Positions 1 through 64,000 of a DNA stretch of 64,000 bases are shown here, piece by piece. The notes beneath the pieces were generated by a model, which worked only from the letters and a program-made list of their open reading frames with translations, searched no databases and was not told the DNA's origin. The DNA is taken from contig OY761158.1 of the NCBI GenBank assembly GCA_963664405.1, positions 1,824,001-1,888,000 of the forward strand, written 5' to 3'. The DNA is from Thermoanaerobaculia bacterium. Lineage in GTDB: Bacteria > Acidobacteriota > Thermoanaerobaculia > Multivoradales > Multivoraceae. The first letter of the stretch is position 1. The number at the start of each line of letters is the position of its first letter. The position numbers were made by a program, and so were the translations under genes.

Positions 1-1
1 T

Positions 2-217
2 CGGGAGCGATTCTTCTACGACGGCTCCGCCAACAACCTCGCCGATCGGCTAAGGGACCACTGCCAGGCGGCGTCTGCCGGGGACCTGCTTTCTGCGAGC
101 GACACCACAGCGCTGGCCGCCCGCTTTCACTGGTCCAAGGTGGCGCCGGAGCTCGACCGTGCCCTGGAGTCGAGCACCGCGACTTCGAGAAGCGCCTCGC
201 CTACCCGCCGGTCGTAG
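2..217 (+). CDS. 3' end of a probable GT-B glycosyltransferase (partial, starts before window)
   Basis: Frame 2 is open from the window start: RERFFYDGSANNLADRLRDH...LAARFHWSKVAPELD...TAG at 215-217. The F-x-W-x-x-V-A motif is typical of GT-B C-termini. Confidence 0.5.
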   Translation, partial: RERFFYDGSANNLADRLRDHCQAASAGDLLSASDTTALAARFHWSKVAPELDRALESSTATSRSASPTRRS

Positions 218-680
218 CGGCCACCGGCAGGCGGCCGCTGATCACATAGTCGAGCAAGGCGACCACCTGCTGAGGGTCGCGAGCGACAGCCTGTGCCGCT
301 CCGTCAACCTCCTTGAGTGCATGGTCGAACTCTTCGGGATGCAAAATCACCAGCGACTTACCTAGAGCGGCCGCGTAGCCCGCATCGAAAGCGGCATTCC
401 ACTGCCGGTACTTCTCTCCGAATCGAACCACCACCAGATCGGCATCGGCGATCAGTGAGCGGGTGCGCATGGCGTTGACAGAGGCACCCTTGTGGTCTTT
501 CCAGAAGGAGGAGCCCTCCTCGCCCAAGATCGCGACACCGCAGTCATCGCTAGCCGCGTGGTCGGTTACCGGCGCCGAGAATGAAATCGGCAGTTCGGCT
601 TCGCGCACGCCGTCTTCAATGCGCTGCCGCCAGTCGCTGTGAATCTCTCCCGACAGATAGACCTTCCAGATCTTGCTCAT
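201..680 (-). CDS. YtoQ-family protein (nucleoside 2-deoxyribosyltransferase-like)
   Basis: VYLSGEIHSDWR, YRQWNAAFDAGYAAALGK and HALKEVD motifs; AGGAGG SD upstream. Confidence 0.85.
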   Translation of the reverse strand: MSKIWKVYLSGEIHSDWRQRIEDGVREAELPISFSAPVTDHAASDDCGVAILGEEGSSFWKDHKGASVNAMRTRSLIADADLVVVRFGEKYRQWNAAFDAGYAAALGKSLVILHPEEFDHALKEVDGAAQAVARDPQQVVALLDYVISGRLPVAATTGG

Positions 681-719
681 CTCTCTGATCCTCCTTCACG
701 TCTTCAGTGCACGCGCACC

Positions 720-2282
720 TCAGTGCACGGCGCGATCACGGCCCTCCCAATAGGGGCTACGGAGATCTTTCTTCAAGATCTTGCCGGCGCCACTCAGCGG
801 GAGAGGCTCTTCACGAAGCTCCATACTTCTGGGGCACTTGAAATTTGCGATGAGCCTCCGGCAGTGCTCGACCAGCTCCTCCTGGGTCAGCGACTGGCCC
901 TCCTGGAGCCGCACGATGGCGTGGACACGCTCACCCCACTTCTCATCCGGCACACCGATCACCGCGCACTCGGCTACGGCGGGATGCCCTTGCACCGCAT
1001 TCTCGACCTCGGCAGAGTACACATTCTCGCCGCCACTGATGATCATGTCCTTGACCCGATCGACGATGAAGAGAAAACCCTCCTCGTCCAGGTAGCCGCC
1101 GTCACCGGTGTGGAGCCAACCGTCGCGCAGAGTCTCTGTGGTCTCTTCCTCCATCCGCCAATAGCCGAGCATCACGTTGTCGCCGCGCGCACAGATCTCG
1201 CCCACCGTTCCTCTTGGCACTTCGGCGCCCTCTTCGTTCAGAATCACGATGTCGACGCCGGCCACGGCCTGCCCAGCCGACTTGAGCTTGCCGGCATGAG
1301 GGCCCTCGGTGGTGTGGTACTCAGGACCCAGGATCGTGAGCACGGGAGAAGTCTCGGTCTGCCCGTAGGCCTGGAGAAAAGAGACCTCCGGCATCACTTC
1401 CATCGCACGCTGGATGACCGCTTCCGGCATCGGTGAAGCGCCGTAGAGGAGCTGGCGCAGACTCGATAGATCGAAGCGCTCTATATCAGGGTGATGAACA
1501 ACCATGTTGATCATCGTCGGCACCAGAAGACACGAGGTGATCCGCTCGCTCTCTATCGCCTGAAGCACGGCGGTGGGCTCGAAAGCCGGCAGGATGACAC
1601 TGGCAACGCCGATGGTGGCCGAAGCCATACAGAAGAAACCATCGGCGAGATGGAACATCGGAGCGGCGTGAAGAAAGACATCGTCAGGCCGGAACCCCAT
1701 ATCGGGCTGGGCCTGCAGCGGGTTGAGAGTGAGCCCTCGATGACTCAGCATCACCCCCTTCGAGCGCCCGGTGGTTCCACCGGTGTAGAAGATGCCGGCG
1801 AGGTCGTCACCAGCCCGTATCGAGGCCTCTACCGGCGAGCTCGAGGCGATCAAGTCTTCGTAGCCCGAGAAACCTTCGGGAGCCGGGCCATCGCCGAGGT
1901 AGATCCGCTCCCGCACGGTAGCAAGCTCGCCCTCGATCTCGGCCAGCGCGCCGAGAAAATTGTCGTCGATCATCAATACCGAGCTCTCGGAATCGTTCAG
2001 CCAATGAACGATCTCGGCAGGTGCCAGCCGAGTGTTGACAGGAACGAAAACACCGCCCGACCAGGCGACGCCGAAGTAGAACTCGTAATAACGATCACTA
2101 TTTAGAGCGAGGATCGCAACTCGATCACCCGCGGCCACACCTAACTTCCGCAGTGCGCCGCCGAGGCGCGCCACCCGATCCGCCAACTGGCTCCAAGTCT
2201 GCTCACGCCCTCCCATTCGGGTCGCGACACCCTGCGGTCGAACCTGCTCTGCCCTGCGAATCACCTGACTCAATGACGACAT
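720..2282 (-). CDS. long-chain fatty-acid--CoA ligase (AMP-binding)
   Basis: YTGGTTGRSKG, YGQTE, GWLHTGD, DRVKDMIISGGENVY and GKILK motifs. Start placed at ATG 2282 (GGAGGGA SD). Confidence 0.92.
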   Translation of the reverse strand: MSSLSQVIRRAEQVRPQGVATRMGGREQTWSQLADRVARLGGALRKLGVAAGDRVAILALNSDRYYEFYFGVAWSGGVFVPVNTRLAPAEIVHWLNDSESSVLMIDDNFLGALAEIEGELATVRERIYLGDGPAPEGFSGYEDLIASSSPVEASIRAGDDLAGIFYTGGTTGRSKGVMLSHRGLTLNPLQAQPDMGFRPDDVFLHAAPMFHLADGFFCMASATIGVASVILPAFEPTAVLQAIESERITSCLLVPTMINMVVHHPDIERFDLSSLRQLLYGASPMPEAVIQRAMEVMPEVSFLQAYGQTETSPVLTILGPEYHTTEGPHAGKLKSAGQAVAGVDIVILNEEGAEVPRGTVGEICARGDNVMLGYWRMEEETTETLRDGWLHTGDGGYLDEEGFLFIVDRVKDMIISGGENVYSAEVENAVQGHPAVAECAVIGVPDEKWGERVHAIVRLQEGQSLTQEELVEHCRRLIANFKCPRSMELREEPLPLSGAGKILKKDLRSPYWEGRDRAVH

Positions 2283-2356
2283 TGTCCCTCCATTCCAGCG
2301 AAGAGCCGAGCGTACTACGAGCCAAGAACGTACCCGCGGCTCGACATCGGGCAAGT

Positions 2357-2989
2357 CTATGGCAACCGGATCAATTCACCGCTGGCATCGATGGAGACCT
2401 CGACTTCTTTGGCGACGCGCAACAGCAGCCTGCTCGGGTCCTCGAGACCCCACTCGACATAAGGCACCAAGAAAGTGGTTCGCGCGTGTAACCGACCCGC
2501 CCTGGAGTCGAGGGTCACCGGCAGGGTGAGTGAGTGCTCCTCCCCGTGGATCCGCAGTCGCGCCAGCACCCGGATGACGCCGCCACTCCCCGGCTCGAAG
2601 CTCCCGACCAATCCATCGACAATGAGCACGAGCTCCGGGAAATCATCGCTCTCCAGCACCCGCTGATGCATCTGCTTGTCTCGCCTGGCGTTCCCGGTCT
2701 CGAAAGAACGCGCGTCGACCACCACCTGACCTTCTGCCTCGCCGCGCTCGGTATCGATGCGAAGGCTCCCTCGAAGCGCCTGCGCCGTGCCGTGGACCTT
2801 GTGGAGAGTGGAATCGACCACGAACCTGATCTCGGTGGCGGCGACGTCGAGATCGAAGCTGTAGGTCTGCGCCGCGAGTGAGCTCGGCACCACGAGCGCA
2901 AGAAAAGCAAGGACCCAGCTTCTAGACCAGCGTTTCCAAAGTTCGCGCACATATCTCGGCCCCTTCGGACACGCTGGTCTAGTCTTCAT
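2357..2989 (-). CDS. YceI-family periplasmic lipid/polyisoprenoid-binding protein; signal peptide carries an in-frame MITE remnant
   Basis: IRFVVDSTLHKVHG, SFETGNARRDKQM and LRIHGEEH motifs. Removing the 57-bp insert restores MKTRSWVLAFLALVVPSSLAAQ. Confidence 0.85.
   Translation of the reverse strand: MKTRPACPKGPRYVRELWKRWSRSWVLAFLALVVPSSLAAQTYSFDLDVAATEIRFVVDSTLHKVHGTAQALRGSLRIDTERGEAEGQVVVDARSFETGNARRDKQMHQRVLESDDFPELVLIVDGLVGSFEPGSGGVIRVLARLRIHGEEHSLTLPVTLDSRAGRLHARTTFLVPYVEWGLEDPSRLLLRVAKEVEVSIDASGELIRLP
2922..2982 (-). mobile_element. internally deleted MITE copy (family A), CTAG-flanked, net +57 bp (19 codons) inside yceI
   Basis: CTAGACCAGCGTTTCCAAAGTTCGCGCACATATCTCGGCCCCTTC...ACGCTGGTCTAG; same ends as the copies at 33714, 37951 and 40616. 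Confidence 0.9.
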
Positions 2990-3895
2990 GGAAGCGGTAG
3001 CGCAGCACCGTGCGAATGTTCAAGAGTCCGTCGGTCTCGGAGGAGGTGGCCGGAGGTCGCACCACCTCCAGGGGACTATAGAAAAGCTCGATCCCCAGGC
3101 GCGTCCTCTTCGTCGTAGGAACGGTGATGCCGGCAAGGATCCCCCAGGTGTCGCCGTCGCTACGAAGCAACGTGCGATCGATAACGCCAAAGGTAGCAGC
3201 GTTGACCTGGAACTCCTGGTCGAAGTGATTGATGAAGCCGCCAAAGTGAAGCTCCGACCGCCGCCAAGAGCGCAGCCGATAGCCAGCACCCAAGTACAGG
3301 CCCAGGTGCTCGAGAGTGGCCGTATCGTTGGACCGTGATCGGCAACCAAAGGCGTTCTGCGGAGATCCCGGCGGGAACGAGGCCTCTTCATCTCCGCATG
3401 TGAAGTCGCCCTCGATATCTCCGACTTGGCCATGCGCTCTCAACCCCAGCGACCAACGCTCTCCGTCGACCAGGTTGCGCTCGAGAGCCATAGAGAAGAG
3501 GCTGGGCTTCATCCCCTCTAGCGTCACCGGTGGAAGGTAGCTGGCCTCGAGAGAGAATCGGAAAGGCAGCCCCAGAGTCACCCGCGGCCGCACCAGCACC
3601 GGGAGTTTGTTCAGATCCTCCTCTTTGGTCCCCTCGAAGCCGACCGTTCGTTGCGCAGTGTCGAGATGCGGAATCTGCGTGAGCTCGACTCCGACGTCGA
3701 CGGACCAGGCCTTTCGTACTTCAGGGGGCCCTATCGGCGTCAGTAGGGAGGCCGAATTGAAGTACTTCATAGCCCAGCTCTCCGGCCGATCGAAGTCGAT
3801 ATCTTCGGTCACTTCGATCACCGGCTGAGCCGGCGCCGGCGCAGTGATCACTAGGAGCGACAGAAGGCCGAGACAGAGCCTATTGATGAACAGTG
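2979..3895 (-). pseudogene. exported/outer-membrane-like protein whose N-terminal signal region is split by the IS30 composite; remaining 5' part at 5840-5889
   Basis: The frame continues upstream of GTG 3851 as LFINRLCLGLLSLLVITAPAPAQ to the IS end. Joining across the GTG TSD gives MPTDRRARPVCKGRCPLFINRLCLGLL... The C-terminus has a beta-barrel-like amphipathic pattern (LNIRTVLRYRF). Confidence 0.65.
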
Positions 3896-3973
3896 CTTGG
3901 GTTCAAGGGGTCGTCGCAACGTTGCCTTGGTGAGCAGAGTGTACAAACTCATCGAAGACTTCGGCAGGGGTTC

Positions 3974-4387
3974 TGAGCGGTCACGGTTTCGTGGACACCA
4001 AGTTAAGCCCCATCGGGGCAGTTCCTATTCTGCATCAGTTCGGGTAGTCAGCTTCGGACGAGGCTGTGCGAGGTTCGGGGAGCGCAGCCTCCCTTCGGAT
4101 CCGACCGCCGGTCGCGCGTGAGTTCACGCTGCCCCTTCGAAGGCCTCGGGGCTCAGGAATCCGAGCGTCGAATGCTGGCGTCTCAGGTTGTAGAACACTT
4201 CGAGGTAAGAAACCGCTTCGTCGTGAGCTCGCTGACGAGTCTCGAAGGGTCGGTCCCAGACCTCGGTCTTGAGACTGTCGAAGAAGCTCTCCAAGACCGC
4301 ATTGTCATAACAATTTCCGACGCCGGACATGCTGCAGCGAAACCGCAGCTCAGCCAGCCGATCCTGGTAAGCCTTCGAGGCGTACTG
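3974..4387 (-). pseudogene. IS3-family right-end remnant with transposase C-terminus
   Basis: QYAS..Y...SMSGVGNCYDNAVLESFFDSLKTE...FYNLRRQHSTLGFLSP is an IS3 integrase-core tail; IS3-like end TGAGCGGTCACGGTTTCGTGGACACC at 3974. Confidence 0.85.
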
Positions 4388-4394
4388 CTTGGGT

Positions 4395-5792
4395 TCAAGG
4401 AGTCGTCGCAGCGTTGCCTTGGTGAGCAGAGTGTACAAGCTCATCGAAGACTTCGGCAGGGGTTCTCCAGCCGAGGGTCTTGCGGGGTCGGCCGTTGAGT
4501 GCGAGCGCGACCGCGGCGAGGTCGTCGCAGGAGTATCTGACAAGGTCGGTGCCCTTCGGGAAGTACTGGCGTAGTAGTCCGTTGGTGTTCTCGTTGGTGC
4601 CCCGCTGCCAGGGGCTGTGCGGGTCGCAGAAGTAGATCGCGAGGCCGGTATCGACGCGGAGTTGAGCGTGTTGAGCCATCTCGGCGCCCTGGTCCCAGGT
4701 CAAGGACCGGCGGAGCTGCTCGGGCAGCGTGGTGATTGACACCGCGATCGCGTCACGGACGGCTTCGGCGCCGTGCCCGGCGAGGGCCGGCCCGTTCTTC
4801 ACCCTCGATTCGGTCCCGTGCCCTTCCATGCGGGGCAGGTGCAGCAGCATCGTGAACCGCGTAGTGCGTTCGACGAGGGTCCCGATCGCTGAGCTCTCGA
4901 GCCCGACGATCAGGTCGCCTTCCCAGTGACCCGGCACGGCCCTGTCGCCGGCTTCGGCGGGGCGTTCGCTGATCATGATCTCCGGAGTTACAAATTTCTT
5001 GCCTCTCCCCCGGGTTCGCGCATGCGGCACTCGTAGCGCTCGCCCGGTTCGCAGGCACGCGACGAGCTCGCGTTTGAGGGCTCCTCGACCTTGGATGTAG
5101 AGCGCTTGGTAGATCGCCTCGTGAGAGATCCGCATCGACTCATTATGGGGGAAATCAATCCGAAGCCGGTTCGAGATCTGCTCCGGACTCCAGGATTTCG
5201 CCCAACGCCGATCCTGGCGACGGCCGTGCCGACGGCCGATCCAACGCACATCCGGACCCGGCACCAGCTCCCCGTCAGGCCTTGCGATCACGCCGGCGAG
5301 GCGGTTCTGCACGTACTCACGCAAGGCATCGTTCGCGGCAAGCTTGGAGACCTTCGGACGGCTGGCGCGCCGCTCCGCGTGCCACTGCGCAGTCGTGGCC
5401 CGATAAGTTACGGCACGGCTGCGAGTCGCCGCGTTGCGGCGCAGCTCCCGCAAAATCGTCGACGGTGAACGACCCAGGCGGCGAGCGATCTCACGTACCC
5501 CAACATGCTGAGCGTGAAGGATGGCGATCTCTTCACGCTCGGCGAACGACAGATAACGCCCCGACACCGGAGCCAACGAGATAGGTCGCATTCCACCAGC
5601 TTGCCTGAACCATCTCGACCCGACAGCCGGCGACACCCCAGCCTCTGTTGCGGCGTCCTCGCTGGACGCCCCACGAGCGATCGTCTCCCAGAACCGGATC
5701 CGGTCCTCGCGCCGCGCTGTCGAGGGCCGGCCAGGTGACCGCATCTGGCCACGCATCGCTCGAATCGCACCCTGACACTTGCCAACTCCCAT
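4395..5792 (-). CDS. IS30-family transposase
   Basis: LSFAEREEI, HTH (RSPSTILRELRRN), WSPEQI, GHWEGDL, LTWDQG.EM, PWQRGTNENTNGLLRQYFPKG and LNGRPRKTLGW motifs. Confidence 0.95.
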   Translation of the reverse strand: MGVGKCQGAIRAMRGQMRSPGRPSTARREDRIRFWETIARGASSEDAATEAGVSPAVGSRWFRQAGGMRPISLAPVSGRYLSFAEREEIAILHAQHVGVREIARRLGRSPSTILRELRRNAATRSRAVTYRATTAQWHAERRASRPKVSKLAANDALREYVQNRLAGVIARPDGELVPGPDVRWIGRRHGRRQDRRWAKSWSPEQISNRLRIDFPHNESMRISHEAIYQALYIQGRGALKRELVACLRTGRALRVPHARTRGRGKKFVTPEIMISERPAEAGDRAVPGHWEGDLIVGLESSAIGTLVERTTRFTMLLHLPRMEGHGTESRVKNGPALAGHGAEAVRDAIAVSITTLPEQLRRSLTWDQGAEMAQHAQLRVDTGLAIYFCDPHSPWQRGTNENTNGLLRQYFPKGTDLVRYSCDDLAAVALALNGRPRKTLGWRTPAEVFDELVHSAHQGNAATTP

Positions 5793-5955
5793 CGAAACAC
5801 CTCCATCACGAGATGTTGCGACGACCAGTTGAATCCGCCGTGGACACCTCCCTTTGCATACGGGCCTGGCCCTACGATCGGTCGGCATGTTCAGAGATCG
5901 GCCCTTCATTGGAGCGACCGCTATGCTAGCCTCTCGTGTTCGCAAGGGCTCAATT

Positions 5956-7080
5956 ATGACAGAGGTGGAAAGCTCGACAGGCTCAGACGCCCAGACCGCG
6001 ACCCGGGCGGGCTCCTTGTGTGTGGAGCCGTTCCTGCATCTCCAACCAGGGCGAATCTACAACCCTCTGACCGACCTCGCCGTCGAGCCTCTCGACCCCG
6101 GGTACACCGAGCTGCAAGCCCTCGCCCTCGGCCAAACGAGCGCCGCCGCCTTGCCTGCCGGACTGCGAACGAGTCTGATAGAGACAAAGTGGTTGGTCGA
6201 AGACGGCCCCGAGCTGGCAAGCCGCTTTCTTCTCAAGTACGTATCCCTCGAAGCCCACTCGGTCTGCAATCAAGGGTGCTATTTCTGCCCGGTCTCGATC
6301 GAGCGCAGAGAAGACCACTTCATGCCAATGGAGCTCTACGACGAAATCGCACGCCAGCTCGGGGAGCTGAGAGGGACGATCGAAGGCGTGTCGATGATCA
6401 ACTACAACGAGCCGACCGTCGACAAGCGCTTTCTCGAGCAGGTCGGGGTGCTCAAGGGGTACGGCCTCCCGCCGGCAGTGTTGACCAACGGCACCGGCCT
6501 CACTCCCAAGAGGGTAGATGCGCTCATCGAGATGGGCGGACTGGTTTACCTGTCGGTCAATCTCTCCACCTTGGACCGCGAGCGCTATGCCGCGGATCGC
6601 GAAGGCGATCACCTCGAGCTGGTGCTCTCTAATCTCGACTACATGAAAGATCTGGCCCTTGCCGAGACCATGGAAATCGTCGTTCTCGGGGTCGGCGACG
6701 AGATTCACCGCGACGACTTCACGAAGATCGCCGAACGCTTCGCCGACAGCCGTTTCGTGGTCAAGTTCTATGAGGTCATGAACCGCACGGGAAACGTTCC
6801 TTTGGGCTTGAAGCCGGAGCAGCGAGTCAAGAAGCTCCATGGCTGTGACCAGACCGGCTCCCGGCCTCTTCAGTGGCTCCACATCACTCCGCGAGGCGAG
6901 TGCGTCATCTGCTGTCAGGACTACCACGAGCACTACGTCGTTGGAGATCTGACCAAGCAGTCTCTTATGGAGGTCTTGACCGGGCCTGAGATCGCCAGAA
7001 TGCGCCGCTGGACATACGGCCTCGAAGAGGCTCCCGACGACTTCATCTGCCGCGACTGCATCTACGCTTTGACACGATGA
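5956..7080 (+). CDS. radical SAM protein with C-terminal SPASM/twitch domain
   Basis: CxxxCxxC (CNQGCYFC), NYNEPT, TNGTGL; C-terminal C...CC...C..C cysteines. Confidence 0.88.
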   Translation: MTEVESSTGSDAQTATRAGSLCVEPFLHLQPGRIYNPLTDLAVEPLDPGYTELQALALGQTSAAALPAGLRTSLIETKWLVEDGPELASRFLLKYVSLEAHSVCNQGCYFCPVSIERREDHFMPMELYDEIARQLGELRGTIEGVSMINYNEPTVDKRFLEQVGVLKGYGLPPAVLTNGTGLTPKRVDALIEMGGLVYLSVNLSTLDRERYAADREGDHLELVLSNLDYMKDLALAETMEIVVLGVGDEIHRDDFTKIAERFADSRFVVKFYEVMNRTGNVPLGLKPEQRVKKLHGCDQTGSRPLQWLHITPRGECVICCQDYHEHYVVGDLTKQSLMEVLTGPEIARMRRWTYGLEEAPDDFICRDCIYALTR

Positions 7081-7205
7081 CATCTGGAGCCCTGGTCTCC
7101 TATCTGATCCCTGACGACAGCCGCCCCGAGCTGGGGAATCGGCCCTAGTGGCGCGATCGTTGCTCATCGGCAACACACAAAGGGGCCGATGCTACGATCC
7201 CCCCG

Positions 7206-8525
7206 ATGAGCGCCAGGCAGAGGGAGCGGGGGCTTCACGAGCTCTATCGCGAAGACTCGGAGCTGGCCGACCTCCAGATCTGGGGGCGACGACCTGATCC
7301 GCTAACCCGCCGGGGCTTTCTCAAGGGCTCGGGGATGGCGGCAATGGCGGCCGCACTCGGAGGCGAGATCGTCTTCGCGCCCTACATGCCTGCCGGGTTG
7401 TTGCCTGCGGCGCTCGCCCAGTCGCAGGAGTCACTTCGAATCTCCGGGAAGCACCCCGGGCTGACCGTGCTCAGCGATCGGCCCCTCTCCGTCGAGACGC
7501 CGGCGCATCTTCTCGACGACGAGGTGACACCCGTCGATCGGCTCTTCGTGCGCAACAACGGCGACCCACCGACGAGCACGGATCCCTCTGATTGGCGCCT
7601 ACGCATCGACGGCGAAGCGACCGAGCGCCCGATCGAGATTTCGTTGGCGGAGCTGAAGCGAGACTTTCCGATTCGCGACCTTGCTCTCCAATTGGAATGC
7701 GCTGGGAACGGCCGCAGTGAATACGACCCACCAGCGTCGGGCAATCAGTGGACCACGGGGGCCGTCGGCTGCCCGCGTTGGACCGGTGTTCGCCTCAGCG
7801 ACGTATTGCGCCGTGCCGGTGTGCTCGAAAATGCAGTCTACATCGGCTATTACGGCGCGGACCGGCATTTGAGCGGCGATCCTGAGTTGGTCCCGATCTC
7901 TCGCGGCGTGCCGATGTCAAAGGCCCTCGAAGACGAGACCCTCCTCGCCTGGGCGATCAACGGTGGGGACCTTCCCGCCCTGCACGGCGCTCCTCTCCGC
8001 CTGGTCTGCCCTGGCTGGCCAGGCTCGGCCTCGGGGAAATGGGTCCATCGGATCGCGGTTCGCGACCGGATCCACGACGGGCCCAAAATGACAGGGCAGT
8101 CCTACAGGGTTCCGTGCAATCCGGTCGCACCGGGCGAGAGCGTGGACGATGCCGACATGTGCATCGTAGAGGCCCTGCCGGTCAAATCGCTCATCACCTA
8201 CCCCAGGTCCGGAGCGGTGCACGAACTGGGTAGCGTTGCCGAGGTCCGCGGGCACGCCTGGGCCGGTGACTCGAGCGTAGAGATGCTCGACGTATCGATC
8301 GACTTCGGCCAAACCTGGAAGAGATGCGATCTCCAACCGCCGGCCAACCGCCTCTCCTGGCAGCGCTGGAGAGCCCATGTCGAGTTTCCGAGTCGTGGTT
8401 ACTACGAAGTCTGGGCTCGGGCGACCGACAAGGCGGGTCGTACTCAGCCGATGCTGGTGCCGGGTTGGAATCCGAGGGGCTACCTGAACAACGCGTGCCA
8501 CCGAATCGCAACCAGAGTCGTTTGA
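7206..8525 (+). CDS. Tat-exported sulfite oxidase-family molybdoenzyme (SorA/SoxC-like)
   Basis: TRRGFLK Tat motif, FVRNN, LECAGNGR Mo-ligand Cys, HGAPLRL.PGW.G..SGKW; WNPRGYLNN C-terminus. Confidence 0.9.
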   Translation: MSARQRERGLHELYREDSELADLQIWGRRPDPLTRRGFLKGSGMAAMAAALGGEIVFAPYMPAGLLPAALAQSQESLRISGKHPGLTVLSDRPLSVETPAHLLDDEVTPVDRLFVRNNGDPPTSTDPSDWRLRIDGEATERPIEISLAELKRDFPIRDLALQLECAGNGRSEYDPPASGNQWTTGAVGCPRWTGVRLSDVLRRAGVLENAVYIGYYGADRHLSGDPELVPISRGVPMSKALEDETLLAWAINGGDLPALHGAPLRLVCPGWPGSASGKWVHRIAVRDRIHDGPKMTGQSYRVPCNPVAPGESVDDADMCIVEALPVKSLITYPRSGAVHELGSVAEVRGHAWAGDSSVEMLDVSIDFGQTWKRCDLQPPANRLSWQRWRAHVEFPSRGYYEVWARATDKAGRTQPMLVPGWNPRGYLNNACHRIATRVV

Positions 8526-8908
8526 TGTGTGGAACGAGCGGCCTCTTCAGAATCGCACTGATAGCTGTTCCCGCCCTGGCTGCGGCGACCGCCTTGGCGC
8601 AAAGCGAAAGCACACCGAGGATCGACCGCAGCAGCGGTCTCGCCATCGCGCCCGGCTGGGAGCTGGTCAACGAACGCTGCACAGCATGCCATTCGACGGC
8701 CCTCATCAGGCAGACGCGGGGCGGTCGAGAGGACTGGCTCGGCCTCATCCGCTGGATGCAAGAGACGCAGGAGCTGGAGACTTTCGAAAAGGAAGTCGAG
8801 GACAGGATCCTCGCCTATCTCTCCGCGAGTTACGGTCTCGACGGTCGAAGGGGCCGTCGTCCCCCGCTGGCGCCGCATCTGATGCCCCCGGTCCATACCC
8901 GCCCCTGA
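8525..8908 (+). CDS. monoheme cytochrome c partner (SorB-like)
   Basis: Signal peptide, CTACH heme motif and WLGLIRWMQETQ; ATG overlaps the upstream TGA. Confidence 0.8.
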   Translation: MCGTSGLFRIALIAVPALAAATALAQSESTPRIDRSSGLAIAPGWELVNERCTACHSTALIRQTRGGREDWLGLIRWMQETQELETFEKEVEDRILAYLSASYGLDGRRGRRPPLAPHLMPPVHTRP

Positions 8909-8949
8909 GAACGCGGCCCATTCGAGCTAGTGTCCTGTTAGGAGCCGAA

Positions 8950-11334
8950 ATGGGCAGAGAAGATCCAGACCCCACCCGCCAGCGTGCCGCCGACGAAGAT
9001 TTCGGAGGCCCGGTTCGCTACGGACTGATCGCTTTTCTGGTCGCACTCGCGCTTCTCAACGCCCAGGTCACGGTCACCCGTCTTCTCGCCTATCGCTTCT
9101 TCTACCACTTCGTCTTCTTCGTCATTTCACTATCGCAGCTGGGCCTCGCCGCCGCCGGCGCATGGGTTTACGCGTCGCGGCGACTGCCGCGAATGAATCT
9201 CGACCTCTTGCGCTGGCTTCTTCTCCTCGCTGCTTCTCCACTTCTGGTTCTTGCCGCATATAGCTGGCTCGGCCCACGCCCGAATCTCTCCTTCGGCAAG
9301 CTCGACGGCCCCACGGCCTACGGCTACCTGAGCCTTCTCTCGATCCTCCTCGTCGTCCTCAACTTCGCCGGCGGCATGGTGCTCACCACGCTCTTTACCG
9401 GCTTCAAGGAGCACATCGGGCGGCTTTACGCAGCCGACCTCGTGGGCGCCTCACTCGGGTGCCTGGCCTCGGTCGGCTTGATGATGTACGCCGGCCCCAT
9501 CCGCGCGTTCTTGATGTCGGGAGTCGCGGCCCTCCTGGCGGCCCTGGGGCTCCTCATTCTCCTCGAGGGGAAGGGTCGAAGGCCCAGCCAGAATCTCACT
9601 CAGCCTCGACTCGTATCGGCCTGGGTCTTTCTCATGCTCTTCCTCTGCCTGGGTCTCGCCTTTCCCGGCCTTTTCGACCCCAATCTGCGCTTCCCCGATA
9701 GAGCGGGCCGTCTTACCCGCTCGGCCTGGACTCATATAGCAAGAACCGATGCCACGGGACCCGCGAGCTACGTGATCGACGGCGACGCCTACACCGATGT
9801 GTACAGCGGTCTTCCCCAAGGCGGTGTCGATCCACCATCGCCGAGCTACGAGCTCGTGAGCCCAGGACCCGACGTTGCAATCATCGGCGTCGGAGCCGGA
9901 CCCCAGCTCGTCGTAGCTCTGGAGCGGGGTGCCACCTCGGTCCTCGCGGTCGACATCAACCCCACCATCATCGCGTGGTCCAAAGACGAAGACCGCCAGT
10001 TCAATCAGGACATATTCAACCGCCCCGAAGTAACGGTCCAGGTCGCGGAGGGACGACACGCGCTGCGGTCGAGCGAGAAGGATTTCGATCTCATCGTCAT
10101 GCACGCAATCGATACCTGGACGGCGTCATCGCAGGGCGCCTACAGCCTCACCGAGAACTTTCTCTATACCAGTGAGGCGATGCGAGACCTACTCTCGAAG
10201 CTGAGACCGGGAGGAGTCGTTTCGATTCGCCGCTGGCTCTTCTGGCCGCCCCGCGAGAGTCTGCGCCTCTTCACCACCATCAACGATGCGCTCGAGCGCG
10301 AGGGTTTCGAGGAGCCCGAGCGCCACCTCATCGCGGTCTCGCCGGAACAGCAGTTTCGCGACCCGGAGCTGAAAGTCTGGGGCTTTGTATTCTTCTCCAA
10401 CCAGCCATTCGGAGAGGAGCAGCTGGCGCGGCTCGACCGCTATGTCGAGAGTCGCCATTGGAGCTATCTCTACCGCCCCGGCGAGTCGATTTCGACCCCC
10501 TTCACCGAATTCTTGAATGCACATGATCGCCAAGCCTTCTATGACCCTTACCCCTACATCGTCACCCCGGCAAGCGATGCCAACCCCTTCTTCTTCCAAA
10601 TCGCCTCGCCTTGGTCGGACTGGGGATCGGGAGAGACTCAAAAGCTCTCGGGTGTGATTTACCGACAGAGCTCCTCGCTTCTTGTTCTCTGCCTCGTGCT
10701 CGCCGTCGTTCTCACCGTCGCCCTTCTCGGAGTTCCCCTCTTCCTTCGGCGCGGGGACCTCTCCGGCGACCGACAGCTCGGCACATCCGTCGTCTATTTC
10801 GGCTGCCTCGGATTTGGTTTCATGGCCATCGAGCTACCCGTGATTCAAGTCATGACGCTCTTTCTGGGCCACCCGACCTATGCGCTCAGCGTGGTCCTCC
10901 TCGGCCTGCTCGCGGCAGCCGGCGCCGGGAGCAGTCTGATGGGAAAGCTGCCGACGGCTGCAGGGCGGATCGCCATCGCGGTGGTCATCGTTCTCGCCAT
11001 CGGCTCCGGGCTGACCCTGTTGCCGGCGGTGCACGCCCTCATTCATCTACCAGACCCGATCCGCTTCGGACTGACCTTGGTTTACGTGGTCGCCATCGGG
11101 GTTCCTCTCGGCATGCCCTTTGTCGCCGGCGTGCGTCTCCTCGATGCGGCGCGGCCGCATCAGGTTGCCTGGGCCTGGGCTGTGAACGGCGCGACGGCGG
11201 TTGTCGGTTCTTGCTTGCTGATGATCCTGATGGTCTTTTCAGGCAGCGGCGCCAGTTTCGCTTTGGCGGCAGTCGCTTACGGCATCGCCTTTTTGGCACG
11301 ACCTCGCCTCGCCCTCAAAGAGGCCTCTCGATAG
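8950..11334 (+). CDS. membrane-bound SAM-dependent methyltransferase / spermidine-synthase-like protein
   Basis: N- and C-terminal TM blocks, LYAADLVGA, IIGVGAG, VDINP, EGRH, YSLTENFLYTSEA, LFLGHPTYALSVVL and WAWAVNG. Confidence 0.8.
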   Translation: MGREDPDPTRQRAADEDFGGPVRYGLIAFLVALALLNAQVTVTRLLAYRFFYHFVFFVISLSQLGLAAAGAWVYASRRLPRMNLDLLRWLLLLAASPLLVLAAYSWLGPRPNLSFGKLDGPTAYGYLSLLSILLVVLNFAGGMVLTTLFTGFKEHIGRLYAADLVGASLGCLASVGLMMYAGPIRAFLMSGVAALLAALGLLILLEGKGRRPSQNLTQPRLVSAWVFLMLFLCLGLAFPGLFDPNLRFPDRAGRLTRSAWTHIARTDATGPASYVIDGDAYTDVYSGLPQGGVDPPSPSYELVSPGPDVAIIGVGAGPQLVVALERGATSVLAVDINPTIIAWSKDEDRQFNQDIFNRPEVTVQVAEGRHALRSSEKDFDLIVMHAIDTWTASSQGAYSLTENFLYTSEAMRDLLSKLRPGGVVSIRRWLFWPPRESLRLFTTINDALEREGFEEPERHLIAVSPEQQFRDPELKVWGFVFFSNQPFGEEQLARLDRYVESRHWSYLYRPGESISTPFTEFLNAHDRQAFYDPYPYIVTPASDANPFFFQIASPWSDWGSGETQKLSGVIYRQSSSLLVLCLVLAVVLTVALLGVPLFLRRGDLSGDRQLGTSVVYFGCLGFGFMAIELPVIQVMTLFLGHPTYALSVVLLGLLAAAGAGSSLMGKLPTAAGRIAIAVVIVLAIGSGLTLLPAVHALIHLPDPIRFGLTLVYVVAIGVPLGMPFVAGVRLLDAARPHQVAWAWAVNGATAVVGSCLLMILMVFSGSGASFALAAVAYGIAFLARPRLALKEASR

Positions 11335-11362
11335 TATCTACGCGACCCATAGGAAGCTACGA

Positions 11363-11558
11363 ATGCGCCATGGACTCATCCTCTCACCGCACCCTCGATC
11401 CAGGGTCAGGTCGCTGCCGCCGGCCGTGCCGAGGCGCGTGGTTTTCACTCGGTCTGGGTCACCGAGTCCACCCGCTCCTCTACTCACCCAGTGCGGGAAT
11501 GAGCCCCGAGCGCATCGAAGAGAATGTGAACGCCATCATCGACACAGTAGGACAATAG
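11363..11558 (+). pseudogene. collapsed remnant of an LLM-class (luciferase-like) oxidoreductase
   Basis: MRHGLILSPH, then a shifted frame PSIQGQVAAAGRAEARGFHSVWVTES (LLM N-terminus), joined to a third-frame C-terminal-like tail PLLYSPSAGMSPERIEENVNAIIDTVGQ*. Confidence 0.6.
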
Positions 11559-11570
11559 GAGAGATCCGAG

Positions 11571-12335
11571 ATGTTGCGACTACGACAAATATGCCTGGTA
11601 GCCCAGGAGCTACGCCCGGTCCTCGACGAGCTAACGGGCGTTTTCGATATCGAAGTCTGCTATGTCGACCCGGGGGTCGGGCACTTCGGCCTCGAGAACT
11701 CGCTGATGCCGATCGGCAATGAGCTCCTCGAGGTGGTTGCACCGATCCAGGAGAACACCGCCGGCGGCCGCTATCTGGAGAGGCGTGGTGGTGACGGTGG
11801 CTACATGGTCATCACCCAGTGCGACGATCACGAGCATCGCCGGCAGCGGGCCACCGAGCTCGGTATTCGCATTGCCCACCAGGGCGAGCACGGCGGCTTC
11901 CACAACATGCAGCTCCACCCTAAAGACACCGGCGGCAGCTTCTTCGAGATCGACGGGCAAGACGACGGAGAGGCCCCCGATGGCCCTTGGACACCCGCCG
12001 GCCCGAACTGGCAGAGGTCCAAGCGCACCGATGTGGTGAGTGCCATTCTCGCCGCCGAGATCCAGAGCCCGGATCCCCAATCCCTGGCTCAGCGCTGGAG
12101 CGAGATTGCCGAGCGTCCGCTCACACGAGGAGCGGGAGGCGCGCCGGAGCTGCCTCTCGACAACGCAGTCGTCCGTTTCGTGCCTTGCACCGACGGCCGG
12201 CCGGAGGGCCTCGGCGGTCTCGACCTCCAGGCTGTCGACCCGGGGCGAGCGCTCGATGAAGCGGATCGGCGCGACAAGCGCATTTCGGACGACACAGTCT
12301 TGATCTGCGGCACCCGCTTCCGATTGGTGAGCTGA
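11571..12335 (+). CDS. VOC/glyoxalase-like family protein
   Basis: LRLRQICLVA, GHFGLEN, LEVVAP, TAGGRYLERRGGDGGYMVI and QLHPKDTGG. Confidence 0.8.
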   Translation: MLRLRQICLVAQELRPVLDELTGVFDIEVCYVDPGVGHFGLENSLMPIGNELLEVVAPIQENTAGGRYLERRGGDGGYMVITQCDDHEHRRQRATELGIRIAHQGEHGGFHNMQLHPKDTGGSFFEIDGQDDGEAPDGPWTPAGPNWQRSKRTDVVSAILAAEIQSPDPQSLAQRWSEIAERPLTRGAGGAPELPLDNAVVRFVPCTDGRPEGLGGLDLQAVDPGRALDEADRRDKRISDDTVLICGTRFRLVS

Positions 12336-12336
12336 G

Positions 12337-15015
12337 TTACGCGGTAGGAGCCGGCGTCTCGAGAGCGGCATGCGCCGCCGCCAGACGCGCCACCGGGACG
12401 CGGAAGGGCGAGCAGCTGACGTAATCCAATCCCTGGCGATGGAAGAAATGGATCGAGCGCGGGTCGCCGCCGTGCTCTCCGCAAATGCCCATGACCAAGC
12501 CTGGGCGGGCCTCTCGGCCGCGCTGGACACCCAGCGTTACCAGCTGCCCGACACCCCCTTCGTCAATCGTGGCAAATGGGTCGGCGTCTAGGAGTCCCCG
12601 CTCTACATACTCGGGAAGGAAGCGACCGGCGTCGTCTCGCGATAGCCCCATCGCCGTCTGGGTGAGGTCGTTGGTGCCCCAGCTGAAGAAGTCCGCGTGC
12701 TCGGCGATCTCGGCCGCCTGAAGTGCCGCGCGAGGGAGCTCGATCATGGTTCCGATATGCAGAGGCACCGACTGCCCTCGCTCGCGTAAGACTTCGCCCG
12801 CCGTCGCCACGATCCTCTCCCGAATGTGAGAAAGCTCCTCTGCATTCATCACCAACGGAACCATCACCTCGGGCTGGACCTCGCCTCCCTCCTCGATGAC
12901 ATCACAAGCCGCGTTGTAGAGAGCGCGCACCTGGGTCTCGTAGATCTCGGGATACAGAAGTCCCAATCTACACCCTCGCAAGCCAAGCATCGGGTTCTGC
13001 TCCCGCAACCCTTCGGTCTTGCGACGCACTTCCGCCACCTTCAGACCCAGATCGTCGGCAATCGCCTCGATCTCGCTCAGCTCCACCGGCAGAAACTCGT
13101 GCAGGGGCGGATCGAGAAGGCGAACGGTCATCGGCCGACCCGCCATCGTCCGCAACAGATCGGCAAAGTCCTTGCGCTGCACTGGCTCGATTTTGTTCAA
13201 GGCACTGCGCCGTTGCGCTGCGGTGTCCGCCAGAATCATCTCTCGCACCGAAAGAATGCGGTGAGGGTCGAAGAACATATGCTCGGTCCTGCACAGGCCG
13301 ATGCCCTCGGCGCCGAGCTCCACCGCCCGAGCCGCATCCACGGCAGTCTCCGCATTCGCTCGCACACCCAGGCTGCGAATCTCGTCTGCCCAGCCAAGCA
13401 AGGTGCCGAAGTCAGCACCGACTTCGGCCTCGATAGTGGGCACGGCTCCCAGCAGGACCTCGCCACTCGCTCCATCGACCGTCACCACCGAGCCCGCCTT
13501 CAAGACCCTGACCTCTTCCCCCCCTTCTACTCGCACCTCCCCTGCATCTTCATCGATTACCAGGTTTCCACAGCCCACCACGCAGGTTCGACCCATGCCT
13601 CGAGCGACGACGGCAGCGTGCGAGGTCATCCCGCCGGTTCGAGTAAGAATCGCCCGCGCCGCGTGCATGCCATGAATGTCTTCGGGGCTGGTCTCGCTGC
13701 GAACGAGGACCACCGACTCCCCCGCCTTCCCCAGACGCTCAGCCTCGGCGGAGTTGAATACGATGCGGCCGCTGGCCGCCCCAGGTGACGCGGGCAGCCC
13801 GCGGGCGATCAGATCCCTCGGCGCGTGTGGATCGATCTGAGGATGAAGAAGCTGATCCAACTGCTCGGGCGCCACTCGCCGCACCGCAGTCGCACGATCG
13901 ATCATCCCCTCCTCGGTCATCTCGACGGCGGCGCGAAGGGCCGCACTGGCAGTGCGCTTTCCACTCCTCGTTTGCAGCACCCACAGCTTGCCCTCTTCGA
14001 CAGTGAACTCGACATCCTGGATATCGCGGAAGTGACGCTCCAATCCGACCAGCAGCTCGTCCAACTCGCGATAGATCTCGGGCAACGCTTCTTCGAGCGA
14101 GGGTGGCGAGTCCGGCGACGATGCCGACCCTCGCAACGGTCCCGGTGTCCGGATGCCCGCCACCACGTCTTCGCCTTGAGCGTTCGCCAGCCATTCCCCC
14201 ATCGGCTCGCGCTCGCCGGTCGCCGGGTTGCGGCTGAAGGCGACACCGGTGGCGGAGCTCGGGCCCAGGTTGCCGAAGACCATCGCCTGCACATTCACCG
14301 CCGTTCCCCAAGAGTCCGGAATACCGTTGAGCATCCGGTAGGTGCGAGCCCGCTTGCCATACCAACTGAGAAAGACAGCGGCCAGAGCCTCGCGCAACTG
14401 CCGACGAGGATCGTGCGGAAAGGGCTTGCCGACACCGTTCTCGTAGATCGCCTGCAACTCGCCGATTATGATCTCGAGATCGCGCTCGTCGAGCTGGTGG
14501 TCGAAGCCAACGCCTCGCCTCTCTTTGCGCCGCCGCAGCGGCTCTTCGAGATCTTCCCTCGGCAGCCCATTGACCACATCCCCGAACATCTGTAACAGCC
14601 GGCGATAGGAATCGAGCGCGAAGCGACGGTCGCCGGTTCTCGACGCCAATCCCTCGACAGTATCGGCGTTGAGCCCGAGGTTGAGGACCGTGTCCATCAT
14701 TCCCGGCATCGACTCGCGAGCGCCGGAGCGCACCGAGACCAGCAGAGGGCGACCCGGATCACCGAAGCGAGGGCCTGCCAGCGAGGCCTCGATGTGGGCG
14801 ATGCCATCCTCGATCCCTTGAAGCACGTCCGGGCTCAGCACCGAGCCGGCCTCGAAGAACTCCCTGCACAGATTTGTCGGCAGGGTGAAGCCGGGCGGCA
14901 CCGGTAGCCCGAGGCGGCACATTTCCGCGAGATTGGCACCCTTGCCGCCAAGGAGCTCTCGCATCTGCTGGTCTCCGGCCGCTTGGCCCTGAGCGAAGGG
15001 ATACCAACTAGGCAT
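12337..15015 (-). CDS. ppdK: pyruvate, phosphate dikinase
   Basis: LLGGKGANLAEM, LLVSVRSGA, GGMTSHAAVVARG (phospho-His), GIGLCRTEHMFF and GICGEHGGDP. Confidence 0.97.
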   Translation of the reverse strand: MPSWYPFAQGQAAGDQQMRELLGGKGANLAEMCRLGLPVPPGFTLPTNLCREFFEAGSVLSPDVLQGIEDGIAHIEASLAGPRFGDPGRPLLVSVRSGARESMPGMMDTVLNLGLNADTVEGLASRTGDRRFALDSYRRLLQMFGDVVNGLPREDLEEPLRRRKERRGVGFDHQLDERDLEIIIGELQAIYENGVGKPFPHDPRRQLREALAAVFLSWYGKRARTYRMLNGIPDSWGTAVNVQAMVFGNLGPSSATGVAFSRNPATGEREPMGEWLANAQGEDVVAGIRTPGPLRGSASSPDSPPSLEEALPEIYRELDELLVGLERHFRDIQDVEFTVEEGKLWVLQTRSGKRTASAALRAAVEMTEEGMIDRATAVRRVAPEQLDQLLHPQIDPHAPRDLIARGLPASPGAASGRIVFNSAEAERLGKAGESVVLVRSETSPEDIHGMHAARAILTRTGGMTSHAAVVARGMGRTCVVGCGNLVIDEDAGEVRVEGGEEVRVLKAGSVVTVDGASGEVLLGAVPTIEAEVGADFGTLLGWADEIRSLGVRANAETAVDAARAVELGAEGIGLCRTEHMFFDPHRILSVREMILADTAAQRRSALNKIEPVQRKDFADLLRTMAGRPMTVRLLDPPLHEFLPVELSEIEAIADDLGLKVAEVRRKTEGLREQNPMLGLRGCRLGLLYPEIYETQVRALYNAACDVIEEGGEVQPEVMVPLVMNAEELSHIRERIVATAGEVLRERGQSVPLHIGTMIELPRAALQAAEIAEHADFFSWGTNDLTQTAMGLSRDDAGRFLPEYVERGLLDADPFATIDEGGVGQLVTLGVQRGREARPGLVMGICGEHGGDPRSIHFFHRQGLDYVSCSPFRVPVARLAAAHAALETPAPTA

Positions 15016-15127
15016 GGCTGAAGGTCCGAGAACTGTGCATGAGTGAACGGCGGCTATATTAGCGCGGGGGAGATCCGAGTCGAGCACGCGATGAGCGATG
15101 CGCCTCCGCCTTTGCTATGTTGGCGCG

Positions 15128-16387
15128 ATGATCCGCTTTCGGTGCTTCGTCAGACATGGAGCTGAGCTACTCCTGCTCCGACGCCCCGGGGGAAGCTGGG
15201 GCGTTCCCAGCGGTGCCGGCGAGGAGCCTATTGGTGACGAGGAGCCAAGAGAGCTCCTGAGGCGGCTCGGATTGAACGGAGCGCACCTCAACACCGGCGG
15301 AGATCCTCACCAGATCACCAACGGCGCCGGTAGGCGCTACCAGGCCTTCCTCTACGACGCGCCAAAAAGAGAGCTCGAGGAACGAGAGGGATCTCTCGAG
15401 GCAAGATGGCTGGCGGCACCGGAGCTTCTCCTCCTTCGCGACTCTGTCTCCGACCTCTGGGACTCGTATCGCACCGTTTCCCCGAGCCTCAGCCAGGTGC
15501 GAACGGATCGCGACCACGGTTCTTCGTGGATCTCGCTCCGCGCCCTGGAGGTCCTGCGCGACGAGGCGGTCGATCTCGGGCGTGCCGGCGCCGAGCCCGA
15601 GGACGCCGAGAAAAAACTCGTCGGACTTGCTGAAGATCTCCGCAATACCCACCCCTCGATGAGTGCGGTCTCCAATCGACTCCACCGAGCCTTTGCCACG
15701 GCTCGCGAGAGAACGGGCCAGAACAATTTCGCGATCGACCTGGCAGCCGCTGCCCAAGCGACACTCTCCGAAGTCATGGACCACGAGCTTGCCGCCGCCA
15801 GAGAAGCCGCTTCCCTGGTTCGGGGGAGATCGGTGCTCACCCTCTCTCGCTCAGAGAGCGTCAGCCAGGCGCTCCTTCTCGGCTCTCCGGCGTCGCGAGT
15901 CTTCGTCGCCGAGTCGAGGCCGGGGGGCGAAGGAGAAGTCGTGGCTCGCGAGCTGGCAAGAAGAGGGCTCGACACCACGCTCGTCGCGGACGCGGCGATG
16001 GGTAGAGTCCTCGCCGACGGTCGAGTCGACCTGGTGTTGGTGGGGGCCGATGCCATCCTCGCTGACGGCACGGTCGCCAACAAATGCGGCACTCGGCTTG
16101 CCGCCCTCGCCGCCAAGAGCCTTGCGGTGCCCGTCTACGTGGTCGCCGCGAGCGACAAGATCTCGCCGAGTCTGAGCATCGACCTCGAAGGAGATCGGTG
16201 CGACGGCGGCAAGGAGAGCTGGAGCAGCGGGCCACGCTCTTTTCGTCCTCTATTCGAGCTCACTCCCGCTGAGTTGATCTCGAAGATCGTCACCGAGGAG
16301 GGGCCCGTGGAGCCTTCGGATCTGGCACCCCTCTGCGCCGAGGCGGAACGACTCGAGCGACTGTCGGGACTGAGCACGCTACGATAG
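15128..16387 (+). CDS. NUDIX-like domain fused to eIF2B-like (IF-2B / sugar-phosphate isomerase) domain
   Basis: N-terminus FVRHGAELLLLRR..SWGVPSG; C-terminus DRDHGS, TLSRS, ESRPGGEG, VLVGADAIL..G.VANKCGT and FELTP.ELI..IVTE. Confidence 0.75.
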   Translation: MIRFRCFVRHGAELLLLRRPGGSWGVPSGAGEEPIGDEEPRELLRRLGLNGAHLNTGGDPHQITNGAGRRYQAFLYDAPKRELEEREGSLEARWLAAPELLLLRDSVSDLWDSYRTVSPSLSQVRTDRDHGSSWISLRALEVLRDEAVDLGRAGAEPEDAEKKLVGLAEDLRNTHPSMSAVSNRLHRAFATARERTGQNNFAIDLAAAAQATLSEVMDHELAAAREAASLVRGRSVLTLSRSESVSQALLLGSPASRVFVAESRPGGEGEVVARELARRGLDTTLVADAAMGRVLADGRVDLVLVGADAILADGTVANKCGTRLAALAAKSLAVPVYVVAASDKISPSLSIDLEGDRCDGGKESWSSGPRSFRPLFELTPAELISKIVTEEGPVEPSDLAPLCAEAERLERLSGLSTLR

Positions 16388-16394
16388 CCAGGCA

Positions 16395-17519
16395 ATGAAG
16401 AACTACGATCTGGCCATCGTAGGAGGCGGCATCGTCGGCGCCTCGCTCGCCTACCACGCAGCGCGCTTGGGCGCCCGAACGCTTCTCATCGACCGCGAGG
16501 ACGAAGGACGAGCAACTGACGCCGGTGCCGGTATCGTCTCACCGGAGACTACGGCCACCGAGAGCTCGGCTCTTCATGACCTGGGGCGCCTGGCCGCCGC
16601 CTACTACCCGGAGCTCCTCGGCGACCTCGACTCAGATACCGGGTACCAACGCTGCGGCATACTCGTCGTCGCCGCCAACGACTGGGAGACCCAGTTCTTC
16701 GACGAGCTCACCACCGCCCTTGCGCGACGCCACCAGGAGAGTGAAGAAACCGCCCCACTTCCCCAGGAGATCGAGCCGAGGGCCGCACTGGAGATGTACC
16801 CACCCCTCGGCCTCATGAAACGATGTCTGTGGAGCCACGAAGCGGCGCGGATCGACGGACGCAAGACCTGCAGCGCCCTCTCGACAGCAGCCGAGGGCCT
16901 TGGCGTCGAAGTCCTCGTGGACAGCGTCAGTAGTCTCATTCTCGAGCACAAGCAAGTGCTCGGAGTGCGCGTTGGCGAGGAAGACCTGACAGCCAACGCT
17001 GTCGTCATCGCTGGTGGCGCCTGGTCGCCAACCTTCGCCGCCCAGCTCTCCTTTCCGCTGCCGGTCGAGCCGCAGCGCGGCCAGATCGCGCATCTCCATC
17101 TCGAGGGCGCCGATTCCGAGAACTGGCCAATGATCAACGGCTTCCGTGAGCACTACATGGTGGCGTGGCCGGGAGGACACATCTCGGCCGGCGCCACCCG
17201 AGAAGAAGGCGCCGGCTTCGACCCCCGGATCACCACCTGGGGCGTGCAAGAGGTTCTGGGAGAGGCGCTGCGCGTCGCTCCGGGACTGGCCGATGCAACC
17301 GTGGTCGAGATGAAAGTCGGGCTCCGGCCTCTCAGTCCAGACGGCCTACCGGTACTCGGCCGAGCTCCCGGTTTCGACAACCTGTGGCTCGCCACCGGCC
17401 ACGGCCCCTCGGGTCTGACTCTGGGGCCCTACTCCGCAAAGCTGGTGGCACAAGCCGCCCTCGGCGGCGAATGGTCACCTTGGCTGGCCGCCTTCGACCC
17501 CGCCAGGTTCTTAGATTAG
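16395..17519 (+). CDS. DAO-family FAD-dependent oxidoreductase (YurR-like)
   Basis: IVGGGIVG, ATDAGAGI, PQRGQI, GLRPLSPDGLP and TGHG..GLTLGP. Confidence 0.88.
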   Translation: MKNYDLAIVGGGIVGASLAYHAARLGARTLLIDREDEGRATDAGAGIVSPETTATESSALHDLGRLAAAYYPELLGDLDSDTGYQRCGILVVAANDWETQFFDELTTALARRHQESEETAPLPQEIEPRAALEMYPPLGLMKRCLWSHEAARIDGRKTCSALSTAAEGLGVEVLVDSVSSLILEHKQVLGVRVGEEDLTANAVVIAGGAWSPTFAAQLSFPLPVEPQRGQIAHLHLEGADSENWPMINGFREHYMVAWPGGHISAGATREEGAGFDPRITTWGVQEVLGEALRVAPGLADATVVEMKVGLRPLSPDGLPVLGRAPGFDNLWLATGHGPSGLTLGPYSAKLVAQAALGGEWSPWLAAFDPARFLD

Positions 17520-17531
17520 CGCAGCGCCGCC

Positions 17532-17900
17532 TCACAAAGAGCGAGCCGAAAGGGCGAAGACGACGAAGGCGGCGATCATGAGAGTGCCGCCGATAGGAGT
17601 TATAGCGCCGAGCCATCGAGGACCGCCCAGAGCGAGGATTGCGACAGTACCGCTGAAGATCAAGGTTCCGCCGAGAAGTAGCCCGCCCGCCCACAGTAGA
17701 CTCCCGCTCTCACGCGACTGAGCAACGATTCCAATCAGCACTAATCCCAGGCCACTGTACATCGAGTAACGCGCCGCCGTCTCCCACAAGGCGAGCGCAT
17801 CTGCATCCAGGCGAGCCCGGAGGCCGTGCGCACCGAAAGCGCCACCGAGCACCGAGAGGGCGCAGAGAAGTGCGCCGGAAACGATCCAAGCTGAGCTCAT
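17532..17900 (-). CDS. DUF423-family membrane protein
   Basis: GAFGAHGL, WETAARY, IFSG and WLGAITPIGG. Confidence 0.88.
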   Translation of the reverse strand: MSSAWIVSGALLCALSVLGGAFGAHGLRARLDADALALWETAARYSMYSGLGLVLIGIVAQSRESGSLLWAGGLLLGGTLIFSGTVAILALGGPRWLGAITPIGGTLMIAAFVVFALSARSL

Positions 17901-18023
17901 GATCTCCCTCCTACAGACAGCATCCTGCGCGCCATGCTACCAACCGGAGACGCTGCTAGACTTCCTCGCGTCGAATCGGCACCAAGGCCCCCCTATCGAT
18001 CTGCTCAGCCCCACCGACCAAGG

Positions 18024-19079
18024 ATGAAAGACCTCCTCGAACAACTCTCCCCCTATCTCGAGAACCAGTGGGTGCGCTCACTTCTCATCCTGCTCGGCGC
18101 TCTGCTGGCTGCGAAGCTGACCGACTTCGCCATCACGCGGGTGGTGCGGCGCTTCACGGCAAAGACCCGCACCGACTTCGACGATCGGATCGTCGCTCTT
18201 CTGCATCGGCCGGTGTTCATCAGCGTGCTCCTCGCCGGTCTTGGCCTCATCACCACCGTACTCGATCTGCCGCCAGTTCTTCGCCTGAGTGTGCAGCGAA
18301 TCCTCAAGACTATCGCCATCCTGCTGTGGTCGCTGGTGATGATGCGCATGGTCACTTTGATCCTCGAGCAACTAGGCCGACTCCGCGACCGCTTCGCCAT
18401 GATCAAGCAAGAGACGGTCATTCTCTTCTCGAATCTGGCGAGAGTGCTGATTTTTGGTGGCGCTGTTTACTTCGTCTTTTTGAGCTGGAATATCGATGTC
18501 ACGGCCTGGATGGCTTCGGCGGGGATCGTCGGCATCGCCATCGGGTTCGCCGCCAAAGACACGCTCTCCAACCTCTTCGGAGGCGTATTCATCCTCGCCG
18601 ACGGTCCCTATAGAGTCGGCGACTTCATCAATCTCGACCGAGGTGAGCGTGGGATGGTCACTGACATCGGTCTGCGTACCACCCGCCTTCTGACCCGGGA
18701 CGACGTCGAGGTGACCGTTCCGAACTCTGTGATCGCGCAATCGACCGTGGTCAACGAGAGCGGCGGCCCCTGGAAGAAGACGAGGATCCGGGTCAAGATC
18801 GGCGTCGCTTACGGCTCCGACATCGATTTGGTGGAGGAGACGCTGTTACGCATCGCAGTCGCCCACGAAAAGGTCTGCGAAGAACCTGAGCCGCGAGTCC
18901 GCTTCCGCGCTTTCGGCGACTCCAGCTTGGACTTCGAGCTGCTGTGCTGGATCAGTGAGCCGGTCTTTCGAGGCCTCGTCCTTCACGAGCTCAATCGTCA
19001 GGTGTACAAAGAGTTCGGCCGGTTGGAGATCCAGATCCCCTTCCCGCAGCGAGACGTACACCTGCTCAAAGACGACTAG
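18024..19079 (+). CDS. MscS-family mechanosensitive channel
   Basis: GIAIGFAAKDTLSNLFGG, PYRVGD, IGLRTT, VPNS, GVAYGSD and IPFPQRDVH. Confidence 0.92.
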   Translation: MKDLLEQLSPYLENQWVRSLLILLGALLAAKLTDFAITRVVRRFTAKTRTDFDDRIVALLHRPVFISVLLAGLGLITTVLDLPPVLRLSVQRILKTIAILLWSLVMMRMVTLILEQLGRLRDRFAMIKQETVILFSNLARVLIFGGAVYFVFLSWNIDVTAWMASAGIVGIAIGFAAKDTLSNLFGGVFILADGPYRVGDFINLDRGERGMVTDIGLRTTRLLTRDDVEVTVPNSVIAQSTVVNESGGPWKKTRIRVKIGVAYGSDIDLVEETLLRIAVAHEKVCEEPEPRVRFRAFGDSSLDFELLCWISEPVFRGLVLHELNRQVYKEFGRLEIQIPFPQRDVHLLKDD

Positions 19080-19735
19080 TCTTCCACCGACGGAAGATAG
19101 GGCCGAAGACCGGCGAGAACGACTTCCGGCTCGTTGAAGGCGACACCGATGCCAGCCGGAAGCCCACCTGTCTCCTGACCCGGAGGGACCCTCTGCACCA
19201 CAGTCGCTTTCGCGCGCAGACTCTTACCGCTCGGCTCGGGCAACCGAAACTCCAGCACGATCTCCTGGTTGAGCTCCGGTGTAGAGTCGGTCGGGATGTA
19301 AAAGCCGCCATGCTCGAGCTCTTTGCTGTACGCCGCGAGCAGAGGCTTGTCGTCTTCCAAGACGATCTCGAAGACACCATCCTCGCCGTTCACCTTCCTG
19401 GCACCACCCCGCCCCCGTACCCGAAGCTGCTCGACCAGCTCTTCCGGCGAGAGAAAGCGCACACCCATTCCTGTCGGGCCGAGTAAGCGTAGATCGGGAG
19501 CCACCCACACCCGTCTCGCAACGACCGTCTCGAAGTGGATAGTGGTATCGCCATCTCGAATCTCGAGACGGACCCCAGTACCGCGCGTGACCGGATATGG
19601 GGTCGCGATGAACACCCCCGTGGTGGAGATATCGTGAACGTACGCCGCACGCGGGGTCGGATCGTTTCCGATCCAATACCTCACCTGCGCCCGCCGGGCA
19701 AAGCGTCGCGCAACTCGCCGTTCGTGGGGTCTCAT
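19076..19735 (-). CDS. tandem PilZ-domain protein
   Basis: RRVARRFARR...DISTTGVF (RxxxR, DxSxxG) and GMGVRF; second PilZ-like half with GGFYIPT...GIGVAF. Confidence 0.78.
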   Translation of the reverse strand: MRPHERRVARRFARRAQVRYWIGNDPTPRAAYVHDISTTGVFIATPYPVTRGTGVRLEIRDGDTTIHFETVVARRVWVAPDLRLLGPTGMGVRFLSPEELVEQLRVRGRGGARKVNGEDGVFEIVLEDDKPLLAAYSKELEHGGFYIPTDSTPELNQEIVLEFRLPEPSGKSLRAKATVVQRVPPGQETGGLPAGIGVAFNEPEVVLAGLRPYLPSVED

Positions 19736-19823
19736 CAGTGTTCGTGTGATTGTAACCCGGCAAGCACCCTGCCACGCAACAGGTCTGCAGCGGTATACTC
19801 CTCCTTCTCTCGAGGCCACTGAA

Positions 19824-20978
19824 GTGAGTTCCAAGAAGCCCGACCTCCAAGCCCTGCGCGAAGACATCGAAGCTGTCGATCGAGAGATCCTGGCCCGACT
19901 CAAAGACCGCATGGAGCTGGTCGAGGACGTCGCGATATCCAAGGTAGAGACCGCTTTCCCGTTTCGAGACAAACAACGAGAAGAGCAGCACCTGCTACAC
20001 ATCCGGCACCTTGCGGCCGAGATATCTCTCGACGCTCACCACGTCGAGCGCATCTACCGGATCATCATGGAGATGGCGATCGCCCATCAGCAGGCACACA
20101 TCCAGGGCCTCGAGACAGCCCCTCTCCGTGTCGCCTATCAGGGGGTCGAGGGCTCCTACAGCCACTTGACCGCACAGCGCCACTACCGGAACAAGGAAGG
20201 GGGCATTCTTCTAACCGGCTGCGAGACCTTCCGCGCCGCCGCCGACGCGGTGCGCGACAGCACCGTAGATGTGGCGCTACTCGCGGTCGAGAACAGCACC
20301 GCCGGCAGCATCAATGAGACCTACGATCTTCTCGCCGAGGGCGGGCTCACCATCACCGCCGAAGTGATCTCTCAAGTCGAGCACTGCCTGCTCGCCCTGC
20401 CTGATACAGCGATCGACCAGCTTCACGCCGTCCTCTCCCATCCTCAGGCACTGATGCAGTGCGAAGCCTTCTTTCGCCGGCACCCGAAAATTCGGCCCCA
20501 GGCGGAGTTTGATACCGCCGGCGCAGCGCGCAAGGTTGCGGAATCGAACGACCCGACGCTTGGTGCCATCGCCAGCGAGTCAGCGGGGAAGGCCTTCGGG
20601 CTCGAAGTTCTCGAACGTGCCATTCAGACCCAGTCGAACAACTACACCCGCTTCGTAGAGGTCGCGAAAGAAGCAACCCCCTGCCCTCCCGATGCCGCCT
20701 GCAAGACTTCCTTACTCCTCGAAACCGCTCACAAACCCGGGGCACTGGGAGAGGTCATCGTTGCCTTCGCACGTCGGGGAGTGAACCTCACCAAGCTCGA
20801 GTCGCGCCCCATCCCGGACCGACCCTTCGACTATCAGTTCTACCTCGACATCGAAGGCCACGCCGCATCTCAAGCGATAACCGAGACCCTGGGAGAGATC
20901 GAGAGCCAGGAGCTCACTCGCGAGCTGCGGATCTTGGGCACCTACCCCAAAGCCGCTCCGGCCGCCCGCGCCAACTGA
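19824..20978 (+). CDS. pheA: chorismate mutase / prephenate dehydratase (P-protein)
   Basis: N-terminal CM domain LREDIEAVDREI; VAYQGVEGSYS, ENSTAGSI, SHPQALMQC, NYTRF; ACT domain NLTKLESRP. Confidence 0.92.
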   Translation: MSSKKPDLQALREDIEAVDREILARLKDRMELVEDVAISKVETAFPFRDKQREEQHLLHIRHLAAEISLDAHHVERIYRIIMEMAIAHQQAHIQGLETAPLRVAYQGVEGSYSHLTAQRHYRNKEGGILLTGCETFRAAADAVRDSTVDVALLAVENSTAGSINETYDLLAEGGLTITAEVISQVEHCLLALPDTAIDQLHAVLSHPQALMQCEAFFRRHPKIRPQAEFDTAGAARKVAESNDPTLGAIASESAGKAFGLEVLERAIQTQSNNYTRFVEVAKEATPCPPDAACKTSLLLETAHKPGALGEVIVAFARRGVNLTKLESRPIPDRPFDYQFYLDIEGHAASQAITETLGEIESQELTRELRILGTYPKAAPAARAN

Positions 20979-20981
20979 ACC

Positions 20982-22190
20982 GTGGCTCAAGAACGCTTCG
21001 ATATCGCGATCGTAGGCGGCGGTATCGTCGGCCTAGCCAGTGCCCTCGCCTTGGTCCGCGAAGGGGCCAACAAAGTCGTGGTGCTCGAGGCCGAAGGCGC
21101 GATCGCCAGACATCAGACCGGGCACAACAGCGGAGTGCTGCACTCGGGCCTCTACTACCACCCAGACTCGTACAAGGCGAAGAACTGCGTCAAGGGACGC
21201 AGCGATCTGGTGGCCTTCTGCGAAGAGCACGAGATCGCCCACGAGATCTGCGGCAAGCTGGTCATCGCCACCGACCCGCAAGAGATCCCCCGCCTCGACG
21301 AGCTGGAACGGCGGGGGCGGGCGAATGGTCTCCTGGGAATGGAGCGGCTCGGTCCCGACGGAATCCGAGATCATGAGCCCCACGCAACCGGTATCGATGC
21401 CCTCTGGGTTCCGGAGACCGGTATCGTTGATTTCGTTGCCGTGGCTCGCGCCTACTCCCGACTGGTGACGGAGGGCGGCGGCGAGATCCGAGTCGACCAC
21501 CGAGTGTCTGCGATGAAAAGAGAGGCTTCAGGGCTCAATCTCGAGACCTCAGGGGGAGACCTCTTCACATCGCGCCTCATCAACTGCGGGGGGCTGCAGT
21601 GCGACCGCGTTGCGCGTATGGCGGGCGTCGACCCGGGCGTGCGTATAGTCCCCTTCCGCGGCGAGTACTTCGAACTGGCCGCGGAGCGACGCTCTCTGGT
21701 ACGCAACCTCATCTACCCGGTACCCGATCCTCGCTTTCCCTTTCTTGGAGTCCACCTCACCCGCGGGATCGGCGGAGAGGTCGAGGCCGGTCCGAACGCC
21801 GTCCTGGCCCTACGCCGCGAAGGCTACGAACGGCTCAGCTTCTCGCTCAGAGACACTCTCGATACCCTACTCTTCCCGGGTTTCTGGAGAATGGCTGGGC
21901 GCTTCTGGAAGATAGGGCTCGAGGAGATGCGCCGCTCCGGCAGTCGCCGCCTCTTCGCCGCATCGCTGCAGCGTTTCGTGCCGGAGATCCGTGCCGAGGA
22001 TCTCACCGGCGGAGGCGCCGGCGTCCGAGCTCAGGCGGTCGATCCGACCGGAAAGCTGCTCGACGATTTCCACATCGTCGAGGACGACCGCTCCATCCAC
22101 GTGCTCAACGCTCCCTCGCCGGCGGCGACATCTTCGTTGTCGATCGGCCAAGAGATCGCCGGCCGCGCCAAGCGCAGCTTCGGGATCTGA
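20982..22190 (+). CDS. lhgO: L-2-hydroxyglutarate oxidase
   Basis: HQTGHNSGVLHSGLYY, PFRGEY, IYPVPDPRFPFLGVH, GVRAQA and NAPSPAATS. Confidence 0.9.
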   Translation: MAQERFDIAIVGGGIVGLASALALVREGANKVVVLEAEGAIARHQTGHNSGVLHSGLYYHPDSYKAKNCVKGRSDLVAFCEEHEIAHEICGKLVIATDPQEIPRLDELERRGRANGLLGMERLGPDGIRDHEPHATGIDALWVPETGIVDFVAVARAYSRLVTEGGGEIRVDHRVSAMKREASGLNLETSGGDLFTSRLINCGGLQCDRVARMAGVDPGVRIVPFRGEYFELAAERRSLVRNLIYPVPDPRFPFLGVHLTRGIGGEVEAGPNAVLALRREGYERLSFSLRDTLDTLLFPGFWRMAGRFWKIGLEEMRRSGSRRLFAASLQRFVPEIRAEDLTGGGAGVRAQAVDPTGKLLDDFHIVEDDRSIHVLNAPSPAATSSLSIGQEIAGRAKRSFGI

Positions 22191-22202
22191 TCGTCCTTCG
22201 CC

Positions 22203-22880
22203 ATGGCAACCGAGCTCCGCTTTCAAGCGACCCCCTCATCGGGCGAGGTGAGTGCGCTATTGGAGTCTCCTGCCAACGCTCGTTGCCTCTACGTACTTGC
22301 CCACGGTGCCGGTGCGGGCATGCGTCATCCCTTCCTCGAAGCGATGGCAGCTCGGCTCGCTGATCGCGGGGTGGCGACACTGCGCTACCAATTCCCCTAT
22401 ATGGAGAAAGGCGCCAGAAGGCCTGGGCCAGCGGCGGTGGCGGAGAGAACCGTGCGAAGCGCCGTGGCGAAGGCGACTGAGCTGAGCGATCTTCCTGTCA
22501 TCGCCGGCGGCAAGTCCTACGGCGGGAGAATGACCGCCTACGCGCTCGCCAAGCAGCGCGTCCCCGAGGTCCTCGGCCTCGCCTTCCTCGGCTTTCCGCT
22601 CCACGCTCCCGGCCGTGACGGGACCGAGCGCTGGAGCCCCATGAGCAGTGTCGGCCTGCCGATGCTCTTCTTGCAGGGAAGCCGCGACCGTCTCGCCAAC
22701 CGCGACCTGCTTCGGCCGCTGCTGCCAGCGCTCGAGCCACCCGCCAACCTGCACGAGATCGTCGACGGCGACCACTCATTCAAAGTGCCGAAGCGCACCG
22801 GCCGGAGCGCCGACGAAGTTCTAGACGAGTTGGCCGCGACACTGGCACAGTGGGCAACCGATCTAGTCGAAAAGAGATAA
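22203..22880 (+). CDS. alpha/beta hydrolase (KANL3/Tex30-like)
   Basis: LAHGAGAGM, GGKSYGGRM nucleophile elbow, GFPLH, QGSRD and DGDHSF. Confidence 0.85.
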   Translation: MATELRFQATPSSGEVSALLESPANARCLYVLAHGAGAGMRHPFLEAMAARLADRGVATLRYQFPYMEKGARRPGPAAVAERTVRSAVAKATELSDLPVIAGGKSYGGRMTAYALAKQRVPEVLGLAFLGFPLHAPGRDGTERWSPMSSVGLPMLFLQGSRDRLANRDLLRPLLPALEPPANLHEIVDGDHSFKVPKRTGRSADEVLDELAATLAQWATDLVEKR

Positions 22881-22894
22881 CCCGAGGGGGACGG

Positions 22895-24070
22895 ATGAGC
22901 GAAACGATCCAAGTCGACATCGGCAACGACTACTCCTTCCTGCGCGACCCGGTACGCCGAATCTGCGAGAAGTTCCCCGGCGAGTACTGGCGCGAGCTCG
23001 ATGCAAAGCAGGAGTACCCCCACGCCTTCGTGGATGCGCTCACCGAGCACGAATATCTGGCCTTGCTCATCCCCGAAGAGTACGGCGGCTCCGGGCTGCC
23101 CCTGCGAGCGGCCGTGGCGGTGCTCGAGACCATCCACGAATGCGGCTGCAACGCCGCCGCCTGCCACGCCCAGATGTACACCATGGGTACAGTGCTTCGC
23201 CACGGCAGCTCGGAACAAAAACAGCGCTACCTGCCAAAGATCGCCAGCGGCGAGCTACGCCTGCAGGCCTTCGCCGTCACTGAGCCGAATACCGGCTCCG
23301 ACACCACCCAGCTGACCACCAGGGCAATTCGCGACGGCGACGGCTATGTCATCCGCGGCCAGAAGATCTGGACCAGCCGGGCGCTCCAGTCCGACCTCAT
23401 GCTCCTCTTGGCTCGAACCACCCCCGCGGATGAGGTCGAGAAGCGCACCCACGGACTCTCGACCTTCTTGGTCGATCTGCGCGAGGCACGGGGCAACGGC
23501 CTCGAGATAACGCCGATCGACACCATGATCAACCACAACACCAATCAGCTCTTCTTCGACGGTCTGCGGGTGCCGGCGGACAGTCTGATCGGCGAGGAGG
23601 GCCACGGCTTCCGCTACATCCTCGACGGTATGAACGCGGAGCGCATCCTGCTTGCCGGCGAAGCCCTGGGAGATGCTCGTTGGTTCATTCGCAAGGCGGT
23701 CGACTACGCCAACGAGCGCCAGGTCTTCGGCGCACCGATCGGCCGCAATCAGGGGATCCAGTTCCCCATTGCCCGTAACTGGGCCGAGACCGAAGCAGCC
23801 GATCTCATGGTCCGCAAGGCCGCCGCCCTCTTCGAGCTGAAGCAGCCGTGCGGAGCCGAAGCCAATACCGCCAAGATGTTGGCCTCGGAGGCCTCCTGGG
23901 GGGCCGCCGACACCTGCTTTCAGACCTATGGCGGTTTCGCCTTCGCCAAGGAGTACGACATCGAGCGCAAGTGGCGCGAGACCCGTCTGCTGCGCACCGC
24001 TCCAATCTCGACGAATCTGATTCTCGCCTATATCGGGCAGCATGTTCTGGGATTGCCGAGAAGCTATTGA
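22895..24070 (+). CDS. acyl-CoA dehydrogenase
   Basis: IPEEYGGSG, FAVTEPNTGSD, GQKIWTS, GMNAER, RQVFGAPIG and YDIERKWRE. Confidence 0.93.
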   Translation: MSETIQVDIGNDYSFLRDPVRRICEKFPGEYWRELDAKQEYPHAFVDALTEHEYLALLIPEEYGGSGLPLRAAVAVLETIHECGCNAAACHAQMYTMGTVLRHGSSEQKQRYLPKIASGELRLQAFAVTEPNTGSDTTQLTTRAIRDGDGYVIRGQKIWTSRALQSDLMLLLARTTPADEVEKRTHGLSTFLVDLREARGNGLEITPIDTMINHNTNQLFFDGLRVPADSLIGEEGHGFRYILDGMNAERILLAGEALGDARWFIRKAVDYANERQVFGAPIGRNQGIQFPIARNWAETEAADLMVRKAAALFELKQPCGAEANTAKMLASEASWGAADTCFQTYGGFAFAKEYDIERKWRETRLLRTAPISTNLILAYIGQHVLGLPRSY

Positions 24071-24156
24071 GGGACTAGAGTTGAGGGGGCCGCCCTCTTG
24101 CACGGGTGGGCCAAATTCGATATTCAAAAAACGCATCGTAGAGGAGAGTCAACCCC

Positions 24157-25341
24157 ATGCGCGAAGCTGTCATCGTATCTACTGCCCGTACCCCCATCGG
24201 CAAGGCGCACCGAGGCGCCTTCAACAACCTCGAATCCCCGACCATGGCCGGAATCGTCATCGCGGAGGCGGTCAAGAGAGCCGGCCTCGAAGGCGGCGAG
24301 GTCGACGACGTGGTGATGGGAGCGGCCCTGCAGCAGGGGACCCAGGGCTTCAACACCGCTCGGCAATGCGCCATCGCCGCCGGCCTGCCGATGGAGACCG
24401 CCGGCATGAGCATGGACCGCCAATGCTCGTCCGGTCTGATGTCGATCGCCACTGCGGCCAAGCAGATCGTCGTCGACCAGGTTCCGATCATGGTCGCTGG
24501 AGGTATCGACTCGATCAGCCTGGTCCAGAACGAGCACATGAACAGCTTCCGCACTCCCGACCCCACTGTCTACAAGCTCAAGCCTGAGACCTACATGCCG
24601 ATGATCGACACCGCCGAGATCGTCGCCAAGCGCTATGACATCGCCAGGGAAGCGCAAGACGAATACGCTCTGCAAAGTCAGCAACGCACCGCCGCCGGTC
24701 AGGAGAACGGTCTCTTCGACGAAGAGATCATCCCGATCACGGCCCAGAAAGCAATCTACGAAAAGGGTACAAACAAACTCCTCGGCCATGAGGAGGTCAC
24801 TCTTGCCAAGGACGAAGGAAACCGACCTTCGACCAATCTCGAGGGCCTCGCTTCGCTGCGGACAGTGCGAGAGAACGGCACCATCACTGCCGGCAATGCC
24901 AGTCAGCTCTCCGACGGTGCCTCGGCCTGTGTGCTGATGGAAGCGAAGGAGGCGGAGCGCCGCGGCCTGGAGCCACTCGGTGTCTATCGAGGCATGGCGG
25001 TCGCCGGTTGCGAGCCGGACGAGATGGGGATCGGGCCGGTCTTCGCCGTTCCCAAACTGCTCGAGCGTATGGGCCTGACCGTAGATGACATCGATATCTG
25101 GGAGCTCAACGAAGCCTTTGCGGTACAAGTGGTCTACTGTCGCGATCGCCTCGGCATCCCCAACGAGAAGCTCAATGTCAACGGCGGCGCCATCTCCATC
25201 GGTCATCCCTACGGCATGAGCGGCGCGCGCATGACCGGTCATGCACTCATCGAGGGCAAGCGTCGCGGAGCCAAGAACGTCGTCATCACCATGTGCGTCG
25301 GCGGTGGCATGGGCGCCGCCGGTCTCTTCGAGGTGCGTTGA
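24157..25341 (+). CDS. acetyl-CoA C-acyltransferase (thiolase)
   Basis: [34 protein letters not shown] and MCVGGGMG. Confidence 0.95.
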
Positions 25342-25377
25342 GGACCCCATCACCTCGCGCTCGGAGGGAGTAGCCGC

Positions 25378-26451
25378 ATGAAATGGTCCTGGAGTCTCGG
25401 CAAGATCGCCGGGATCGAGCTCAAGGTCCATGCGACCTTCTTCCTGTTGGTCGCCTGGGTGGGCTGGACTCACTGGGCGGACGGCGAATCGCTGGCGGCG
25501 GCGATCGCGGGCATTACTTTTATTCTCAGTCTCTTCGCCTGCGTGGTCCTGCACGAGCTCGGCCACGCCTTGACGGCGCGCCGCTACGGAATCCGCACCC
25601 GCGACATCGTGCTGCTACCGATTGGGGGCGTAGCCCGACTCGAGCGCATTCCTGAGGACCCGCGCCAAGAGCTCTGGGTCGCGGTGGCGGGACCCGCCGT
25701 CAACGTGGTCATCGCCACAGTTCTCTTCACCATCATCTCCTTGACCGGATCCTGGCAGCCGGTGGGCGGGCTCACCGTCAGCGGCGGTTCGTTTCTCGAG
25801 AGAATCGCCATCGCCAATGTCATTCTGGTCATCTTCAATCTGATCCCCGCCTTTCCGATGGACGGTGGACGCATGCTTCGCGCTGTTCTGGCGATGCGCC
25901 TCGAGTACGTAAAGGCAACCCAGATCGCGGCGACCGTCGGTCAGGGCCTCGCCTTCGTCTTCGCTCTGATCGGTCTCTGGGCGGCGCCGTTCCTACTCTT
26001 CATTGCCTTCTTTGTCTGGATCGGCGCCAGCCAGGAAGCCAGTATGGTCCAGATCAAGCACGCCCTCGGGGGCATCCCGGTCGGCCGGGTGATGATCACC
26101 GAGTTCGTCACTCTCCACCCGGAAGAACCGCTGACACGCGCAATAGCCCTGACTCTGGCGGGGTCCCAGAAAGACTTCCCTGTCGTTGTCGGAGACCGGG
26201 TAGTGGGCGTGCTCACGCAGTCGACATTGATGCGTGCGCTGGCGGAGAAGGGGGAGCACGCCCAGACTGCCTCGGTGATGGAGCAGAGTTTCGAGCTCGC
26301 CGACGTCTCGGAAATGATCGAGCCGGTCTTCATCCGCCTACGGGCACGTAGATGCTCAACCCTGCCGGTACTCGAAGCGGGCCGACTGGTCGGTCTCCTC
26401 ACGCTGGAGAACGTGGGCGAGTTCCTCAGCCTTCAATCTGCGATGCGCTAG
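25378..26451 (+). CDS. site-2 protease (M50) with CBS domains
   Basis: HELGH, AGPAVN, NLIPAFPMDGGR and two CBS-like C-terminal repeats. Confidence 0.92.
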   Translation: MKWSWSLGKIAGIELKVHATFFLLVAWVGWTHWADGESLAAAIAGITFILSLFACVVLHELGHALTARRYGIRTRDIVLLPIGGVARLERIPEDPRQELWVAVAGPAVNVVIATVLFTIISLTGSWQPVGGLTVSGGSFLERIAIANVILVIFNLIPAFPMDGGRMLRAVLAMRLEYVKATQIAATVGQGLAFVFALIGLWAAPFLLFIAFFVWIGASQEASMVQIKHALGGIPVGRVMITEFVTLHPEEPLTRAIALTLAGSQKDFPVVVGDRVVGVLTQSTLMRALAEKGEHAQTASVMEQSFELADVSEMIEPVFIRLRARRCSTLPVLEAGRLVGLLTLENVGEFLSLQSAMR

Positions 26452-26615
26452 TGGGCCGTAACACTCGAACGTTTAGTGGCTGAGTGAGTCATTCGTGGTC
26501 GAGATCAAGGCGCGCTGACGCAGGCATAGCGGGGACTATGTCGGGGAAGCGTAACGCAGAGATCGGCCGCGAGGGCCGCTCAGGCGCTAAACGTTTGGGT
26601 GTTACGGTCCACTAA
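26448..26615 (+). mobile_element. MITE family B: ~36-bp TIRs, TA duplication, same hairpin core as family A
   Basis: C-TA-GTGGGCCGTAACACTCGAACGTTTAG ... CTAAACGTTTGGGTGTTACGGTCCAC-TA-A; core GGCGCGCTGACGCAGGCATAG...CTATGTCGGGGAAGCGTAACGC. Begins at the stop codon of the M50 gene. Confidence 0.85.
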
Positions 26616-26645
26616 CCATTCTCAACCCACGGAGCCGTTCTAGTC

Positions 26646-27512
26646 ATGACAGCAAATCTACTCGAGGGAAAACCAGTCGCCGAAGCCGTCCTGGAAGACG
26701 TCAGACGGAGAGTCGCAGCGATGGCCCAGAAAGGGGTGACCCCAGGTCTCGCCACCGTCCTCGTCGGCGAAGACGGCGCCAGCGCCGGCTACGTGCGCAA
26801 GAAGCATGAGACCTGCCAAGACGTAGGCATCGCCTCCTTCAACTGCGAGATTCCAAGCAACGGTACGCAGGCGCAGTTGTTGGGCGAGATCGATCGACTC
26901 AATGCGGATCCGCGAGTCGATGGATTCCTCGTCCAGCACCCTCTCCCGGCCGGGTTCGACTTCAACGAGGCCCTACTCCGTATGGCCCCGGCAAAAGATG
27001 CCGACGGGCTCCACCCGGTCAATCTCGGCAAGCTCGTGTTGCAAGAGAGAGGGCCTATCCCCTGCACCCCCGCTGGTATCCAGGCGATGTTGCGTCACTA
27101 CCAGATCCCGGTCGCCGGCAAAGAGGTCGTGATCGTCGGCAGGGGGCCCACGCTCGGTCGACCGCTCTCTCTTCTTCTCACCCTGAAGCAAGAGGGCGCC
27201 AACGCCGCGGTGACCGTGGTTCACACCGGCGTTGCGGATATTTCCCAGTTCACCCGCCGGGCCGACATCATCATCGCCGCCGTCGGAGTGCCAGGGTTCG
27301 TCACTCCCGACATGGTGAACCCCGGCGCCGTCGTGATCAGCGGCGGCATCTCGTGGCAGGGGAAAAAGCTGCTAGCAGACGTAGACGAGGCCGTAGGCGA
27401 GGTCGCCAGCTGGATCACGCCTCGACTGGGAGGCGTCGGCCCGACCACCGTCGCTATGCTTCTTCGCAACACCGCAGATGCGGCGGAGGCGCGCGTGCCG
27501 ACTGGCACGTAG
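26646..27512 (+). CDS. folD: methylenetetrahydrofolate dehydrogenase/cyclohydrolase
   Basis: PGLATVLVG, YVRKK, DGFLVQHPLP, KDADGLHPVN, PCTPAG and ITPRLGGVGPTT. Confidence 0.92.
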   Translation: MTANLLEGKPVAEAVLEDVRRRVAAMAQKGVTPGLATVLVGEDGASAGYVRKKHETCQDVGIASFNCEIPSNGTQAQLLGEIDRLNADPRVDGFLVQHPLPAGFDFNEALLRMAPAKDADGLHPVNLGKLVLQERGPIPCTPAGIQAMLRHYQIPVAGKEVVIVGRGPTLGRPLSLLLTLKQEGANAAVTVVHTGVADISQFTRRADIIIAAVGVPGFVTPDMVNPGAVVISGGISWQGKKLLADVDEAVGEVASWITPRLGGVGPTTVAMLLRNTADAAEARVPTGT

Positions 27513-27666
27513 CCTCCGGAAGCGCTGCCCTCGGGGGTTTTCATTCCGCCGGAGAGCTTGAACAGTCATCCCATCGGTGTAGCTGGGGGTACAATGGTTC
27601 CAGCTAACCAGGCGCTCCAGCCCAGTCTGCGGCTTCGGCGACCATAGTCAACAAGGGGTCCAAACC

Positions 27667-28587
27667 ATGATGAGCATCAAGAGAGTCGCAAGCTTCGTTC
27701 TCCTCGCAGCAATTTTCGCCTTGCTACCGGCGGCGGCGGTCGCCCAAGGCTCGATGCGCTACACCATCGGCGTCACCGAGTTTGAGAACCAGGCCGGCTG
27801 GTACAGCTCATGGCACCTCGGCAACGCGTGGGGCACGGTAATGACCAACGCACTGCAGGAGACTGGCCGCTTCATCGTTCTGGCTGAGACCGACATGCGG
27901 GGTGCGGCGCTCGACGAGCAGGATCTGGCAGCCTCGGGCCGCACTGCACAGGGGGCAAAGGCTCCGGTCACCGGGCAACTGACCCCCGCCCAGCTCCTGG
28001 TCAAGGGCGCGATCACCCACGTACAAAGCGACACCAGCGGCGGTGGCGGCGGGATCAGGATCAAAGGCATCCGCCTCGGCGGCAAAAAAGGCAAGGCCGA
28101 GCTCAATGCGACGATCTATCTGATGGATTCAACCACAGGGCAGATCGCGGCTTCGACCAGCGTTATCGGCAAGGCAGAAAGAAAGGGTGCATCCATCGGC
28201 TATAGCAGCAGCGACTTTGGCGGCGATTTCAACGCCTACAAGAAAGACAATGTGGGCATTGCAATGGAAGATGCCATTCGTCAAGCCGTCGCGTGGCTCA
28301 CCGACCAACTCGAGAACGTGCCGTGGACGGGAACCGTGGCTATCGTGCGCGAAGGGCAGGTCTACATCAATCGCGGCAGTCGTGAGGGCGTTGCCAACGG
28401 GCAGGAGTTCATCGTCGGCGAAGCCGACGTCGTCCGGGACCCCGACACCGGCGAGGTGCTCGAGACCTTTGTAAACGAGCTCGCGCGTCTCAAAGCCACC
28501 AACGTAAGAGAGAAACTCACGATCTGCGACGTGGTCTCGGGGAACGCAGCGGCGGTCAAAAAGGGAATGACCGTCCAACTGCCCTAG
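27667..28587 (+). CDS. exported CsgG/HfaB-family protein with FlgT-like C-terminal domain
   Basis: Signal peptide; IGVTEFEN, ALQETGRFIVL, AQLLVKGAIT; C-terminal VYINRGSREG...DPDTGEVL. Confidence 0.75.
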   Translation: MMSIKRVASFVLLAAIFALLPAAAVAQGSMRYTIGVTEFENQAGWYSSWHLGNAWGTVMTNALQETGRFIVLAETDMRGAALDEQDLAASGRTAQGAKAPVTGQLTPAQLLVKGAITHVQSDTSGGGGGIRIKGIRLGGKKGKAELNATIYLMDSTTGQIAASTSVIGKAERKGASIGYSSSDFGGDFNAYKKDNVGIAMEDAIRQAVAWLTDQLENVPWTGTVAIVREGQVYINRGSREGVANGQEFIVGEADVVRDPDTGEVLETFVNELARLKATNVREKLTICDVVSGNAAAVKKGMTVQLP

Positions 28588-28609
28588 CCGAGGGGGACAC
28601 ACACCGAGC

Positions 28610-28648
28610 CCTGACGTTCTCCTGACGCTGTCCTGACGCCTGGCAGAC
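28610..28648. promoter_or_regulatory. 11-bp-period direct repeats (probable OmpR/PhoB-type operator)
   Basis: CCTGACG at 28610, 28621 and 28632, degenerate GCAGAC at 28643; lies upstream of the GGDEF/EAL gene. Confidence 0.55.
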
Positions 28649-28740
28649 AAACTACGCCTTACAGTCCTAATCGGCATGTGAGGTGGCCCGCTCGGGGAGC
28701 TGCCACCGCGAGACGGTTGAAGTTGAACGAAACGAAGGGT

Positions 28741-31700
28741 GTGGAATCGCCTAGGGAAGTAGAAGCTCGGCCAGACGGCCGCGCCGCCGAGCTGATCTAC
28801 GCCGATGACCTGACCGGTCTCTACAATCGGCGCTTCCTTCAACGGATCTTCAACGAGTACTGGGACCGTCTCACCAGCGGTGGGCAGTCGGTCTCTCTGG
28901 CGATCGTCGACTTGGACTATTTCAAGACGATCAACGACAGCTTCGGGCATCCGACCGGAGACGCCGTCCTCGTCGAGACAGGGGAATTCCTGCGCGGTTA
29001 CTGTCGTGAGAACGACTGGGTCGTCCGCTATGGTGGCGACGAGTTCCTGCTGATCTTTCCAGGGACCTCCAAGGCGGAGGCGAAAAACCTCACCGAGCGG
29101 CTCACAGACGCCTTCGGAGAAAAGGTCCTCTATTCAGCCGAGACACGGCAGGCTCTCGAGCCCCAACTGACTTTCAGCATCGGCGTGGCGACTTTTCCGG
29201 AAGACGGGGACGACGGAGAGACACTCCTGAGTCAAGCGGACAGGGCTCTTTATGCATCGAAGAGGCGAGGTGGGAACCTAGTCCGGGTCGCCGGTGAGAC
29301 CGACGATTGGCACGACAGAGCTGAGCCCTTTCTCATTTCTCCCTGCGAGGCAACGATCGGGCGGGAGAGATTGTTGGATGACATCGCCGAGTTTTACGAA
29401 AGACCGGCGACCGCGGAGCCTTCGTGGCTGTCACTGTCGGGGCCTCCGGGTATCGGAAAAAGTCGAATACTCGAGGAAGCGGCCAAGATGGGCCCGAAAT
29501 CTGAAGTCGAGCCTGTGTCGATGATCTGCCGATCAGAGACAGCCGAACAGCCCTTCGCCTCCATCGGTCATTTGTTCTCGAAAATCGGTCGCCAGAATGC
29601 TTCCCTTCTCTCGCAGTTGTGGCAAAACACCGATACCGAGCTGTACTCGACTCTTCGAGCCCTCGTAGACGGCGGCCCGCTGCCGGCTCCGGCAGACACC
29701 GAGAATAGGCCGGATCTACCCCCCCATGAAGAGATCCGCCGGGCCTTCCTCAAGGGTTTGGAGTGTCTGGTATCCGAGGGCCGATTCGTCCTGCTTCTGG
29801 ACGACTTTGGTCACTGCGACCCTTCGAGCGCGGAGGTCTTGCGCTCGGCTGTGGGCGAGGAGGGCCTCCGGTTGCGGATCCTCACTGCCCACAGCGGAGA
29901 CGAATCCTCGTACCACGACGTTGGAGCCTCCTTCCTAGCTTCCCTCGGGGAGGCGGCCTGGCTCGAGCGAAGAGAGATACCTACTCTCTCCAAAGAAGGA
30001 GTGCGAGGCCTGATCTCGGGTCTCCTCGGCGATCATCGCTCCTTTCCGGGCTTCGGCAGGCTCATCTTCGAGGCCACCGACGGCAATCCCCTCTTCGTCG
30101 AGGAAGTGCTACGCCTCGCGGTCGCCCGCGGCAGAATCCTGGACACGCAGAACGGACGGCTGGTCCAGATGATGGAGGCGAAAGAGCTTCCCAAAACCCT
30201 CGACGAAGCCATGGGTCTTCGGATGCTGACGCTCGACAAGAGTACGCGGGAGATCGTGTCGCAAGCGTCCGTCATCGGCGACGCCTTCGATCTGTCTACT
30301 CTTGTGGCGCTGCTGGGCCGTAATGAGGGTGAGACGCTGCACCTGCTGGACAAGGCGCAAGCTCAGGGTCTCCTTGCTGGAGTCGCCGACAACGACTTTT
30401 CCAACCTTCGCTTCACGACGAGCTCGTTGAGAGAGACCGCATATAGGAGTACCACTCCGGAGGAGCGAAAGCGGGTCCACCGCCAGATCGGAGAGTTGGA
30501 GGAGTCCCGATCCGGCCCCCACACCCTCAGCAAGGCAAGACAGCTCGCCCATCACTTCTCCCTGAGTGGTGAAGTCGAGAAAGCCCGCCGCTACCGAGAG
30601 CTGGCGAGGACCCTCCGTCAGAGACCTAGCCCGGATGCGCCGGTCTTGGAAGGCAGAGAGAGGCGCCCCCCTGAGGCCGGTCCCGAGGTCAACCCGCTCG
30701 ACCATGGAGGGGCGAGTGCCGGTGACTCCGCAGCCGAGGCTTCGGGAGCCGCGATCTTGGCGCCCCAGCCTGTACCGCAAACCGAACTTACCTCCGAGGA
30801 CCTTCGGATGCTTCTGCAGGCCCACTTCGGTCATGAGCTGAGGGGTACCCTTGCCGAGGCCACCGACCCCATCGCCAAAGGAGAGGAGCATACCTACCGG
30901 CAGGATCTGCTGCGGACGGGCGAGAAGATGTTCCGCGATTTCCTGATGGAGGGTGACCTGGCTTCCGCCAGAAGAGTCGTGCACTTCGTGAAGAGCTCCC
31001 GCGAGCTCGACGGAAGCGGGAAAGAGAGTGGCGGCAGAGCGCAGGACGTTCTGTCACTCCTGGCGTCGACGAACACCTTCGAAATTCTCCTATCGGATCT
31101 CCAGGCCGGGCCTGGGAGCGTCAGCCAGGAGGCCCTAGCCCTGTTGCGGGAGTTCGGGACAAGCGCGGAATCGACGCTCGGCGTGTTCGTCACTGAAACG
31201 GACGATCTCAGAGCTCGGCTGCTGGCGGCCCAGGTACTGAAGGAGATCGCAGCCGACGCGTGCAGAGGGGTCTTGGACCTCATCGCCAGTGGAGATGACC
31301 CCGTCGTCTCCCGGCGTGTCGTGAGCCTCCTGCCGGTGCTCTCGGACGACCTCGTGTCCGAGCTATCTCTTGCCGCGCGGGTGCGAAACGTGGGCGTTTT
31401 TGGCGAAGTCATCAAGATCCTCCATGGACAGCCCAGGGAGGTGCGCTGTGAAGTGCTCCTCTCCCTACTCCGATCTTCGAGCGCAGAGTTGGTGCGGCGA
31501 GGGATGCGCTACATCGGCGAATGGGATCTCAAGGAGATGAAGCTCCAGGTTCTCGATGTGCTCACCGCTTCCGACAGCCCGAAGATCCTCCATTCCGGAT
31601 GCACCGTGGTCGTTCGTTGGCACCTCACGGATGCGATCCCGAGATTGGCGAGCGTCCTGGACAAGAGGAAACCCTTTAGTTTCGGCCGAGCCTACCCAGC

Positions 31701-33681
31701 GGGGGTACGACGAGGGGCCGCTCGTACCCTGACCGCGCTCGGCACCATGGAGGCCTTCGACGTGCTGTCGAACTTCGTTAAAGACAACGACGAAGAAGTT
31801 CGGCGCATCTGCCTTGGTCTCAGTTCGGAACAGTCTCAAGCGGAAAACCTCGACATCGACGACCAGGTACCAGTGGAGTCGTGGTCTCGACGTTCCCGCG
31901 CCGAAGACCTGACGATCGAAGAGCGAGGGGCCGAGGCGGTCAGACTACTCATCGTCGATAGCCACCGTGGAGAAGCCAAGCGTCTCAAGCGTGCACTCGA
32001 GATGAGCACAACGGCTGAAATCGAAGTGTCCCAGGCGGACGGTCTCGAAGATACAGGAGCGGACTATGACGTCATGGTCGTAGGGTCGAGGCGGCGCACA
32101 CAGCTTCAGCCGGAATACCTCGAGCAGCTGTGGAGTAGGAGCCATACCCCCATTGTCGTGATGGCGAAAGACAGCGTTGAAGGGAGGGAACTGCAGGCAC
32201 GGTGCGAGGGCGTACAAGCCTTTATCGAGACCAAGAAGTGGAGTCCGCCTCTCCTCGTGCTCACCATCCTCAACGCACTCTCCGAGCACCGTCTTCTCAA
32301 ACAGCTCGACGCAGCCCAAAAAGAAGCCATCTTCCTGGCGACCCACGATGCTCTCACCGGTCTTCACAATAGGAATGCCTTCCGAAAGGAGCTACGGAAG
32401 GGCATAAACCGCGCGACGCGCAATCGCGAGCACCTGGCGGTCGTTGTTGTCAACCTCGACGACTTCCGAGGAGCGAACAAAGTGCTCGACCGGACCAGCC
32501 AGGACAAGTTACTCAAGATGGTGGCGGAACGCCTCTCGAAGGCTACTCGCAAGAGCGACAGCGTTGCCTGCGTAGGAGCTGAGCAATTCGCTGTCATGCT
32601 CGAGGAGCTGAGCAAAGACGACGGCGGTCCCAGGGTTGTCCAGAAGCTTCGCGAAACCATGGCCCAGCCCTTCGACGCCGGGGAGAGGCAGATCAAACTG
32701 GCCACGCGAATCGGGATGGCCGTCTTCCCGGGTGATGGCAGAGACGCTGACAGTCTAATGACGCACGCAGAGGAAGCGGCGTGCCTCAGTCAGTACAACA
32801 AGGTTCGTTACTTCTCCGGGGCGCCGGACCCCGCGGCCGAGCTTAGTCTTCGCTTCGAGGAAAGGTTTCGGGAGGCTGTGGAGAACAAGGCATTCTCCAT
32901 CCACTATCAGCCGATCCGAGGCACCATCGGCAACAATCTGGCCGGAGCGGAGGCCCTCATAAGGTGGACAGATCCGAACGGCGACTTCATTCCACCCGAG
33001 AAGTTCATCCCCCTTGCAGAACAGAGTGGACTGATCGTCCCGCTCGGAGCTTGGGTCCTGGAAACTGCTTGTAAGCAGTGGCAGGAGTGGCGCAAGGCCG
33101 GTCTCGTTTCGGTTCCGCTATCGGTGAATATTTCCGGTGAGCAGATCAGGAGTCCCGAGCAGGTGGGAAGACTCGCCACTCTGATCAGAGGCCTGGAACT
33201 GCCAACCTCCATGCTTCGACTCGAGATCACCGAACGCACCATCCTGGAAGACGATGAGGCCACAATTGCCGCGCTTACGATTCTCAAGTCCATGGGCATA
33301 GGCCTCAACCTCGACGACTTCGGCACCGGGTATTCATCTCTTCAGCTACTGCGAAGACTTCCCGTCGACAGGATCAAGATCGACCGGAGTTACGTCCAGG
33401 ATGCGGGGTCCGGGTCCGACACAGCGACCCTGACGGCGGCGATCATCTCGATGGCCCACCGTCTCAAGTTGAAGGTGGTCGCCGAAGGAGTGGAGACCCG
33501 ACGACAGTGGGACTTCCTGCGCGAGAATGACTGCGATGAGTTCCAGGGGCACCTCTTCAGCAAAGCCTTGTCTCCGGAGAAGCTGCTTCGGCTGCTGGAA
33601 GCAGAGAGGCGCGTGGCCGACCGGGACGACGACTCGAAGGCAAGAGGAATCGTGAGAGTTGGCCGTTTGAGCGAGGCCTGA
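28741..33681 (+). CDS. multidomain c-di-GMP enzyme: GGDEF - AAA(STAND-like) - HEAT-like - pseudo-REC - degenerate GGDEF - EAL
   Basis: DDLTGLYNRR...RENDWVVRYGGDEF; Walker A GPPGIGKS; LLLDDF; GNPLFVEE; HDALTGL..VGAEQF; AEALIRW, LDDFGTGYSSL, VVAEGVE. Start uncertain (28678 or 28741). Confidence 0.88.
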   Translation: MESPREVEARPDGRAAELIYADDLTGLYNRRFLQRIFNEYWDRLTSGGQSVSLAIVDLDYFKTINDSFGHPTGDAVLVETGEFLRGYCRENDWVVRYGGDEFLLIFPGTSKAEAKNLTERLTDAFGEKVLYSAETRQALEPQLTFSIGVATFPEDGDDGETLLSQADRALYASKRRGGNLVRVAGETDDWHDRAEPFLISPCEATIGRERLLDDIAEFYERPATAEPSWLSLSGPPGIGKSRILEEAAKMGPKSEVEPVSMICRSETAEQPFASIGHLFSKIGRQNASLLSQLWQNTDTELYSTLRALVDGGPLPAPADTENRPDLPPHEEIRRAFLKGLECLVSEGRFVLLLDDFGHCDPSSAEVLRSAVGEEGLRLRILTAHSGDESSYHDVGASFLASLGEAAWLERREIPTLSKEGVRGLISGLLGDHRSFPGFGRLIFEATDGNPLFVEEVLRLAVARGRILDTQNGRLVQMMEAKELPKTLDEAMGLRMLTLDKSTREIVSQASVIGDAFDLSTLVALLGRNEGETLHLLDKAQAQGLLAGVADNDFSNLRFTTSSLRETAYRSTTPEERKRVHRQIGELEESRSGPHTLSKARQLAHHFSLSGEVEKARRYRELARTLRQRPSPDAPVLEGRERRPPEAGPEVNPLDHGGASAGDSAAEASGAAILAPQPVPQTELTSEDLRMLLQAHFGHELRGTLAEATDPIAKGEEHTYRQDLLRTGEKMFRDFLMEGDLASARRVVHFVKSSRELDGSGKESGGRAQDVLSLLASTNTFEILLSDLQAGPGSVSQEALALLREFGTSAESTLGVFVTETDDLRARLLAAQVLKEIAADACRGVLDLIASGDDPVVSRRVVSLLPVLSDDLVSELSLAARVRNVGVFGEVIKILHGQPREVRCEVLLSLLRSSSAELVRRGMRYIGEWDLKEMKLQVLDVLTASDSPKILHSGCTVVVRWHLTDAIPRLASVLDKRKPFSFGRAYPAGVRRGAARTLTALGTMEAFDVLSNFVKDNDEEVRRICLGLSSEQSQAENLDIDDQVPVESWSRRSRAEDLTIEERGAEAVRLLIVDSHRGEAKRLKRALEMSTTAEIEVSQADGLEDTGADYDVMVVGSRRRTQLQPEYLEQLWSRSHTPIVVMAKDSVEGRELQARCEGVQAFIETKKWSPPLLVLTILNALSEHRLLKQLDAAQKEAIFLATHDALTGLHNRNAFRKELRKGINRATRNREHLAVVVVNLDDFRGANKVLDRTSQDKLLKMVAERLSKATRKSDSVACVGAEQFAVMLEELSKDDGGPRVVQKLRETMAQPFDAGERQIKLATRIGMAVFPGDGRDADSLMTHAEEAACLSQYNKVRYFSGAPDPAAELSLRFEERFREAVENKAFSIHYQPIRGTIGNNLAGAEALIRWTDPNGDFIPPEKFIPLAEQSGLIVPLGAWVLETACKQWQEWRKAGLVSVPLSVNISGEQIRSPEQVGRLATLIRGLELPTSMLRLEITERTILEDDEATIAALTILKSMGIGLNLDDFGTGYSSLQLLRRLPVDRIKIDRSYVQDAGSGSDTATLTAAIISMAHRLKLKVVAEGVETRRQWDFLRENDCDEFQGHLFSKALSPEKLLRLLEAERRVADRDDDSKARGIVRVGRLSEA

Positions 33682-33706
33682 AAACCGGCCGCGCTCTGGA
33701 GCGCGG
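33682..33706 (-). terminator. probable intrinsic terminator of the ABC importer operon
   Basis: Hairpin CCGCGCTC-TG-GAGCGCGG (33689-33706) followed on the minus strand by CCGGTTTT; sits between convergent genes. Confidence 0.5.
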
Positions 33707-33713
33707 ACGAAGT

Positions 33714-33878
33714 CTAGACCAGCGTTTCCAAGGTTCGTGCACATAGCTCGAGGTCATTCTGTTCGCTGGCCAGGCGCGGCGACGCAGGCATATTGGGCAA
33801 TATGTCGAGGAGGCGCAACGCCGCCAGCGGGCAGAAGGGGCCGAGATGTGTACGCGAACTTTGGAGACGCTGGTCTAG
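33714..33878 (+). mobile_element. MITE family A, intergenic copy at a stop codon (net +161 bp)
   Basis: CTAGACCAGCGTTTCCAAGGTTCG...CGAACTTTGGAGACGCTGGTCTAG; the right CTAG contains the TAG stop of the ABC ATPase gene. Confidence 0.92.
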
Positions 33879-34855
33879 AGATCGAAATGGCAGGCCACGG
33901 TGTGGGCTTGCTCGCCGGGGGCCGCGACTTCGCGTAGCGTCGGCACCTCGGTACGACAGCGGTCCTCGGCATGGGGGCAGCGGGGGTGGAAGTGGCAGCC
34001 GGTCGGCGGATCGATCGGCGACGGGACGTCACCCTCGAGGACCTGGAAGCCGGAGCGCTTGGTAGGGTCCGGAGCCGGGATCGCCGCAATCAGGGCCTGG
34101 GTGTAAGGGTGTTTGGGGCGTTCGTAGACGTCGTCCGCGCCCGCCGTCTCGACGATCTTACCGAGATACATGATGGCGATGCGATCGGAGACGTGCTTTA
34201 CCACTGCCAGATCGTGAGAGATGAAAAGGTAGGAGAGCCCGAGATCCTTCTGCAACTCGAGCATCAAGTTGAGGATTTGACTCTGAATCGAAACGTCGAG
34301 GGCGGAAACCGGCTCGTCACAGACAACTAGCTTGGGATCGAGCGCGATCGCGCGGGCAATGCCAATGCGCTGGCGCTGCCCGCCCGAGAACTCGAAGGGG
34401 AAGCGATCCAACGAGGTCTCCGGCAGTCCGACCTTCGCAAGGAGTGCGTGGACAAGCTCTTTTCGGTCCTTTTCGGTACCGACCTTGTGGACGACGTAGG
34501 GCTCCTCGAGGATCTTGGCCACGCTATGCCGAGAGTTGAGCGAGTCGGCGGGGTCCTGAAAAATCATCTGCAGCTCACGCCGGACGCCTTTCAGCTCGCG
34601 ACGGCCCAGTTTCACCAAGTCGGTTCCATCGAAGACGACACTCCCGGCCTGGGGACGGAGCAGACGGACGATCGAGCGGCCCAAGGTGGACTTGCCGCAT
34701 CCGGACTCCCCGACCAAGCCGAGGGTCTCCCCCGCACCCACTTCCAAAGCAACATCATCGACGGCCTTACAGACCGCGGTCGCGGTCATGAACACACCAC
34801 CGCGCACCGGGAAGTAGGTCTTGAGGCCGTTGACCTCGAGCAGTGGGGAGCTCAT
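33875..34855 (-). CDS. oligopeptide ABC transporter ATP-binding protein (OppF-like)
   Basis: GESGCGKST, FSGGQRQR, CDEPVSALD and oligo_HPY tail (HPYT, GCHFHPRC). Confidence 0.93.
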   Translation of the reverse strand: MSSPLLEVNGLKTYFPVRGGVFMTATAVCKAVDDVALEVGAGETLGLVGESGCGKSTLGRSIVRLLRPQAGSVVFDGTDLVKLGRRELKGVRRELQMIFQDPADSLNSRHSVAKILEEPYVVHKVGTEKDRKELVHALLAKVGLPETSLDRFPFEFSGGQRQRIGIARAIALDPKLVVCDEPVSALDVSIQSQILNLMLELQKDLGLSYLFISHDLAVVKHVSDRIAIMYLGKIVETAGADDVYERPKHPYTQALIAAIPAPDPTKRSGFQVLEGDVPSPIDPPTGCHFHPRCPHAEDRCRTEVPTLREVAAPGEQAHTVACHFDL

Positions 34856-35907
34856 GCGTCGCCGTCTCTCCGCGTGCCGGCGATCTCCCGCCAGCGAAAG
34901 CAGCTGACCTGGTGATCTCCCTCCACCACCTGGAGCTCGGGCAGCTCCGCGGCGCAGCGCTCTTCGCGGTGCGGACAGCGATTCTCGAAACGACAGCCCG
35001 AGGGCAGGTCCAGCAGGCCCGGCACCATACCCTCGATCGTGTGAAGAGGCTGTTTGCGCGGATTTTCCAATCGGGGAATGGCCTCGAGTAGGCCGCGCGT
35101 GTAGGGATGACGCGGCTCGGCAAAGATCTCTTCTACCGACCCGGTCTCGGCGATGCGCCCCGCATACATGACCACCACGTCATCGCAGGTCTGAGCGATC
35201 ACTCCCAGATCGTGAGTAATGAGGAGGATCGACAGCCCCATCTCTTCTTGCAAGTCGCTCATCAGCTTCAAGACCTGAGCCTGGATGGTCACATCCAACG
35301 CGGTGGTCGGCTCGTCGGCGATGATGAGAGCTGGGCTATTGGCCAGCGCGATGGCGATCACTACGCGCTGGCGCATGCCGCCGGACAGCTGATGAGGGTA
35401 CTCGGCGTAACGGATCTCCGGCGACGGGATGCCGACCTGCCCCAGTAGCTCGATCGACCTGCGCATTGCATCCTGCGCTGTCAGGTCCTGATGCAACAGC
35501 AGCGCCTCGGAAAGCTGTCGACCTACCGGGTGCACCGGATTGAGCGCCGTCATCGGCTCCTGGAAGATCATGCCGATGCGAGCGCCGCGGATCTTTCCCA
35601 TCTCCTCCAGAGACAGATCGAGCAGATTCTCGCCGTCGAGGAGCACTTCGCCACCCAGAATCTGCCCCATGGGCTGGGGCAGAAGACGTGTGATCGAAAG
35701 TGCGGTGACCGTCTTGCCACAGCCCGACTCCCCCACCAAGCCAACCGTCTTGCCGCGAGCGACTTTGAAACTGACGCCGTCGACAGCGTTCACCCGCCCC
35801 ACATCGGTGTCGAAGGCGGTGACCAGGTTGCGCACCTCGAGAAGATCGTCCGAGGTGGCGCTCCGATCTGCGGTTGCGTCACTCACTCCCGGGCCGGTAC
35901 TTGTCAT
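34852..35907 (-). CDS. oligopeptide ABC transporter ATP-binding protein (OppD-like)
   Basis: [29 protein letters not shown] and GCRFENRC. Confidence 0.93.
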
Positions 35908-38143
35908 AGGTGAAGACGCCGGGCGGGAATGTCTTCCCTGACCGCTTCGCCGCCCGGGTCTCTTCCTTCAAATCCTCGTCGATCCAGTGCACCCAGTGAT
36001 CCTCGTAGTGGCCGGCCAGCTTCACACTGAAATCGTCGGGCCAACCCACCCAGCGCCACGACCCCATGCGCAGAAAGGGCTGCACGAAGCCGGGAATGAA
36101 GATCGCCGCTTCGTCGACGATCTCCTCCATCTGACGCGACAGCTCGAGCATCTCCCCTGCATCGTCCGAGCCACGATAACGCTCGATCAGCGGATCGAGC
36201 TCACGGCTGGCGAAGGAGTGAAGGTTGTTGGTCTGGGTCTTGACCTTGCGTTCCGGGTTCACAGACCCGTCGGCAAGAAACGCTTTATCGTAGGCGTTCA
36301 CCGAATGGTAGGTCTCCCAGTAACGCGGGTACATCTCCGGACTGACCGCGAAAGCGGTGAAGACGAGATCGTGCTTCTTCTCTTGCGCCTTCTTGAACGC
36401 AGCGGTGGCGTCGAGGACCTCGAGCCGGTACTCCAGACCCGCCTGCGCTGCTTCTTCTCTCAGGATGGTGAGGATGTCCTTGAAGCTCTGGTAACCGGTG
36501 GTCAAGGTAAAAGAGAGGCGCTGCCCTTGGGCGTTGACCAGGATGCCGTCAGACCCACGCTCGTGGAACCCGGCCTTGGCAAAGCTCTCGAGGGCTTTCT
36601 CGACCGAGTAGGAGCGAGCCTCGAGCGTAGGATGAGTGAACTCTCCGTACCCATCCGAGGAGGTCCGCATGCGGGTGTAGGCACCGCGGAAGTACTTTTC
36701 GATCACCAAGTCCCAGTTGGTGGCGAAGTGGAGACCCTGGCGAATGTCGCGGTCCTCCAGCAGCGGCTGCGCCGTGTTGATCCAGAGTCCCCAAGTCGGC
36801 CGCGGGACGTCGTTATAGAACTCGTGCTTGTGAACATAGCCGTCCCGAACCAGAGGATGGTCGTCGGCGAGCTTGTCGTACCAATACTCGGGCTCTCGCA
36901 TCCGCGAACTATCCAGCTCCCCACGCTTGAACACCTCGAAGGCCTTCGCTTTGTCGCGAATGATCACGAAGTGAATGCGCTCGGGGTTGAACCTGTAGCG
37001 CCAGAACTTGTTCTCCCTCGCCCACCAGTTGTCGACGTGGGTGAAGGTGAGCGATCGTCCTTTGTGAATGTTCTCTGGACGGATCTCATAGGCACCCGTT
37101 GTCGGCATGAAACGCCACTGATAACGGTCGACGAAATCGTCGCCTAGACTCTTGAAGAAGTGCCGCGGAAGAGGCCGTAGCTCGAGGACGCGAGCGTTCA
37201 TGTCGGGCTTGGCCTCGGGCACCGAGACCGAGAAAGTGAGCTCGTCGTAGCGGGCTACCTCGGTGAAGTTGCGGTTGAAGAAATTGTTCGAATACGGCGC
37301 ACGGATGTATTTCGACTGGTAGAAGAAGAACGCGAAGAGAGCATCATCGGTGGTGACCGGATGCCCGTCCGACCAGCGAGCAGCGGGGTTGAGTCGGACA
37401 TACACCGTTCTCGTCTCGCGATCGATCGCCCACTCCTTCGCCAAGGCGGGGTAGTAGCGGTGCCCGTTGGGCCCGATATTGGTTACATTGGGATGGCGTT
37501 GGCCATAGGTGTAGAGCGTTTCGTCCTGTAGATAGCTGCGGAACGAGCCGTTGGCATCGGGGCCAACGGTACGTAGGGTGCGCGGAAAATCCGCCAGCGC
37601 CATAAATAGGGTGCCGCCCCTCTTGGCCTCCGAAGACCCGATATCGGGCAGGTCCATTCCGTCGTCCCATTCGAGGTCGGCGGGAATGTCCTCCGGTGTC
37701 CCGAAGCGAAAGAGCTTGGGAAACTCTCCTGCCGCCTGCCGCGAGTCGAGCTCCTCCTGGGTGATCTCTCCGCGCTCGAAGGCCTCGCGTACTCGAGGAG
37801 GCATCGAGACCTTGGTGCGGTAGAACTCCTCGATCTCCGCGGTGTTGTCTCTCCCTAGGTCGGGAAAGTCCATGTCTGCGCCCGCGTCGCCTGCTCCACA
37901 ACCGATCAGGAATGACCCCAGCGACACCGCCGAGATGAAGGTCCAGAGCGCTAGACCAGCGTTTCCAAAGTTCGCGCACATATCTCGGGCCCTTCTGCCC
38001 GCTGGCGTCGTTTCGCCTCCTCGACATATTGCCCAATATGCCTGCGTCAGCGCGCCTAGCCAGCGAACAGAATGCCCTCGAGCTATGCAGCACGAACTTC
38101 GGAAACGCTGGTCTAGATCTCGATTTGGCATTTGTGCCCTCAT
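35879..38143 (-). CDS. family-5 extracellular solute-binding lipoprotein (YejA-like) with a 54-aa in-frame MITE insert in its signal peptide
   Basis: AKRGGTL, ARWSDGHPVT.DD, TGAY, NTAQPLLEDRDIRQ. Removing the insert gives MRAQMPNRDLALWTFISAVSLGSFLIGC (lipobox). Confidence 0.85.
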   Translation of the reverse strand: MRAQMPNRDLDQRFRSSCCIARGHSVRWLGALTQAYWAICRGGETTPAGRRARDMCANFGNAGLALWTFISAVSLGSFLIGCGAGDAGADMDFPDLGRDNTAEIEEFYRTKVSMPPRVREAFERGEITQEELDSRQAAGEFPKLFRFGTPEDIPADLEWDDGMDLPDIGSSEAKRGGTLFMALADFPRTLRTVGPDANGSFRSYLQDETLYTYGQRHPNVTNIGPNGHRYYPALAKEWAIDRETRTVYVRLNPAARWSDGHPVTTDDALFAFFFYQSKYIRAPYSNNFFNRNFTEVARYDELTFSVSVPEAKPDMNARVLELRPLPRHFFKSLGDDFVDRYQWRFMPTTGAYEIRPENIHKGRSLTFTHVDNWWARENKFWRYRFNPERIHFVIIRDKAKAFEVFKRGELDSSRMREPEYWYDKLADDHPLVRDGYVHKHEFYNDVPRPTWGLWINTAQPLLEDRDIRQGLHFATNWDLVIEKYFRGAYTRMRTSSDGYGEFTHPTLEARSYSVEKALESFAKAGFHERGSDGILVNAQGQRLSFTLTTGYQSFKDILTILREEAAQAGLEYRLEVLDATAAFKKAQEKKHDLVFTAFAVSPEMYPRYWETYHSVNAYDKAFLADGSVNPERKVKTQTNNLHSFASRELDPLIERYRGSDDAGEMLELSRQMEEIVDEAAIFIPGFVQPFLRMGSWRWVGWPDDFSVKLAGHYEDHWVHWIDEDLKEETRAAKRSGKTFPPGVFTYDKYRPGSE
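37951..38116 (-). mobile_element. MITE family A, full copy, net +162 bp (54 codons), in frame in a coding sequence
   Basis: CTAG at both ends, ~21-bp TIR GACCAGCGTTTCC(A/G)AAGTTCG, central CATATTG-GG-CAATATG hairpin. Confidence 0.93.
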
Positions 38144-38153
38144 AGGTCGCCAG

Positions 38154-39245
38154 TCACATATAGACCGTGAACTTCTTCGGGTCGAAGGCCTCACGCACGG
38201 CCTCGCCGACGAAGTTCACCAGGGTCAAGATGAAGACCAGGGTGACGAAAGCGGAAGAGATGATCCAAGGGGAAGTGGTCAGGCTCGCCGTTCCCTGCTT
38301 GAGCAGCTCGCCGATCGAGGGAGTCGGCGGCGGAAGCCCCCAGCCGAGGAAGTCGAGGGCGGTCACGGCGACGATCGCGTTGATGACGGTCAGCGGCACG
38401 AAGGTCACGATCGTCGAAAGCACATTGGGAATGATGTGGCTGAAGATGATCCGCGAAGTTGAAGCACCGAGAACGATGGCAGCCGCCGTGTAATCCCTCT
38501 CCTTCTCGCGATAGGTGGCGGTGCGCATGTAGTAGGTCATCGATGTCCACGAGAAGAGCACCATGATGGCGAGCAGAATCGTGATTCGGGTCGGGATATC
38601 GAAGCTGGTCGGAATCACCGAGAAGACGATGATCACCATGTAGAGGAAAGGGATATTCGACCAGATCTCGATCAGACGCTGCACAAGAAGATCGAAGACG
38701 CCTCCGAAATAGCCCATCATGCACCCTAGAGAAATCCCGATCAGATAGGTCAGCGACATGAAGGCCAGCGCAAAAAGAATAGCGGTGCGAAAGCCGAAGG
38801 CGAGGCGCGCAAAGATGTCGCGGCCGGTCGAGTCGGTGCCCAGATAGTGCCTCGAGGCCAGCGAAGGCGGCGCAGGCTTGAACACTCCTTCGTAGGCATC
38901 GTTCTCATAGGCGTCGTAGGGAACGAGAGGCATGAGCACCAGGTTCTCGCCGCCTTCGCGCTCGAATCTCCGTTTGAGATCGCGATAGTCGACCGGAGTC
39001 AGCGCATCTACACCCACCGATCCGAACTCGTCACCCAGCCGCACCCGAGTGTAGGTGGGGAACGACCACTCACCCTCGTAGCGCACCGCCAGTGCACGAC
39101 TATTGATGAACACCTCACCCACCAAAGAGAGAGCGATAAAGACCACCAGGATCAGAAACGAAAAATAGCCACGTCGTATTTCTCTGAAGCGCTTCAACTT
39201 CTTTGCAGTAAGAGGGTTGAGCTTCATCGCCCAGGTCCGGCTCAA
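38154..39245 (-). CDS. peptide ABC transporter permease (YejE/OppC-like)
   Basis: HYLGTDSTGRDIFARL, EAA-like loop DYTAAAIVLGAS and LDFLGWGLPPPTPS. Confidence 0.9.
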   Translation of the reverse strand: MSRTWAMKLNPLTAKKLKRFREIRRGYFSFLILVVFIALSLVGEVFINSRALAVRYEGEWSFPTYTRVRLGDEFGSVGVDALTPVDYRDLKRRFEREGGENLVLMPLVPYDAYENDAYEGVFKPAPPSLASRHYLGTDSTGRDIFARLAFGFRTAILFALAFMSLTYLIGISLGCMMGYFGGVFDLLVQRLIEIWSNIPFLYMVIIVFSVIPTSFDIPTRITILLAIMVLFSWTSMTYYMRTATYREKERDYTAAAIVLGASTSRIIFSHIIPNVLSTIVTFVPLTVINAIVAVTALDFLGWGLPPPTPSIGELLKQGTASLTTSPWIISSAFVTLVFILTLVNFVGEAVREAFDPKKFTVYM

Positions 39246-40267
39246 GAGAAGCGAATGCGCGGATCGATCGCGGCAACGAGCGCGTCGGAGATGATGTTGC
39301 CCACCAGCAGCGCCAAGCTCGACGCGAAGACAACCCCCATGACCACCGGGTAGTCTCGATCGAAGACGGCGGTCAGGCCGAGCAGACCGAAGCCGTTGAT
39401 GTCGAAGATGGTCTCGATCAGAAACGAACCGCTGACGATGAGCAAGACGTTCTGGCCGAAGGTGGTGGCGATCGGAATCAGCGAATTTCGTAACGCATGC
39501 CCGGTGACCGCCTTGCGAAACGAAACCCCCTTGGCGACGGCGGTGCGGACATAGTCGGCAGACAGGTTGTCCATGAGGTGGTTCTTCATCAACTGCGTGG
39601 TTACCGCAAAGCTACCGACGAGATAGCAGCACAACGGCAGGACCGCATGGTGCAACACATCCAAGACCTTGCCCCAGGGACTCAGAAGGTCGAAGTCGAA
39701 ACCGATGAACCCACCCATCGGGAACCACTCGAGGCGAGCGGCAAAAAAGAAAAGCAGAAGACTTCCCATCACGTAAGGAGGAACCGCATACCCCATGAAG
39801 ACGAAGATCGAGGTGACGTTGTCCATCGCACTGCGATGTTTGATTGCTTTCACCACCCCGAGCGGGATGCACACCGAGTAGGTGATGATTACCGTGGCCA
39901 AGCCGAAGAACAGAGAGATGGGCAACCGAGAGCGCATGATGTCGACTACCGGCTCGTTATACCGGTAGGACGAGCCAAGATCACCTCGGAGGACCTTGCC
40001 CAACCATTCGACATAGGAGACGAGCCACGGTTTGTCGAAGCCGTAGTACTCCTTCAGTTGCTGGATCTGCTCATCCGAGAGCGCCTGTCCCTGCCCGGAG
40101 AGCGAATTCGAGCTGCCGCCGCCAGTAGCATCGAGCTGTTGCGCTTCCATGATTGCCCGCTCGAGCGGACCTCCCGGCACCACCCGGGTGATCAGGAAAA
40201 CGACAATTGTGATGCCAAGTAGGGTCGGGGGAATTAGCAAGAAGCGGCGGATGAAGTAGTCCCGCAT
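39242..40267 (-). CDS. peptide ABC transporter permease (YejB/OppB-like)
   Basis: YFIRRFLLIPPTL, YGFDKP, GDLGSS, DYVRTAVAKG and DPRIRF. Confidence 0.92.
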   Translation of the reverse strand: MRDYFIRRFLLIPPTLLGITIVVFLITRVVPGGPLERAIMEAQQLDATGGGSSNSLSGQGQALSDEQIQQLKEYYGFDKPWLVSYVEWLGKVLRGDLGSSYRYNEPVVDIMRSRLPISLFFGLATVIITYSVCIPLGVVKAIKHRSAMDNVTSIFVFMGYAVPPYVMGSLLLFFFAARLEWFPMGGFIGFDFDLLSPWGKVLDVLHHAVLPLCCYLVGSFAVTTQLMKNHLMDNLSADYVRTAVAKGVSFRKAVTGHALRNSLIPIATTFGQNVLLIVSGSFLIETIFDINGFGLLGLTAVFDRDYPVVMGVVFASSLALLVGNIISDALVAAIDPRIRFS

Positions 40268-40300
40268 GGACCACGGGAGGCTAGCACAGCAGGCCCCGAA

Positions 40301-40606
40301 TCAAGGGTGGCCCAGCCCGGGAGTCGGGCGCGCTCCTAGCCCTTCCTGTCGCTGTCGCCAGCGTTCTCGCGCTTTCTCCGCTTCTTCTTCACGGTTCTTG
40401 GGCGCAACGGTGGCCACCAGCCGAGACAGCAGCTGCGCGGTGACCTCGGCGATAGCGTCTACGGCTTCTTCGAAGGCGGCCTCATTGGCGCGCGACGGCT
40501 TGGTAGAGCCGCTCACCTTGCGAACATACTGGAGCGCTGCGGATCGGACTTCCTCATCCGTGGCGGCGGGCTCGTAATTGTGGAGAGTACGGATATTGCG
40601 GCACAT
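40301..40606 (-). CDS. DUF2277-family small protein
   Basis: MCRNIRTLHNYEPAATDEEVRSAALQYVRKVSG...NEAAF...PKNREEE. Confidence 0.85.
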   Translation of the reverse strand: MCRNIRTLHNYEPAATDEEVRSAALQYVRKVSGSTKPSRANEAAFEEAVDAIAEVTAQLLSRLVATVAPKNREEEAEKARERWRQRQEGLGARPTPGLGHP

Positions 40607-40615
40607 TCTCCAATA

Positions 40616-40781
40616 CTAGACCAGCGTTTCCAAAGTTCGTGTGCAATAGCTCGAGGTCATTCTGTTCGCTGGCCAGGCGCGCCGACGCAGGCATATTGGG
40701 CAATATGTCGAGGAGGCGAAACGCCGCCAGCGGACAGAAGGGGCCGAGATATGTGCGCGAACTTTGGAAACGCTGGTCTAG
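40616..40781 (+). mobile_element. MITE family A, full copy (net +162 bp) in a divergent intergenic region
   Basis: CTAGACCAGCGTTTCCAAAGTTCG...CGAACTTTGGAAACGCTGGTCTAG. Confidence 0.93.
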
Positions 40782-40846
40782 GCCAAGTCGCCTGCGAGCC
40801 TGGTAGCCTGCGTGCACCAACCCAGACACCCAACAGGGGGCAAGCC

Positions 40847-42832
40847 ATGACCCAACTAGACCAGCGTTTCCAAAGTTCGTGCTGCATAGCTCGAGGTCAT
40901 TCTGTTCGCTGGCTAGGCGCGCTGACGCAGGCATATCGGGCAGCCGCCATCGACTCGTATTCGCGGCCAATTCTCACCTCTGTAGGCCCCCTGCTCGCCC
41001 TGGTGCTCGGTGTGACGGCGCTGGCGTGCAGCTCCGGCGAGCCCACCGCTCCACCGGCGGAGACCAGCTCGAGCTCGGAGAGGCCGGCTCCGAATCCACT
41101 GCGCAGCGCCTACTTCGGCGACCTTCACGTGCACACTCGCTATTCGATGGACGCCTACATCTTCGATGTCAGGGCCTCGCCCGACGACGCCTATCGATTC
41201 GCCAAGGGCGAGCCTCTCGATCATGTCAGCGGCCATCGCATGCAGCTCCAGACTCCCTTCGATTTTCAGGCGGTCACCGACCACGGCATCCTGCTCGGCG
41301 CTCTGCCGGCAATGGATGACCCGGAGGACCCGCTCTACAACGAGCCTATCGCCAAGGAGCTGCGTGAGCTGGGGCCGGCGGAAGGGTTTCAGCGCGGCCG
41401 GGAAGCCTTTGAAGGCGGAGAGTTCGAGCAGATGGATTACTCCCATGCCACGCGCTCGGCCTGGCAGCGGATCATCGAGGCGGCCGAGCGTCATAACGAT
41501 CCCGGCCACTTCACCACCTTCGTCGCCTATGAGTACACCTCGACCGCCCCTGATCAGGGCAACCTCCACCGCAACGTGATCTTTCGCGGCAGCGAGGCAC
41601 CCGAAATGCCGCTCAGCTCCGCGGACTACCCCGACCCGGAGGATCTGTGGCGCTGGCTCGACGACCTACGAGCCCAGGGCATCGAAGCGTTGGCGATTCC
41701 ACACAACTCGAACGGCAGCAACGGCCAGATGTTCCGCCTCGAGACCCTGTCCGGCGAGCCTCTCGACGCCGACTATGCCGATCTGCGCATGCGCAACGAG
41801 CCTTTAGTCGAGGTCACCCAGGTCAAGGGTACGTCCGAGGTACACCCGCTGCTGTCCCCAAACGACGAGTGGGCTGACTTCGAGATCTTCCCCTACCGCA
41901 TCTCCACCCGGCTGGACAGCCAGCCGGCCGGCAGCTACGTCCGCGATGCCTACGTCAGCGGGTTGATCCTGGAGGAGACCAAGGGTTTCAATCCCTTCCG
42001 CTTCGGTCTCATCGGGTCGACCGACACCCACAACGCGGCAGGGACCCCGGACGAGTGGCACTTCCACAGCAAAGTCGGCGCCCGCGACGGTACCCCTCAG
42101 CGCCGCGGATCGGTGCCCCTGGACGAGCCCGGAGAGGACGGCGAGCCGGCCTACGTCGATGGCTATTTCCACCTCTGGGGCGCCGCCGGTGTCGCCGGCG
42201 TCTGGGCGGAGGAGAACACCCGCGAGTCGATCTACGATGCTTTCCGGCGCAAGGAGACCTTCGCCACGACCGGGCCTCGCATCCAAGTCCGATTCTTCGC
42301 CGGTTACGACCTCGCGGAGGATCTCGCCTCGGCTCCCGACAAGGTAGCCAGGGCCTACGAAGGTGGAATACCGATGGGGGCCGATCTGAGCGCCGATGGC
42401 GAGCGAGCGCCGCGTTTTCTGCTGTGGGCGATTCAGGACCCCAACAGCGCTCCGCTCCAACGTCTGCAGATCGTCAAGGGCTGGGTAGACGACGAGGGGG
42501 GCCACGATCAGGTTTTCGACGTCGCCTGCTCCGACGGCGCGCAGCCCGACCCGGAAACCCATCGCTGCGCCGACAACGGCGCTAGCGTGGATCTTTCTGA
42601 TTGCAGCTTCTCGCGTGATTCCGGCGCGGCGGAGCTGAGCGCGGTATGGAGTGACCCCGGCTTCGAGCCCGCCCAGCACGCCGTCTACTACCTGCGAGTG
42701 ATCGAGAACCCCACTTGCCGTTGGTCGACATGGGACGCCTTGAGGGCGGGTGTGGAGCCGCGCGCCGACTTACCTACGACCATCCAAGAGCGAGCCTGGT
42801 CGTCGCCGATCTGGTTCGTTCCCGGAGGCTGA
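40847..42832 (+). CDS. DUF3604-family PHP-like lipoprotein with a half-MITE in frame at its N-terminus
   Basis: AYFGDLHVHTRYSMDA, VTDH, YEYT, NLHRNV, IPHNSN, EVTQVKGTSE and QERAWSSPIW; lipobox ALAC; SD AGGGGG before ATG 40847. Confidence 0.85.
   Translation: MTQLDQRFQSSCCIARGHSVRWLGALTQAYRAAAIDSYSRPILTSVGPLLALVLGVTALACSSGEPTAPPAETSSSSERPAPNPLRSAYFGDLHVHTRYSMDAYIFDVRASPDDAYRFAKGEPLDHVSGHRMQLQTPFDFQAVTDHGILLGALPAMDDPEDPLYNEPIAKELRELGPAEGFQRGREAFEGGEFEQMDYSHATRSAWQRIIEAAERHNDPGHFTTFVAYEYTSTAPDQGNLHRNVIFRGSEAPEMPLSSADYPDPEDLWRWLDDLRAQGIEALAIPHNSNGSNGQMFRLETLSGEPLDADYADLRMRNEPLVEVTQVKGTSEVHPLLSPNDEWADFEIFPYRISTRLDSQPAGSYVRDAYVSGLILEETKGFNPFRFGLIGSTDTHNAAGTPDEWHFHSKVGARDGTPQRRGSVPLDEPGEDGEPAYVDGYFHLWGAAGVAGVWAEENTRESIYDAFRRKETFATTGPRIQVRFFAGYDLAEDLASAPDKVARAYEGGIPMGADLSADGERAPRFLLWAIQDPNSAPLQRLQIVKGWVDDEGGHDQVFDVACSDGAQPDPETHRCADNGASVDLSDCSFSRDSGAAELSAVWSDPGFEPAQHAVYYLRVIENPTCRWSTWDALRAGVEPRADLPTTIQERAWSSPIWFVPGG
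40856..40942 (+). mobile_element. MITE family A, left half only, starting at codon 4 of the DUF3604 gene
   Basis: CTAGACCAGCGTTTCCAAAGTTCGTGCTGCATAGCTCGAGG...GACGCAGGCATATCGGGCA, then diverges at the central loop. Confidence 0.88.
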
Positions 42833-42917
42833 GTAATCAGACTGGCAGCGCACGATCCGGAGGTCCGGATGCGCCGTCCTCGGCGCCATGTTGTCTAGCC
42901 GGAGGAAATGATAGCGA

Positions 42918-43577
42918 TCATTTCAGGAGGCTAGAGCCGTCGGGACGTACCGAGTAGTTCAGCGCACTCGCAGCAACATAGGCTTCGCGGCTGCGAATGC
43001 GTTCTAGATACGCGGTCAGTGGCGCCGACAGGCTGAGCTCGTAGGAGAGGGCCCAGTCGAGACAACTCACGAGCAGGATGTCAGCACCGGTGAGAGTCTC
43101 TCCCACGAGAAAGGGTCGACCGTCACTGAGCGCCGCACTCGCTACGGCGATCTGTCGCTCGAAGCCGGCGAAAGCCTCTTTCACCGCATTCGGCGCCTCG
43201 CCATAAAGAGATGCCAGGTCTCGGTGCTTGCGTACGGCGTAGAGAGTGTGGGCGTCGAGCTCCATCATGACGAAGAAGCACCACTCGTTGTAGTGCGCTC
43301 TCTCGAGGGTGTCGAAGTCGGGCGTTAGGCCGCTACCCTTGCCGTAGGTATCGGCCAAATAGGTCACGATCGCAGCGCTCTCGGTGAGAACCAAGGCGCT
43401 GTCAAGCAGCACCGGAACCTTCTGTTTCGGGTTGAGACGAACGAACTCGTCGGTCTGGGTGTCGCCGCTACGTGAAGTGACCAGAAGACGCTTCTCGTAA
43501 TCCAGGCCGAGCTCGTGGAGCATCCAATGAGGGCGAAGGGTGCGAGTCGTACCCGCGCCGAGCAGAGTCAGAGGCAT
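42918..43577 (-). CDS. glutathione S-transferase family protein
   Basis: WMLHELGLDY, LNPKQKVPVL, LTESAAI..YL and FLVGETLTGADI. Confidence 0.9.
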   Translation of the reverse strand: MPLTLLGAGTTRTLRPHWMLHELGLDYEKRLLVTSRSGDTQTDEFVRLNPKQKVPVLLDSALVLTESAAIVTYLADTYGKGSGLTPDFDTLERAHYNEWCFFVMMELDAHTLYAVRKHRDLASLYGEAPNAVKEAFAGFERQIAVASAALSDGRPFLVGETLTGADILLVSCLDWALSYELSLSAPLTAYLERIRSREAYVAASALNYSVRPDGSSLLK

Positions 43578-44326
43578 CTCGTCACTATACATAGCTGGTA
43601 GCCTACGCCTCGCTCGAGGAGGCTACGGCTCTCTGCACCGCAGCCGTTGAACCATAGCCGATGGAAAAACGTGCACCCACTCCCCTTCTGACCGAAGACG
43701 AGCACGATCCTGTGCACCTCGAACGTGAGCACGGAACGTCGCCGATCTTTCTCACCTGTGACCACCCTGGGCACCGTCTCCCACGCGAGCTCGGCGATCT
43801 CGGTCTGAGTCCCCTGGAGCTTCGCAGGCACATCGGTTGGGATATCGGGGCACTTGGTATCGCCACCCGCCTGTCGAAGGAGCTCGACGCCACCCTGGTA
43901 GCGCAGCTTTACTCCCGACTGGTCATCGACTGCAACCGCAGAGTCGACGTTCCGAGCTCAATCCCCACTCGCAGCGAGAACACCGTCGTGCCGGGGAACC
44001 TCGATCTCGACCCCGGTGCCAGAAAAGCGCGCGAGCGGGCGATTCATGCTCCTTACCACGATACCGTCTCACGACTTCTCGACACGCGGCGAGACCAGCA
44101 GAGGCCCACAGTGCTCATCGCCGTCCACAGCTTCACACCCATCTACGACGGCGTATCGCGACCCTGGCACATCACTTTCTCGACCGACGAAGAGCGTTCG
44201 GTGGTGGATCCGATGCTCGACTGGCTCAGAGCCGAGTCCGACCTCGTGGTCGGCGACGGCGAGCCCTTCACGGTCGAGGACGTGGACTACACCCTTCCCG
44301 TTCACGGTATTCGCAGAGGCATACCG

Positions 44327-46270
44327 CTTGGGTTCAAGGGGTCGTCGCAACGTTGCCTTGGTGAGCAGAGTGTACAAACTCATCGAAGACTTCGGCAGGG
44401 GTTCTGAGCGGTCACGGTTTCGTGGACACCAAGTTAAGCCCCATCGGGGCAGTTCCTATTCTGCATCAGTTCGGGTAGTCAGCTTCGGACGAGGCTGTGC
44501 GAGGTTCGGGGAGCGCAGCCTCCCTTCGGATCCGACCGCCGGTCGCGCGTGAGTTCACGCTGCCCCTTCGAAGGCCTCGGGGCTCAGGAATCCGAGCGTC
44601 GAATGCTGGCGTCTCAGGTTGTAGAACACTTCGAGGTAAGAAACCGCTTCGTCGTGAGCTCGCTGACGAGTCTCGAAGGGTCGGTCCCAGACCTCGGTCT
44701 TGAGACTGTCGAAGAAGCTCTCCAAGACCGCATTGTCATAACAATTTCCGACGCCGGACATGCTGCAGCGAAACCGCAGCTCAGCCAGCCGATCCTGGTA
44801 AGCCTTCGAGGCGTACTGCTTGGGTTCAAGGAGTCGTCGCAGCGTTGCCTTGGTGAGCAGAGTGTACAAGCTCATCGAAGACTTCGGCAGGGGTTCTCCA
44901 GCCGAGGGTCTTGCGGGGTCGGCCGTTGAGTGCGAGCGCGACCGCGGCGAGGTCGTCGCAGGAGTATCTGACAAGGTCGGTGCCCTTCGGGAAGTACTGG
45001 CGTAGTAGTCCGTTGGTGTTCTCGTTGGTGCCCCGCTGCCAGGGGCTGTGCGGGTCGCAGAAGTAGATCGCGAGGCCGGTATCGACGCGGAGTTGAGCGT
45101 GTTGAGCCATCTCGGCGCCCTGGTCCCAGGTCAAGGACCGGCGGAGCTGCTCGGGCAGCGTGGTGATTGACACCGCGATCGCGTCACGGACGGCTTCGGC
45201 GCCGTGCCCGGCGAGGGCCGGCCCGTTCTTCACCCTCGATTCGGTCCCGTGCCCTTCCATGCGGGGCAGGTGCAGCAGCATCGTGAACCGCGTAGTGCGT
45301 TCGACGAGGGTCCCGATCGCTGAGCTCTCGAGCCCGACGATCAGGTCGCCTTCCCAGTGACCCGGCACGGCCCTGTCGCCGGCTTCGGCGGGGCGTTCGC
45401 TGATCATGATCTCCGGAGTTACAAATTTCTTGCCTCTCCCCCGGGTTCGCGCATGCGGCACTCGTAGCGCTCGCCCGGTTCGCAGGCACGCGACGAGCTC
45501 GCGTTTGAGGGCTCCTCGACCTTGGATGTAGAGCGCTTGGTAGATCGCCTCGTGAGAGATCCGCATCGACTCATTATGGGGGAAATCAATCCGAAGCCGG
45601 TTCGAGATCTGCTCCGGACTCCAGGATTTCGCCCAACGCCGATCCTGGCGACGGCCGTGCCGACGGCCGATCCAACGCACATCCGGACCCGGCACCAGCT
45701 CCCCGTCAGGCCTTGCGATCACGCCGGCGAGGCGGTTCTGCACGTACTCACGCAAGGCATCGTTCGCGGCAAGCTTGGAGACCTTCGGACGGCTGGCGCG
45801 CCGCTCCGCGTGCCACTGCGCAGTCGTGGCCCGATAAGTTACGGCACGGCTGCGAGTCGCCGCGTTGCGGCGCAGCTCCCGCGAAATCGTCGACGGTGAA
45901 CGACCCAGGCGGCGAGCGATCTCACGTACCCCAACATGCTGAGCGTGAAGGATGGCGATCTCTTCACGCTCGGCGAACGACAGATAACGCCCCGACACCG
46001 GAGCCAACGAGATAGGTCGCATTCCACCAGCTTGCCTGAACCATCTCGACCCGACAGCCGGCGACACCCCAGCCTCTGTTGCGGCGTCCTCGCTGGACGC
46101 CCCACGAGCGATCGTCTCCCAGAACCGGATCCGGTCCTCGCGCCGCGCTGTCGAGGGCCGGCCAGGTGACCGCATCTGGCCACGCATCGCTCGAATCGCA
46201 CCCTGACACTTGCCAACTCCCATCGAAACACCTCCATCACGAGATGTTGCGACGACCAGTTGAATCCGCC
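44327..46270 (-). mobile_element. 1944-bp chimeric IS30-family transposon, copy 2
   Basis: Same ends and internal IS3 remnant as copy 1; 3-bp TSD CCG (44324-44326, 46271-46273). Confidence 0.93.
44826..46223 (-). CDS. IS30-family transposase
   Basis: Same protein as 4395-5792 except STISREL versus STILREL. Confidence 0.95.
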   Translation of the reverse strand: MGVGKCQGAIRAMRGQMRSPGRPSTARREDRIRFWETIARGASSEDAATEAGVSPAVGSRWFRQAGGMRPISLAPVSGRYLSFAEREEIAILHAQHVGVREIARRLGRSPSTISRELRRNAATRSRAVTYRATTAQWHAERRASRPKVSKLAANDALREYVQNRLAGVIARPDGELVPGPDVRWIGRRHGRRQDRRWAKSWSPEQISNRLRIDFPHNESMRISHEAIYQALYIQGRGALKRELVACLRTGRALRVPHARTRGRGKKFVTPEIMISERPAEAGDRAVPGHWEGDLIVGLESSAIGTLVERTTRFTMLLHLPRMEGHGTESRVKNGPALAGHGAEAVRDAIAVSITTLPEQLRRSLTWDQGAEMAQHAQLRVDTGLAIYFCDPHSPWQRGTNENTNGLLRQYFPKGTDLVRYSCDDLAAVALALNGRPRKTLGWRTPAEVFDELVHSAHQGNAATTP

Positions 46271-46389
46271 CCGCGAGCCTTGATCGAAGTGCGACAAGAC
46301 CTGGTTGCGACCGAGCAGGGACAAGAAGAGTGGGCCGATCGCCTAGCCACTCTGCTCCGGCATGCCCTCGATCGGATTGGATCCGGCTG

Positions 46390-47604
46390 ATGAAAAGCGC
46401 CAGCTCACCGGTTCTCGCCGTCGCCGTTAGCGGTCTCCTTCAACTCGCCTTCGTCTCCTGCACCCCGCGCACCGCGTCCGGCCCGGCAACGACAGATGAG
46501 CTGGAAGCGAATGAGGCGGACTTGCAAAGACTACGGGCGCTCCCCTACGTCGCCTGGGACGAAGGAGCCGACCCCGAGCTGCGCGGGGTGCTCTCTTGGG
46601 ACGAGAGCCGGGCCTGGTCCGGATACAACCTCTACACCAACGACGTCGACGAGGCGTACCTCATGGACATGAGTGGGCGACGGGTGCATCGCTGGAAGCT
46701 GCCGCGGACTCGAAATGGCCACTGCGAGCACGTCGAGCTGTTGGAGGACGGCGAGATCCTTGCTGTCTGCGTCAACGATGGGGCCTTTCACCTCGACTGG
46801 GCCTCTCGCGTGCTGGCAGAAACCACGATCGGGGTGCACCACGACGCCGCTGTCATGCCCGACGGCAGGCGTGTAATTCCATTTCACGACGGCAGATACA
46901 TCCATCGACGTCGCCTGGTCTGGTTCGACGGTCTCGCCTCGCTGAACAGCGACCTCGAGCTGGTCGACCGCTGGTCGAGCTTCGAGCGACTCGACGACCT
47001 CACTCCCCATCACCCACGATCTCCACTCGAGAAGCCGGGGTCCTGGAGCCGTCTGTTGTCGAACACCAGTGACTACTACCACCTCAACTCGGTCGAGTCG
47101 CTGCCGGCCACAGATCTCGGTGCACGAGACCCGCGCTTTCGCCCCGGACAGCTGATGCTCTGCTTTCGCAACACCGACCTCGTAGTAATCCTCGATCAGG
47201 ACAGTCACGACGTGGTGTGGAGCTGGGGTCCTGGCGAGCTTGATGGGCCGCATATGCCGACCCTACTCCCCAGCGGCAACATTCTCGTCTTCGACAACGG
47301 CACTCGGCGGCGCTACTCGAGAGTCGTCGAGATCGACCCCACAACCAAGGAGGTGCGCTGGGAATACGAGGGGGAGCCCCGCGATTCGTTCTTCTCTGCG
47401 TGGCGCGGGTCGGCTCAGCGTTTGGTCAACGGCAACACACTCATCTGCGAAGCCGATAGAGGGCACGCCTTCGAAGTCACGCCAGAGGGCGAGACCGTAT
47501 GGGAGTTCTGGAATCCGGAGCTCGGCAAGAAGGGCCGTAAGCGCATCTACCGCATGACTCGTGTCGCGCCATACCGCCTGGGATCACGACTGCCTGCTAT
47601 TTGA
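46390..47604 (+). CDS. arylsulfotransferase (ASST)-family lipoprotein
   Basis: Lipobox FVSC; HHD, YYHLNSV, WSWGPGELDGPHMP, LVFDNG...YSRVVE, GSAQRL.NGNTLI and VWEFWNP. Confidence 0.8.
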   Translation: MKSASSPVLAVAVSGLLQLAFVSCTPRTASGPATTDELEANEADLQRLRALPYVAWDEGADPELRGVLSWDESRAWSGYNLYTNDVDEAYLMDMSGRRVHRWKLPRTRNGHCEHVELLEDGEILAVCVNDGAFHLDWASRVLAETTIGVHHDAAVMPDGRRVIPFHDGRYIHRRRLVWFDGLASLNSDLELVDRWSSFERLDDLTPHHPRSPLEKPGSWSRLLSNTSDYYHLNSVESLPATDLGARDPRFRPGQLMLCFRNTDLVVILDQDSHDVVWSWGPGELDGPHMPTLLPSGNILVFDNGTRRRYSRVVEIDPTTKEVRWEYEGEPRDSFFSAWRGSAQRLVNGNTLICEADRGHAFEVTPEGETVWEFWNPELGKKGRKRIYRMTRVAPYRLGSRLPAI

Positions 47605-47788
47605 TCTTCCACTTTCGTCGGTTTCGTTGGACCTCGTCGATAAACACGAGGACGATACCGACCACGACCGCAACCCCGCCACCAATAAAAACGTCGAAAG
47701 GAAGCTCGGGCAGCAGGCCCGGGGCCGAGATCTCGAACACGATGTAAAGCATGCCGGCAACGATTAGGATGGCGCCAAGGCCTCTCAT
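47597..47788 (-). CDS. small 2-TM hypothetical protein
   Basis: 63-aa ORF with two hydrophobic stretches and a basic tail; AAGGAG SD upstream. Confidence 0.55.
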   Translation of the reverse strand: MRGLGAILIVAGMLYIVFEISAPGLLPELPFDVFIGGGVAVVVGIVLVFIDEVQRNRRKWKIK

Positions 47789-47964
47789 TGGATTTATCGC
47801 TCCTTGGGGGAATGGTATCGCAAGGTGGGAGTGGCTATCTCGCGGGACCCAGCAGAACGCACTCCCGCCGAGTCAGGCGGCGGAGGAAAGGGGGTAAACA
47901 AGGCACGCCTGCGTTAGGCTAGGGCCACTAAGCGCGTTCTCTCTCAGAAACTTGAACGGACCGG

Positions 47965-49772
47965 ATGCGTCGATACCAACCCCTCCTCAAGTACATCGCC
48001 AAGCAGCGACTCTGGTTTGGCGGCGTAGCGCTGTTCACCGTTGCTTCGGCTGCAACCGCCGCCCTACAGCCCTTGCCGATGAAGCTCCTGGTGGACTACG
48101 CTCTCGGCAGCGCCGTGCTGCCAGCAAAGCCCCATGACTTCTTCGGCAGCACGGGACTGGATCCGACGAGCCCGGCCTTCCTTATTTTCCTCGCAGCCGC
48201 CGCCAGCCTCTGCATCTTTATCATCAACATCGCCCTGAGCGCGGGTCTCACACTGTCGTGGACGATGGCGGGCCAGCGCGCGGTTTACGACCTCGCAGCT
48301 GATGTCTTTGCTCGACTCGAGCGCTTGTCGCTGAGGTTCCACAGCCGCCACCAGGTGGGTGACTCGCTGAGTCGGCTGAGCGGCGATACGTGGGCTATCT
48401 ACTCGGTGGCCCGCGCGCTCATGACGCCGTTGAAGAGCCTGGTCACGCTGGCCATCATGGGTGCAGTAGGCTTCGCTCTCGATCCAGTCCTGGCTGCTCT
48501 TTGCCTACTGGTAGCGCCTTTCCTGGCGGCGTCGGCGCGCTTTTTCGGCAAGCGGCTGAAGCGTCGAGCGCGACAAAGTCGGGAAGCTAGCTCACGCATC
48601 GCCAGCCTCGTGCAGCAAACCCTGAGCTCGATGCCAGTCGTGCAAACCTTCGGCACCGAGGAGCGCAACCGGCAGCACTTCGAGGATCTAGCGGACGACG
48701 CCGTGGAGATCGCGCAGCGAGGGAGGCTCGTCAACAGCGCCTTCGGACTCGTGAACGGCTCGATCCTGACCACCGGAACGGCGCGCTCGTTCTCTTCGTC
48801 GGAGGAATGCGCGTGCTCGCCGGCGTAATCCCCCTGGGCACGCTGCTCGTCTTCATGCGATACGTGCGTAAGATGCAGAACGCCTCGGGCAGTCTGTTTA
48901 CGGTCTTCGCGAGGCTCAAGGCGGCGGAGGCGAGTATCGATCGATTGATGGAGGTGCTCGAGTCAGACGAGGAGATCACCGAGGATGCCGATGCTCGACC
49001 GTTGCCCGCCATTAGGGCGTCGAGCGGCCACGTCGTTCTGGAGGCTGTGACCTGCGGCTATGACCATGAATCGCCGGTTCTGGAGAACATCGACCTCGAG
49101 GCGCGACCCGGCGACGTCGTGGCCCTCGTCGGGGTCACCGGCGCCGGCAAGAGCACCCTCGTCTCGCTGATTCCACGCTTTATCGACCCCTGGCAGGGAA
49201 GGGTGTTGCTCGACGGCGTTGATGTGCGGCAGGCCACTCTGAAGAGTTTGCGTTCTCGAGTGTCGATCGTGCTCCAGGAGTCACTGCTGCCCCCATTGAC
49301 GGTGGCCGAGACCATCGCCTACGGTCGGCCGGAAGCCAGTCACGAGGACATCGTCGCGGCAGCAATTGCCGCCCGAGCCGACGACTTCGTGCGCAAGCTC
49401 CCTGATGGCTACGACTCGAGCGTAGGAGAGCGAGGCTCGAAGCTCTCGGGAGGGGAGCGCCAGCGGCTTGCCATCGCTCGGGCGTTGTTGCGAGACACGC
49501 CGGTTCTCATCCTCGACGAGCCCACATCGGCGCTCGACGTTCAAACCGAGGCAGAGCTGTTGGCGGCACTCGAGCGGTTGATGGAAGGGCGCACCACCTT
49601 CGTCATCGCCCATCGCCTGTCAACGGTGCGCCACGCCGATCGGATTGCCGTTCTCGATCACGGCCGCATCGTCGAGCTGGGCACCCACTCCGCCCTGCTG
49701 CAGCAAGAGGGGATCTACCACCGCTTACACGCAGCCCAAACCGGTGACGCCGCCAAGGAGCACGTCGCGTGA
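47965..49772 (+). CDS. ABC exporter (fused permease-ATPase), frameshifted near 48780
   Basis: TM half (LQPLPMKLLVD, FH..HQVGD) in 47965-48828; NBD (GVTGAGKST, LSGGERQR, LDEPTSALD) in 48807-49772. An extra CG in ACGGCGCGCTC breaks the frame. Confidence 0.85.
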
Positions 49773-51592
49773 AGCGCTGGTGGCTCGAGATCAGTCGCTA
49801 CGCACTCCCCCAGAGCCGCGAGCTCGGTGTGGTGGTGTTGTTGACGCTCACCAGCGTTGGGCTAGGTCTCCTCTCACCGTGGCCACTGAAACTGATCGTC
49901 GACCACGTCCTGCTGGATAAGCCTCTGCCCTCTGCTCTGCGAGCAGTCGAAGTACTTCCTGGAGCAGGTTCTCAGCAAGGATTGCTGGCGTGGCTCGTGG
50001 TCGCGACCGTGGTCATCTTCCTGGTCCGGCGCTCAACGAAGATTGTGACCCGGTACGTTAAGACCGGTGCTGCCACTCGCATGGTCTTCAACCTGGGCAC
50101 TGAGCTTTTCCACTCACTGCAGCGCCGTTCTCTGCTGTTTCACGGCGAGCGCCGAACGGGGGATCTGGTGAAGCGGGTGACTGGAGACACTCGCTGCGTG
50201 CGGGAGCTGGTCATGGACGTCTGCCTGCCGGTGCTGACCTCGCTGGTGACGCTCGTGGGCATGTTCATCATCATGTGGAAGCTGAATCCACGCTTGGCGG
50301 TCCTGGCGGTGCTCATGAGCCTTCCCCTGGCGTTCCTGAGCCGCATCTTCGCGGGCCGTATGAGCGAACGGGCCTACAAGGAGCGGGAGCTCCAGGGGGA
50401 CATGGCGGCGCTGGCGGAGCAGACCTTGACCACCCTGCCCGTTGTGAAAGCCTTCGCCCGAGAGGAGGTCGAAGCTGAGCGATTCCGAAAGCTGGCCGAC
50501 GAAGCCGTTCAGGCCAACCTCCGTTCGGTTACGACTCAGTTGCAGTTCCAGGCCTCGACGGGGGTCGTCTCGCGGGCAGCGACTGTGACCGTCATGACGG
50601 TCGGCGGCTTCTACATACTCGGAGGCGAGCTTACGGTCGGAAGTCTGCTGGTGTTGATGTCCTACTTCGTGCAGCTCTACTCGCCCATCGAAACGATCGC
50701 GTATCTCTCAGAAAGCTACGCCAGCGCGGCGGCAGGGGCCCGGCGCGTGCTCGAGGTCCTCCATGCCAAAGACTCGGGTGTGCGCGAGTCACCTCGTGCG
50801 AGGCCTCTGCCACAGGTCACCAGGGGAGCTCGTGGCCGTGTGCGGTTCGAAGGTGTGAGCTTCGGATACCGTCCTGGGCTGCCGGTGCTGCGCGACATCG
50901 ATCTCGATGTCTCGCCTGGGGAGACCGTTGCCCTGGTTGGCCGAACCGGTGCGGGTAAGAGCACGCTCGTCTCGCTGATCCCTCGGCTCTACGATCCATG
51001 GAACGGAGTCGTATCGATCGACGGCTCGAATCTTCGTTCCGTACGACTCGACAGCCTCCGACGCGACGTGGCTGTAGTGCTTCAAGACCCCTTCTTGCTG
51101 CCTCTCTCGATTGCCGAGAACATCACCTACGGGCGCCCAGGGGCCTCGGACGAGGAGATCGTGAAAGCGGCCCAAGCGGCTCGCGCCGAAGGGTTCATCG
51201 ACGCGCTGCCTGACGGCTACGATACTCTGGTGGGAGAACGAGGGTCGACTCTGTCGGGGGGGGAGAAGCAGCGTATCGCGATCGCTCGTGCCTTGCTCAA
51301 GGACGCCGCGGTCTTGATCATGGATGAGCCCACTTCAGCCCTGGATGCCCAAACGGAGGGCGAGCTGATGGAGGCCTTGGAGCGTCTCACGAAGAGCCGG
51401 ACGACATTCATCATCGCCCACAGAATCTCGACGATCCGCAAGGCCGACCGTATCCTGTTTCTAGAAGAGGGAAGAATCCGAGAACAAGGCACACATGCCG
51501 CGGCGCTTATGGAGCAAGGAGGCGCATACGCGCAGCTGATCGCAAGTCAGTTCGGTGCTGGAAAGGAGGGCAGGCGCCGTCAGTCTGCCTAG
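49769..51592 (+). CDS. ABC exporter (fused permease-ATPase)
   Basis: LSPWPLKLIVD, GRTGAGKST, LSGGEKQR, MDEPTSALD and IAHR. Confidence 0.92.
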   Translation: MKRWWLEISRYALPQSRELGVVVLLTLTSVGLGLLSPWPLKLIVDHVLLDKPLPSALRAVEVLPGAGSQQGLLAWLVVATVVIFLVRRSTKIVTRYVKTGAATRMVFNLGTELFHSLQRRSLLFHGERRTGDLVKRVTGDTRCVRELVMDVCLPVLTSLVTLVGMFIIMWKLNPRLAVLAVLMSLPLAFLSRIFAGRMSERAYKERELQGDMAALAEQTLTTLPVVKAFAREEVEAERFRKLADEAVQANLRSVTTQLQFQASTGVVSRAATVTVMTVGGFYILGGELTVGSLLVLMSYFVQLYSPIETIAYLSESYASAAAGARRVLEVLHAKDSGVRESPRARPLPQVTRGARGRVRFEGVSFGYRPGLPVLRDIDLDVSPGETVALVGRTGAGKSTLVSLIPRLYDPWNGVVSIDGSNLRSVRLDSLRRDVAVVLQDPFLLPLSIAENITYGRPGASDEEIVKAAQAARAEGFIDALPDGYDTLVGERGSTLSGGEKQRIAIARALLKDAAVLIMDEPTSALDAQTEGELMEALERLTKSRTTFIIAHRISTIRKADRILFLEEGRIREQGTHAAALMEQGGAYAQLIASQFGAGKEGRRRQSA

Positions 51593-51614
51593 GAGTACTC
51601 CCCCTGGAATCGAG

Positions 51615-52619
51615 ATGCTGTCTTTCTGCACAACGGTGAAGAACCGCTCTAGGGTGTCCGCGGGTGACCTTCGACTCGAGCTCTTCCCGAGGTGCGTCGA
51701 GTCCATTGTCAGAGCCGTTAGTGATCGAGATGACTGTGAGCTAGTGGTCACGGACTGGGAGTCGGAAGATTGGCCGCTCGAGGAGTGGTTCTACGATCTG
51801 GCAACGGCCATTCCGGTCCGTGTTCGGTCGCTTCGCGGGAGCTTTTCCCGCGGCCTAGGCAGAAACAAGGCGGCGAAGGCAGCCGGGGGAGACACTCTGT
51901 TCTTTGTGGACGCCGATTGTCTCGTCGGAGGCGGCGTCATCGACCGCGGCTTGGCCGCCCTCGAGGAGGGACATGCCTACTTTCCGATCGTTTTCTCCTA
52001 CAACGACGCGCGACACGAGTGCGGCCGTTGGCGCTCGAGGGGCTATGGCAATTGTGTGATCCATCGAAGGACGTTCGAGTCAGCGGGCGGTTTCCCAGAA
52101 TACGGTTTCTGGGGGCGAGAGGACACGCACTTCTATGAAAACGTGTGCAAAATCGCGTCAGTCGTGCGAGAGAGAGCTCCTGACCTCTACCACCAATGGC
52201 ATCCGGACGACTTCGCTTGGAAGAATCGTTATGGAGGTCCGTCACCCTTTGAGGCTACTAAGAGAGAGGAGCGTGAGAAATACAGGAAAACCGCAGATGA
52301 GCTGATGAAACTCGGTGTCGAAGCTGCAGCTATAGTCCTTGTGGACGACTTGATGCTCGACAGCGCCTTGATCCCTTCGGGCAACTGCAGGCCGTTTCTG
52401 GAGATCGGGGGTGAGTACTGCGGGCGTCCGATGGACAGCGCTGCTGCTGTGATCGAGATCGAGCGCATGCGCCGAGAAGGGGCAAGGTTGATCGCATTCG
52501 TGTGGTCTTCCTTCTGGTGGCTCGAACACTATTCCGAGTTCGCGCGTCACCTGTCGGACAGGTACGAGTCCGTCTTGAAGAACGAGCGTCTGTTGGTTTT
52601 CGACCTTGGGAAGTCCTAG
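51615..52619 (+). CDS. GT-A glycosyltransferase (GT2/GT7C-like) with a conserved C-terminal accessory domain
   Basis: FSRGLGRNKAA, FFVDAD (DxD), GGFPEYGFWGREDT and HQWH; C-terminus PFLE..G.Y.GRP...FWWLEHY...VFDL. Confidence 0.78.
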   Translation: MLSFCTTVKNRSRVSAGDLRLELFPRCVESIVRAVSDRDDCELVVTDWESEDWPLEEWFYDLATAIPVRVRSLRGSFSRGLGRNKAAKAAGGDTLFFVDADCLVGGGVIDRGLAALEEGHAYFPIVFSYNDARHECGRWRSRGYGNCVIHRRTFESAGGFPEYGFWGREDTHFYENVCKIASVVRERAPDLYHQWHPDDFAWKNRYGGPSPFEATKREEREKYRKTADELMKLGVEAAAIVLVDDLMLDSALIPSGNCRPFLEIGGEYCGRPMDSAAAVIEIERMRREGARLIAFVWSSFWWLEHYSEFARHLSDRYESVLKNERLLVFDLGKS

Positions 52620-52621
52620 CG

Positions 52622-54478
52622 GTGGCTCGTCCGCTCAAGGTCTTCTGGCTGCATTGCGGGCCGCGTGCCGGAAACTTCGGTGACAACCTTACCCCCCTGC
52701 TACTGGACTATCTGTGTGTTGACTACCGCTGGTCGCCGCCTGAAGCTGCAGACCTCATCGGAATCGGTAGCCTCTGCGAGAAGGTGCCCGAAGGCTACAG
52801 TGGTATGGTATGGACGAGTGGCTGCCTATATGGTTCGACGCGTGTTCACACAGAACACGCCGAAGTCCTCGCGCTGCGAGGCCGCCTCACCCTTGGGCGT
52901 GCCCCTCCCGACCTGGATTCCATACCATTGGGAGATGGCGGGCTTGTCGCGGGCCTGATGGCCGGACAGGAGCAGAAGCAATACGCTCTGGGCCTAATTC
53001 CTCATTACGCGCACGAGAGGAATCCGGCCTTCCGGGCCGTGGTGAAAGGACACTCTCGCCACGCTTGTCTAATCGATATCTGTTCGGATCCGCGCTCCGT
53101 GATTCAACAGGTCCAGCGTTGTGAGGCCGTTCTCGCAAGCTGCCTGCACGGACTTGTGCTTGCCGATAGTCTAGGAGTTCCGAGCCAATGGGTCATGACA
53201 AGCGATGCTCTTCTGGGGGCTGACTTCAAGTTCCGAGACTACTACTCGGTTTTCGGGAATAGGTCGATCACGCCTTTGACTCTTTCGGGTGAGGACTCGA
53301 TCGAAGATCTGGTGGGCAGTTGCTCGCTGCCAGACTCGGCCTCGACGGCTGAGATCACACGGCGACTGCTCGAGGCTCTCCGTGGAGGTCTGGGAGTGGG
53401 ACAGGACGTTTGGTCGTTCGTGTCCCAGCCAACTCTCGAGCGCGAGATCACTCTCCGCCAGCACATCAACGACGCCCTCGACCAAGATGAGTGCAATGAG
53501 GGCCCTATTCTGCGTGGTGATGCCCAGGGGAGCCGATCTCTCTCACAAGAGATCGAGGCGTCTAGCGAGGATGGGAGCCGACTTAGTCTTCTCTTTAGAA
53601 AATGCCTGACGCTTCTCGAAAGGCTGTGGCCGTTGGGCGTGAATCTGTGCCTCCTCGGGCCGGAAGACATCTGGCTCCGGGACGGCCGACCGCTTCTAGC
53701 GAATCTCGGATGGGCATGTCCAGGAGCGTACGCTCGGAAGCTCAACGAGGGTGTCTCACCGTCGGAGCTACGGCATCGTGACCTTCGACGGCTTGGACAG
53801 CTTTTCGCTGAGTTGGTTCCATCGTCCGGAGCCGCTTTCGGTTCGGTCCTCCGTCTGGTGGCGGGAGGTCAAGTTCAGACCGTCGAAGAGGCAATGCGGC
53901 TCACAGAGGCAGCGCAGGCCGCTGATCAAGCTGATCCCGCCGATCTCGCGTCAGGTCGAACGGCGAAGGAGACGGAGCCGGCGGGTACCACTGCTCCTGT
54001 CTGCGAAGACTCGCTCTTGATCACCTTGCTCGGGCTTGTGGCTGACAAGGAGCGGGAAGTTCTTCGACTGAGAGGAACTCGAAAAAGACTCGAAACCGAG
54101 CTTTCGGCCTTTCGCCAGAATCAGGCCAAGCAGCGCCTCGCGGAAGTGATACCGACGGGCGGGAGTTTCATCCTGGTCGACGAGGGTGAGTGGGGTGAGG
54201 AACCGCTCGTCGGTCGCAAGGCGATCCCCTTTCCAGAACGGAACGGCTGGTACGCGGGGCGGCCTTCCGACGGCCCGGAGGCCGCTGCCGAGCTGCAACG
54301 TCTCTTGGATAGAGACCCCAGCCACGTCGTATTCAGTGGAGCCTGCACCTGGTGGTTGGACTACTACGCCGAGCTCGAGGTCTGCCTCTCCCACAAGTAC
54401 GAGCGCGTGACGGATTGCGGGGATCTCATCGTCTTCGACCTGCGTTCGGGTTGGACCCCAACTGAGGGCGGAACGTGA
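52622..54478 (+). CDS. polysaccharide pyruvyltransferase fused to a kinase-like remnant and the same C-terminal accessory domain
   Basis: NFGD.L.P, GIGS, ALRG.LT, LGDGG, LGLIPHY, S.LHGLVLADSLGVP and FKFRDYY; C-terminus ...WWLDYY...VFDL. Confidence 0.78.
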   Translation: MARPLKVFWLHCGPRAGNFGDNLTPLLLDYLCVDYRWSPPEAADLIGIGSLCEKVPEGYSGMVWTSGCLYGSTRVHTEHAEVLALRGRLTLGRAPPDLDSIPLGDGGLVAGLMAGQEQKQYALGLIPHYAHERNPAFRAVVKGHSRHACLIDICSDPRSVIQQVQRCEAVLASCLHGLVLADSLGVPSQWVMTSDALLGADFKFRDYYSVFGNRSITPLTLSGEDSIEDLVGSCSLPDSASTAEITRRLLEALRGGLGVGQDVWSFVSQPTLEREITLRQHINDALDQDECNEGPILRGDAQGSRSLSQEIEASSEDGSRLSLLFRKCLTLLERLWPLGVNLCLLGPEDIWLRDGRPLLANLGWACPGAYARKLNEGVSPSELRHRDLRRLGQLFAELVPSSGAAFGSVLRLVAGGQVQTVEEAMRLTEAAQAADQADPADLASGRTAKETEPAGTTAPVCEDSLLITLLGLVADKEREVLRLRGTRKRLETELSAFRQNQAKQRLAEVIPTGGSFILVDEGEWGEEPLVGRKAIPFPERNGWYAGRPSDGPEAAAELQRLLDRDPSHVVFSGACTWWLDYYAELEVCLSHKYERVTDCGDLIVFDLRSGWTPTEGGT

Positions 54479-55266
54479 GTCGTCGGCGTATCTTCGTCGT
54501 CGGGACAGGCCGTTCCGGTACCAATTGGATGGGAGAGATCTTGGCAACGCATCCCGACATCGTGAGTTTCCTCGAACCCCGTCCCGTCTTTGATCTCGTC
54601 ACATCCGTAGCGGTCGGTGAGCAGTCCCGGGCAACCGCGTTCCCTCGAATCTTCGCTGAGTACGATCGGCTCTTCACTGCATCCGAGCCGTTTCACTGTG
54701 CCGACAAGACGCATACTGCCCTCTGGATCGTAGACGCGCTGTCGGCGCACTATCCAGAAGCCCGGTTCGTTGCCATGAATCGCGAAGTAGAGGCCACGGT
54801 AGCTAGCATGATGAAGCACGCTGGGGTGCGCCGGTGGTGTGAGCAGTGGGAACGCTACCCAACTCCTAATCCCTTCTTGGGGATCGTGGAGAGCAGTCGA
54901 AGCTGGTATGAGCAGTCATCGACTCTGGAGCGTTGCGTCGCACGATGGTCCTCGCATCACGAAGAGATCTGTCGCCTCCAGGGCCGCCTTGGAGACCGGA
55001 TGCTTCAGGTTGAGTACGAATCGTTAGTGGTGCGTCCGGAAGAGCAGCTACCTCGGTTACAGCACTTCATCGGCCTGAAGAAGCAATTTCCACCGACTAG
55101 GCCGCGGCACCAATCGCTCCACAAGTGGAAGGCCCATTTCTCGCTTGAGGATTTGGAGAGGATTCGGGCCGCCGTTGAATATCTCGACTCTAAGCGCGCG
55201 CCCTCGGGACAGGGTTTTGGGCGCCGAAGATCCGGTCACGAATCCCACAAGGGATCGGGGTCTTGA
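54475..55266 (+). CDS. PAPS-dependent sulfotransferase (Sulfotransfer_3-like)
   Basis: IFVVGTGRSGT (5'-PSB loop), DKT, YPEARFV...R...TVASM and YESLV..P. Confidence 0.82.
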   Translation: MSRRRIFVVGTGRSGTNWMGEILATHPDIVSFLEPRPVFDLVTSVAVGEQSRATAFPRIFAEYDRLFTASEPFHCADKTHTALWIVDALSAHYPEARFVAMNREVEATVASMMKHAGVRRWCEQWERYPTPNPFLGIVESSRSWYEQSSTLERCVARWSSHHEEICRLQGRLGDRMLQVEYESLVVRPEEQLPRLQHFIGLKKQFPPTRPRHQSLHKWKAHFSLEDLERIRAAVEYLDSKRAPSGQGFGRRRSGHESHKGSGS

Positions 55267-55267
55267 C

Positions 55268-55999
55268 ATGAGTGGTGCGGAGAAAGGCTTGCCGCAAGGC
55301 GACGTGGTCGCCCTACACGCGTACAGAGCGATCTATTTTGCAATACCGAAGGTGGCCAACTCGAGTCTGAAAGCCGTCTGCGCTGATTGGATCAAGGATA
55401 GTCTCGACGCGAAGCAACTGGATCGGTATTGGAGCGAAAAGTGGAAGCCGAGGCTTTTTCGAGATCAGCGCGCGAGGGAGTACCTCCGCAACAAACGCAT
55501 TTTGATCTCGCGGAGCGACTTGGTGAGGTTGAACTCCTATTGGAGGTTCGGATTCGTCAGAAATCCGTGGGATCGCATGGTTTCCTGCTGGCGACAGAAG
55601 ATCGCGCCCGAGGAACTTACTGACGGGACCTACGTCCGAGGTGTTGCTCGGAGTCTGTCTGCCACGGGCGATTTCCGGGCCGGGATGAGCCTTCGGAGAT
55701 TCGTGGAGGTTGTGGCCGAGATACCCGACGAGGAAGCGAACTCACACTACCGTTCGCAGTGTTCGTTCGTTGAAGATACCGATGGACAGCTCCTAGTGGA
55801 CTATGTGGGGCGCTTCGAGAGCCTGAGATCTGATTTCGAGTATGCACGAGTGCAACTGGGAGCTCCTCCCACGGAGCTTCCTCACTTGTTGAAGTCCCGA
55901 GGGACGGCAGCATATAGGGACTACTACGACTTGGCGACGCGTCGGCTGGTTGAGCAGCGGTATGCGCGCGACGTCGATCTGTTCGAGTATGAGTACTGA
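55268..55999 (+). CDS. sulfotransferase family 2 protein
   Basis: IYFAIPKVANSSLK, FGFVRNPWDRMVS, NSHYRSQ, DYVGRFESL and YRDYYD...Y..D..LF.Y. Confidence 0.85.
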   Translation: MSGAEKGLPQGDVVALHAYRAIYFAIPKVANSSLKAVCADWIKDSLDAKQLDRYWSEKWKPRLFRDQRAREYLRNKRILISRSDLVRLNSYWRFGFVRNPWDRMVSCWRQKIAPEELTDGTYVRGVARSLSATGDFRAGMSLRRFVEVVAEIPDEEANSHYRSQCSFVEDTDGQLLVDYVGRFESLRSDFEYARVQLGAPPTELPHLLKSRGTAAYRDYYDLATRRLVEQRYARDVDLFEYEY

Positions 56000-56316
56000 G
56001 CGGGGGCCTGATCCAGCGAAGGGTAGAGCTAGGGTCGAGAAGCGGCTGAAACACGGTCGCCCATCAGATCCTCGCCGGGAAGGGTCGCTGGTCACCATCA
56101 TCGTCAACGACTACAACTACGGCCAGTTCGTGGAACAGGCGATCGCCAGCGCGCTGGCGCAGGACTACTCACGTACCGAAGTGCTGGTTGTCGACGACGG
56201 CTCCACAGACAACTCGCGCCAGGTCATCTCCAAGTTTGGAGGAGCTATTGAGCGCATCTTCAAGCCCAACCAGGGCCAGGCTTCGACCTTCAACGCCGGC
56301 TTCCAGGCAAGCCGTG
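55989..56316 (+). pseudogene. GT2 glycosyltransferase truncated by IS21 insertion
   Basis: VTIIV..YNYGQFVEQAI.SAL.Q.Y...EVLVVDDGSTD...NQGQAS.FN.G ends at the IS end; the 3' part was not found in the window. Confidence 0.82.
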
Positions 56317-57297
56317 TGTTGGCAACGGTTGGAAAGTGAGCCACTCACCGTTTTAGAAGTGAGCCACCCCCGGCCCTAAAGCCGGTAGCTTGGTCTTGTC
56401 TACGGACTGAGCTACTGGAGGAAGGATGCTGAGGATGGATCAGGTTCATGTTATCCGTTACAAGGTGCTGGTCGAGGGTCGGAGCCGGCGTTCGGTGGCT
56501 CTAGAGCTGGGTGTGAGCCGGAATACGGTTCGTAAATACTTGGAGGTGAGTGAGCCTCGGCGCGTGGAGTCGGTGGCGCGCCGTCGTCGCGTGCTTGAGG
56601 GTGTAGCGCCGCGTCTGGGAGAGCTTTTCGAGGAATGGTCGAAGCGGACGACTCGAAAGCAGCGCCTGACCGGGACTCGTCTTCACCGCCAGCTGGTTGA
56701 GGAGGGTTTCGAGGTCGGAGTGACGACGGTCCGGAGCTACTTTCGGGAGTGGAGGCGGCAGCGCCAGGAGGCGTTTATTCCGTTGGTGCACCGCCCGGGC
56801 GAGGAAGCGCAGGTAGATTTCTTCGAGGTCACGGTCGAGGAAGAGGGCTCAGTTCACCGGGTATGGAAGTTCGTGTTGCATCTTCCCTACTCGGGTCGTT
56901 CGTTCGTGTGGCTGTACGACCATGCGGACCGGGTGTCGTTCTTGGATGGTCACGTTCGCGCTTTCCAGCTGCGTATTCCGATGAATCTGGACAGTCGTTC
57001 CGATTCAATCTGGACAGTGATCGGAGCGAAGCGACGCTAGGGTGATCCTCAGCTTTGAGTGTCCGGTTTGAGCTCGGTTTCCTCCCTTCTTCTAGTTGTG
57101 AATGGATAGGCCGTCGTCGTGGCCGGCAAGGCTGTGGGAAACGCGTAGCGTTTTCCAAGAGGGGTGGGAGGGTGCGGGTTCGGGCGCAGCCTTCCATGCC
57201 TCGTCAGACCGCCGGCCGGGGGTGATGGGGGTCCGGGGGAAGAGGGGGACAATTTCCACAAGTGCGGCATCGTCCATCGTTTTTTCGGAGCCAGCTC

Positions 57298-58068
57298 TCA
57301 TGAGGCAGCCTTCGTCCTCTTCGGGTCCCCGGCTGTGCGGCGGGCTCGTTTGCGCCGCATCGACTCGCCCTTCAGCTCGAGGACGTAGGCGCCGTGGATG
57401 AGGCGATCGAGGATGCCGTCGGCGAGTGTTGGGTCGCCGATGACGTCGTACCATTTCTCGACCGGGAGCTGACTGGCGAAGATCGTCGAGCGTCGCCCGT
57501 AGCGATCCTCGAGGATCTCGAGGAGATCTCGCCGGTCGAGGTCGCCCAAGGGAGCGAGCCCCAAGTCATCAAGCACCAAGAGATCGGTGCGAGAGAAGCG
57601 TCGGAGCAGGCGCTCGAAGCTGCCATCACCGCGGGCGATCTCGAGCTCTCGAAACAGCCGCGGCACTCGTAGGTAGAGAGCCGTGAAGCCCTCCTGGCAG
57701 GCTTTGTGGGCGAGAGCGCATGCCAGATAGGTCTTACCGATTCCGGTCGGACCTACGATCAAGGTATTCAGATGCTCGGCGATCCAACGGCAGCTCGCCA
57801 GCCGCAAGACCTGCGAGCGATCCAATCCACGCCGGGTGCGCAGATCCAGGTCCTCGATCGTCGCCTGCTCCCTGAGCTTGGCCCGTCGGAGTCGGCTCTC
57901 GAAGAGTCGACTCGCGCGCTCCGTCGCTTCCCGCTCAACGAGAAACCCCAGGCGCTCCTCGAAGCTCAGCTCCCCGATGTCCTTCATCTGAAGCTGCTCC
58001 TCGAAGGCGCGGACCATGCCGTGCAGCTTCAGCTCGGCCAGTTGATCCATCGTCGGATGCCTCAGCAT
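57298..58068 (-). CDS. istB: IS21 helper ATPase IstB
   Basis: GPTGIGKT, LLVLDDLGL, SQLP and ADGILDRL.H...GESMR. Confidence 0.95.
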   Translation of the reverse strand: MLRHPTMDQLAELKLHGMVRAFEEQLQMKDIGELSFEERLGFLVEREATERASRLFESRLRRAKLREQATIEDLDLRTRRGLDRSQVLRLASCRWIAEHLNTLIVGPTGIGKTYLACALAHKACQEGFTALYLRVPRLFRELEIARGDGSFERLLRRFSRTDLLVLDDLGLAPLGDLDRRDLLEILEDRYGRRSTIFASQLPVEKWYDVIGDPTLADGILDRLIHGAYVLELKGESMRRKRARRTAGDPKRTKAAS

Positions 58069-59621
58069 CTCGGGACCTCCTCGCTACGGGGCGCGTAGTA
58101 GCCGGCACCACGGACATTGTCGTGGTCCACGACACGCTGGGGCTCAGGCTCAGGCGGAAGTGGTTGCTGATCGAGGCCCGTACGCAAAATCGACTTGACG
58201 CTCTGGTAGGAGATCGAGCCGATCCGCAAGGCCCGCTTCGAAGCCGCCTCGAGTCGCTCTTGGCCATAGCGCTCGCCGAGGCGCATCAGACCCAGACACG
58301 AGCGAAAGCCCTGCTGCGGATGGGTCCGAGTGCGCAGGATCGCCTCGACGAGCTCCGCGGTCGACTCGCCGCTCTCCTCGGCCCACTTCACCAAGCGCAC
58401 CGGCGTCCATTCCAGGTACGCCTGGTGCGAGCGAGGCATGTGCTCTTTGAGAGTCGTATGGTGACCGAGTCGAGAGTCGCGGCAATGGGCAGCGACCCGC
58501 CTCGTTTTGCGGAAGATCTCGACCGTCTTTGCCGTCGAGCGCAGGTCGAGCTCCTCGCGGATCAGCTGGTACGGGACGCTGTAGTAGTGGCTCTCAAACT
58601 CGACGTGGTAGTCGATGCCGACTCGGACCTTCTTCCAGTCGGCAAATTCGTAGGGCTGGGCCGGGAGAGGCCTCAGTGCCTCCTTCTCGACCTGCTCAAA
58701 GAGATCCCGTCGCGAGACTTTCAGGATCTTCAGCGGGCGGTTATTCAGATCCTCGAGCCGCTCGCGAATCGCCGCATTCAGCTCGCCCAAGCTGAAGAAG
58801 GTCTGTTTGCGCAGACGGGCCAGGATCCAGCGCTCGACCTGCTGCACCGCATTCTCGACCTTGTCTCGAGGCTTGCGCACCCGAGCCGGCAAGATCGCCA
58901 GCGAGTAGTGGTTGGCCATCTCCTCATAGCTGCGATTGAGCCCCGGCTCGTACCAGCACGGACGCGGCACGGCCGTCTTAGGGTTATCCGGGACCACCAG
59001 CTCCGCCACCCCACCAAAATATTCGAAGGCCCTCCGGTGGGAGCCGATCCAGTCGGGAAGGGTCTGGCTCCCCGTCGCTTCGGCGTAGATGAGCTGGCTC
59101 GCTCCCAGCGCCGCGACAAAGATCTGCGCCTCATCAATCTCGCCACTCTCGCGATCTCGAATGTCGACCGTCTGGCCGGCGTAGTCGACAAAGACTCGTT
59201 CTCCGGCCTTGTGATCCTGGCGCAGCGGCATGTCTAGGCGACCCTCGTAGAGCCGGTACAGCTGACAGAATCGGCTGTAGCCGTAGCCCTCCGGATGCGC
59301 CTCGCGGTACTCCTGCCACAGCAAGGCCAGGGTCATGCCTTTGCGCCGAAGCTCTCGATGCATCTCTGCCCAGTCCGGCAAGGGTCTGGCCGAAATCCCT
59401 GCGGCAAGCTCCGTTGGGAAGAGCTTCGATTCGAGCGCCTCCTCGTCCATCCCTTCGACTTCATCCCAGCCTACGCCTGTGGCCTCAGCTCGCATCACGT
59501 AGTCGCCCACCGTGCCGTGGCCCAGCTTCAAACTCCGACCGATCTGCCGGTACGACAGACCCAAAACCCATCGCAGTCTCAATACGTCTCGTATCTTTCG
59601 CATCGCTGTCCTCGCTCGCAC
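58062..59621 (-). CDS. istA: IS21 transposase IstA
   Basis: MRKIRDVLRL, LLWQEY, HKAGERVFVDYAG, VPDN, RKPRDK.ENAV and HYYSVPY; GTG start with AAGGAGG SD. Confidence 0.93.
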   Translation of the reverse strand: MRARTAMRKIRDVLRLRWVLGLSYRQIGRSLKLGHGTVGDYVMRAEATGVGWDEVEGMDEEALESKLFPTELAAGISARPLPDWAEMHRELRRKGMTLALLWQEYREAHPEGYGYSRFCQLYRLYEGRLDMPLRQDHKAGERVFVDYAGQTVDIRDRESGEIDEAQIFVAALGASQLIYAEATGSQTLPDWIGSHRRAFEYFGGVAELVVPDNPKTAVPRPCWYEPGLNRSYEEMANHYSLAILPARVRKPRDKVENAVQQVERWILARLRKQTFFSLGELNAAIRERLEDLNNRPLKILKVSRRDLFEQVEKEALRPLPAQPYEFADWKKVRVGIDYHVEFESHYYSVPYQLIREELDLRSTAKTVEIFRKTRRVAAHCRDSRLGHHTTLKEHMPRSHQAYLEWTPVRLVKWAEESGESTAELVEAILRTRTHPQQGFRSCLGLMRLGERYGQERLEAASKRALRIGSISYQSVKSILRTGLDQQPLPPEPEPQRVVDHDNVRGAGYYAPRSEEVPRC

Positions 59622-60726
59622 CCTCTCGCCCTCCTTTGTGAAGGCAAGATCGACCCACGAGGACCACACCCGCGTCAACCCCGTCGAGGCGCCGGATTCC
59701 AATTCAATCCGGACACCCATTCCAATCCAATCTGGACACCGATTCCAATCGGCGGTCTCAACTGTCCGAATTCGATCGGAATCACTGTCCGATTCGAATC
59801 GGAATCGATGTCCGATTTCGATTGGATTCACTGTCCGGTTTCAACCGGTGCACGCACCAGCTGCTGGGTGGTGTTCCTCGCCGTTGCGTTTACGACAATT
59901 TGAGCGCCGCCGTTCGTCGCCGGGTGGGTTCTGAGCGCGTGCTGACGGATCGATTCAAAGCCCTTGTGAGCCACTACTTGTTCGAGGCTTGCTTCGCTCG
60001 TCCCGGTGAAGGTCACGACAAGGGGAGCGTGGAGTCTCGAGGCAAGGGCCTGCGCCTGGCTGAGATCTCGGCGTCGTTGCTCGGGTCGGTGGAGTCGAGC
60101 TGGCGCAGGAAGGGGCTCTCGAAATGGGAGGAGGAGCTTCAGGGCATGCTCGAGCTGCCGCAGTTCGCATTCGATCCCCGGCTGCCGGAAGTGGTGCGAG
60201 TCTCTCGCCAGGCGATGGTGCAAGTGGGCAAATCGACGTATTCGGTGCCGTCGAGGTGGAAGAATCTGCAGATCACGGCGCAGATCGGTGTCGAGGAGAT
60301 CACGTTTCAATGCCGCGATGAGGAGTTTCGCTGTGCTCGGATCCGCCGAGGGAAACGGGAGATCCGCTACTCCCACTACTTCGACGAGCTGTCCAGGAAG
60401 CCACAGGCCGTCCGCCAAGTGGCTCCTGAGCTCTTGGCAGAGCTCGGGGAGCCGTACCAAAAGCTCTGGAAGATGCTGGATTCTCGCTATGGAGCATTGG
60501 AGACAGCGAGGCTCTTTGCCAAGCTGTTGGGAGCCGTCATCGACCAGGGCCACGAGGACGTGGCGGCGGCACTCGAGGAGGCCTTCCTCGCCGGCCGCTT
60601 CAATCTGCTGGCTCTGCAGCTGCCTGTCGAGCCGGTCACCAATGAGATTCCCGAAGGCCTGAGAGAGCACGAGATCGAATCCGCTCGAGCTGCCGACTTC
60701 GACGCGCTCCTTGACGGGGCGGTGTC

Positions 60727-60912
60727 ATGAGCCGTGCCCTCCGCCGAGCGGTGATGCAGGAGAATCTGCGGACCTTGAAGCTTCCCTCGGTGCTTCGGGA
60801 CTACGAGGATCGAGCCCGACAGGCCCAGGACGGCCAGTGGGACTACGAGGACTTCCTGCGTGATCTCTGGACCCTTCGAACTGCTGATGGTTTCCTGACG
60901 GAGGCCTTCTAA
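60727..60912 (+). pseudogene. istB: truncated IstB of the outer IS21
   Basis: LRTLKLPSV..DYE..ARQA....WDYEDFLRDL, then unrelated sequence and an early stop. Confidence 0.8.
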
Positions 60913-61076
60913 ACTCTCCCTCCGAGCAGGGTCCGGGCTGTAGCCGCCTGTGGAAAACCGGTGGAAAAGAACCAAGAAAGGAGTTATGCTGATCGCTCGC
61001 CCATTGCGGTCTTCGGCTCTTGAGTTGCATAACGACGTTCTCTAGGTGCGCTGGTGAGGGGGGGGTAGTGTAGTCG

Positions 61077-63633
61077 ATGACGGAAGTACTCAGAAAGCGT
61101 GGCCCGCTGGTTACGAGCAGCCGGGAGACCCCAGCGCCAGACCTCCAGTGGGCGGAGCCCGGACGCGTTCGTGTCGCCGGCAAGTTTCTCCGGGACCAGT
61201 CCGACCAGAAGTTCTATATCAAGGGCGTGAGCTACGGTGCTTTTCGCCCCGATGCAGAAGGCAACGAGTATCACGATGAAGATCTCATCTACAGAGACTT
61301 CGAGCAGATGGCCGCGGCCGGGTTCAACACGGTCCGCATCCCGCACACGATTCCGCCTCGAGCACTTCTCGACATCGCCAGCGAGCACCGACTCAAAGTC
61401 ATGGTCGGAGTCTCGGCCGAACAGTATGTCGGGTATCTGATCGACAAAACCAAGAAGTTCTCTCTCCAGAACACGATCCTTCGTAGCGTCGAGCCGTGTG
61501 CTGGACACCCGGCCCTGCTCTGCTACGGCATCGGTAACGAGATCCAGGCACCCCTCGCGCGCTGGATCGGCCGCCGCAGGATCGAGCGCTACCTTCGGCG
61601 GGTCGCAAGAATCGTCCGGGATGTGGACCCAGATTCACTCCTCACCTACGTGAACTACCCGTCTACAGAGTACCTGGAGCTTCCCTTTCTCGATTTTCTC
61701 TCTTTCAACGTCTACCTGGAGGACCGGGAGCCGTTCGAAGACTACCTTGCGCGGCTTCAGATCCTGGCCGGCAATCAGCCGCTACTCGTCTCGGAGCTCG
61801 GTCTCGATAGCCTGCGCAACGGCGAGCTCGGTCAGGCCGGTTTCATCGACTGGCAGCTCCAGTCCGTGTTCGATGCCGGTTGTCTCGGAGCAGTGATCTT
61901 CTCGTGGACGGACGAATGGTATCGCGGGGGGGGGGGACGTTCATGATTGGAAGTTCGGCCTGACCACAGAGCAGCGGCGCCCGAAGTCCGCCCTGGCTGT
62001 CGCTTCACGCTCCCTTGCCAGGTTGCCTCCGGGGAACCCTTTCGACTGCCCTACAGTCTCGGTCGTAGTCTGCACCTATAACGGTGCTGTCTCGATACGA
62101 GAGTGCCTCGACGGGATCCTGCTGCTCGACTACCCGCACTTCGAGGTCATCGTTGTCGACGATGGATCAACGGACGAGACGCCTCATATCCTCGACGATT
62201 ACGACGTCCGAGTCATTCGCACCGAGAATCGCGGGCTTTCCCACGCTCGCAACACCGGCTTGGAAGCCGCTAGCGGCAGCATCGTTGCCTACATCGACGA
62301 CGATGCGTACCCGGATCGGGACTGGCTCACCTACCTGGTGCAGGCCTTCGAGAAGGGAGGCTTCGCAGCCATCGGCGGCCCCAACGTTTCGCCCGAAGGA
62401 GATGGCTTCACAGCCGACTGCGTCGCCCGAGCTCCGGGTGGTCCGTCCCACATTCTGTTGAATGATCGTACAGCGGAGCACATCCCGGGCTGCAACATGG
62501 CCTTCCGGCGCTCCTGTCTCGACACCATCGGCGGATTCGACCCGCAGTTCCGCAAGGCGGGGGACGACGTCGACGTCTGCTGGCGAATCTTGGAGCAGGG
62601 ATGGCAGATCGGGTTCAGTCCGGCTGCTCTGGTCTGGCATCACTCCCGGCGCTCGGTTCGAGCTTATTGGAAGCAGCAGTCGGGATACGGTGAAGCCGAG
62701 GCCCTTCTCGAGCCCAAGTGGCCGGACAAATACAACGAGCTGGGTCATGCGAAATGGCTCGGGAAAGTGTACAGCCTCGGACTCCCACGGCCGTTGTCCT
62801 TCAGGAAGACCCGCGTGTACCACGGGGTCTGGGGCACGGCGCCGTTTCAACACTTACATCGCCCTCAGCCGGGGCCACTTCTCTCGCTCCTGCTTGCGCC
62901 GGAGTTCCATCTCGCCACGCTCCTTCTCGCCAGCCTCAGCGTGCTCGGAATCTGGTGGCGGCCTTTGCTGCTCTGCGTACCCTTGCTTGCCATGGCGATC
63001 GGGCTCACGGCGCTCCAAGCCCTGCTCGGCGCGCGCCAGGCGGTCGAGGCGACATCTCGAGCGAAGGGGTGGAAGCGGGGTTGCGAGATGTTGGTGACCG
63101 CCGGGCTACACGCTCTCCATCCTCTCGCGCGCCTCACCGGTCGGCTGCGCTTCGGCCTGACCCCCTGGCGGTTGCGGGGAGGCCGCAGATCAGGATTCTC
63201 GCCCTTCCCCTTCTCTCTCGCTCGATGGACCGAGTCGTGGAAGGATCCTGCGCGGAGGCTCGAGGATGTCGAAGGTTACCTACGCGACCGCGGTGCGCTC
63301 GTTTGGAGAGGAGGTAGTTTCGATCGATTCGACATCCAGGTGAGCTGTGGGCTCGCGGGCAAAGCCCGTTGCCTGATGATCTGCGAGGACCAGGGATCCG
63401 GGACCCAACTACTGCGCTTCCGCGCCTGGCCACTTTCGTCTCTACCAACAATTGGCGCCATGTTGTCTCTGTTCGCGCTGGGCGGACTCGCGATCTTCGA
63501 CGGGGCGGTCGTCTCGGGAGCTGTACTCTGGGGGATGGGTGTTCTCCTCGGGGCGCTGCGCTACGTCTGCCTCGGGTCGGCGATGTCTCTGTTGCGAGAG
63601 GCGGGCAGGCACGAGGTCGAGACCGCGGACTGA
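61077..63633 (+). CDS. glycoside-hydrolase TIM-barrel (GH2/GH-A-like) + GT2 fusion with C-terminal TM region; frameshifted in a G11 tract (61926-61936)
   Basis: KGVSYG.F, GFNTVRI, IGNE, TYVNYP.TEYL, SELGLDS, FSWTDEW; then VSVVVCTYN, VDDGSTD, IDDDAYP, HIPGCNMAFR and AGDDVD. G10 would restore WYRGGGDVHDWKFGLT. Confidence 0.85.
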
Positions 63634-63636
63634 TTC

Positions 63637-64000
63637 TTGAGAATCATCGTCACCGGGCTGATCGCTCAGCACCCCACGCTCGGCGGGGTCGCTTGGGACT
63701 ACGTGCAATACCCGGTCGGGCTGTCGAGACTGGGGCACGATGTCTACTACTTTGAAGATTCGGGCGAGTGGCCGTACCGCGCCGACGGGGGGCCTTCCGG
63801 CACAGATTGGGTCGCTCGGGACTGTGCGGAGAATGTTGGCCATCTGGCTCGCGTCATGGGGCAGTTCGGGCTCGAAGGACGTTGGGCCTACCGATTTCCA
63901 ATCGATGGTGATTGGTTCGGTCTGTCGGACTCCAAGCGGCGTGAAGTCACCGAGACGGCAGACCTCGTGATCAACGTGTCCGGCACATTGGAGCATCCAG
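63637..64000 (+). CDS. putative GT-B-like protein (partial, runs off the window)
   Basis: TTG start; RIIVTGLIAQHPTLGGVAWDYVQYPVGLSRLGHDVYYFED...ADLVINVSG, open to the window end. Confidence 0.7.
   Translation, partial: MRIIVTGLIAQHPTLGGVAWDYVQYPVGLSRLGHDVYYFEDSGEWPYRADGGPSGTDWVARDCAENVGHLARVMGQFGLEGRWAYRFPIDGDWFGLSDSKRREVTETADLVINVSGTLEHP

Follow-up and report, generated by a model that had tools for sequence, protein, structure and literature searches.

Copies of a 166-nt MITE, here called family A, interrupt the N-termini of three genes for exported proteins in the 64-kb window (the whole stretch of DNA that was analysed). All three coding copies are in frame, lie 3–10 codons into the gene in the same orientation relative to it, and are found within a Sec or lipoprotein signal peptide, just ahead of its hydrophobic core. 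The proposal of the sequence-only reading that these insertions occupy the signal n-region, in the sense orientation and in frame, is thus borne out by coordinates, frames and orientation. We think it probable that family A is a frame-neutral MITE that survives at permissive sites, mostly n-regions among its coding copies, with the insert leaving together with the signal peptide.

The three insertion-bearing genes of the window

The first gene (2357–2989, minus strand) belongs to the yceI family (Pfam YceI 1e-18, residues 46–202). The insert that had been placed at its codon 3–4, with a net length of 57 bp or 19 codons, was confirmed as a 61-nt remnant of family A (2922..2982, minus strand; net +57 nt) that has kept both terminal CTAGs. 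It sits at codons 3/4 and is read in frame +2 to codon 22, giving an N-terminus that consists of MKT, the element, R, the hydrophobic core WVLAFLALVV and an SLAA-Q cleavage-type motif. The CTAG of the remnant at 2979–2982 also gives the TAG stop codon to the upstream gene (2979–3851).

The second gene (35879–38143, minus strand) encodes a family-5 solute-binding (SBP_bac_5) lipoprotein (Pfam SBP_bac_5 8e-40) and belongs to an Opp/Dpp/Yej-type ABC operon, with adjoining permeases and ATPases. A full-length family-A MITE of 166 nt (37951..38116, minus strand; net +162 nt or 54 codons) lies in frame +0 within the signal peptide. The position given earlier for this insert in a 'YejA-like lipoprotein', codon 10, is correct from the ATG at 38143; counted from the ATG at 38131, whose Shine-Dalgarno sequence is the better one, it becomes codon 6. 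The N-terminus comprises the native MPNRD (or MRAQMPNRD), the element and then ALWTFISAVSLGSFLIGC with the lipobox LIGC.

The third gene (40847–42832, plus strand) encodes a DUF3604 lipoprotein (Pfam DUF3604 1.7e-224, profile positions 2–591 of 591) and contains, in frame +0 from codon 4, the left half of a family-A MITE (40856..40942, plus strand; 87 nt or 29 codons). Its N-terminus reads MTQ, half element, then AAIDSYSRPILTSVGPLLALVLGVTALAC with the lipobox ALAC, all in frame, just as had been proposed. The database protein P0003 (661 aa) begins at the same ATG (40847), and we found no in-frame ATG, GTG or TTG between this codon and the hydrophobic core.

Anatomy, origin and reading frames of family A

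A complete family-A element adds a net 162 nt (54 codons) and has 24-nt terminal inverted repeats at both ends, with 0–1 mismatch. The terminal repeat has eight matches in the 64-kb window compared with none expected, and searches with blastn and an nhmmer profile delineated five loci (2922–2982, 33714–33878, 37951–38116, 40616–40781 and 40856–40942); at least seven copies in at least six loci were found in three other assemblies. All nine complete copies have TA at both ends, and eight of them have CTAG. The two intergenic copies of the window are a full-length one (40616..40781, plus strand), which defines the reference orientation and lies between the divergent DUF2277 (40301–40606, minus strand) and DUF3604 genes, and a 165-nt one between convergent genes (33714..33878, plus strand), which is one base short, as had been noted, and whose right CTAG (33875–33878) gives the TAG stop to an ABC ATPase gene (33875–34855, minus strand). 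Window copies are 92–94% identical and fairly young, and weak selection may for that reason not yet have acted on them. A related 166-nt MITE (26449..26614, plus strand), whose left TA falls in the TAG stop codon of an M50 peptidase gene, was ruled out as a sixth copy: it has a core homologous to that of family A and different terminal repeats (TAGTGGRCCGTAACAC).

The frames of family A encode only 54–55-aa peptides with no Pfam match, and no IS630-type transposase gene was found within the window. The identical 24-nt end, however, bounds a 1284-bp element in three loci (L003, L006 and L008), which codes for a 392-aa transposase ORF with DDE_3, HTH_32 and HTH_29 domains and whose other end is an imperfect repeat; in L006 this insertion sequence itself has CTAG on either side. 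IS630 reportedly prefers TA within CTAG, to go by the titles of work by Tenzen and Ohtsubo from 1990/1991 that is cited in PMC2170065. Family A shows the features of a bacterial MITE (less than 300 bp, no transposase gene, terminal inverted repeats and dispersed copies) and those of the IS630/Tc1-mariner group (ends common to a DDE_3-type insertion sequence, TA/CTAG target). These sequence features mark it as a non-autonomous MITE of IS630 descent, with TA within CTAG as its insertion target.

The reference copy (40616..40781) is stop-free in three of its four usable frames (+0, +2 and −0) and the 37951 copy in all four, and frames +0 and −0 are open in six of six unshifted full copies, across subfamilies that are only 79–82% identical. 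At least three open frames occurred in just 4.0% of 5000 dinucleotide shuffles. With a net length of 162 nt, a multiple of three, and stop-free frames, family A qualifies as an in-frame repeat of the kind represented by the Rickettsia palindromic elements (RPE). The sense-frame peptides are Arg/Lys-rich and lack a hydrophobic stretch, with a net charge of +3 in frame +0 and +11 in frame +2; the antisense-frame peptide (−0; net charge −1) is near-neutral, partly hydrophobic and found only inside proteins.

The hairpin computed for the full element is very stable (−123.4 kcal/mol for 230 nt, z = −10; copy 37951..38116). A hairpin of about −120 kcal/mol begins ∼14 nt past the native start codon and may hinder initiation there. 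The sequence-only reading had offered the alternative that such a hairpin after the start codon tunes expression, that is, translation or mRNA stability of exported proteins, and that copies are kept for this reason. In Neisseria and Yersinia, MITE hairpins do influence mRNAs of adjacent genes, as the available part of one review (PMC2229807) describes, and the stability of the fold would favour such a role. Nevertheless, two of the three window coding copies have lost most or all of the hairpin (z = −2.3 for the yceI remnant and +1.4 for the DUF3604 half copy), and the hairpin forms alike in either orientation, which leaves the sense bias unexplained. Within or next to the copies examined, we also found nothing resembling a sigma-70 promoter or a terminator, and the element matched no Rfam family. 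We find no support for hairpin tuning and regard adaptive regulation as a very improbable reason for the retention of these copies.

Placement, orientation and possible translation of the coding copies

Four further independent n-region cases, in a sulfatase, a second DUF3604 protein, an amidohydrolase and a TPR protein, bring the total to seven of seven; they span at least three genomes and all are in the sense orientation. The sulfatase (L009) has a reading frame that breaks after 312 codons, owing either to pseudogene formation or to an assembly error. P0012 is the second DUF3604 protein, a paralog with 59% identity to P0003 whose insertion differs in site and frame, P0015 is the amidohydrolase, and P0014 and P0016 are orthologous TPR proteins that were counted as one case. 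In all seven cases the hydrophobic core begins 0–16 residues after the element (mean Kyte-Doolittle hydropathy 1.9–3.2), and there is a lipobox in four and an AAQ/PAQ-type cleavage site in three. These signal peptides were called by a home-made hydropathy/charge/motif rule, not SignalP or LipoP, and the rule lets Rossmann folds and permease helices through as well (8 of 40 other genes in the window). Between P0014 and P0016, all three substitutions and both indels fall within the signal peptide, and the ∼92 aligned mature residues are identical. Full Pfam domains are present in the insert-bearing YceI, SBP_bac_5, amidohydrolase, FAD_binding_3/Rng_hyd_C and PIN_3 proteins and in both DUF3604 proteins.

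Family-A copies also cluster at TAG stop codons, and four lie in frame inside proteins: in what is apparently the window's own genome, one is internal to the membrane protein P0018, one splits the PIN domain of P0021 and one is near the C-terminus of P0001; in another genome, one occupies a linker of the FAD monooxygenase P0020. All four are antisense. The earlier claim, by which no insertions but those in the signal n-region survive selection, therefore stands insofar as the n-region is strongly favoured, with seven cases, but its 'only' overstates the matter in view of these four proteins.

Of the 59 unoccupied CTAG sites of the window, 16 are intergenic, 4 are at stop codons and 5 belong to the first 20 codons of a gene; none falls in a signal n-region, compared with three of the five occupied ones (Fisher p = 2.4e-4). 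Coding copies are thus distributed otherwise than the background CTAG sites, the comparison by which the sequence-only reading was to be judged. The probability of at least 7 of 19 at a rate of 0.05 is 2.3e-5, for a small sample in which copy counts outside the window are lower bounds. It appears very unlikely to us that no selection is involved and that the pattern reflects target-site supply (rare CTA/AGA codons near starts), over-extension by the gene caller through a 5' leader, or small-sample chance. Of 43 genic CTAG sites, 5 do fall in the first 20 codons, which is some enrichment near starts, and the predicted start of P0012, with 15 residues ahead of the element, looks over-extended. 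In the three window genes, however, no usable start follows the element before the hydrophobic core is reached, and all seven N-terminal cases are exported, as against at most 8 of 40 other window genes passing the lax rule (0.2^7 = 1.3e-5).

The sense/antisense counts are 7/0 for n-region copies and 0/4 for internal copies (p = 0.003). The sense orientation is partly forced, because at the four NCT-AGA targets the antisense frame (−2) carries a TGA stop in most copies, a point in favour of an origin without selection; for frame-0 targets alone, the counts are 3/0 in n-regions versus 0/4 internally (p = 0.029). Such an origin would offer no basis for oriented insertion, given the palindromic target and near-identical ends. 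Because insertion itself should have no orientation preference, the observed pattern would be what selection leaves. All three length-changed coding copies have changed by multiples of three (−105 nt in yceI, the 87-nt half copy in DUF3604 and +78 nt in P0016; chance 0.037), whereas two intergenic copies are shifted by −1 and +13, in agreement with the earlier claim that the frame is kept after decay.

Translation could also restart within the element, at its gene-proximal arm, in which case what remains of the element would effectively form a 5' leader and the protein would keep just ∼9–10 element residues (in frame +2, the basic n-region RELWKRWS followed by R). The sense gene-proximal arm has a Shine-Dalgarno-like AAGGGG 7–9 nt before an ATG (frame +0) or GTG (frame +2), seen in the 37951, 2922 and reference copies. 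Since five of the seven n-region copies hold this internal AAGGGG and start, the long n-region may not be made. The V of ...PRYV(R/C)ELWKRWS is retained in P0012, P0014 and P0015, and P0016 also has V there; these four are known as proteins only and may have later GTG or TTG starts. A strong hairpin beside the native start should disfavour initiation there. Moreover, the SBP_bac_5 protein of the window was not among the matches of the +0 peptide search, even though its own insert was in the query, which suggests that the public gene call starts further downstream. We nevertheless consider such a restart unlikely. The DUF3604 half copy has no restart arm at all, and neither it nor L009 has an in-frame start inside or after the element; the L009/L002 subfamily has no in-frame ATG or GTG at the restart position. 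The −105 nt of yceI and the +78 nt of P0016 lie upstream of the internal start and yet keep the frame, the internal start is buried in the hairpin stem, and the frame +0 restart peptide, MCANFGNAGL, has no positive charge.

For a frame-neutral MITE surviving at permissive sites, which is the explanation that we favour, open frames at 54 codons would mean that a host protein is lengthened and not broken. Copies would survive in intergenic DNA, at C-TAG stop codons, where the duplicated target would restore the stop, in protein loops, linkers and tails and, among coding copies, most often in the n-region of Sec/lipoprotein signal peptides. There the basic sense peptide would extend the positive n-region while the hydrophobic core and cleavage site stay intact, and signal peptidase I or II would discard the extra peptide with the signal, leaving the mature protein unchanged. 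Such removal is plausible. The sequences show the anatomy of the element, its tie to the insertion sequence, the open frames, where and how the copies are placed, their excess over background and decay that keeps the frame; that ribosomes read from the native start across the element, that the product can be exported and that it is cleaved, we infer. For translation, the indirect evidence consists of indels that preserve the frame and, in two of the seven cases, the lack of another start. Much more tentatively, mobile elements that leave the frame intact might generally find a safe harbour in the signal n-region, a niche for which this family might be shaped, with both sense frames giving basic, non-hydrophobic peptides that would suit export; the gene-proximal arm would then hold a spare Shine-Dalgarno sequence and start codon, and the insert may also throttle synthesis or export of secreted proteins.

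Comparison with known systems

RPE are ∼100–170 bp palindromic, ORF-bearing repeats that occur at tolerated positions, in frame in genes as well as in intergenic DNA, as described in the available parts of two sources (PMC2229807, PMC10969869). Family A is likewise palindromic, open and present both in frame within genes and between them. However, the hosts of RPE are A+T-rich obligate intracellular bacteria, in which the repeats lie within mature and often cytosolic enzymes, and RPE have no established transposase partner, whereas family A has 24-nt repeats in common with an IS630-family insertion sequence and a CTAG/TA target, and is found in 62% G+C genomes, mostly in n-regions.

Enterobacterial MITEs of the ERIC/IRU and YPAL/RU-2 types carry contiguous ORFs that run on in frame into those of the host; YPAL measures 168 bp (56 codons), and in the YPO1552 fusion a predicted signal peptide is partly formed by the MITE (Delihas, 2007; PMC2229807, available part). 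There the hydrophobic MITE peptide is itself part of a putative new signal peptide, whereas family A has repeatedly placed a basic peptide ahead of the complete pre-existing signal of conserved exported proteins.

The pneumococcal RUP and the Correia/NEMIS elements of Neisseria are IS630/Tc1-mariner-derived MITEs (same source, available part) and are similar to family A in their TA target, terminal inverted repeats (9–24 bp), long stem-loop transcript and presumed in-trans mobilisation by an IS630-type transposase. In that account, RUP is intergenic and has a stop in each of its six frames, and the Correia element of 155 bp is likewise closed, whereas family A is open in three to four of the four usable frames.

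The extended signal peptide regions of autotransporters are long N-terminal extensions before a normal n-h-c signal and do not preclude Sec export. They represent a conserved motif that is inherited vertically and for which a function has been proposed, whereas family A is a mobile DNA insertion.

The likeness to inteins, by analogy only, is that of a selfish insertion removed post-translationally with the mature host protein unaltered. No Hint/intein Pfam family was found in any insert-bearing protein, and the insert is only 54 aa long. Inteins splice themselves out by means of the Hint domain and rejoin their flanks, whereas the removal of family A would be a by-product of the downstream cut by signal peptidase. 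If this is true, the host signal peptidase strips a selfish insert after translation, making family A a protein-level analogue of an intron or intein without machinery of its own.

Copies, ends and reading frames of family A

Searches with a full copy (blastn) and with a profile built on 8 copies (nhmmer) concur on five family A loci in the window, where G+C content is 62% and the 24-nt terminal inverted repeat occurs 8 times vs 0 expected. Two copies have the full 166 nt (37951–38116 and 40616–40781, the latter setting the reference orientation), the intergenic copy at 33714–33878 has 165 nt, one base short as the sequence-only reading had noted, the copy at 2922–2982 (61 nt) is deleted in its interior with both ends kept, and only the left 87 nt are present at 40856–40942. 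The window copies are mutually 92–94% identical. Complete copies carry CTAG at both ends in 8 of 9 cases (TA in 9/9), and a copy therefore adds a net 162 nt (54 codons) to an empty CTAG site.

A search of genome contigs with the terminal repeat yielded at least 10 loci outside the window (L001–L010), none from the window's genome among the matches listed. At least seven further family A copies were found in six of these loci, in MAGs of Acidobacteriota or Vicinamibacteria and in one unclassified MAG. One of the six, L002, contributes a second, partial copy (2390–2497, 109 nt, 84% identical) in the opposite orientation, 224 nt past the full copy, and the two share one divergent intergenic region. 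A 1284-bp element in L003, L006 and L008 carries the identical 24-nt sequence at its boundary, is itself flanked by CTAG and encodes a 392-aa transposase with DDE_3, HTH_32 and HTH_29 domains, and in L005 that end occurs by itself, shortly upstream of a gene; these four loci all belong to a MAG labelled Alphaproteobacteria. On sequence grounds family A is an IS630-type MITE, since it has its 24-nt end in common with the DDE_3 transposase element and has CTAG flanks. IS630 is said, in the titles of two papers by Tenzen and Ohtsubo, to prefer TA within CTAG. The element had no blastn match in the plasmid collection, and a sigma-54-like reading of the terminal repeat, made by eye, was dropped because the spacing is wrong.

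Other mobile elements are present in the window. Two IS30-like transposase genes (HTH_38 and rve; 4395–5945 and 44826–46223, both on the minus strand, in regions 3885–5945 and 44316–46223) are each followed by an identical 300-nt repeat (3895–4194 and 44326–44625, 100%) and by 90-nt repeats that are present four times; each of the two regions is a copy of the same bigger unit, an insertion sequence or composite. The stretch 57298–60730 contains an IS21-type pair on the minus strand (IstB, 57298–58068; IstA-like, 58062–59831), beyond which the plus strand carries another Mu-transposase_C fragment. A different 166-nt MITE at 26449–26614 has its own terminal repeats (TAGTGGRCCGTAACAC, 2 matches vs 0 expected) and only its core is homologous to family A, which suggests that MITE families swap ends around a common core. 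At its left end the TA falls within the TAG stop of an M50 peptidase gene, and 31 nt separate its other end from the folD start.

The terminal TAGs close two of the six frames of the family A element, and in those two no coding sequence can contain a CTAG. Among the four usable frames (+0 and +2 sense, −0 and −2 antisense relative to the element), the reference copy is open in +0, +2 and −0 and the copy at 37951 in all four; in most copies −2 is interrupted by a TGA. All 6 unshifted full copies keep +0 and −0 open, in subfamilies of just 79–82% identity, and three or more open frames arose in only 4.0% of 5000 dinucleotide shuffles. Nearly any insertion of a full copy at a coding CTAG therefore keeps the ORF uninterrupted. 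Frame preservation is likewise built into RPE (Rickettsia palindromic elements) and into the enterobacterial MITEs ERIC and YPAL, according to passages in PMC2229807 and PMC10969869. The sense peptides have a net charge of +3 (frame +0) and +11 (frame +2), each with a maximum 10-aa hydropathy of ∼0.5; the frame −0 peptide, of net charge −1, contains a hydrophobic stretch (1.8) and is acidic at its gene-proximal end.

Coding copies and their host proteins

Three window copies lie in coding sequence and share one orientation relative to the host gene. In yceI (2357–2989, minus strand, Pfam YceI) the protein reads MKT, 19 element residues in frame +2, R and WVLAFLALVV, with a SLAA-Q type site. 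The gene of a family-5 solute-binding lipoprotein (Pfam SBP_bac_5; 35879–38143, minus strand; hereafter SBP5) encodes MPNRD, or MRAQMPNRD from an upstream ATG, followed by the full element in frame +0 and ALWTFISAVSLGSFLIGC, while the DUF3604 gene (40847–42832, plus strand) encodes MTQ, 29 half-element codons in frame +0 and a stretch ending in the lipobox ALAC. All three had been described from the sequence as sense, in-frame insertions in the n-region, the basic N-terminal part of the signal peptide, and the description holds for each of them. Because the Pfam matches span whole domains, none of these genes looks like a wreck.

The copies at 40616 and 40856 are offset by exactly 240 nt (80 codons) and share a frame, so that a single ORF extends without a stop from 40580 across both of them into DUF3604; in the public protein the start is placed at 40847. 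The copy at 40616 begins 9 nt upstream of the start codon of a DUF2277 gene (40606, minus strand) and so lies within its leader, adjoining the ribosome-binding site, in the opposite orientation.

Protein collections were searched with the element translated in frames +0, +2 and −0 for longer proteins that contain the peptide (P0001–P0026). Frame +2 gave 6 matches among 391 candidates; frame +0 gave 4 among 2877, the window's own DUF3604 protein (P0003) being one of them, and 10 in a profile search of the representative library, mostly short ORFs or C-terminal run-ons. Two of the N-terminal cases are apparently from the window's genome: P0012, a second DUF3604 protein (59% identical to that of the window) with the insert at another site and in another frame, then RLLAPILGVVVAAALTGAC, and P0015, an amidohydrolase that reads MST, element, basic stretch and the core AIALLLAGAV. 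P0014 and P0016, orthologous TPR proteins from other sources, read MA, element and RTVLFIVFMLTVA...AAQ; these four are known here from their protein sequences. P0016 has an extra 26-aa in-frame insertion within its element-derived n-region, and P0025 and P0026 have ∼26-aa tandem repeats directly before a half element, which hints at secondary expansions within or beside family A copies. A sulfatase gene (Pfam) in L009 encodes MRTLT, the full element in frame +0 and GLICLVALALSAC; its frame breaks after 312 codons, leaving two ORFs of 312 aa and 215 aa (L009 1143–1243), and it is either a frameshifted pseudogene or the product of an assembly indel error.

Antisense frame −0 gave 9 matches among 1500 candidates, including 4 clear internal insertions: between hydrophobic segments of a polytopic membrane protein (P0018), within a PIN_3 domain that is split into two matches (P0021), between FAD_binding_3 (5–359) and Rng_hyd_C (483–598) in P0020, and in P0019. 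Close to the C-terminus there is one clear case, P0001, apparently from the window's genome, with a frame +0 insert at residues 143–197 of 214, and seven doubtful run-ons (P0004, P0006, P0007, P0009, P0013, P0017 and P0022), most of which look like ORFs that run out of a gene, or past a frameshift, into a nearby copy. P0002, P0005, P0008, P0010 and P0023–P0026, which have no Pfam match and are either short or Arg-rich ORFs resembling a wrong frame, were set aside as unclassifiable, as was P0011, an unrelated repeat protein. The tally is thus seven independent insertions in predicted n-regions, all sense (three in frame +0, four in +2), and four internal ones, all antisense; n-regions account for at least 5 of the 8 clear coding copies apparently in the window's genome. 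The window SBP5 protein is absent from the frame +0 matches, though its own insert was among the queries, and its public gene call seems to use a different start. At least once, then, gene calling seems to have bypassed the insert, so that the database count is, if anything, an undercount.

Distribution over CTAG sites and orientation

For comparison, the 59 CTAG sites outside elements were placed on a gene map of Pfam-confirmed ORFs in the window: 16 are intergenic and 43 genic, four of the latter being C|TAG stop codons and five lying within the first 20 codons. None of the 59 falls in a signal-peptide n-region (a CTAG in an arylsulfotransferase gene was rejected as such a site, being upstream of the likely start), vs three of the five occupied sites (Fisher p = 2.4e-4). 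When all 19 coding copies are counted, doubtful ones included, seven are in n-regions (p = 2.3e-5 against a generous 5% background). Coding copies are therefore not distributed like background CTAG sites, the outcome that the sequence-only reading had named as fatal to its claim, and the claim survives this test. Of 40 other genes, at most 8 satisfy a signal-peptide rule so lax that it admits Rossmann folds and permease helices as well, and chance would thus hardly place all seven N-terminal cases among exported proteins (0.2^7 = 1.3e-5). CTAG is under-represented in the window (70 sites vs 139.6 expected from dinucleotide shuffles), and 11 of the 70 sites lie within or at the ends of MITE copies.

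Stop codons are another permissive location. In 4 of 12 family A copies the TAG stop of the adjacent gene comes from the element's terminal CTAG, vs 4 of 59 unoccupied sites (p = 0.024): at 33875–33878 for an ABC ATPase gene, at 2979–2982 for a 290-aa gene upstream of yceI (the same CTAG forms yceI codons 3/4), at L001 160–163 for a 120-aa gene and at L010 2001–2004 for a dehydrogenase-like gene. The related MITE at 26449 provides the stop of the M50 peptidase gene in like manner. A duplicated target would restore the stop and so leave the protein untouched, which fits a general picture of copies seen where they cost least.

Orientation differs by location, with seven sense and no antisense copies in n-regions vs none and four inside proteins (p = 0.003). 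This split is partly forced by the TGA in frame −2 of most copies at NCT-AGA targets; at CTA-G targets, where both orientations are open, it is 3/0 vs 0/4 (p = 0.029). Given near-identical ends and a palindromic target, we infer that copies insert in either orientation at random and that the sorting comes afterwards. The n-region of Sec and lipoprotein signal peptides is already basic and non-hydrophobic, as a passage in PMC9360617 has it. The peptide is what sets the two strands apart, and the basic, non-hydrophobic sense peptide would resemble such an n-region.

Probable translation through the element and comparison with known systems

The reading that we favour is translation from the native start through the element, to which starts, indels and orthologs point. 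Neither the DUF3604 half copy nor the L009 copy has an in-frame start codon within or after the element. The three coding copies of altered length all remain divisible by three (yceI, −105 nt; P0016, +78 nt; the half copy, 87 nt; chance 0.037), in agreement with the earlier proposal that they stay in frame even after decay, and two intergenic copies are off a multiple of three (−1 at 33714, +13 in L010). The differences between P0014 and P0016 (three substitutions, two indels) all lie within the signal peptide, the ∼92 aligned mature residues being identical.

The main rival is a restart at an internal ATG or GTG near the gene-proximal end, making a short n-region. The full element would form a hairpin of ∼−120 kcal/mol that begins ∼14 nt past the SBP5 start codon, and in five of seven copies AAGGGG is followed 7–9 nt on by ATG (+0) or GTG (+2), ∼ten codons before the gene-proximal end; in frame +2 the restart n-region would be a good, basic one. 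Both hairpin and AAGGGG starts speak against read-through, whereas the copies without an internal start and the frame-keeping length changes speak against restart, which may well operate alongside read-through. The ATG and GTG overlap (37979–37981 and 2948–2950, minus strand, in the gene-proximal arm of sense copies), and a possible internal start is thus available to both open sense frames; the L002/L009 subfamily has no such AAGGGG-ATG/GTG arrangement.

The sequence-only reading had offered, as an alternative, that a hairpin near the start codon tunes the expression of exported proteins. We give this little weight: folding is modest in the yceI remnant (z = −2.3) and absent from the DUF3604 half copy (z = +1.4), a hairpin would arise in either orientation, no sigma-70-like promoter or terminator pattern was found around the two copies scanned, and no Rfam family matched within 33600–41100.

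Family A offers a clean natural experiment in which orientation sorts with the site of survival, the basic sense peptide in predicted cleavable n-regions (7/7) and the near-neutral antisense peptide inside proteins (4/4). If the pattern holds genome-wide, signal peptides can take up 19–80 extra residues ahead of the hydrophobic core, the family provides a ready test of the limits that n-region length and charge set on Sec and lipoprotein export, and annotators should regard start codons and signal-peptide predictions near such repeats as unreliable.

In-frame MITEs form an established class that goes back to the Rickettsia palindromic elements, and permissive sites have so far been argued mostly from protein structure. 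By the criteria examined family A belongs to this class, as a MITE of IS630 descent and an RPE-like in-frame element. What appears to be new is the recurrent use of signal-peptide n-regions and the sorting of orientation by location; full-text literature searches found no report of recurrent MITE insertion in n-regions or of orientation sorting. Inteins offer an analogy only, since Pfam finds no splicing domain in the insert-bearing proteins. The nearest precedent is one Yersinia fusion in which, according to a passage in PMC2229807, the MITE peptide itself forms part of the signal peptide.

Follow-up and report, generated by a model that had tools for sequence, protein, structure and literature searches.

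A short hairpin element in the genome of a Thermoanaerobaculia bacterium carries a structured, covarying core which, in this genome, is enclosed by at least eight types of transposon end and, elsewhere, by others. The best explanation overall, which we consider probable if far from assured, is that these elements are IS630-type MITEs with exchangeable ends and a structured RNA interior acting as a binding module. A conserved core beneath exchangeable transposon ends had been suggested in a first-pass annotation of this DNA, and that suggestion is supported by covariation, by the absence of Rfam matches and by the number of end-types, which links the core to more than one lineage of terminal inverted repeats (TIRs).

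The features found in the window, the whole 64,000-nucleotide stretch that was analysed, are summarised in Table 1. The family B element, earlier placed at 26448-26615, is real, and its exact extent is 26451-26612, the wider span having taken in flanking letters; the centre quoted for it was correct for this copy. The left TA of the target duplication and the first G of the element together form the TAG stop codon of an upstream M50-peptidase/CBS gene (open reading frame 25378-26451), and a folD-like gene starts at 26646, 32 nt beyond the right TA. None of 100 shuffles gave any match comparable to that of the element end at 26587-26612 on the minus strand, and the three mismatches between the repeats all become G.T pairs once the plus strand folds on itself. 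Folding with RNA parameters yielded -108.3 kcal/mol (z -14.2) for the plus strand and -65.7 (z -6.0) for the minus strand, and the corresponding values with DNA parameters were -50.2 and -33.9. The core consists of the sequence CAAGGCG, a 5-bp stem, a tandem G.A, a single covarying C-G pair, a GCA/GA loop, an apical stem-loop and a CAACG bulge. Where the family consensus reads GTCGAGGAAG, the copy in the window has GTCGGGGAAG, and position 26544 is A in every covering contig from three other runs.

Table 1. Positions of the family B element, its parts and the family A copies within the window
Feature	Positions	Strand	Details
Left TA of target duplication	26449..26450	.	X11 contig has a single TA
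Family B hairpin MITE	26451..26612	+	162 nt; full length forms a single plus-strand hairpin
Left terminal inverted repeat	26451..26476	+	26 nt; IS630-type end, GTGG start
Match to covariance model R1 (core and inner arms)	26472..26572	+	94.5 bits, E 1.7e-27
Conserved core	26506..26559	+	Alignment A1 and its structure
Apical stem GGCATAG / CTATGTC, loop CGGGGA	26523..26542	+	Covaries between families
Right terminal inverted repeat	26587..26612	-	3 mismatches to left repeat
Right TA of target duplication	26613..26614	.	
Family A copy, same core	33717..33875	+	R1 100.8 bits at 33736-33836
Family A copy, core on minus strand	37954..38113	-	R1 97.1 bits at 37993-38093 (-)
Family A copy, one of five identical copies in genome	40619..40778	+	R1 103.7 bits
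Family A copy broken off in apical loop	40859..40940	+	R1 17.4 bits at 40879-40959

The B copy is missing from the locus in contigs of two sequencing runs, X6 and X11, stretches of the locus left uncovered in runs X5 and X19 having been set aside. In the X11 contig, one letter separates positions 26450 and 26627; the junction, GCGCTAAC, shows the TA once and lacks the element. In the X6 contig the site is not cleanly empty, and 13 other letters separate the two sides. Evidence at the RNA level is weak: a metatranscriptome run (X19) produced a 226-nt contig over 26555-26780 together with two shorter pieces, but such contigs are blind to strand, ends and level and may include DNA carry-over, and no conclusion is based on them. 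A sequence scan of the B and A copies detected no promoter-like or terminator-like sites.

Family A ends occur at eight sites within the window, and a second truncated family A copy starts at 2925. The homology of the A and B centres, noted in the first-pass annotation, is not due to chance; in a BLAST search of the whole genome the B element matched A copies at B positions 41-110, over 70 nt, with 80-84% identity and E values down to 8e-14. The homologous region is longer than the core quoted at that stage and extends over about 110 internal nt in families A, C, D and E. The accompanying statement that the TIRs share nothing is valid for A and B, whose left ends are 0.42 identical against a shuffled baseline of about 0.53, but not for other end-types. 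Ends of families B, C, D, E, F and H have the start GTGKNNNGT in common, and they look like distant relatives.

Covariation was examined in a larger alignment (A1) of 33 diverse cores, where double changes were found in 22 of the 26 pairs. The covariation score of 0.525 compares with 0.151 in shuffles, none of 500 of which reached it, and with 0.09-0.14 in slid controls; pairing cells amount to 91.0%, versus 69.0% in shuffles. An invariant G.U joins columns 56 and 73 of the alignment. The compensatory changes reported earlier for the apical stem are confirmed between families, with CATATTG/CAATATG, CAGAT/ATCTG, GCGTAC/GTACGT and CGATG/CATCG all represented. As 14 of the 33 sequences, and one set of loci, were retrieved by a search pattern in which part of the core is fixed, the conservation of those columns is partly by construction, while the genome BLAST, the nhmmer census and the scan of 151 genomes with the covariance model were free of the pattern. 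Among six family consensuses, identity rises from 0.54/0.58 at the two ends through 0.65 in the arms to 0.79 in the core. Nothing in Rfam 15 overlapped any element when the scan covered 26000-41500 of the window (E <= 10), eight loci of other lineages (E <= 1) and ten loci of a Geobacter-labelled order (E <= 1). A kink-turn, in which tandem sheared G.A pairs directly follow a three-nucleotide bulge between two helices, was considered on the basis of the secondary structure of the alignment; the tandem G.A is present, but the opposite strand has four extra unpaired letters and a covarying C-G pair lies between, and it was rejected since the covarying pair does not fit.

The elements show a TA duplication within a CTAG-like target, and one of their end-types is homologous to the TIR of an IS630 element with a DDE_3 gene. 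This 1201-bp element, in genome G082, has a right TIR with an exact 18-nt match to the C-type end and an overall agreement, judged by eye, of about 28 of 32 positions. Other IS630 elements of the phylum have ends in the same GTG/GTC..TGT style, and the B-type end has only the GTGG..GT start in common with the ends of an IS630 in genome G116. On these similarities the family ends are assigned to the IS630-family TIRs, and this places the elements in a MITE superfamily rather than in a new kind of transposon. No partner IS630 with ends of types A to H was found in this genome; its own two DDE_3 IS630 copies end in TAGTAC... and were rejected as partners because their ends match none of these families. 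An IS630 from genome G034 was likewise dismissed as partner of the local MITEs, since its ends differ from theirs. Nor does this genome hold long paired family ends, the sole exception being two A copies that another insertion has separated, and a BLAST search of 27 elements against seven IS630 elements, which would have revealed the interior as a deletion product of a parent element, showed the end match only. Of the 52 core-positive genomes, 30 have DDE_3; of the 99 core-negative ones, 28 do (odds ratio 3.5, p 7e-4, uncorrected for kinship). In addition, 5 of 16 high-copy genomes lack a DDE_3 match.

The nhmmer census yielded 266 core hits in this genome, which cluster into families A (130), B (35), C (23), D (16), E (11), F (8), G (6) and H (1), together with A variants. 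Element lengths are 159-162 nt except in family G, with 177-191 nt. Five A copies are identical, which, like the absence of the B copy from the locus in contigs of X6 and X11, speaks for mobility. The CTAG target is evident from the 158 full copies, 152 of which have C at position -3 and 148 G at +3, the TA itself being imposed by the boundary finder. Relative to flanking genes in tandem contexts, 55 copies are co-oriented and 58 anti-oriented, so that no bias is seen in this genome on a crude, self-made gene map.

Ends and interiors have different histories, and in this sense the proposed exchange of ends holds. An element in genome G004 combines a C-type end, identical at 24 of 24 positions, with an arm of A type, closer to A (0.88) than to C (0.62); its comparison with C3 gives 1.00 for the end and 0.62 for the arm, and with A 0.42 and 0.88, respectively. 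For F against an element of genome G009, the values are 0.92 and 0.58. Within the present genome, one B copy and one F copy carry foreign cores. Reassortment of ends and interiors has taken place between genomes.

The covariance model detected the core in 52 of 151 sampled genomes of the phylum, a tally that includes the unpublished genome G092. The apical irregular helix, with its tandem G.A and invariant G.U, is conserved in other phyla as well. In the Geobacter-labelled order, that of genome G043, an exact pattern was found in 42 of 121 genomes and its reversed control in none, and the loci score 27-38 bits with model R1. There the motif is co-oriented with the following gene and the distance from core centre to start codon is 69-79 nt, with a few to about 20 nt, as read from the alignment, between the end of the hairpin and the Shine-Dalgarno sequence. 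The evidence comes from seven low-copy loci, all seven located before either a Sacchrp_dh-family gene (5/5) or an arginine decarboxylase gene (2/2), and covariation among these leaders is seen at 12 of 45 pairs. The Sacchrp_dh-family (saccharopine-dehydrogenase-family) gene is one that we take to encode carboxyspermidine dehydrogenase. In this order alone, the genomic context shows the motif to be a conserved leader, co-oriented with and 5' of polyamine-synthesis genes; the placement is that of a candidate cis-regulatory leader or riboswitch, while in the Thermoanaerobaculia genome the orientation counts show no such arrangement. The leaders could also derive from ancient MITE insertions retained by an accident of descent. 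Outside this order the downstream genes are diverse, with no recurrent family, and in low-copy genomes of the Thermoanaerobaculia bacterium's phylum the hairpins are degenerate and have no conserved neighbour. No match was returned when plasmids were searched with a type II element. Two viral matches and those at loci L073 and L081 lie in apparent coding regions without a hairpin and were dropped, so that Limnocylindrales, Acidimicrobiia and viruses are not counted as carriers.

A pronounced asymmetry exists between the two strands. In alignment A1, G.U occurs in 83 cells and A.C in 7; arm-versus-arm comparison of the family consensuses gives 41 and 11, and in 42 elements from other lineages the outer arms have 102 and 41, with 30 of these elements leaning to G.U and three to the reverse. 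The plus-strand fold is the more stable in 44 of 45 elements. The asymmetry is not of mutational origin: among rare transitions in resident copies, 62 create G.U and 78 create A.C. It appears under DNA parameters too, leaving room for single-stranded DNA as the folded strand; given the co-oriented 5' leader position in the Geobacter-labelled order, this strand is most likely RNA.

The element is a non-autonomous IS630-type MITE of about 160 bp, forming one hairpin over its whole length, that duplicates TA on insertion into CTAG. Some 25 nt at either extremity are terminal repeats of one of several IS630 lineages and would serve mobilisation by a transposase in trans. The interior is a structured module with, at its apex, an irregular purine-rich helix of a sequence conserved across phyla, built in the order of stem, tandem G.A, one covarying pair, GCA/GA loop, invariant G.U and covarying apical stem. 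Since the core is common to different end-types, ectopic recombination or gene conversion through it probably reassorts ends and interiors. The module would act as a folded single strand, most likely RNA in the sense of the plus strand (GACGCAGG...GUCGAGGAG), and its role is most likely to bind a protein or small ligand. In the Geobacter-labelled order it is a fixed 5' leader of polyamine-synthesis genes and in the present genome a MITE cargo, which would be retained because only fold-preserving lineages proliferate. Anatomy, covariation, strand asymmetry, IS630-type ends and target, mosaicism, distribution and leader position are all observed. We infer that RNA rather than single-stranded DNA is involved, that something binds to it and that it aids the spread of the MITEs, and we favour the view that the core in the MITEs is a candidate protein- or ligand-binding RNA module needed by the proliferating lineages. 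A more far-reaching proposal, which we rate as somewhat unlikely, is that the core represents a new cross-phylum regulatory RNA aptamer or protein-binding motif carried as cargo by IS630-type MITEs, with a fold needed for copying; it may be polyamine-responsive, given its fixed place before the arginine decarboxylase and saccharopine-dehydrogenase-family genes.

The folded strand might instead be single-stranded DNA, with the elements resembling REPIN hairpins that are moved by an HUH (Y1/RAYT-type) enzyme or recognised at replication forks, and the core serving as the recognition hairpin. The strand asymmetry under DNA parameters is consistent with this, as are 13 Y1_Tnp matches in the genome, 12 of them above the cut-off, the lack of a matching DDE partner there, and a weak replication-strand bias (102 versus 152, p 0.002, with origin and terminus taken from cumulative skew alone). 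However, Y1_Tnp shows no association with the core, being present in 33 of 52 core-positive and 61 of 99 core-negative genomes (p 0.86) and missing from 11 of 16 high-copy genomes, and an element lies within 1.5 kb at just one of six Y1_Tnp loci. On this neighbourhood and the association over 151 genomes, mobilisation by Y1/RAYT and membership of the REPIN/RAYT group were rejected. The symmetric C-TA-G flanks and the match of one end-type to a real IS630 TIR point the same way, the co-oriented leaders fit RNA, and we consider the single-stranded DNA explanation very unlikely.

Two further explanations deny the core a role as a folded strand. It could be functionless, the remnant of one ancestral MITE whose ends diverged towards different transposases while its centre was homogenised by gene conversion, with compensatory changes arising by template switching in a quasi-palindrome. 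Gene conversion is indeed visible in the mosaics and the foreign cores of the B and F copies, five end-types of this genome have the same apical loop letters, and rare variants in resident copies are at least as frequent in the core as in the arms (8.2 versus 6.6 per 1000), indicating no extra constraint on the core. Nevertheless, the unpaired core letters and the G.U pair are the same in hosts whose elements have AT-rich arms, and likewise in other phyla, where conversion with these copies cannot occur. Template switching would yield perfect pairs on both strands and leaves the excess of G.U over A.C, both in alignment A1 and in the outer arms, unexplained, and orthologous leaders are kept in at least five genomes; a functionless core is quite unlikely in our view. 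The core could also be a site in duplex DNA where a host protein binds or bends and thereby helps the ends of a very short transposon to meet, much as an IHF site helps the two ends of Correia elements to do. The core is exactly central in elements of fixed length (159-162 nt in 24 of 27), there is no orientation bias relative to genes, and the two ends are only about 108 bp apart, less than the persistence length of DNA. Such a site, though, gives no reason for covarying stems or for G.U-only mismatches on one strand; the apical stem varies freely in sequence while its pairing is retained, and the position and orientation of the leaders in the Geobacter-labelled order fit RNA. We regard it as highly improbable.

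Several known repeat systems are similar in part. We know of no description of unrelated end-types around one core among Correia elements. The ERIC or IRU elements of enterobacteria are imperfect palindromes of about 127 bp, conserved beyond one species and with no known mobilising enzyme, but they have a single end-type and are confined to one bacterial class, whereas the present core spans phyla inside several IS630-type lineages. REPINs also form populations of replicating hairpin repeats with compensatory pairing and are thought to have a single-stranded substrate; they differ in being built of two short REP hairpins headed by GTAG or CGTC and in being tied to a flanking RAYT gene, whereas our elements have C-TA-G flanks and no link to Y1_Tnp. 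Correia and nemis elements of Neisseria are likewise short MITEs between TA flanks, whose inverted ends measure about 26 nt and whose hosts lack a matching transposase, and their transcripts form long hairpins cut by RNase III; Correia elements are restricted to one genus and have an IHF site, not a cross-phylum structured motif, at their centre (in part from PMC10969869). Transcribed ERIC sequences act on mRNA, an RNase E effect being described in the same source (PMC10969869). The BOX elements of pneumococci, small repeats of modular build, also join a structured part to other modules, but they are tandem boxA-B-C arrays of one genus with no core inside exchangeable transposon ends (in part from PMC10969869). 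A spermidine riboswitch that is a variant of SAM-I likewise precedes polyamine-related genes, although it has a four-way-junction fold (Salvail et al. 2023, PMC10853860), and the present motif is a single irregular hairpin without an Rfam match. When MITEs from 183,232 genomes were clustered at 95% identity, about 98% of the clusters were reported to be confined to one genus (bioRxiv 10.1101/2024.01.18.576219).

The first-pass annotation could match the system to no described family, and this is nearly true. Literature searches on MITEs of Acidobacteria, on differing ends with a common interior and on Geobacter locus tags returned one description, a predicted short RNA element of Geobacter (the Gmet_R1005 family) from 2009, listed there without a function (PMC2700814). 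Like the core it is multicopy and intergenic, and it lies near lysine- or arginine-related genes. Its central 19-nt palindrome GRCGTAGCGCTGCTACGCC (PMC2700814), once reverse-complemented, equals the apical stem GGCGTAGCAGCGCTACGTC found in genomes of the Geobacter-labelled order; its possible membership would rest on these 19 nt, and the apical stem of the B copy in the window is a different, covarying one. The element was presented among many multicopy sequences of one genus, on the opposite strand, with no structure, function or link to transposon ends or other phyla (PMC2700814).

The covariance model obtained here allows several hundred repeats per genome to be annotated in Acidobacteriota-labelled and other environmental lineages, and the polyamine-gene leader is a testable candidate in cultivable bacteria. 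Definitions of MITEs normally rest on the ends, with the interior regarded as junk. That pattern of conservation is inverted in these elements, where the ends are at background similarity and a covarying, strand-specific centre, for which Rfam has no model, persists across phyla. If the core is a working RNA module, the elements would spread a regulatory part, a natural riboswitch-like motif residing on transposons, and if it is a captured aptamer, IS630-type MITEs would carry it between genomes and phyla under changing ends. Should the fold be needed for copying of the MITEs, this would hint at a new, structure-dependent step, involving a single strand, in the "cut-and-paste" mobilisation of IS630-type elements.

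The family B element very probably belongs to a superfamily of IS630-type hairpin MITEs, widely spread, in which a conserved, structured and strand-specific core, the irregular apical helix at the centre of each element, is combined with reassorted ends. It lies between two TAs where the first-pass annotation had placed it (26449-26614), with an M50-peptidase/CBS gene on one side and a folD-like gene on the other. Its 26-nt end recurs in inverted form with 3 mismatches, all three of which become G.T pairs once the plus strand folds on itself, and shuffled sequences gave no match. The left TA and the first G of the element form the TAG stop codon of the M50-peptidase/CBS gene (26449-26451). In sequencing run X11, from a related population, the locus lacks the element and reads GCGCTAAC, with a single TA and a TAA stop; the insertion regenerated the stop codon, since the first letter of the element, next to the TA, is G. 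In run X6 a 6700-nt contig skips the same 163 nt but has 13 other letters in between, and it represents absence of the B copy rather than a clean empty site. Family A is present in the window as three full and two truncated copies, and the homology claimed for the A and B centres was recovered by BLAST (70 nt, 80-84% identity, E down to 8e-14).

Positions of the elements and associated features
Feature	Contig or locus	Position	Strand
Left TA	window	26449-26450	
Family B element body, 162 nt	window	26451-26612	+
Right TA	window	26613-26614	
B copy with A/B-type core	G000:C1	2185689	
F copy with A/B-type core	G000:C1	6065934	
About 85-nt repeat, examples	G000:C1	706555-706800, 2209137-2209380, 3403646-3403900	
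About 85-nt repeat beside G copies	G000:C1	1787430, 6040800	
Extra-hairpin variants, examples	G000:C1	87537, 481108, 1787394	
Family A copies split by 2.5-kb insert	G000:C1	6272418-6275121, 6758845-6761548	
Different families head to tail	G000:C1	4615047, 5723400	
Y1_Tnp match, example (L167)	G000:C1	6395600-6395854	
Elements abutting IS630 in G082	L174, L175	2124-2353, 1054-1283	
Second copies, order of G043	L193, L194	640-735, 647-742	inverted
Tandem core matches	G236:C1	2612089, 2612207, 2612325	
YqeY-like genes	L069, L151	128-574, 1621-2076	
PsiE-domain genes	L038, L196	6800-7279, 2041-2943	

The genome holding the window (G000; a single contig of 6.78 Mb, 62.6% G+C) carries 271 core loci by BLAST with two cores and 266 by profile search. 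Ends of type A or B flank both sides at only 139 and 30 of the core loci, respectively, and neither type occurs at 72. Clustering divided the copies into A (130), B (35), C (23), D (16), E (11), F (8), G (6) and H (1), together with about a dozen A copies carrying an 80-nt insert, so that one core does occur with several types of terminal inverted repeat, as had been proposed. Inverted ends flanked by TA were found at 207 of the 266 profile matches, and elements are 159-162 nt long except in family G (177-191 nt). C precedes the left TA in 152 of 158 full copies and G follows the right TA in 148, the TA itself being imposed on all 158 by the boundary script.

Other small elements accompany these copies. 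About a dozen family A copies contain, at a CTAGG site within their left arm, a nested repeat of about 85 nt, TAGGAGCSTG...GAGTAGTTCTCAGGCGGGGATGGGCCGGAGAACGGGCC...GGGGCKAGG, which is also found, singly or in tandem, next to other elements. One and the same 2.5-kb insert interrupts the apical loop of two family A copies; its two ORFs (308 and 399 aa) resemble, by eye, a tyrosine recombinase and an IS91-type transposase. Variants of the A, C and G end-types have an optional extra hairpin of 13-17 nt (GCGGGGRCGCCYAGYC) after GAGGAG, and at two places different families abut head to tail.

The modules of the elements differ in history. Identity between six G000 family consensuses rises from the ends (0.54 and 0.58; 0.51-0.53 when shuffled) through the arms (0.65) to the core (0.79), and over the 351 pairs formed by 27 elements of several genomes the similarity of ends correlates weakly with that of arms (Spearman 0.19). 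Families A and D have similar arms (0.92) and dissimilar ends (0.50), one B and one F copy in G000 have A/B-type cores, and two other genomes contain mosaics: in G004 a C end (24/24) is joined to an arm of A type (0.88 with A, 0.62 with C), and in G009 an F-type end (0.92) to one of A type (0.77). In the sense of differing histories the ends are exchangeable around one core, as suggested earlier, and gene conversion or a double crossover through the common interior would be the simplest mechanism of reassortment.

The C-TA-G flanks are characteristic of IS630-family elements, and IS630 copies in five genomes (G034, G082, G058, G112 and G116) show the same context. The C-type MITE end, GTGTCCTGTAACAGTGGTTCGTTGCATAAA, matches exactly over 18 nt the right end, GTCTCCTGTAACAGTGGTTCGCAGCATAAG, of a 1201-bp IS630 with a DDE_3 gene in G082; BLAST of 27 MITEs against 7 IS630s gave nothing in common beyond those 18 nt. 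Judged by sequence, the MITE ends are evidently IS630 ends. In G082, two core-bearing elements also abut an IS630 copy end head to tail, with CTAG junctions in common. The core is present in 52 of 151 genomes drawn across the phylum, and DDE_3 occurs in 30/52 core-positive vs 28/99 core-negative genomes (odds ratio 3.5, p 7e-4), compared with 33/52 vs 61/99 for Y1_Tnp (p 0.86), kinship being ignored in both tallies, which include the unpublished G092 and, for Y1_Tnp, G067. A simple IS630-partner picture is opposed by the two IS630 copies of G000, which end differently from the MITE families, by the lack of long pairs of family ends in G000 and by the absence of a DDE_3 match in 5 of 16 high-copy genomes. 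Y1_Tnp (IS200-like/RAYT-like) is also matched at thirteen places in G000, within stop-to-stop open frames of about 300-440 aa, and one ORF called there has 303 aa; no link between these matches and the hairpin elements was found.

When family A was used as a BLAST query, only the central part was matched, in 13 of 40 relatives from at least five families of the order. A scan of 185,579 species genomes with a pattern fixing part of the core letters gave at least 112 loci, from which four were dropped as chance matches in coding sequence. Labels among the matches listed include Thermoanaerobaculia/Acidobacteriota, several deltaproteobacterial groups, Planctomycetota, Nitrospiraceae, Spirochaetaceae, Actinomycetota, Sporomusaceae, Auribacterota, Peribacteria and others; these are MAG labels and possibly wrong, and short contigs (e.g., Thorarchaeota, Peribacteria) may be mis-binned. 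In the other lineages the core is constant and the arms differ, tracking host composition. No Rfam match overlapped an element in positions 26000-41500 of the window, in 8 loci of other lineages or in 10 loci from the order of the Geobacter-labelled genome G043. The statement in the first-pass annotation that the system could not be matched to a described family needs qualification: the sole earlier mention found, in Aklujkar et al. 2009 (PMC2700814), gives a palindrome that, reverse-complemented, equals the apical stem in Geobacter-labelled genomes.

The compensatory changes reported between A and B extend to a larger alignment of 33 cores less than 86% identical pairwise, from G000, 10 relatives and 14 labelled MAG records. 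RNAalifold predicted 26 pairs, 22 of them with double changes; 91.0% of cells pair (69.0% in shuffles), and the covariation score of 0.525 (0.151 shuffled; reached in 0/500) falls to 0.09-0.14 with partners displaced by 1-3 columns. From the base upward the core comprises a lower stem, CAAGGCG, a 5-bp stem, tandem G.A, an isolated pair, a GCA/GA loop and the apical stem. The isolated pair switches from C-G (28) to G-C (4), with one U-G, and the apical stem takes the forms CATATTG/CAATATG, CATAG/CTATG, CAGAT/ATCTG, GAAGAT/ATCTTT, GCGTAC/GTACGT and CGATG/CATCG. The invariance of GCAGGCRTA...TAYGTCGASGAG is partly built in, since a search fixing these letters supplied 14 of the 33 rows; stems outside the pattern and pattern-free searches are unaffected. 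The core has tandem G.A pairs, a bulged A or C and an invariant G.U, features commonly found where proteins or ligands bind. As drawn in the alignment structure, with its isolated covarying pair, the core is not a kink-turn.

Every family consensus (script-made) forms one hairpin over its full length, and in families A-G the strand GACGCAGG...GTCGAGGAG (plus) always gives the better RNA fold (plus vs minus, kcal/mol: A -103/-79, B -105/-68, C -85/-59, D -101/-68, E -101/-73, F -113/-100, G -94/-91), because arm mismatches are mostly G.U on that strand: 41 positions against 11 A.C, or 37 against 4 without family G. The excess extends to positions in the ends, which cannot be aligned between families, and to the core alignment (83 G.U vs 7 A.C; 52 vs 7 without the invariant G.U of columns 56-73). 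In other lineages the plus strand is the more stable in 44/45, and the outer arms beyond the pattern have 102 G.U vs 41 A.C (by element, 30 toward G.U, 3 opposite and 9 tied).

The motif also occurs as a gene leader. Exact pattern matches were found in 42 of 121 genomes of the order of the Geobacter-labelled G043, mostly 1-3 per genome with 23 in one; a reversed control pattern gave 0 in the same genomes. Ten loci, all from low-copy genomes, were inspected: in five the motif precedes, in the same orientation, a Sacchrp_dh_NADP + Sacchrp_dh_C gene whose start codon is 70-79 nt from the core centre, in two an arginine decarboxylase gene follows at 69 nt, and three have different contexts. Judged from their domains, both gene types are presumably polyamine-making. 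Aligned, these seven leaders form a hairpin 120 nt long, in which 12 of the 45 pairs are double-changed; in the alignment it stops a few to about 20 nt 5' of the Shine-Dalgarno, and a covariance model of the core and inner arms, built without the leaders, gives them 27-38 bits. The only validated spermidine riboswitch is a SAM-I variant (PMC10853860) and unrelated to this core. In two genomes of this order the Sacchrp_dh-family gene also has a second, inverted element copy just past its 3' end, an arrangement resembling a MITE-bracketed gene. G236 has 16 forward vs 7 reverse core matches, three of them in a one-strand tandem array 118 nt apart. A YqeY-like gene 70-79 nt after the element and a PsiE-domain gene beside a short variant each recur in two lineages, unrelated ones for YqeY and two others for PsiE; with about 40 loci inspected, these recurrences may be due to chance.

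Leader position and orientation imply that plus is the functional strand sense and that RNA is the likely form, and we consider it reasonably probable that the core folds as RNA. The window B copy favours the plus strand both as RNA (-108.3, z -14.2, vs -65.7, z -6.0) and as DNA (-50.2 vs -33.9), and a core folding as single-stranded DNA is an unlikely alternative beside the leaders. Equally doubtful is a site recognised as duplex DNA, set against the covariation of the paired columns and the G.U excess on one strand. A core without any function is similarly improbable, set against the same G.U excess and the conserved leaders.

In resident A-D copies, rare transitions are symmetric (62 G.U-making vs 78 A.C-making), and rare variants per 1000 sites are no fewer in the core (8.2) than in the arms (6.6), with 14.1 in the ends, possibly inflated by alignment edges. 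The asymmetry thus stems neither from mutation bias nor from selection on resident copies, in line with their even orientation to neighbouring genes (55 vs 58); convergent gaps (78) are preferred to divergent ones (38), and these gene-context counts come from a rough gene map made for this analysis, which spans 81% of the genome. The plus strand was also commoner on the lagging-sequence strand (152 vs 102 leading, p 0.002), with origin and terminus placed by cumulative GC skew only and unequal replichores (4.0 and 2.8 Mb). It is among the lineages being copied that the G.U asymmetry arises, and on this one argument the core would aid the proliferation of the MITEs.

Follow-up and report, generated by a model that had tools for sequence, protein, structure and literature searches.

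Palindromic MITEs and REPs are common, and the selective cause of their hairpins is seldom clear. The 64-kb stretch of Thermoanaerobaculia DNA analyzed here as a whole (hereafter, the window; G+C content of 62%) contains six copies of a palindromic element that starts and ends with CTAG and raises the question of what keeps such a hairpin intact. An earlier note, made from the letters of the window alone, observed that the mismatches between the arms of several copies could be accommodated as G.U pairs on one strand only and proposed a folded RNA (or ssDNA) with a set polarity as the target of selection. Here we address this proposal through the copies in the window, their relatives in other genomes, the conservation and folding of the element and its relationship with the adjacent genes.

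Copies of the element in the window

Throughout this analysis, the sense strand is defined, in all copies, as the strand that carries GGCATA..TATGTC at the tip. Four of the six copies in the window are full-length, one is a half copy and one, of 61 nt, is internally deleted; the copies cited in the earlier note lie where it placed them, and symmetric alignment of the arms reproduces their mismatches. The focal copy, a full copy of family A (33714..33878, plus strand; 165 nt), adjoins the 3' ends of a GGDEF-EAL gene (33681, +) and a convergent gene for an ABC ATPase (33875-34855, -), with the TAG stop codon of the latter located within the terminal CTAG of the copy (33875-33877). The conserved apical domain of this copy occupies positions 33770..33823 (+), coordinates that were set by eye from the alignment. 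The other two full copies of family A, 166 nt each, are found at 37951..38116 (-), in the sense orientation within an SBP_bac_5 lipoprotein gene, and at 40616..40781 (+), between the divergent DUF2277 (-) and DUF3604 (+) genes.

The half copy, also of family A (40856..40942, +; 87 nt, or 29 codons), lies within the DUF3604 lipoprotein gene and consists of the 5' arm only, ending in the apical loop. The internally deleted copy of the same family (2922..2982, -; 61 nt), in a YceI-like gene, joins ~16 nt from the start of the 5' arm to the final ~45 nt of the 3' arm, and at its far end it overlaps with the TAG stop codon (2979-2981) of the upstream gene (2979-3851, -). The fourth full copy represents family B (26448..26615, +; 168 nt), which has the same apex as family A but different arms; it is located between folD and an M50 peptidase/CBS gene, with the TAG stop codon of the latter (26449-26451) inside the end of the copy.

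Relatives in other genomes

When the GTDB species-representative genomes were scanned with an apex pattern, at least 20 loci emerged, and all the matches listed come from Thermoanaerobaculia/Acidobacteriota MAGs. Eleven of the 20 loci listed share a single MAG, and many are located at contig ends: 12 contain full copies, and 8 are interrupted by the end of the contig. Two of these loci (L002 and L007) apparently are one and the same, and two others (L009 and L019) are orthologous. Because the scan pattern lay in the apex, copies in which the apex has decayed are under-represented.

A covariance model (R1) that was built on 14 copies recovered all 14 and additionally reported a diverged copy (L002:492-660; 89.9 bits) that was found only in this way and constitutes family I. 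Within the window, at E <= 1, the model reported only the four full copies, leaving the half copy and the 61-nt copy unreported. The full copies total at least 17 (4 in the window and at least 13 elsewhere) and belong to at least nine families of arm sequences (A to I); this is a small sample, with all 17 copies on which the counts below are based chosen via the apex. The length of the element is 164-168 nt in 14 of the 17 full copies, the others being 169 nt (family I), 179 nt (L020) and 206 nt (L012) long, and in both of the latter two the extra sequence is located at the 3-nt apical bulge.

Free arms and a conserved apex

The RNAalifold consensus of 14 copies is a single, unbranched rod of 58 pairs, 42 of which show double compensatory changes. 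Paired cells account for 94.4% of 800, compared to 71.0% in column shuffles, none of which (0 of 500) matched the observed value. When the 3' partners are slid by 1-3 columns, the paired cells drop to 31-44%, and the number of pairs with double changes falls from 42 in register to 15-19. From one family representative to another, the arms share only 44-48% identity, although complementarity is always kept, and sequence constraint in the arms is limited to ~12 terminal bases with a weakly conserved motif, TAG-N5-CYGT. The apical 54 columns, in contrast, are ~88-89% identical between family representatives. Because the scan pattern itself lies in the apex, identity was recomputed outside it: the 30 apex columns beyond the pattern are 89% identical among 8 family representatives; conservation of the apex is not merely a matter of ascertainment.

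The apex comprises two short G+C stems, which themselves co-vary (CGCC/GGCG, CGCT/AGCG, CGGC/GCCG), a 3-nt bulge on the 3' side and purine-rich internal loops in which GACGCA faces CGAGGA. The apical stem, GGCATAT/ATATGTC, includes a G.U that is common to all copies examined. In family I, this stem is compensated (GGCAATG/CATTGTC) and the loop is different, with the G.U and the internal loops kept. A second internal loop, in the middle of the stem, is conserved less. The inner stem, with TTCTGTTCGCTGGC facing GCCAGCGGACAGAA, is paired with one T.G, in accord with the initial description of this locus. By eye, the apex was also compared with a kink-turn; the 3-nt bulge lies apart from the tandem G.A positions, and no claim to this effect is made.

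One strand is favored by mismatches and by folding

Covariation alone fits both a folded RNA or ssDNA and a double-stranded inverted repeat, and for this reason the types of the mismatches are the key test. Mismatches were counted in a symmetric arm-versus-arm alignment, with symmetric scoring and no structure model. For the copies that start at 33714, 37951 and 40616, the original reading had been three, two and one mismatches, respectively, all of them G.T or T.G, and exactly these are found: T.G, G.T and T.G at arm positions 13, 19 and 25 of the first copy, with a C.A at 27, just outside the counted stretch; G.T at 17 and T.G at 25 of the second copy; and T.G at 25 of the third copy, along with two wobbles at 27-28. 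For family B, where five of six mismatches in 36 bp had been assigned to this type, the alignment of the outer 36 bp bears out the trend with four G.T/T.G (at 8, 18, 20 and 30) and one transversion mismatch (at 32).

Across 16 copies, the symmetric alignment contains 84 G.T cells versus 27 A.C cells, a ratio of about 3:1. The consensus structure of 14 copies gives 79 G.U versus 14 A.C cells (43:8 when collapsed by family, p = 7e-7), and the model-based alignment of 17 copies in nine families gives 87:12 (47:8 family-collapsed, p = 8e-8); both these alignments are fitted to the sense structure, and the unbiased symmetric count is the weaker one. Thus, the excess of G.U over A.C that had been read from a few copies holds overall, with the exception of three families. 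Families A, B, C, D, H and I show strong polarity, whereas in E, F and G it is weak or missing, with family-collapsed G.U:A.C counts of 2:3, 6:2 and 3:1, respectively; in the symmetric alignment, the per-copy counts for these three families lie between 1:5 and 4:3, and their arms are nearly perfect. A second asymmetry involves the remaining mismatches: purine.purine outnumber pyrimidine.pyrimidine ones 31:4 by cells and 24:2 when collapsed by family (p = 1e-5). The unpaired columns of the sense strand contain 617 purines and 305 pyrimidines.

Private transitions that break Watson-Crick pairs in families A and C created G.U 10 times and A.C two or three times; three of the 10 G.U events belong to family C and six to family A, which has one more with an assumed partner. 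One of the A.C events, from a row of family C for which the partner was assumed, resembles half of a compensatory change. A complete compensatory change, C-G -> T-A, is present in L017.

Folding of the two strands shows the same direction. The RNAalifold consensus energy is -89.8 kcal/mol for the sense strand versus -62.1 kcal/mol for the antisense strand, and the reverse-complemented alignment loses pairs. When RNA sequences are folded singly, 15 of 16 copies have the lower minimum free energy on the sense strand, with a margin of 8-43 kcal/mol, the one exception being a degenerate copy (L012) that folds slightly better in antisense. RNAfold of both strands of the four full window copies, the comparison suggested in the earlier note, gives -108 to -112 kcal/mol for sense and -70 to -89 kcal/mol for antisense: -107.8/-83.5 for the copy at 33714, -109.1/-82.7 for 37951, -111.1/-88.6 for 40616 and -112.2/-69.6 for 26448, with 8/2, 7/1, 6/1 and 11/3 G.U pairs, respectively. 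For the focal copy, the z-scores are -13.2 (sense) and -8.75 (antisense), and none of the 200 dinucleotide shuffles made for each strand folds as well. With DNA energy parameters, 13 of 16 copies fold better on the sense strand, the advantage reaching 16 kcal/mol.

A strand-dependent mutation bias of the host had been named as the alternative cause of such polarity. In the sense orientation of the element, the GC skew of the flanks (up to 1.4 kb per side) has a mean of +0.002 and a range of -0.046 to +0.038, compared to a mean of +0.13 for the element itself, which is positive in 16 of 16 cases. The near-zero flank skew, together with the mixed orientations of the copies, leads us to reject the host strand bias. 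Given that the polarity recurs in independent families, is tied to the same side of the apex and is accompanied by unskewed flanks, selection on one folded strand, as originally proposed, is the best reading. What is kept, namely the length, the pairing of the arms on one strand and the 54-nt apex, implies that the selected form would be the single-stranded GGCATA..TATGTC rod. We consider it likely that selection acts on the sense strand in single-stranded form, in which case selection rather than mutation would have shaped the polarity.

Orientation relative to host genes

The initial interpretation further held that the polarity matches the direction of host transcription. Among 25 distinct insertion loci, 12 are in the sense orientation, 9 antisense and 3 between convergent genes (both), with 1 lacking an assignment; these orientations were read from gene calls checked with Pfam, and several of the assignments rest on one confirmed neighbor. 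The strict subset, where the element lies inside a Pfam-confirmed gene or between two confirmed co-directional genes, includes five sense copies (26448, 37951, 40856, 2922 and L012) versus four antisense ones, in L006 (HhH-GPD/RlmN), L009 = L019 (efp/lysyl-tRNA-synthetase-like), L016 (IMPDH/SpoIIE) and L002:492-660. The all-sense picture of the window does not generalize, and therefore the link to host transcription falls away: the polarity is a property of the element rather than of the host transcript. With orientation unbiased, about half of the copies would give the poorly folding strand.

Insertion sites and mobility

TA is present at both ends of 12 of the 17 full copies, in the context CTAG, CTAA or TTAG. 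As in the window, the ends of the element repeatedly coincide with the TAG or TAA stop codon of a neighboring gene at six other loci (L002, L006, L009, L010, L014 and L015), presumably because, in GC-rich DNA, a tetranucleotide with TA usually represents a stop codon. A homolog of the SBP that hosts the copy 37951-38116 (P0005; 696 aa, 97% identical) lacks exactly the 54 residues that this copy encodes, and therefore the insertion is recent and precise; the N-termini of three more SBP homologs are equally short. This empty site, seen at the protein level, amounts to a net 162 nt and fits a single CTAG/TA there; the TA is part of the palindrome, so that at a protein-level site a target duplication is not separable from the TIR. 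In one MAG, family C copies occur at many contig ends, an observation that was counted toward mobility.

The only transposases in the window are two IS30-like copies and an IS21, with no cognate partner seen among them. A scan of 26000-42000 for sigma-70-like promoters produced no promoter-like sites, and the four terminator-like sites in the same region are not at an element; the ideas that the element carries its own promoter or an intrinsic terminator, with nothing at the elements in this region, were dropped.

In-frame copies in signal-peptide genes

At 4 of the 25 loci, the element is inserted into the n-region of a signal peptide, in frame and free of stops, and adds 19-55 residues. The copy 37951-38116 adds 54 codons net to the SBP_bac_5 lipoprotein of an Opp/Dpp-type operon (MPNRD-L[54 aa]-ALWTF..LIGC); the half copy 40856-40942 follows codon 3 of the DUF3604 lipoprotein gene (MTQ-[29 aa]-AAIDS..LAC), and the deleted copy 2922-2982 likewise follows codon 3 of the YceI-like gene (MKT-[19 aa]-RSWVLAF..LAA), all three in the sense orientation. 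The fourth, L002:492-660, lies antisense in a DJ-1/PfpI lipoprotein gene (MASTPSSP-[55 aa]-SRRTSG..LLGC). Judging from the reading frames, which are open in all four, translation through the element would be possible without excision, and the RNA-level excision envisaged in the earlier note is not needed to account for the coding copies. Families B, C, D, E and H contain stops in all six frames; a coding function of the element is excluded, with most families carrying stops in every frame.

Comparison with known elements and RNAs

The window contains no matches to Rfam 15 at the gathering score, and the regions 26400-26660 and 40580-40820 produce none at E <= 10; therefore, the element is none of the known ribozymes or riboswitches, nor 6S, SRP or Acido-type motif RNA. 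In a blastn search in distant mode, the copy 40616-40781 had no matches in 5,426 complete E. coli genomes; the family B copy had none in a phage collection and a single 34-nt, chance-level match, to a Rhizobium plasmid, in PLSDB. A literature search found no paper on the element.

The element has the generic features of bacterial MITEs: it is shorter than 300 bp, non-coding, bounded by terminal inverted repeats and present in many dispersed copies. Nearest in kind, along with REPINs, are ERIC/IRU (MITEEc1 in ISfinder, IS630-related), Correia/NEMIS, RUP, bcr1 and Nezha. Among the ERIC-type MITEs, MITEEc1_IS630 is treated in PMC11602168, and PMC3184786 describes RNA-level compensatory changes for the bcr1 MITE and RNA effects for ERIC. 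The element shares with this type a length of ~100-170 nt, lack of coding capacity, dispersal, TA ends, location mostly near gene ends and a hairpin that spans the whole length, but is not a member of ERIC because there is no sequence similarity. Unlike in the ERIC-type MITEs, the conserved part is the apex (~89%), with the arms and most of the TIR free (44-48%), the length is fixed at 164-168 nt, and the one-strand polarity is quantified across nine families.

REPINs are described as hairpin-forming mobile doublets with compensatory changes that are predicted to fold in ssDNA or mRNA (PMC3116915), and for REPs, G.T pairing in the stems has already been interpreted as a sign of RNA function (PMC3733652). 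Like REP/REPIN and their RAYT, for which a single-stranded intermediate has been proposed, the element is a hairpin-forming mobile repeat in which compensatory changes preserve the hairpin. However, REPs are 20-40 nt long and carry an unpaired GTAG or CGTC tag, whereas the element is 166 nt long with paired CTAG/YTAR ends; furthermore, REPINs have conserved ends and a variable spacer, whereas in the element the tip rather than the foot is conserved, so that the layout is not that of a REPIN. Acidobacteria are reported to encode a distinct group of TIR-flanked Y1 transposases (TIRYT), some with repeated TIR families (PMC3733652). Compared by eye, the TIRYT motif GGGGWSAS given in the same source does not match the apex loop GGGGACTA and is absent from family A.

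Rickettsia palindromic elements and intragenic REPs are reported to occur in frame inside open protein genes (PMC3733652), and the in-frame gene insertions at 4 of the 25 loci resemble them. Unlike these repeats, the element is mostly intergenic, and its intragenic cases are confined to signal-peptide n-regions.

The attC sites of integrons are imperfect palindromes that are recognized as a folded single strand, with asymmetric unpaired bases setting the strand; their structure rather than sequence is conserved, and the tips are variable. In contrast to attC, the element has no GTTRRRY/RYYYAAC end cores, cassette array or nearby integrase, its ends are CTAG, its neighbors are ordinary chromosomal genes, and its tip is the conserved part. 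New features are the combination of free arms, fixed length and a conserved apex, as well as how strong and how widespread the polarity is.

The selected molecule and alternative explanations

Taken together, these results are best explained by a mobile, non-coding, TA/CTAG-targeting, MITE-like palindrome of Thermoanaerobaculia-type Acidobacteriota, for which the structure and its covariation are shown, as are the polarity of the strands, a recent insertion and the preferred target. Which single-stranded molecule is selected is a separate question. Folding energies do not distinguish RNA from ssDNA because the DNA parameters also favor the sense strand. We put the chance that the selected molecule is RNA at about even, somewhat above that of ssDNA. 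In our judgment, the ~10% G.U content, the purine-rich loops and the invariant G.U, typical of protein-binding RNAs, would suit an RNA, as would, by analogy, the RNA roles that others have documented or proposed for ERIC, bcr1 and REPs (PMC3184786, PMC3733652).

Under this interpretation, a non-autonomous element would insert at TA within YTAR/CTAG, mostly at a stop codon and occasionally at a CTAG near a gene start, with the transposase supplied from elsewhere. A sense transcript would arise wherever a copy happens to be transcribed that way, and folding of this RNA would yield an imperfect duplex of ~70 bp with a putative protein-binding apex at its tip. Selection would then work on the lineages of the element, that is, on which copies found families, rather than on each resident copy in a host mRNA. 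More tentatively, the element might constitute a class of its own among mobile structured nucleic acids, with a core that consists of the 54-nt asymmetric apex and a ~70-bp stem of free sequence that would fix the distance to the termini, the apex possibly docking a mobilizing or processing enzyme or a host factor.

A serious, if less probable, alternative is that ssDNA is the selected molecule, as a transposition intermediate of fixed polarity of the kind used by IS200/IS605, REPIN/RAYT and TIRYT, with the hairpin serving as the substrate of the mobilizing enzyme. The premise of the earlier note that transposases read TIRs only as dsDNA does not apply to such systems, given that HUH/Y1 enzymes are described as acting on ssDNA hairpins (PMC3116915, PMC3733652). 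The independence of the polarity from host transcription fits a transposition intermediate, the DNA energy parameters favor the same strand, and there are precedents in REPINs (PMC3116915) and in the acidobacterial TIRYT (PMC3733652); the half copy that ends in the apical loop also is what might be expected of breakage at a hairpin tip. Nevertheless, a Pfam search detected no Y1/HUH transposase among the 50 ORFs of the window and 35 ORFs in the 1.5-kb flanks of 20 loci, and the window copies lie on both chromosome strands (four plus, two minus), with no obvious replication-strand bias. Moreover, the known systems conserve the foot or ends of the hairpin and vary the tip, the reverse of the pattern in the element, and its palindromic TA/CTAG ends resemble those of TA-duplicating DDE elements rather than REPs with their unpaired tag.

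These ends might instead suggest an ordinary double-stranded MITE moved by a DDE transposase, of the IS630/Tc1-mariner group or an IS5-type TA/CTAG targeter, in which case the polarity would reflect founder mismatches that were inherited or strand-specific damage. A preference of IS630 for TA in 5'-CTAG-3' has been reported, as has TA duplication by Tc1/mariner/IS630 elements (PMC2170065), which agrees with the TA ends and YTAR context of the 12 full copies; the weak motif in the terminal ~12 nt is as in related TIRs, inverted repeats served by one transposase have to co-vary in any case, and families E, F and G lack the polarity. We regard this explanation as improbable, considering that the same polarity appears in at least six families with unrelated arms, that no single mutational bias explains both the purine.purine excess and the pattern of transitions, that the flanks are unskewed, and that no cognate transposase is seen in the window; the full pairing over 70 bp, the fixed length and the asymmetric, conserved apex would all be left unexplained. 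Least credible is selection of the hairpin copy by copy in host mRNA, always in sense, with the coding copies removed or neutralized at the RNA level in an intron-like manner: although five of the six window copies have the sense orientation relative to the gene that hosts or adjoins them, with the sixth placed between convergent genes, the antisense cases outside the window (L006, L009 = L019, L016, L002:492-660) are well supported, all four intragenic copies keep a frame that would be translatable as it stands, and the two copies searched match no ribozyme or intron family at E <= 10.

Implications

In an area where the cause of hairpin conservation is hard to pin down, the element gives an unusually clean signal: three independent strand asymmetries, seen across nine families whose arms are unrelated and each linked to a single conserved, asymmetric tip, are explained neither by host transcription nor by local skew. 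At the practical level, insertion at stop codons and, in frame, in lipoprotein signal peptides affects gene calling in MAGs. The element also is a tractable test case for the recognition of non-autonomous elements. If the selected molecule is RNA, a new and abundant structured RNA would be moving with a transposon in these Acidobacteriota, a poorly studied group; with ssDNA as the selected molecule, the element would represent a new type of substrate for single-strand transposition. Should the apex indeed serve as a docking site, this would be a bacterial transposon family that needs an RNA or ssDNA rod, unlike the DDE-type MITEs described so far.

Element copies within signal-peptide coding regions

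Four copies of the palindromic element are inserted in frame within the n-regions of signal peptides, three of them in the window (37951-38116, minus strand; 40856-40942, plus strand; and 2922-2982, minus strand) and one outside it, at locus L002 (L002:492-660). The host genes encode three lipoprotein precursors, with the lipoboxes LIGC, LAC and LLGC, and one YceI-like protein; three of the four copies are in the sense orientation relative to the host gene and one is antisense. Protein comparison of the substrate-binding (SBP) lipoprotein that hosts copy 37951-38116 with P0005, a 696-aa homologue at 97% identity, showed that exactly the 54 inserted residues are missing from the latter.

The 3' arm of family A (window 40733-40781 and 37951-37999) contains an AAGGGG stretch followed, 8 nt downstream, by an ATG whose reading frame crosses the element end as CTA-G. 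In the SBP gene, reading from this ATG would yield MCANFGNAGLALWTF.., which may act as an internal restart if the stem were opened or cleaved.

Irregular copies and neighboring mobile elements

The half copy at 40856-40942 terminates within the apical loop of the hairpin, at GGCATATCGGGCA, with unrelated sequence beyond, as if the hairpin had been broken at its tip or had suffered a deletion there. Two copies outside the window, L012:1430-1635 and L020:1430-1608, carry additional sequence (approximately 39 and 13 nt, respectively) at one common spot, the apical 3-nt bulge in the 3' strand of the stem; the added nucleotides might form a further, variable hairpin or be left over from a larger parent element. 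Immediately past the element at L020 (approximately 1605-1645), there is a perfect 31-nt palindrome with CTAG at either side that may be a minimal element of a different TA/CTAG-targeting family.

The window also encompasses two copies of an IS30-like element spaced 40,431 nt apart (3885-5945 and 44316-46223), with minus-strand transposase ORFs containing HTH_38 and rve domains (4395-5945 and 44826-46223, respectively), common internal 90-nt direct repeats and a 300-nt stretch of 100% identity (3895-4194 and 44326-44625). Within a glycosyl/sulfotransferase cluster, an IS21-type pair on the minus strand, an IstB-like ATPase (57298-58068) and a transposase (58062-59831) that carries a Mu-transposase C domain, adjoins a shorter plus-strand ORF with the same C domain (59822-60730), an arrangement that suggests nested or broken IS copies at 57298-60730.

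Target sites

In several copies, complementarity extends 3-6 nt past the CTAG ends into the flanks (33708-33713/33879-33884 and 38117-38121/37946-37950 in the window, and the flanks at L010 and L017), which may be due to chance or may reflect a preference for palindromic targets. The terminal CTAG contains the TAG stop codon of the neighboring gene at three sites in the window (26449-26451, 33875-33877 and 2979-2981), and the same overlap is found at loci L002, L006, L009, L010, L014 and L015. Stop codons seem to be the sites to which the element homes, and the probable reason is that this GC-rich DNA offers TA/CTAG only rarely at other positions.

Follow-up and report, generated by a model that had tools for sequence, protein, structure and literature searches.

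A MITE copy in the gene for a YejA-like binding protein is probably a recent IS630-type insertion that lies in frame within the signal peptide, is translated through and is tolerated rather than useful. The insertion, here called copy C, sits five codons into a lipoprotein signal peptide. The 64-kb stretch of DNA analysed here, which we call the window, holds four copies besides this one and one related element, element F (Table 1).

Copy C spans 166 bp, with a CTAG at each end (37951-37954 and 38113-38116) and 158 bp between them, for a net gain of 162 bp (54 codons); these coordinates agree with the sequence-only reading that first described the insertion. Its terminal inverted repeats, 20-27 nt long, pair for about 27 nt with a single mismatch among the first 20 positions, and the whole is an imperfect palindrome from end to end that RNA folding predicts to form a single long hairpin (-109.1 kcal/mol, z -13.2). 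Six-frame translation found no stop in the CTA-GAC and xCT-AGA frames of either strand, while the third frame of each strand begins with the target's own TAG, all as had been claimed. The four internal stops of copy C all fall in the two frames that this TAG already closes. Four open frames are found in 0.14% of 5,000 dinucleotide shuffles, in about 0.15% of 20,000 structure-preserving permutations and in 1.2% of all 166-nt stretches in the window. The 18-nt end motif (up to three mismatches) occurs eight times in the window against an expected 0.04, a count that none of 100 shuffles reached, and CTAG adjoins all eight occurrences, with a search pattern that did not include CTAG. Nothing in the window reached the gathering score of an Rfam family; around the element, a match to a plant miRNA hairpin (36 bits, threshold 90) was rejected as reflecting a generic long hairpin.

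Table 1 Coordinates of the MITE copies, the host gene and its translation signals within the window
Feature	Position	Strand	Remarks
MITE copy C, both flanking CTAGs counted	37951..38116	-	End1 to End2 runs in the direction of the host gene; adds 162 bp
End2 terminal inverted repeat, copy C	37955..37977	+	Proximal to the gene body
End1 terminal inverted repeat, copy C	38090..38112	-	One mismatch to End2 in first 20 nt
YejA-like solute-binding protein gene (SBP_bac_5)	35879..38131	-	Two permease genes upstream, two ATPase genes downstream
Native translation start	38129..38141	-	GAGGG 38141-38137, 5-nt spacer, ATG 38131-38129
Signal-peptide hydrophobic core and lipobox (LALWTFISAVSLGSFLIGC)	37898..37954	-	Cys codon 37900-37898; directly downstream of the element
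Possible internal start in End2	37979..37996	-	AGAAGG 37996-37991, 9-nt spacer, in-frame ATG 37981-37979
Copy A	2922..2982	-	Internal-deletion derivative, adds 57 bp; hairpin -33 kcal/mol
Copy B	33714..33878	+	Adds 161 bp (1-bp deletion); intergenic, between convergent genes
Copy D	40616..40781	+	Adds 162 bp; divergent intergenic region between DUF2277 gene and DUF3604 gene
Copy E	40856..40942	+	Half element, End1 arm only, broken at the hairpin apex
Element F (related)	26448..26615	+	Same central core, different terminal repeats; adds 164 bp

Its sequence marks the element as a transposon that is non-autonomous and of the IS630/Tc1-mariner type, with a length of about 160 bp plus a presumably duplicated TA within CTAG. 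The IS630 assignment, to which the sequence-only reading had pointed, is supported by one terminus: the first 20 bases of End2 together with the adjoining CTAG (37951-37954) are identical at 24 of 24 positions to one end of an insertion sequence of the IS630 family that lies in a different genome (locus L049). That insertion sequence contains a 392-aa ORF with a DDE_3 match (5.8e-21) and HTH domains, and it shares 70% identity with transposases annotated as IS630-family. An element with this annotation, carried on a Mesorhizobium plasmid, is also CTAG-flanked and has similar ends, and among loci with the common terminal repeat CTAG adjoins seven of eight ends (again with a pattern lacking CTAG). 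The window itself contains no IS630 transposase or autonomous partner (best tblastn E value 0.76). IS630 is described as preferring TA within CTAG (PMC2170065). IS5-type elements are reported to target CTAG/YTAA with a 4-nt duplication (PMC3189936), so the target site alone is insufficient to assign the parent family. At the flanks of the MITE, the sequence fits duplication of either TA or the whole CTAG.

The host gene encodes a protein whose homologues are recorded as 'microcin C transport system substrate-binding protein', and its frame of 754 codons is intact. The native start, 12 nt upstream of the element, is untouched by the insertion; an additional in-frame ATG lies at 38143-38141 on the minus strand. 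When copy C is removed in silico, MRAQMPNRDL joins ALWTFISAVSLGSFLIGC, which confirms that the insert is in frame and that excision restores a lipoprotein signal. Lipoprotein-type N-termini were present in eight of nine homologues inspected. The orthologue in a relative, P0002, provides the empty site that the earlier reading had proposed to look for, at the protein level: it is identical to the binding protein at 674 of 694 residues (97%) with zero gaps, begins MTNRDLRLWTF... at a Met equivalent to the native ATG and has an uninterrupted signal peptide. In the 120 homologues listed, coverage of the first 320 residues never exceeds 86%. Because a 97%-identical orthologue lacks the element, the insertion is recent, and on this sequence comparison copy C entered after the lineage split from the relative that encodes P0002.

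The remaining copies show where the family resides. Copy A follows codon 4 of a YceI-like exported-protein gene, in frame (xCT-AGA frame), and its target CTAG includes the TAG stop of the upstream gene. The right CTAG of copy B contains the TAG stop of an ATPase gene (33875-34855), and element F, which is flanked by one CTAG and one CTAA, overlies the TAG stop of the gene that spans 25378-26451. The DUF3604 lipoprotein gene (ATG at 40847) carries copy E in frame behind its fourth codon; the gene has a good AGGGGG site before its ATG and stays open through the half element into the lipoprotein signal; no ATG, GTG or TTG lies between copy E and the hydrophobic core. Copies A and E are both deletion derivatives, and both preserved the frame. 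All three coding copies in the window lie in genes with signal peptides, within the first 4-6 codons. A further in-frame copy lies elsewhere in the same genome, in a 214-aa ORF (P0123). All six complete copies examined at their flanks (A, B, C, D, L013-1 and L013b) have CTAG on both sides.

Beyond the window, a scan of genome contigs with the 18-nt degenerate end motif, a permissive pattern, returned at least 69 loci. Among the loci listed in a BLAST search with copy C, family copies were found in only two other assemblies (L013 and L004). Six listed loci have the terminal end in common (L049, L069, L040, L025, L015 and L059), and six gave short BLAST matches (L056, L068, L053, L044, L008 and L058). 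The plasmid collection gave no match to the element. Searches with the encoded peptide, for which the query was the End1-to-End2 peptide of the CTA frame only, found four proteins among 5.8 billion clusters and five matches in a representative set of 1.84 billion, where P0122, P0123 and P0125 are true matches and P0124 and P0126 show 30-33% identity. Pfam gave no match to the encoded peptides in the carriers P0122 and P0123. In Alphaproteobacteria, a sister MITE family shares the left end; its members add 203-218 bp and contain stops in nearly every frame. In the literature we found no description of MITE copies inside cleavable signal peptides; the matches listed for the end motifs and the peptide word seem, from their titles and abstracts, unrelated.

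We favour the following account of these observations. An IS630-type MITE would have entered the gene for the binding protein of a YejABEF-like ABC importer, at a CTAG that lies five codons into the signal peptide. With the native ribosome-binding site and ATG intact 12 nt upstream and the frame open, translation most likely still starts there, and the ribosome would cross the element to reach the hydrophobic core and lipobox. The pre-protein would carry an N-terminal stretch that is positively charged and 54 residues longer, and because the added residues would be discarded with the cleaved signal peptide, the mature lipoprotein would be unchanged. The internal ATG may act as a second start. 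The element would bring the gene no benefit and would merely be tolerated. Surviving copies would be those at gene edges, whether at a stop codon, between genes or in the opening codons of a gene for an exported protein, and the likeliest reason for tolerance in the last of these is that the extra residues are removed with the signal peptide. With time, in-frame deletions would shorten the coding copies and weaken their hairpins, as copies A and E suggest. Copy E supports translation through the element, as it lacks End2 and the ATG there, yet the DUF3604 gene is open. On the other side, a hairpin of -109 kcal/mol beginning 16 nt past the start codon could hinder translation. Pure tolerance also leaves unexplained the stop-poor frames, which are rarer in shuffles; some selection for harmless residence is therefore possible.

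Two alternatives concern what the insertion did to the gene. The sequence-only reading had pointed to an in-frame ATG near the end of the element, and one is indeed present in End2 (37981-37979, minus strand). We consider it unlikely that this ATG displaced the native start, in which case the product would begin MCANFGNAGLALW... and the element would be a 5' leader with its own ribosome-binding site. [quoted passage not shown] However, the native GAGGG and ATG are intact upstream with the frame open from there, the stem of the hairpin sequesters the internal site, and the N-terminal stretch that would result has no positive charge. The ATG is missing in the L013 subfamily and replaced by GTG in copy B, copy E has no End2 and its gene is still intact, and a consensus-based scan of 37700-38400 found no promoter or terminator, including no sigma-70-like promoter. 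It is still less probable, and in our view very unlikely, that the insertion silenced or crippled the gene and that the open frame is the leftover of a recent event in which decay has not begun. The recency of the insertion and the strong hairpin that separates the binding-protein gene from the permease genes would fit such an outcome, but the 754-codon frame is intact and the protein retains its ungapped near-identity to P0002. Moreover, the older, partly deleted copies A and E kept their frames, which would be unexpected if such insertions killed genes.

Two further alternatives concern the family as a whole. Selection may have rendered its translation harmless, as has been suggested for Rickettsia palindromic elements, with a length divisible by three and stop-free frames permitting it to colonise CTAG sites inside genes; we regard this as rather doubtful. 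The length of 162 bp recurs in five of eight full-length copies (C, D, L013-1, L013b and the P0123 copy) and persists in three subfamilies in spite of two 1-nt indels that offset each other, but the other full-length copies add 161, 163 and 164 bp. Three or more open frames are rare in dinucleotide shuffles (2-3.4%) and in structure-preserving permutations (about 2%), and four are rarer still, as given above for copy C, whose internal stops all fall in frames that were closed anyway; against this, 15.6% of real 166-nt stretches in the GC-rich window have at least three of the four frames open. The claim that the element is open in all four usable frames holds for copy C but not for the family: the consensus has three open frames and a TGA in the remaining one, copy D and the L013 copy each have a TGA in one of the four, and copy C has lost this stop by a single T-to-G change, in a frame unused by its host gene. 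Stop-creating substitutions are not depleted (3 of 28, against 12.9% expected), a weak test that is confounded by an ill-defined consensus and by indels. The stop-rich alphaproteobacterial sister family, with its different lengths, and the P0123 copy, in frame 17 codons before the end of its ORF, speak for shaping by selection, whereas the rarity of the encoded peptide in both protein collections speaks against it. Placement also counts against it. Entry into coding CTAG sites without a frameshift or stop, as originally inferred, is seen in copies C, A and E and the P0123 copy, but all five window copies lie outside gene interiors, where 24 of the 58 free CTAGs are found (Fisher p = 0.08, from five copies and crude ORF calls), and the varying lengths of 161-164 bp fit it poorly. 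Entry in either orientation is not seen, as all four coding copies face the same way.

A more specific version, that the family is adapted to the first few codons of exported-protein genes, also seems improbable to us. It can cite the 162-bp length held by offsetting indels, the three to four stop-free frames that shuffles rarely produce, the outward ATG and GTG at one end that cover both usable frames, and the uniform direction of gene-proximal copies. If it were true, the N-terminus of a cleavable signal peptide would offer a mobile element a safe harbour within coding sequence; because cleavage removes the added residues, residence there would cost next to nothing.

Under the reading that we prefer, tolerated read-through of a recent insertion, the type of event is already known and copy C is a fresh example of it. 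It adds a case from Acidobacteriota in which an in-frame MITE can be dated, with an empty site in a 97% relative and a parent family of the IS630 type, and the older copies A and E illustrate how such inserts decay by in-frame deletion. With three insertions at signal-peptide N-termini in 64 kb, the data suggest a simple rule for where a coding insertion is tolerated. There is also a consequence for annotation, as gene callers would place the starts of such genes inconsistently: the DUF3604 gene is called from the ATG upstream of its half element, and an entry for the binding protein with the long N-terminus was not among the matches listed in the homologue and peptide searches.

Compared with known elements, the MITE resembles IS630 insertion sequences and their MITEs in having terminal inverted repeats that adjoin CTAG. 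Relative to the IS630 element at L049, it lacks a transposase gene, its interior is unrelated, and both of its ends resemble only one end of that element. IS5-type MITEs such as MITEPsy1 are alike in having CTAG on both sides (CTAG and CTAA in element F), but the terminal repeats here match an insertion sequence whose transposase is of the IS630 type rather than the IS5 type. The neisserial REP2 repeats are similar in that one end of the MITE has a Shine-Dalgarno-like motif with outward ATG and GTG. The differences from REP2 are that this start motif varies within the family (intact in copies C, D and A, altered in B and missing from the L013 subfamily), that a very stable stem encloses it and that the scanned interval showed no promoter consensus.

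Rickettsia palindromic elements are described as palindromic repeats of about 150 bp that lie in frame and without stops in protein-coding genes, mostly inside the genes and at many positions of the protein (PMC10969869). By that description they share with the present family an in-frame, stop-free residence in genes (copies C, A, E and P0123). The window copies differ in lying at gene edges only, in a small sample of five, and the MITE differs from those elements as described in its clear terminal repeats, target duplication and identifiable transposase family. Fusions of repeat-borne open frames to the ends of chromosomal genes are called 'not unusual' (PMC10969869; PMC3184786), and the intragenic ERIC, BOX and Anabaena MITE fusions are alike in placing such frames at the 5' or 3' ends of genes. 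The copies described here differ from those fusions in lying within cleavable signal peptides, and in doing so three times in 64 kb.

The element in the YejA-like solute-binding lipoprotein gene (copy C) is an imperfect palindrome throughout, its ends forming inverted repeats (End1 and End2) with one mismatch across the first 20 nt, and its RNA is predicted to fold as a single hairpin (-109.1 kcal/mol, z -13.2; none of 200 shuffles folds as well). Six-frame translation bore out the sequence-only reading of this copy, with no stops in the CTA-GAC and xCT-AGA frames of either strand and an in-frame ATG at 37981; the third frame on each strand opens with the target's own TAG.

Copy C belongs to a repeat family. 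Allowing up to three mismatches, the window contains eight occurrences of an 18-nt end motif (0.04 expected), each adjoining CTAG, and these fall into five copies, A to E. A scan of the genome contigs in the collection with a loose pattern of the end motif returned at least 69 loci, against which copy C was compared by BLAST; among the matches listed, the family proper was found in two, L013 and L004. L013, an Acidobacteriota MAG, holds a full copy at 89% identity (L013-1) and, beside it, a subfamily copy (L013b). Six family sequences retain the hairpin, and 37 of its 62 pairs show compensatory changes.

Coordinates of the family members and neighbouring features (window positions unless a locus is named)
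Feature	Coordinates	Form or content	Added (bp)	Site
Copy A	2922-2982	internal-deletion form	57	after codon 4, YceI-like gene
Copy B	33714-33878		161	TAG stop of a gene
Copy C	37951-38116	full length; CTAG at both extremities, 166-bp span	162 (54 codons)	after codon 5, binding-protein gene
Copy D	40616-40781	full length	162	between divergent genes
Copy E	40856-40942	single arm, broken off at hairpin apex		after codon 4, DUF3604 lipoprotein gene
Element F	26448-26615	CTAG on one side, CTAA on the other; central core common with family, terminal repeats differ	164	TAG stop of a gene
L013-1	L013 1997-2162	full length	162	ends 12 nt ahead of an ATG
L013b	L013 2356-2521	full length; other terminal repeats	162	
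L004 copy		truncated by contig edge; interior one base longer	163	
P0123 copy		full length	162	17 codons ahead of the end of the ORF
Sister family, L025	L025 1997-2543	copies head to tail, CTAGs in common		
Split ATPase	33875-35907	ATPase of YejABEF-like cluster as two adjacent genes, each ABC_tran + oligo_HPY		
Mobile-element patch, copy 1	3885-6056			
Mobile-element patch, copy 2	44316-46439			

Element F and L013b represent two subfamilies that have a core of about 50-100 nt in common with the main family (77-84% identity) and clearly different terminal repeats, the interior being better conserved than the ends. The usual MITE pattern is the reverse, with ends better conserved than the interior. 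The subfamily of L013-1 and the P0123 copy differs from the main family by two offsetting 1-nt indels, a deletion and an insertion separated by 52 nt, so that the length stays 162 bp and the stretch between them is shifted in frame.

Translation neutrality in four frames, as originally proposed, describes copy C and not its family, as the reverse xCT-AGA frame of copies D and L013-1 is interrupted by a TGA and lengths vary among copies. Copy C lost that TGA by a single T-to-G change, in a frame unused by its gene. The stop-poor frames of the family are nevertheless not trivial: of 5000 dinucleotide shuffles, 2-3.4% had at least three of the four frames open, as had about 2% of 20000 structure-preserving permutations, and all four were open in about 0.15% of either set. 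Among real 166-nt stretches of the 62% GC window, the corresponding values were 15.6% and 1.2%. Stop-creating substitutions (3 of 28, versus 12.9% expected) give a weak count, with an ill-defined consensus and indels.

Copy C lies in a minus-strand gene cluster encoding two BPD_transp_1 permeases, an SBP_bac_5 binding protein and two ABC ATPases, and homologues of the binding protein are named microcin C transport (YejA-type) substrate-binding protein in their sources. The insert has left the native start untouched, 12 nt upstream (GAGGG, five bases, ATG at 38131). Excision gives MPNRDL-ALWTFISAVSLGSFLIGC, and the best homologue, P0002 (674 of 694 residues identical, gap-free), has the N-terminus MTNRDLRLWTFISALSLGSFLIGC. 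The insert is absent from all nine homologues read, eight of which begin with an ordinary lipoprotein signal; in homologue P0005 the called start falls inside its signal. Coverage of the first 320 residues is at most 86% in each of the 120 homologues listed. The P0002 N-terminus and the other insert-free homologues show that the lipoprotein signal had been correctly reconstructed by excision. Given these insert-free homologues, including P0002, the insertion is, on sequence comparison, recent, the empty site being seen in protein sequence.

Since the gene retains its native start and an open frame, ribosomes would by default be expected to start at the native ATG and read on through the insert, yielding a precursor with an N-terminal stretch 54 residues longer, which would be removed along with the signal peptide. 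The internal AGAAGG-ATG of copy C, which lies within the hairpin stem and is not conserved in the family, may act as a second start. The gene carrying copy E supports translation through the insert. This copy has lost End2 and its ATG and has no special fold (z 0.36); the gene is open, and called, from ATG 40847, with AGGGGG ahead of it, and no ATG, GTG or TTG occurs between the copy and the hydrophobic core. None of the 22 listed N-termini of DUF3604 homologues (P0128-P0149) contains the element peptide, and 21 have short lipoprotein-type signals, the one exception being a kinase fusion (P0147). Copy E ends exactly at the apex of the family hairpin with the reading frame kept, as if a deletion had run from the loop into the 5' end of the gene. 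The deletion derivatives A and E both stay in frame, and their hairpins are weaker (-33 kcal/mol in A, absent in E). This fits an insert that is tolerated, though at some cost, and is gradually eroded in frame.

The host genes of A, C and E all encode exported proteins, and the CTAG of copy A doubles as the stop of the upstream gene. By crude ORF calls, 24 of the 58 CTAG sites not in elements fall deep within a gene, and none of the five copies does (one-sided Fisher test, p = 0.08, or 0.05 when F is counted). All coding copies run End1 to End2 in the reading direction. The four copies located at the start of a single gene or shortly ahead of it (A, C, E and L013-1) all point End1-to-End2 into the gene, a uniformity with a chance of about 1 in 8; copy D has gene starts on both sides. 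CTAG is scarce in the whole window (70 sites, where base composition predicts 221 and a second-order Markov model 118), and 12 of the 70 are in or at the elements.

The end and CTAG alone are common to six further loci among the matches listed. At locus L049, an end identical at 24 of 24 positions, CTAG included, closes a 1.3-kb element whose 392-aa ORF matches DDE_3 (5.8e-21) and helix-turn-helix domains and shares 70% identity with plasmid genes that bear the annotation 'IS630 family transposase'; one such Mesorhizobium element has CTAG on its flanks and similar ends. IS630-family elements duplicate TA, and IS630 favours TA within CTAG (PMC2170065). Despite the use of CTAG/YTAA by IS5-type MITEs as well (PMC3189936), the terminal-repeat match points to IS630 as the parent. 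No such IS630-type transposase was found within the 64-kb window. Alphaproteobacteria contain a sister MITE family with the same left end, an added length of 203-218 bp and stops in almost all frames; its CTAG-flanked copies occur in MAGs at L025, L015, L069, L059 and L040. The window also holds a duplicated mobile-element patch, in which an IS30-like transposase ORF (HTH_38 + rve) adjoins an IS3-type integrase fragment; the two copies, 40 kb apart, include a 300-nt stretch that is 100% identical.

Proteins carrying the element peptide are few. A search with one of the four possible encoded peptides gave three real matches in a 1.84-billion representative set and four proteins in a 5.8-billion-cluster collection. 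The four were the window's own DUF3604 protein (P0127), a HExxH-motif ORF of the same genome (P0123), what looks like a wrong-frame ORF (P0122) and an epimerase with a garbled C-terminus (P0125).

In the open-access text searched, we found no paper that describes this MITE family or reports MITEs within the N-termini of signal peptides. MITE-borne open frames fused in frame to genes are described as 'not unusual' in a 2024 review (PMC10969869), with RPEs at the extreme; fusions at the 5' and 3' ends of genes and start-donating repeats (REP2) are known too (PMC10969869, PMC3184786). In-frame MITE-gene fusion is thus a known kind of event, of which the family of copy C is an additional member; what deserves a genome census is the signal-peptide pattern.
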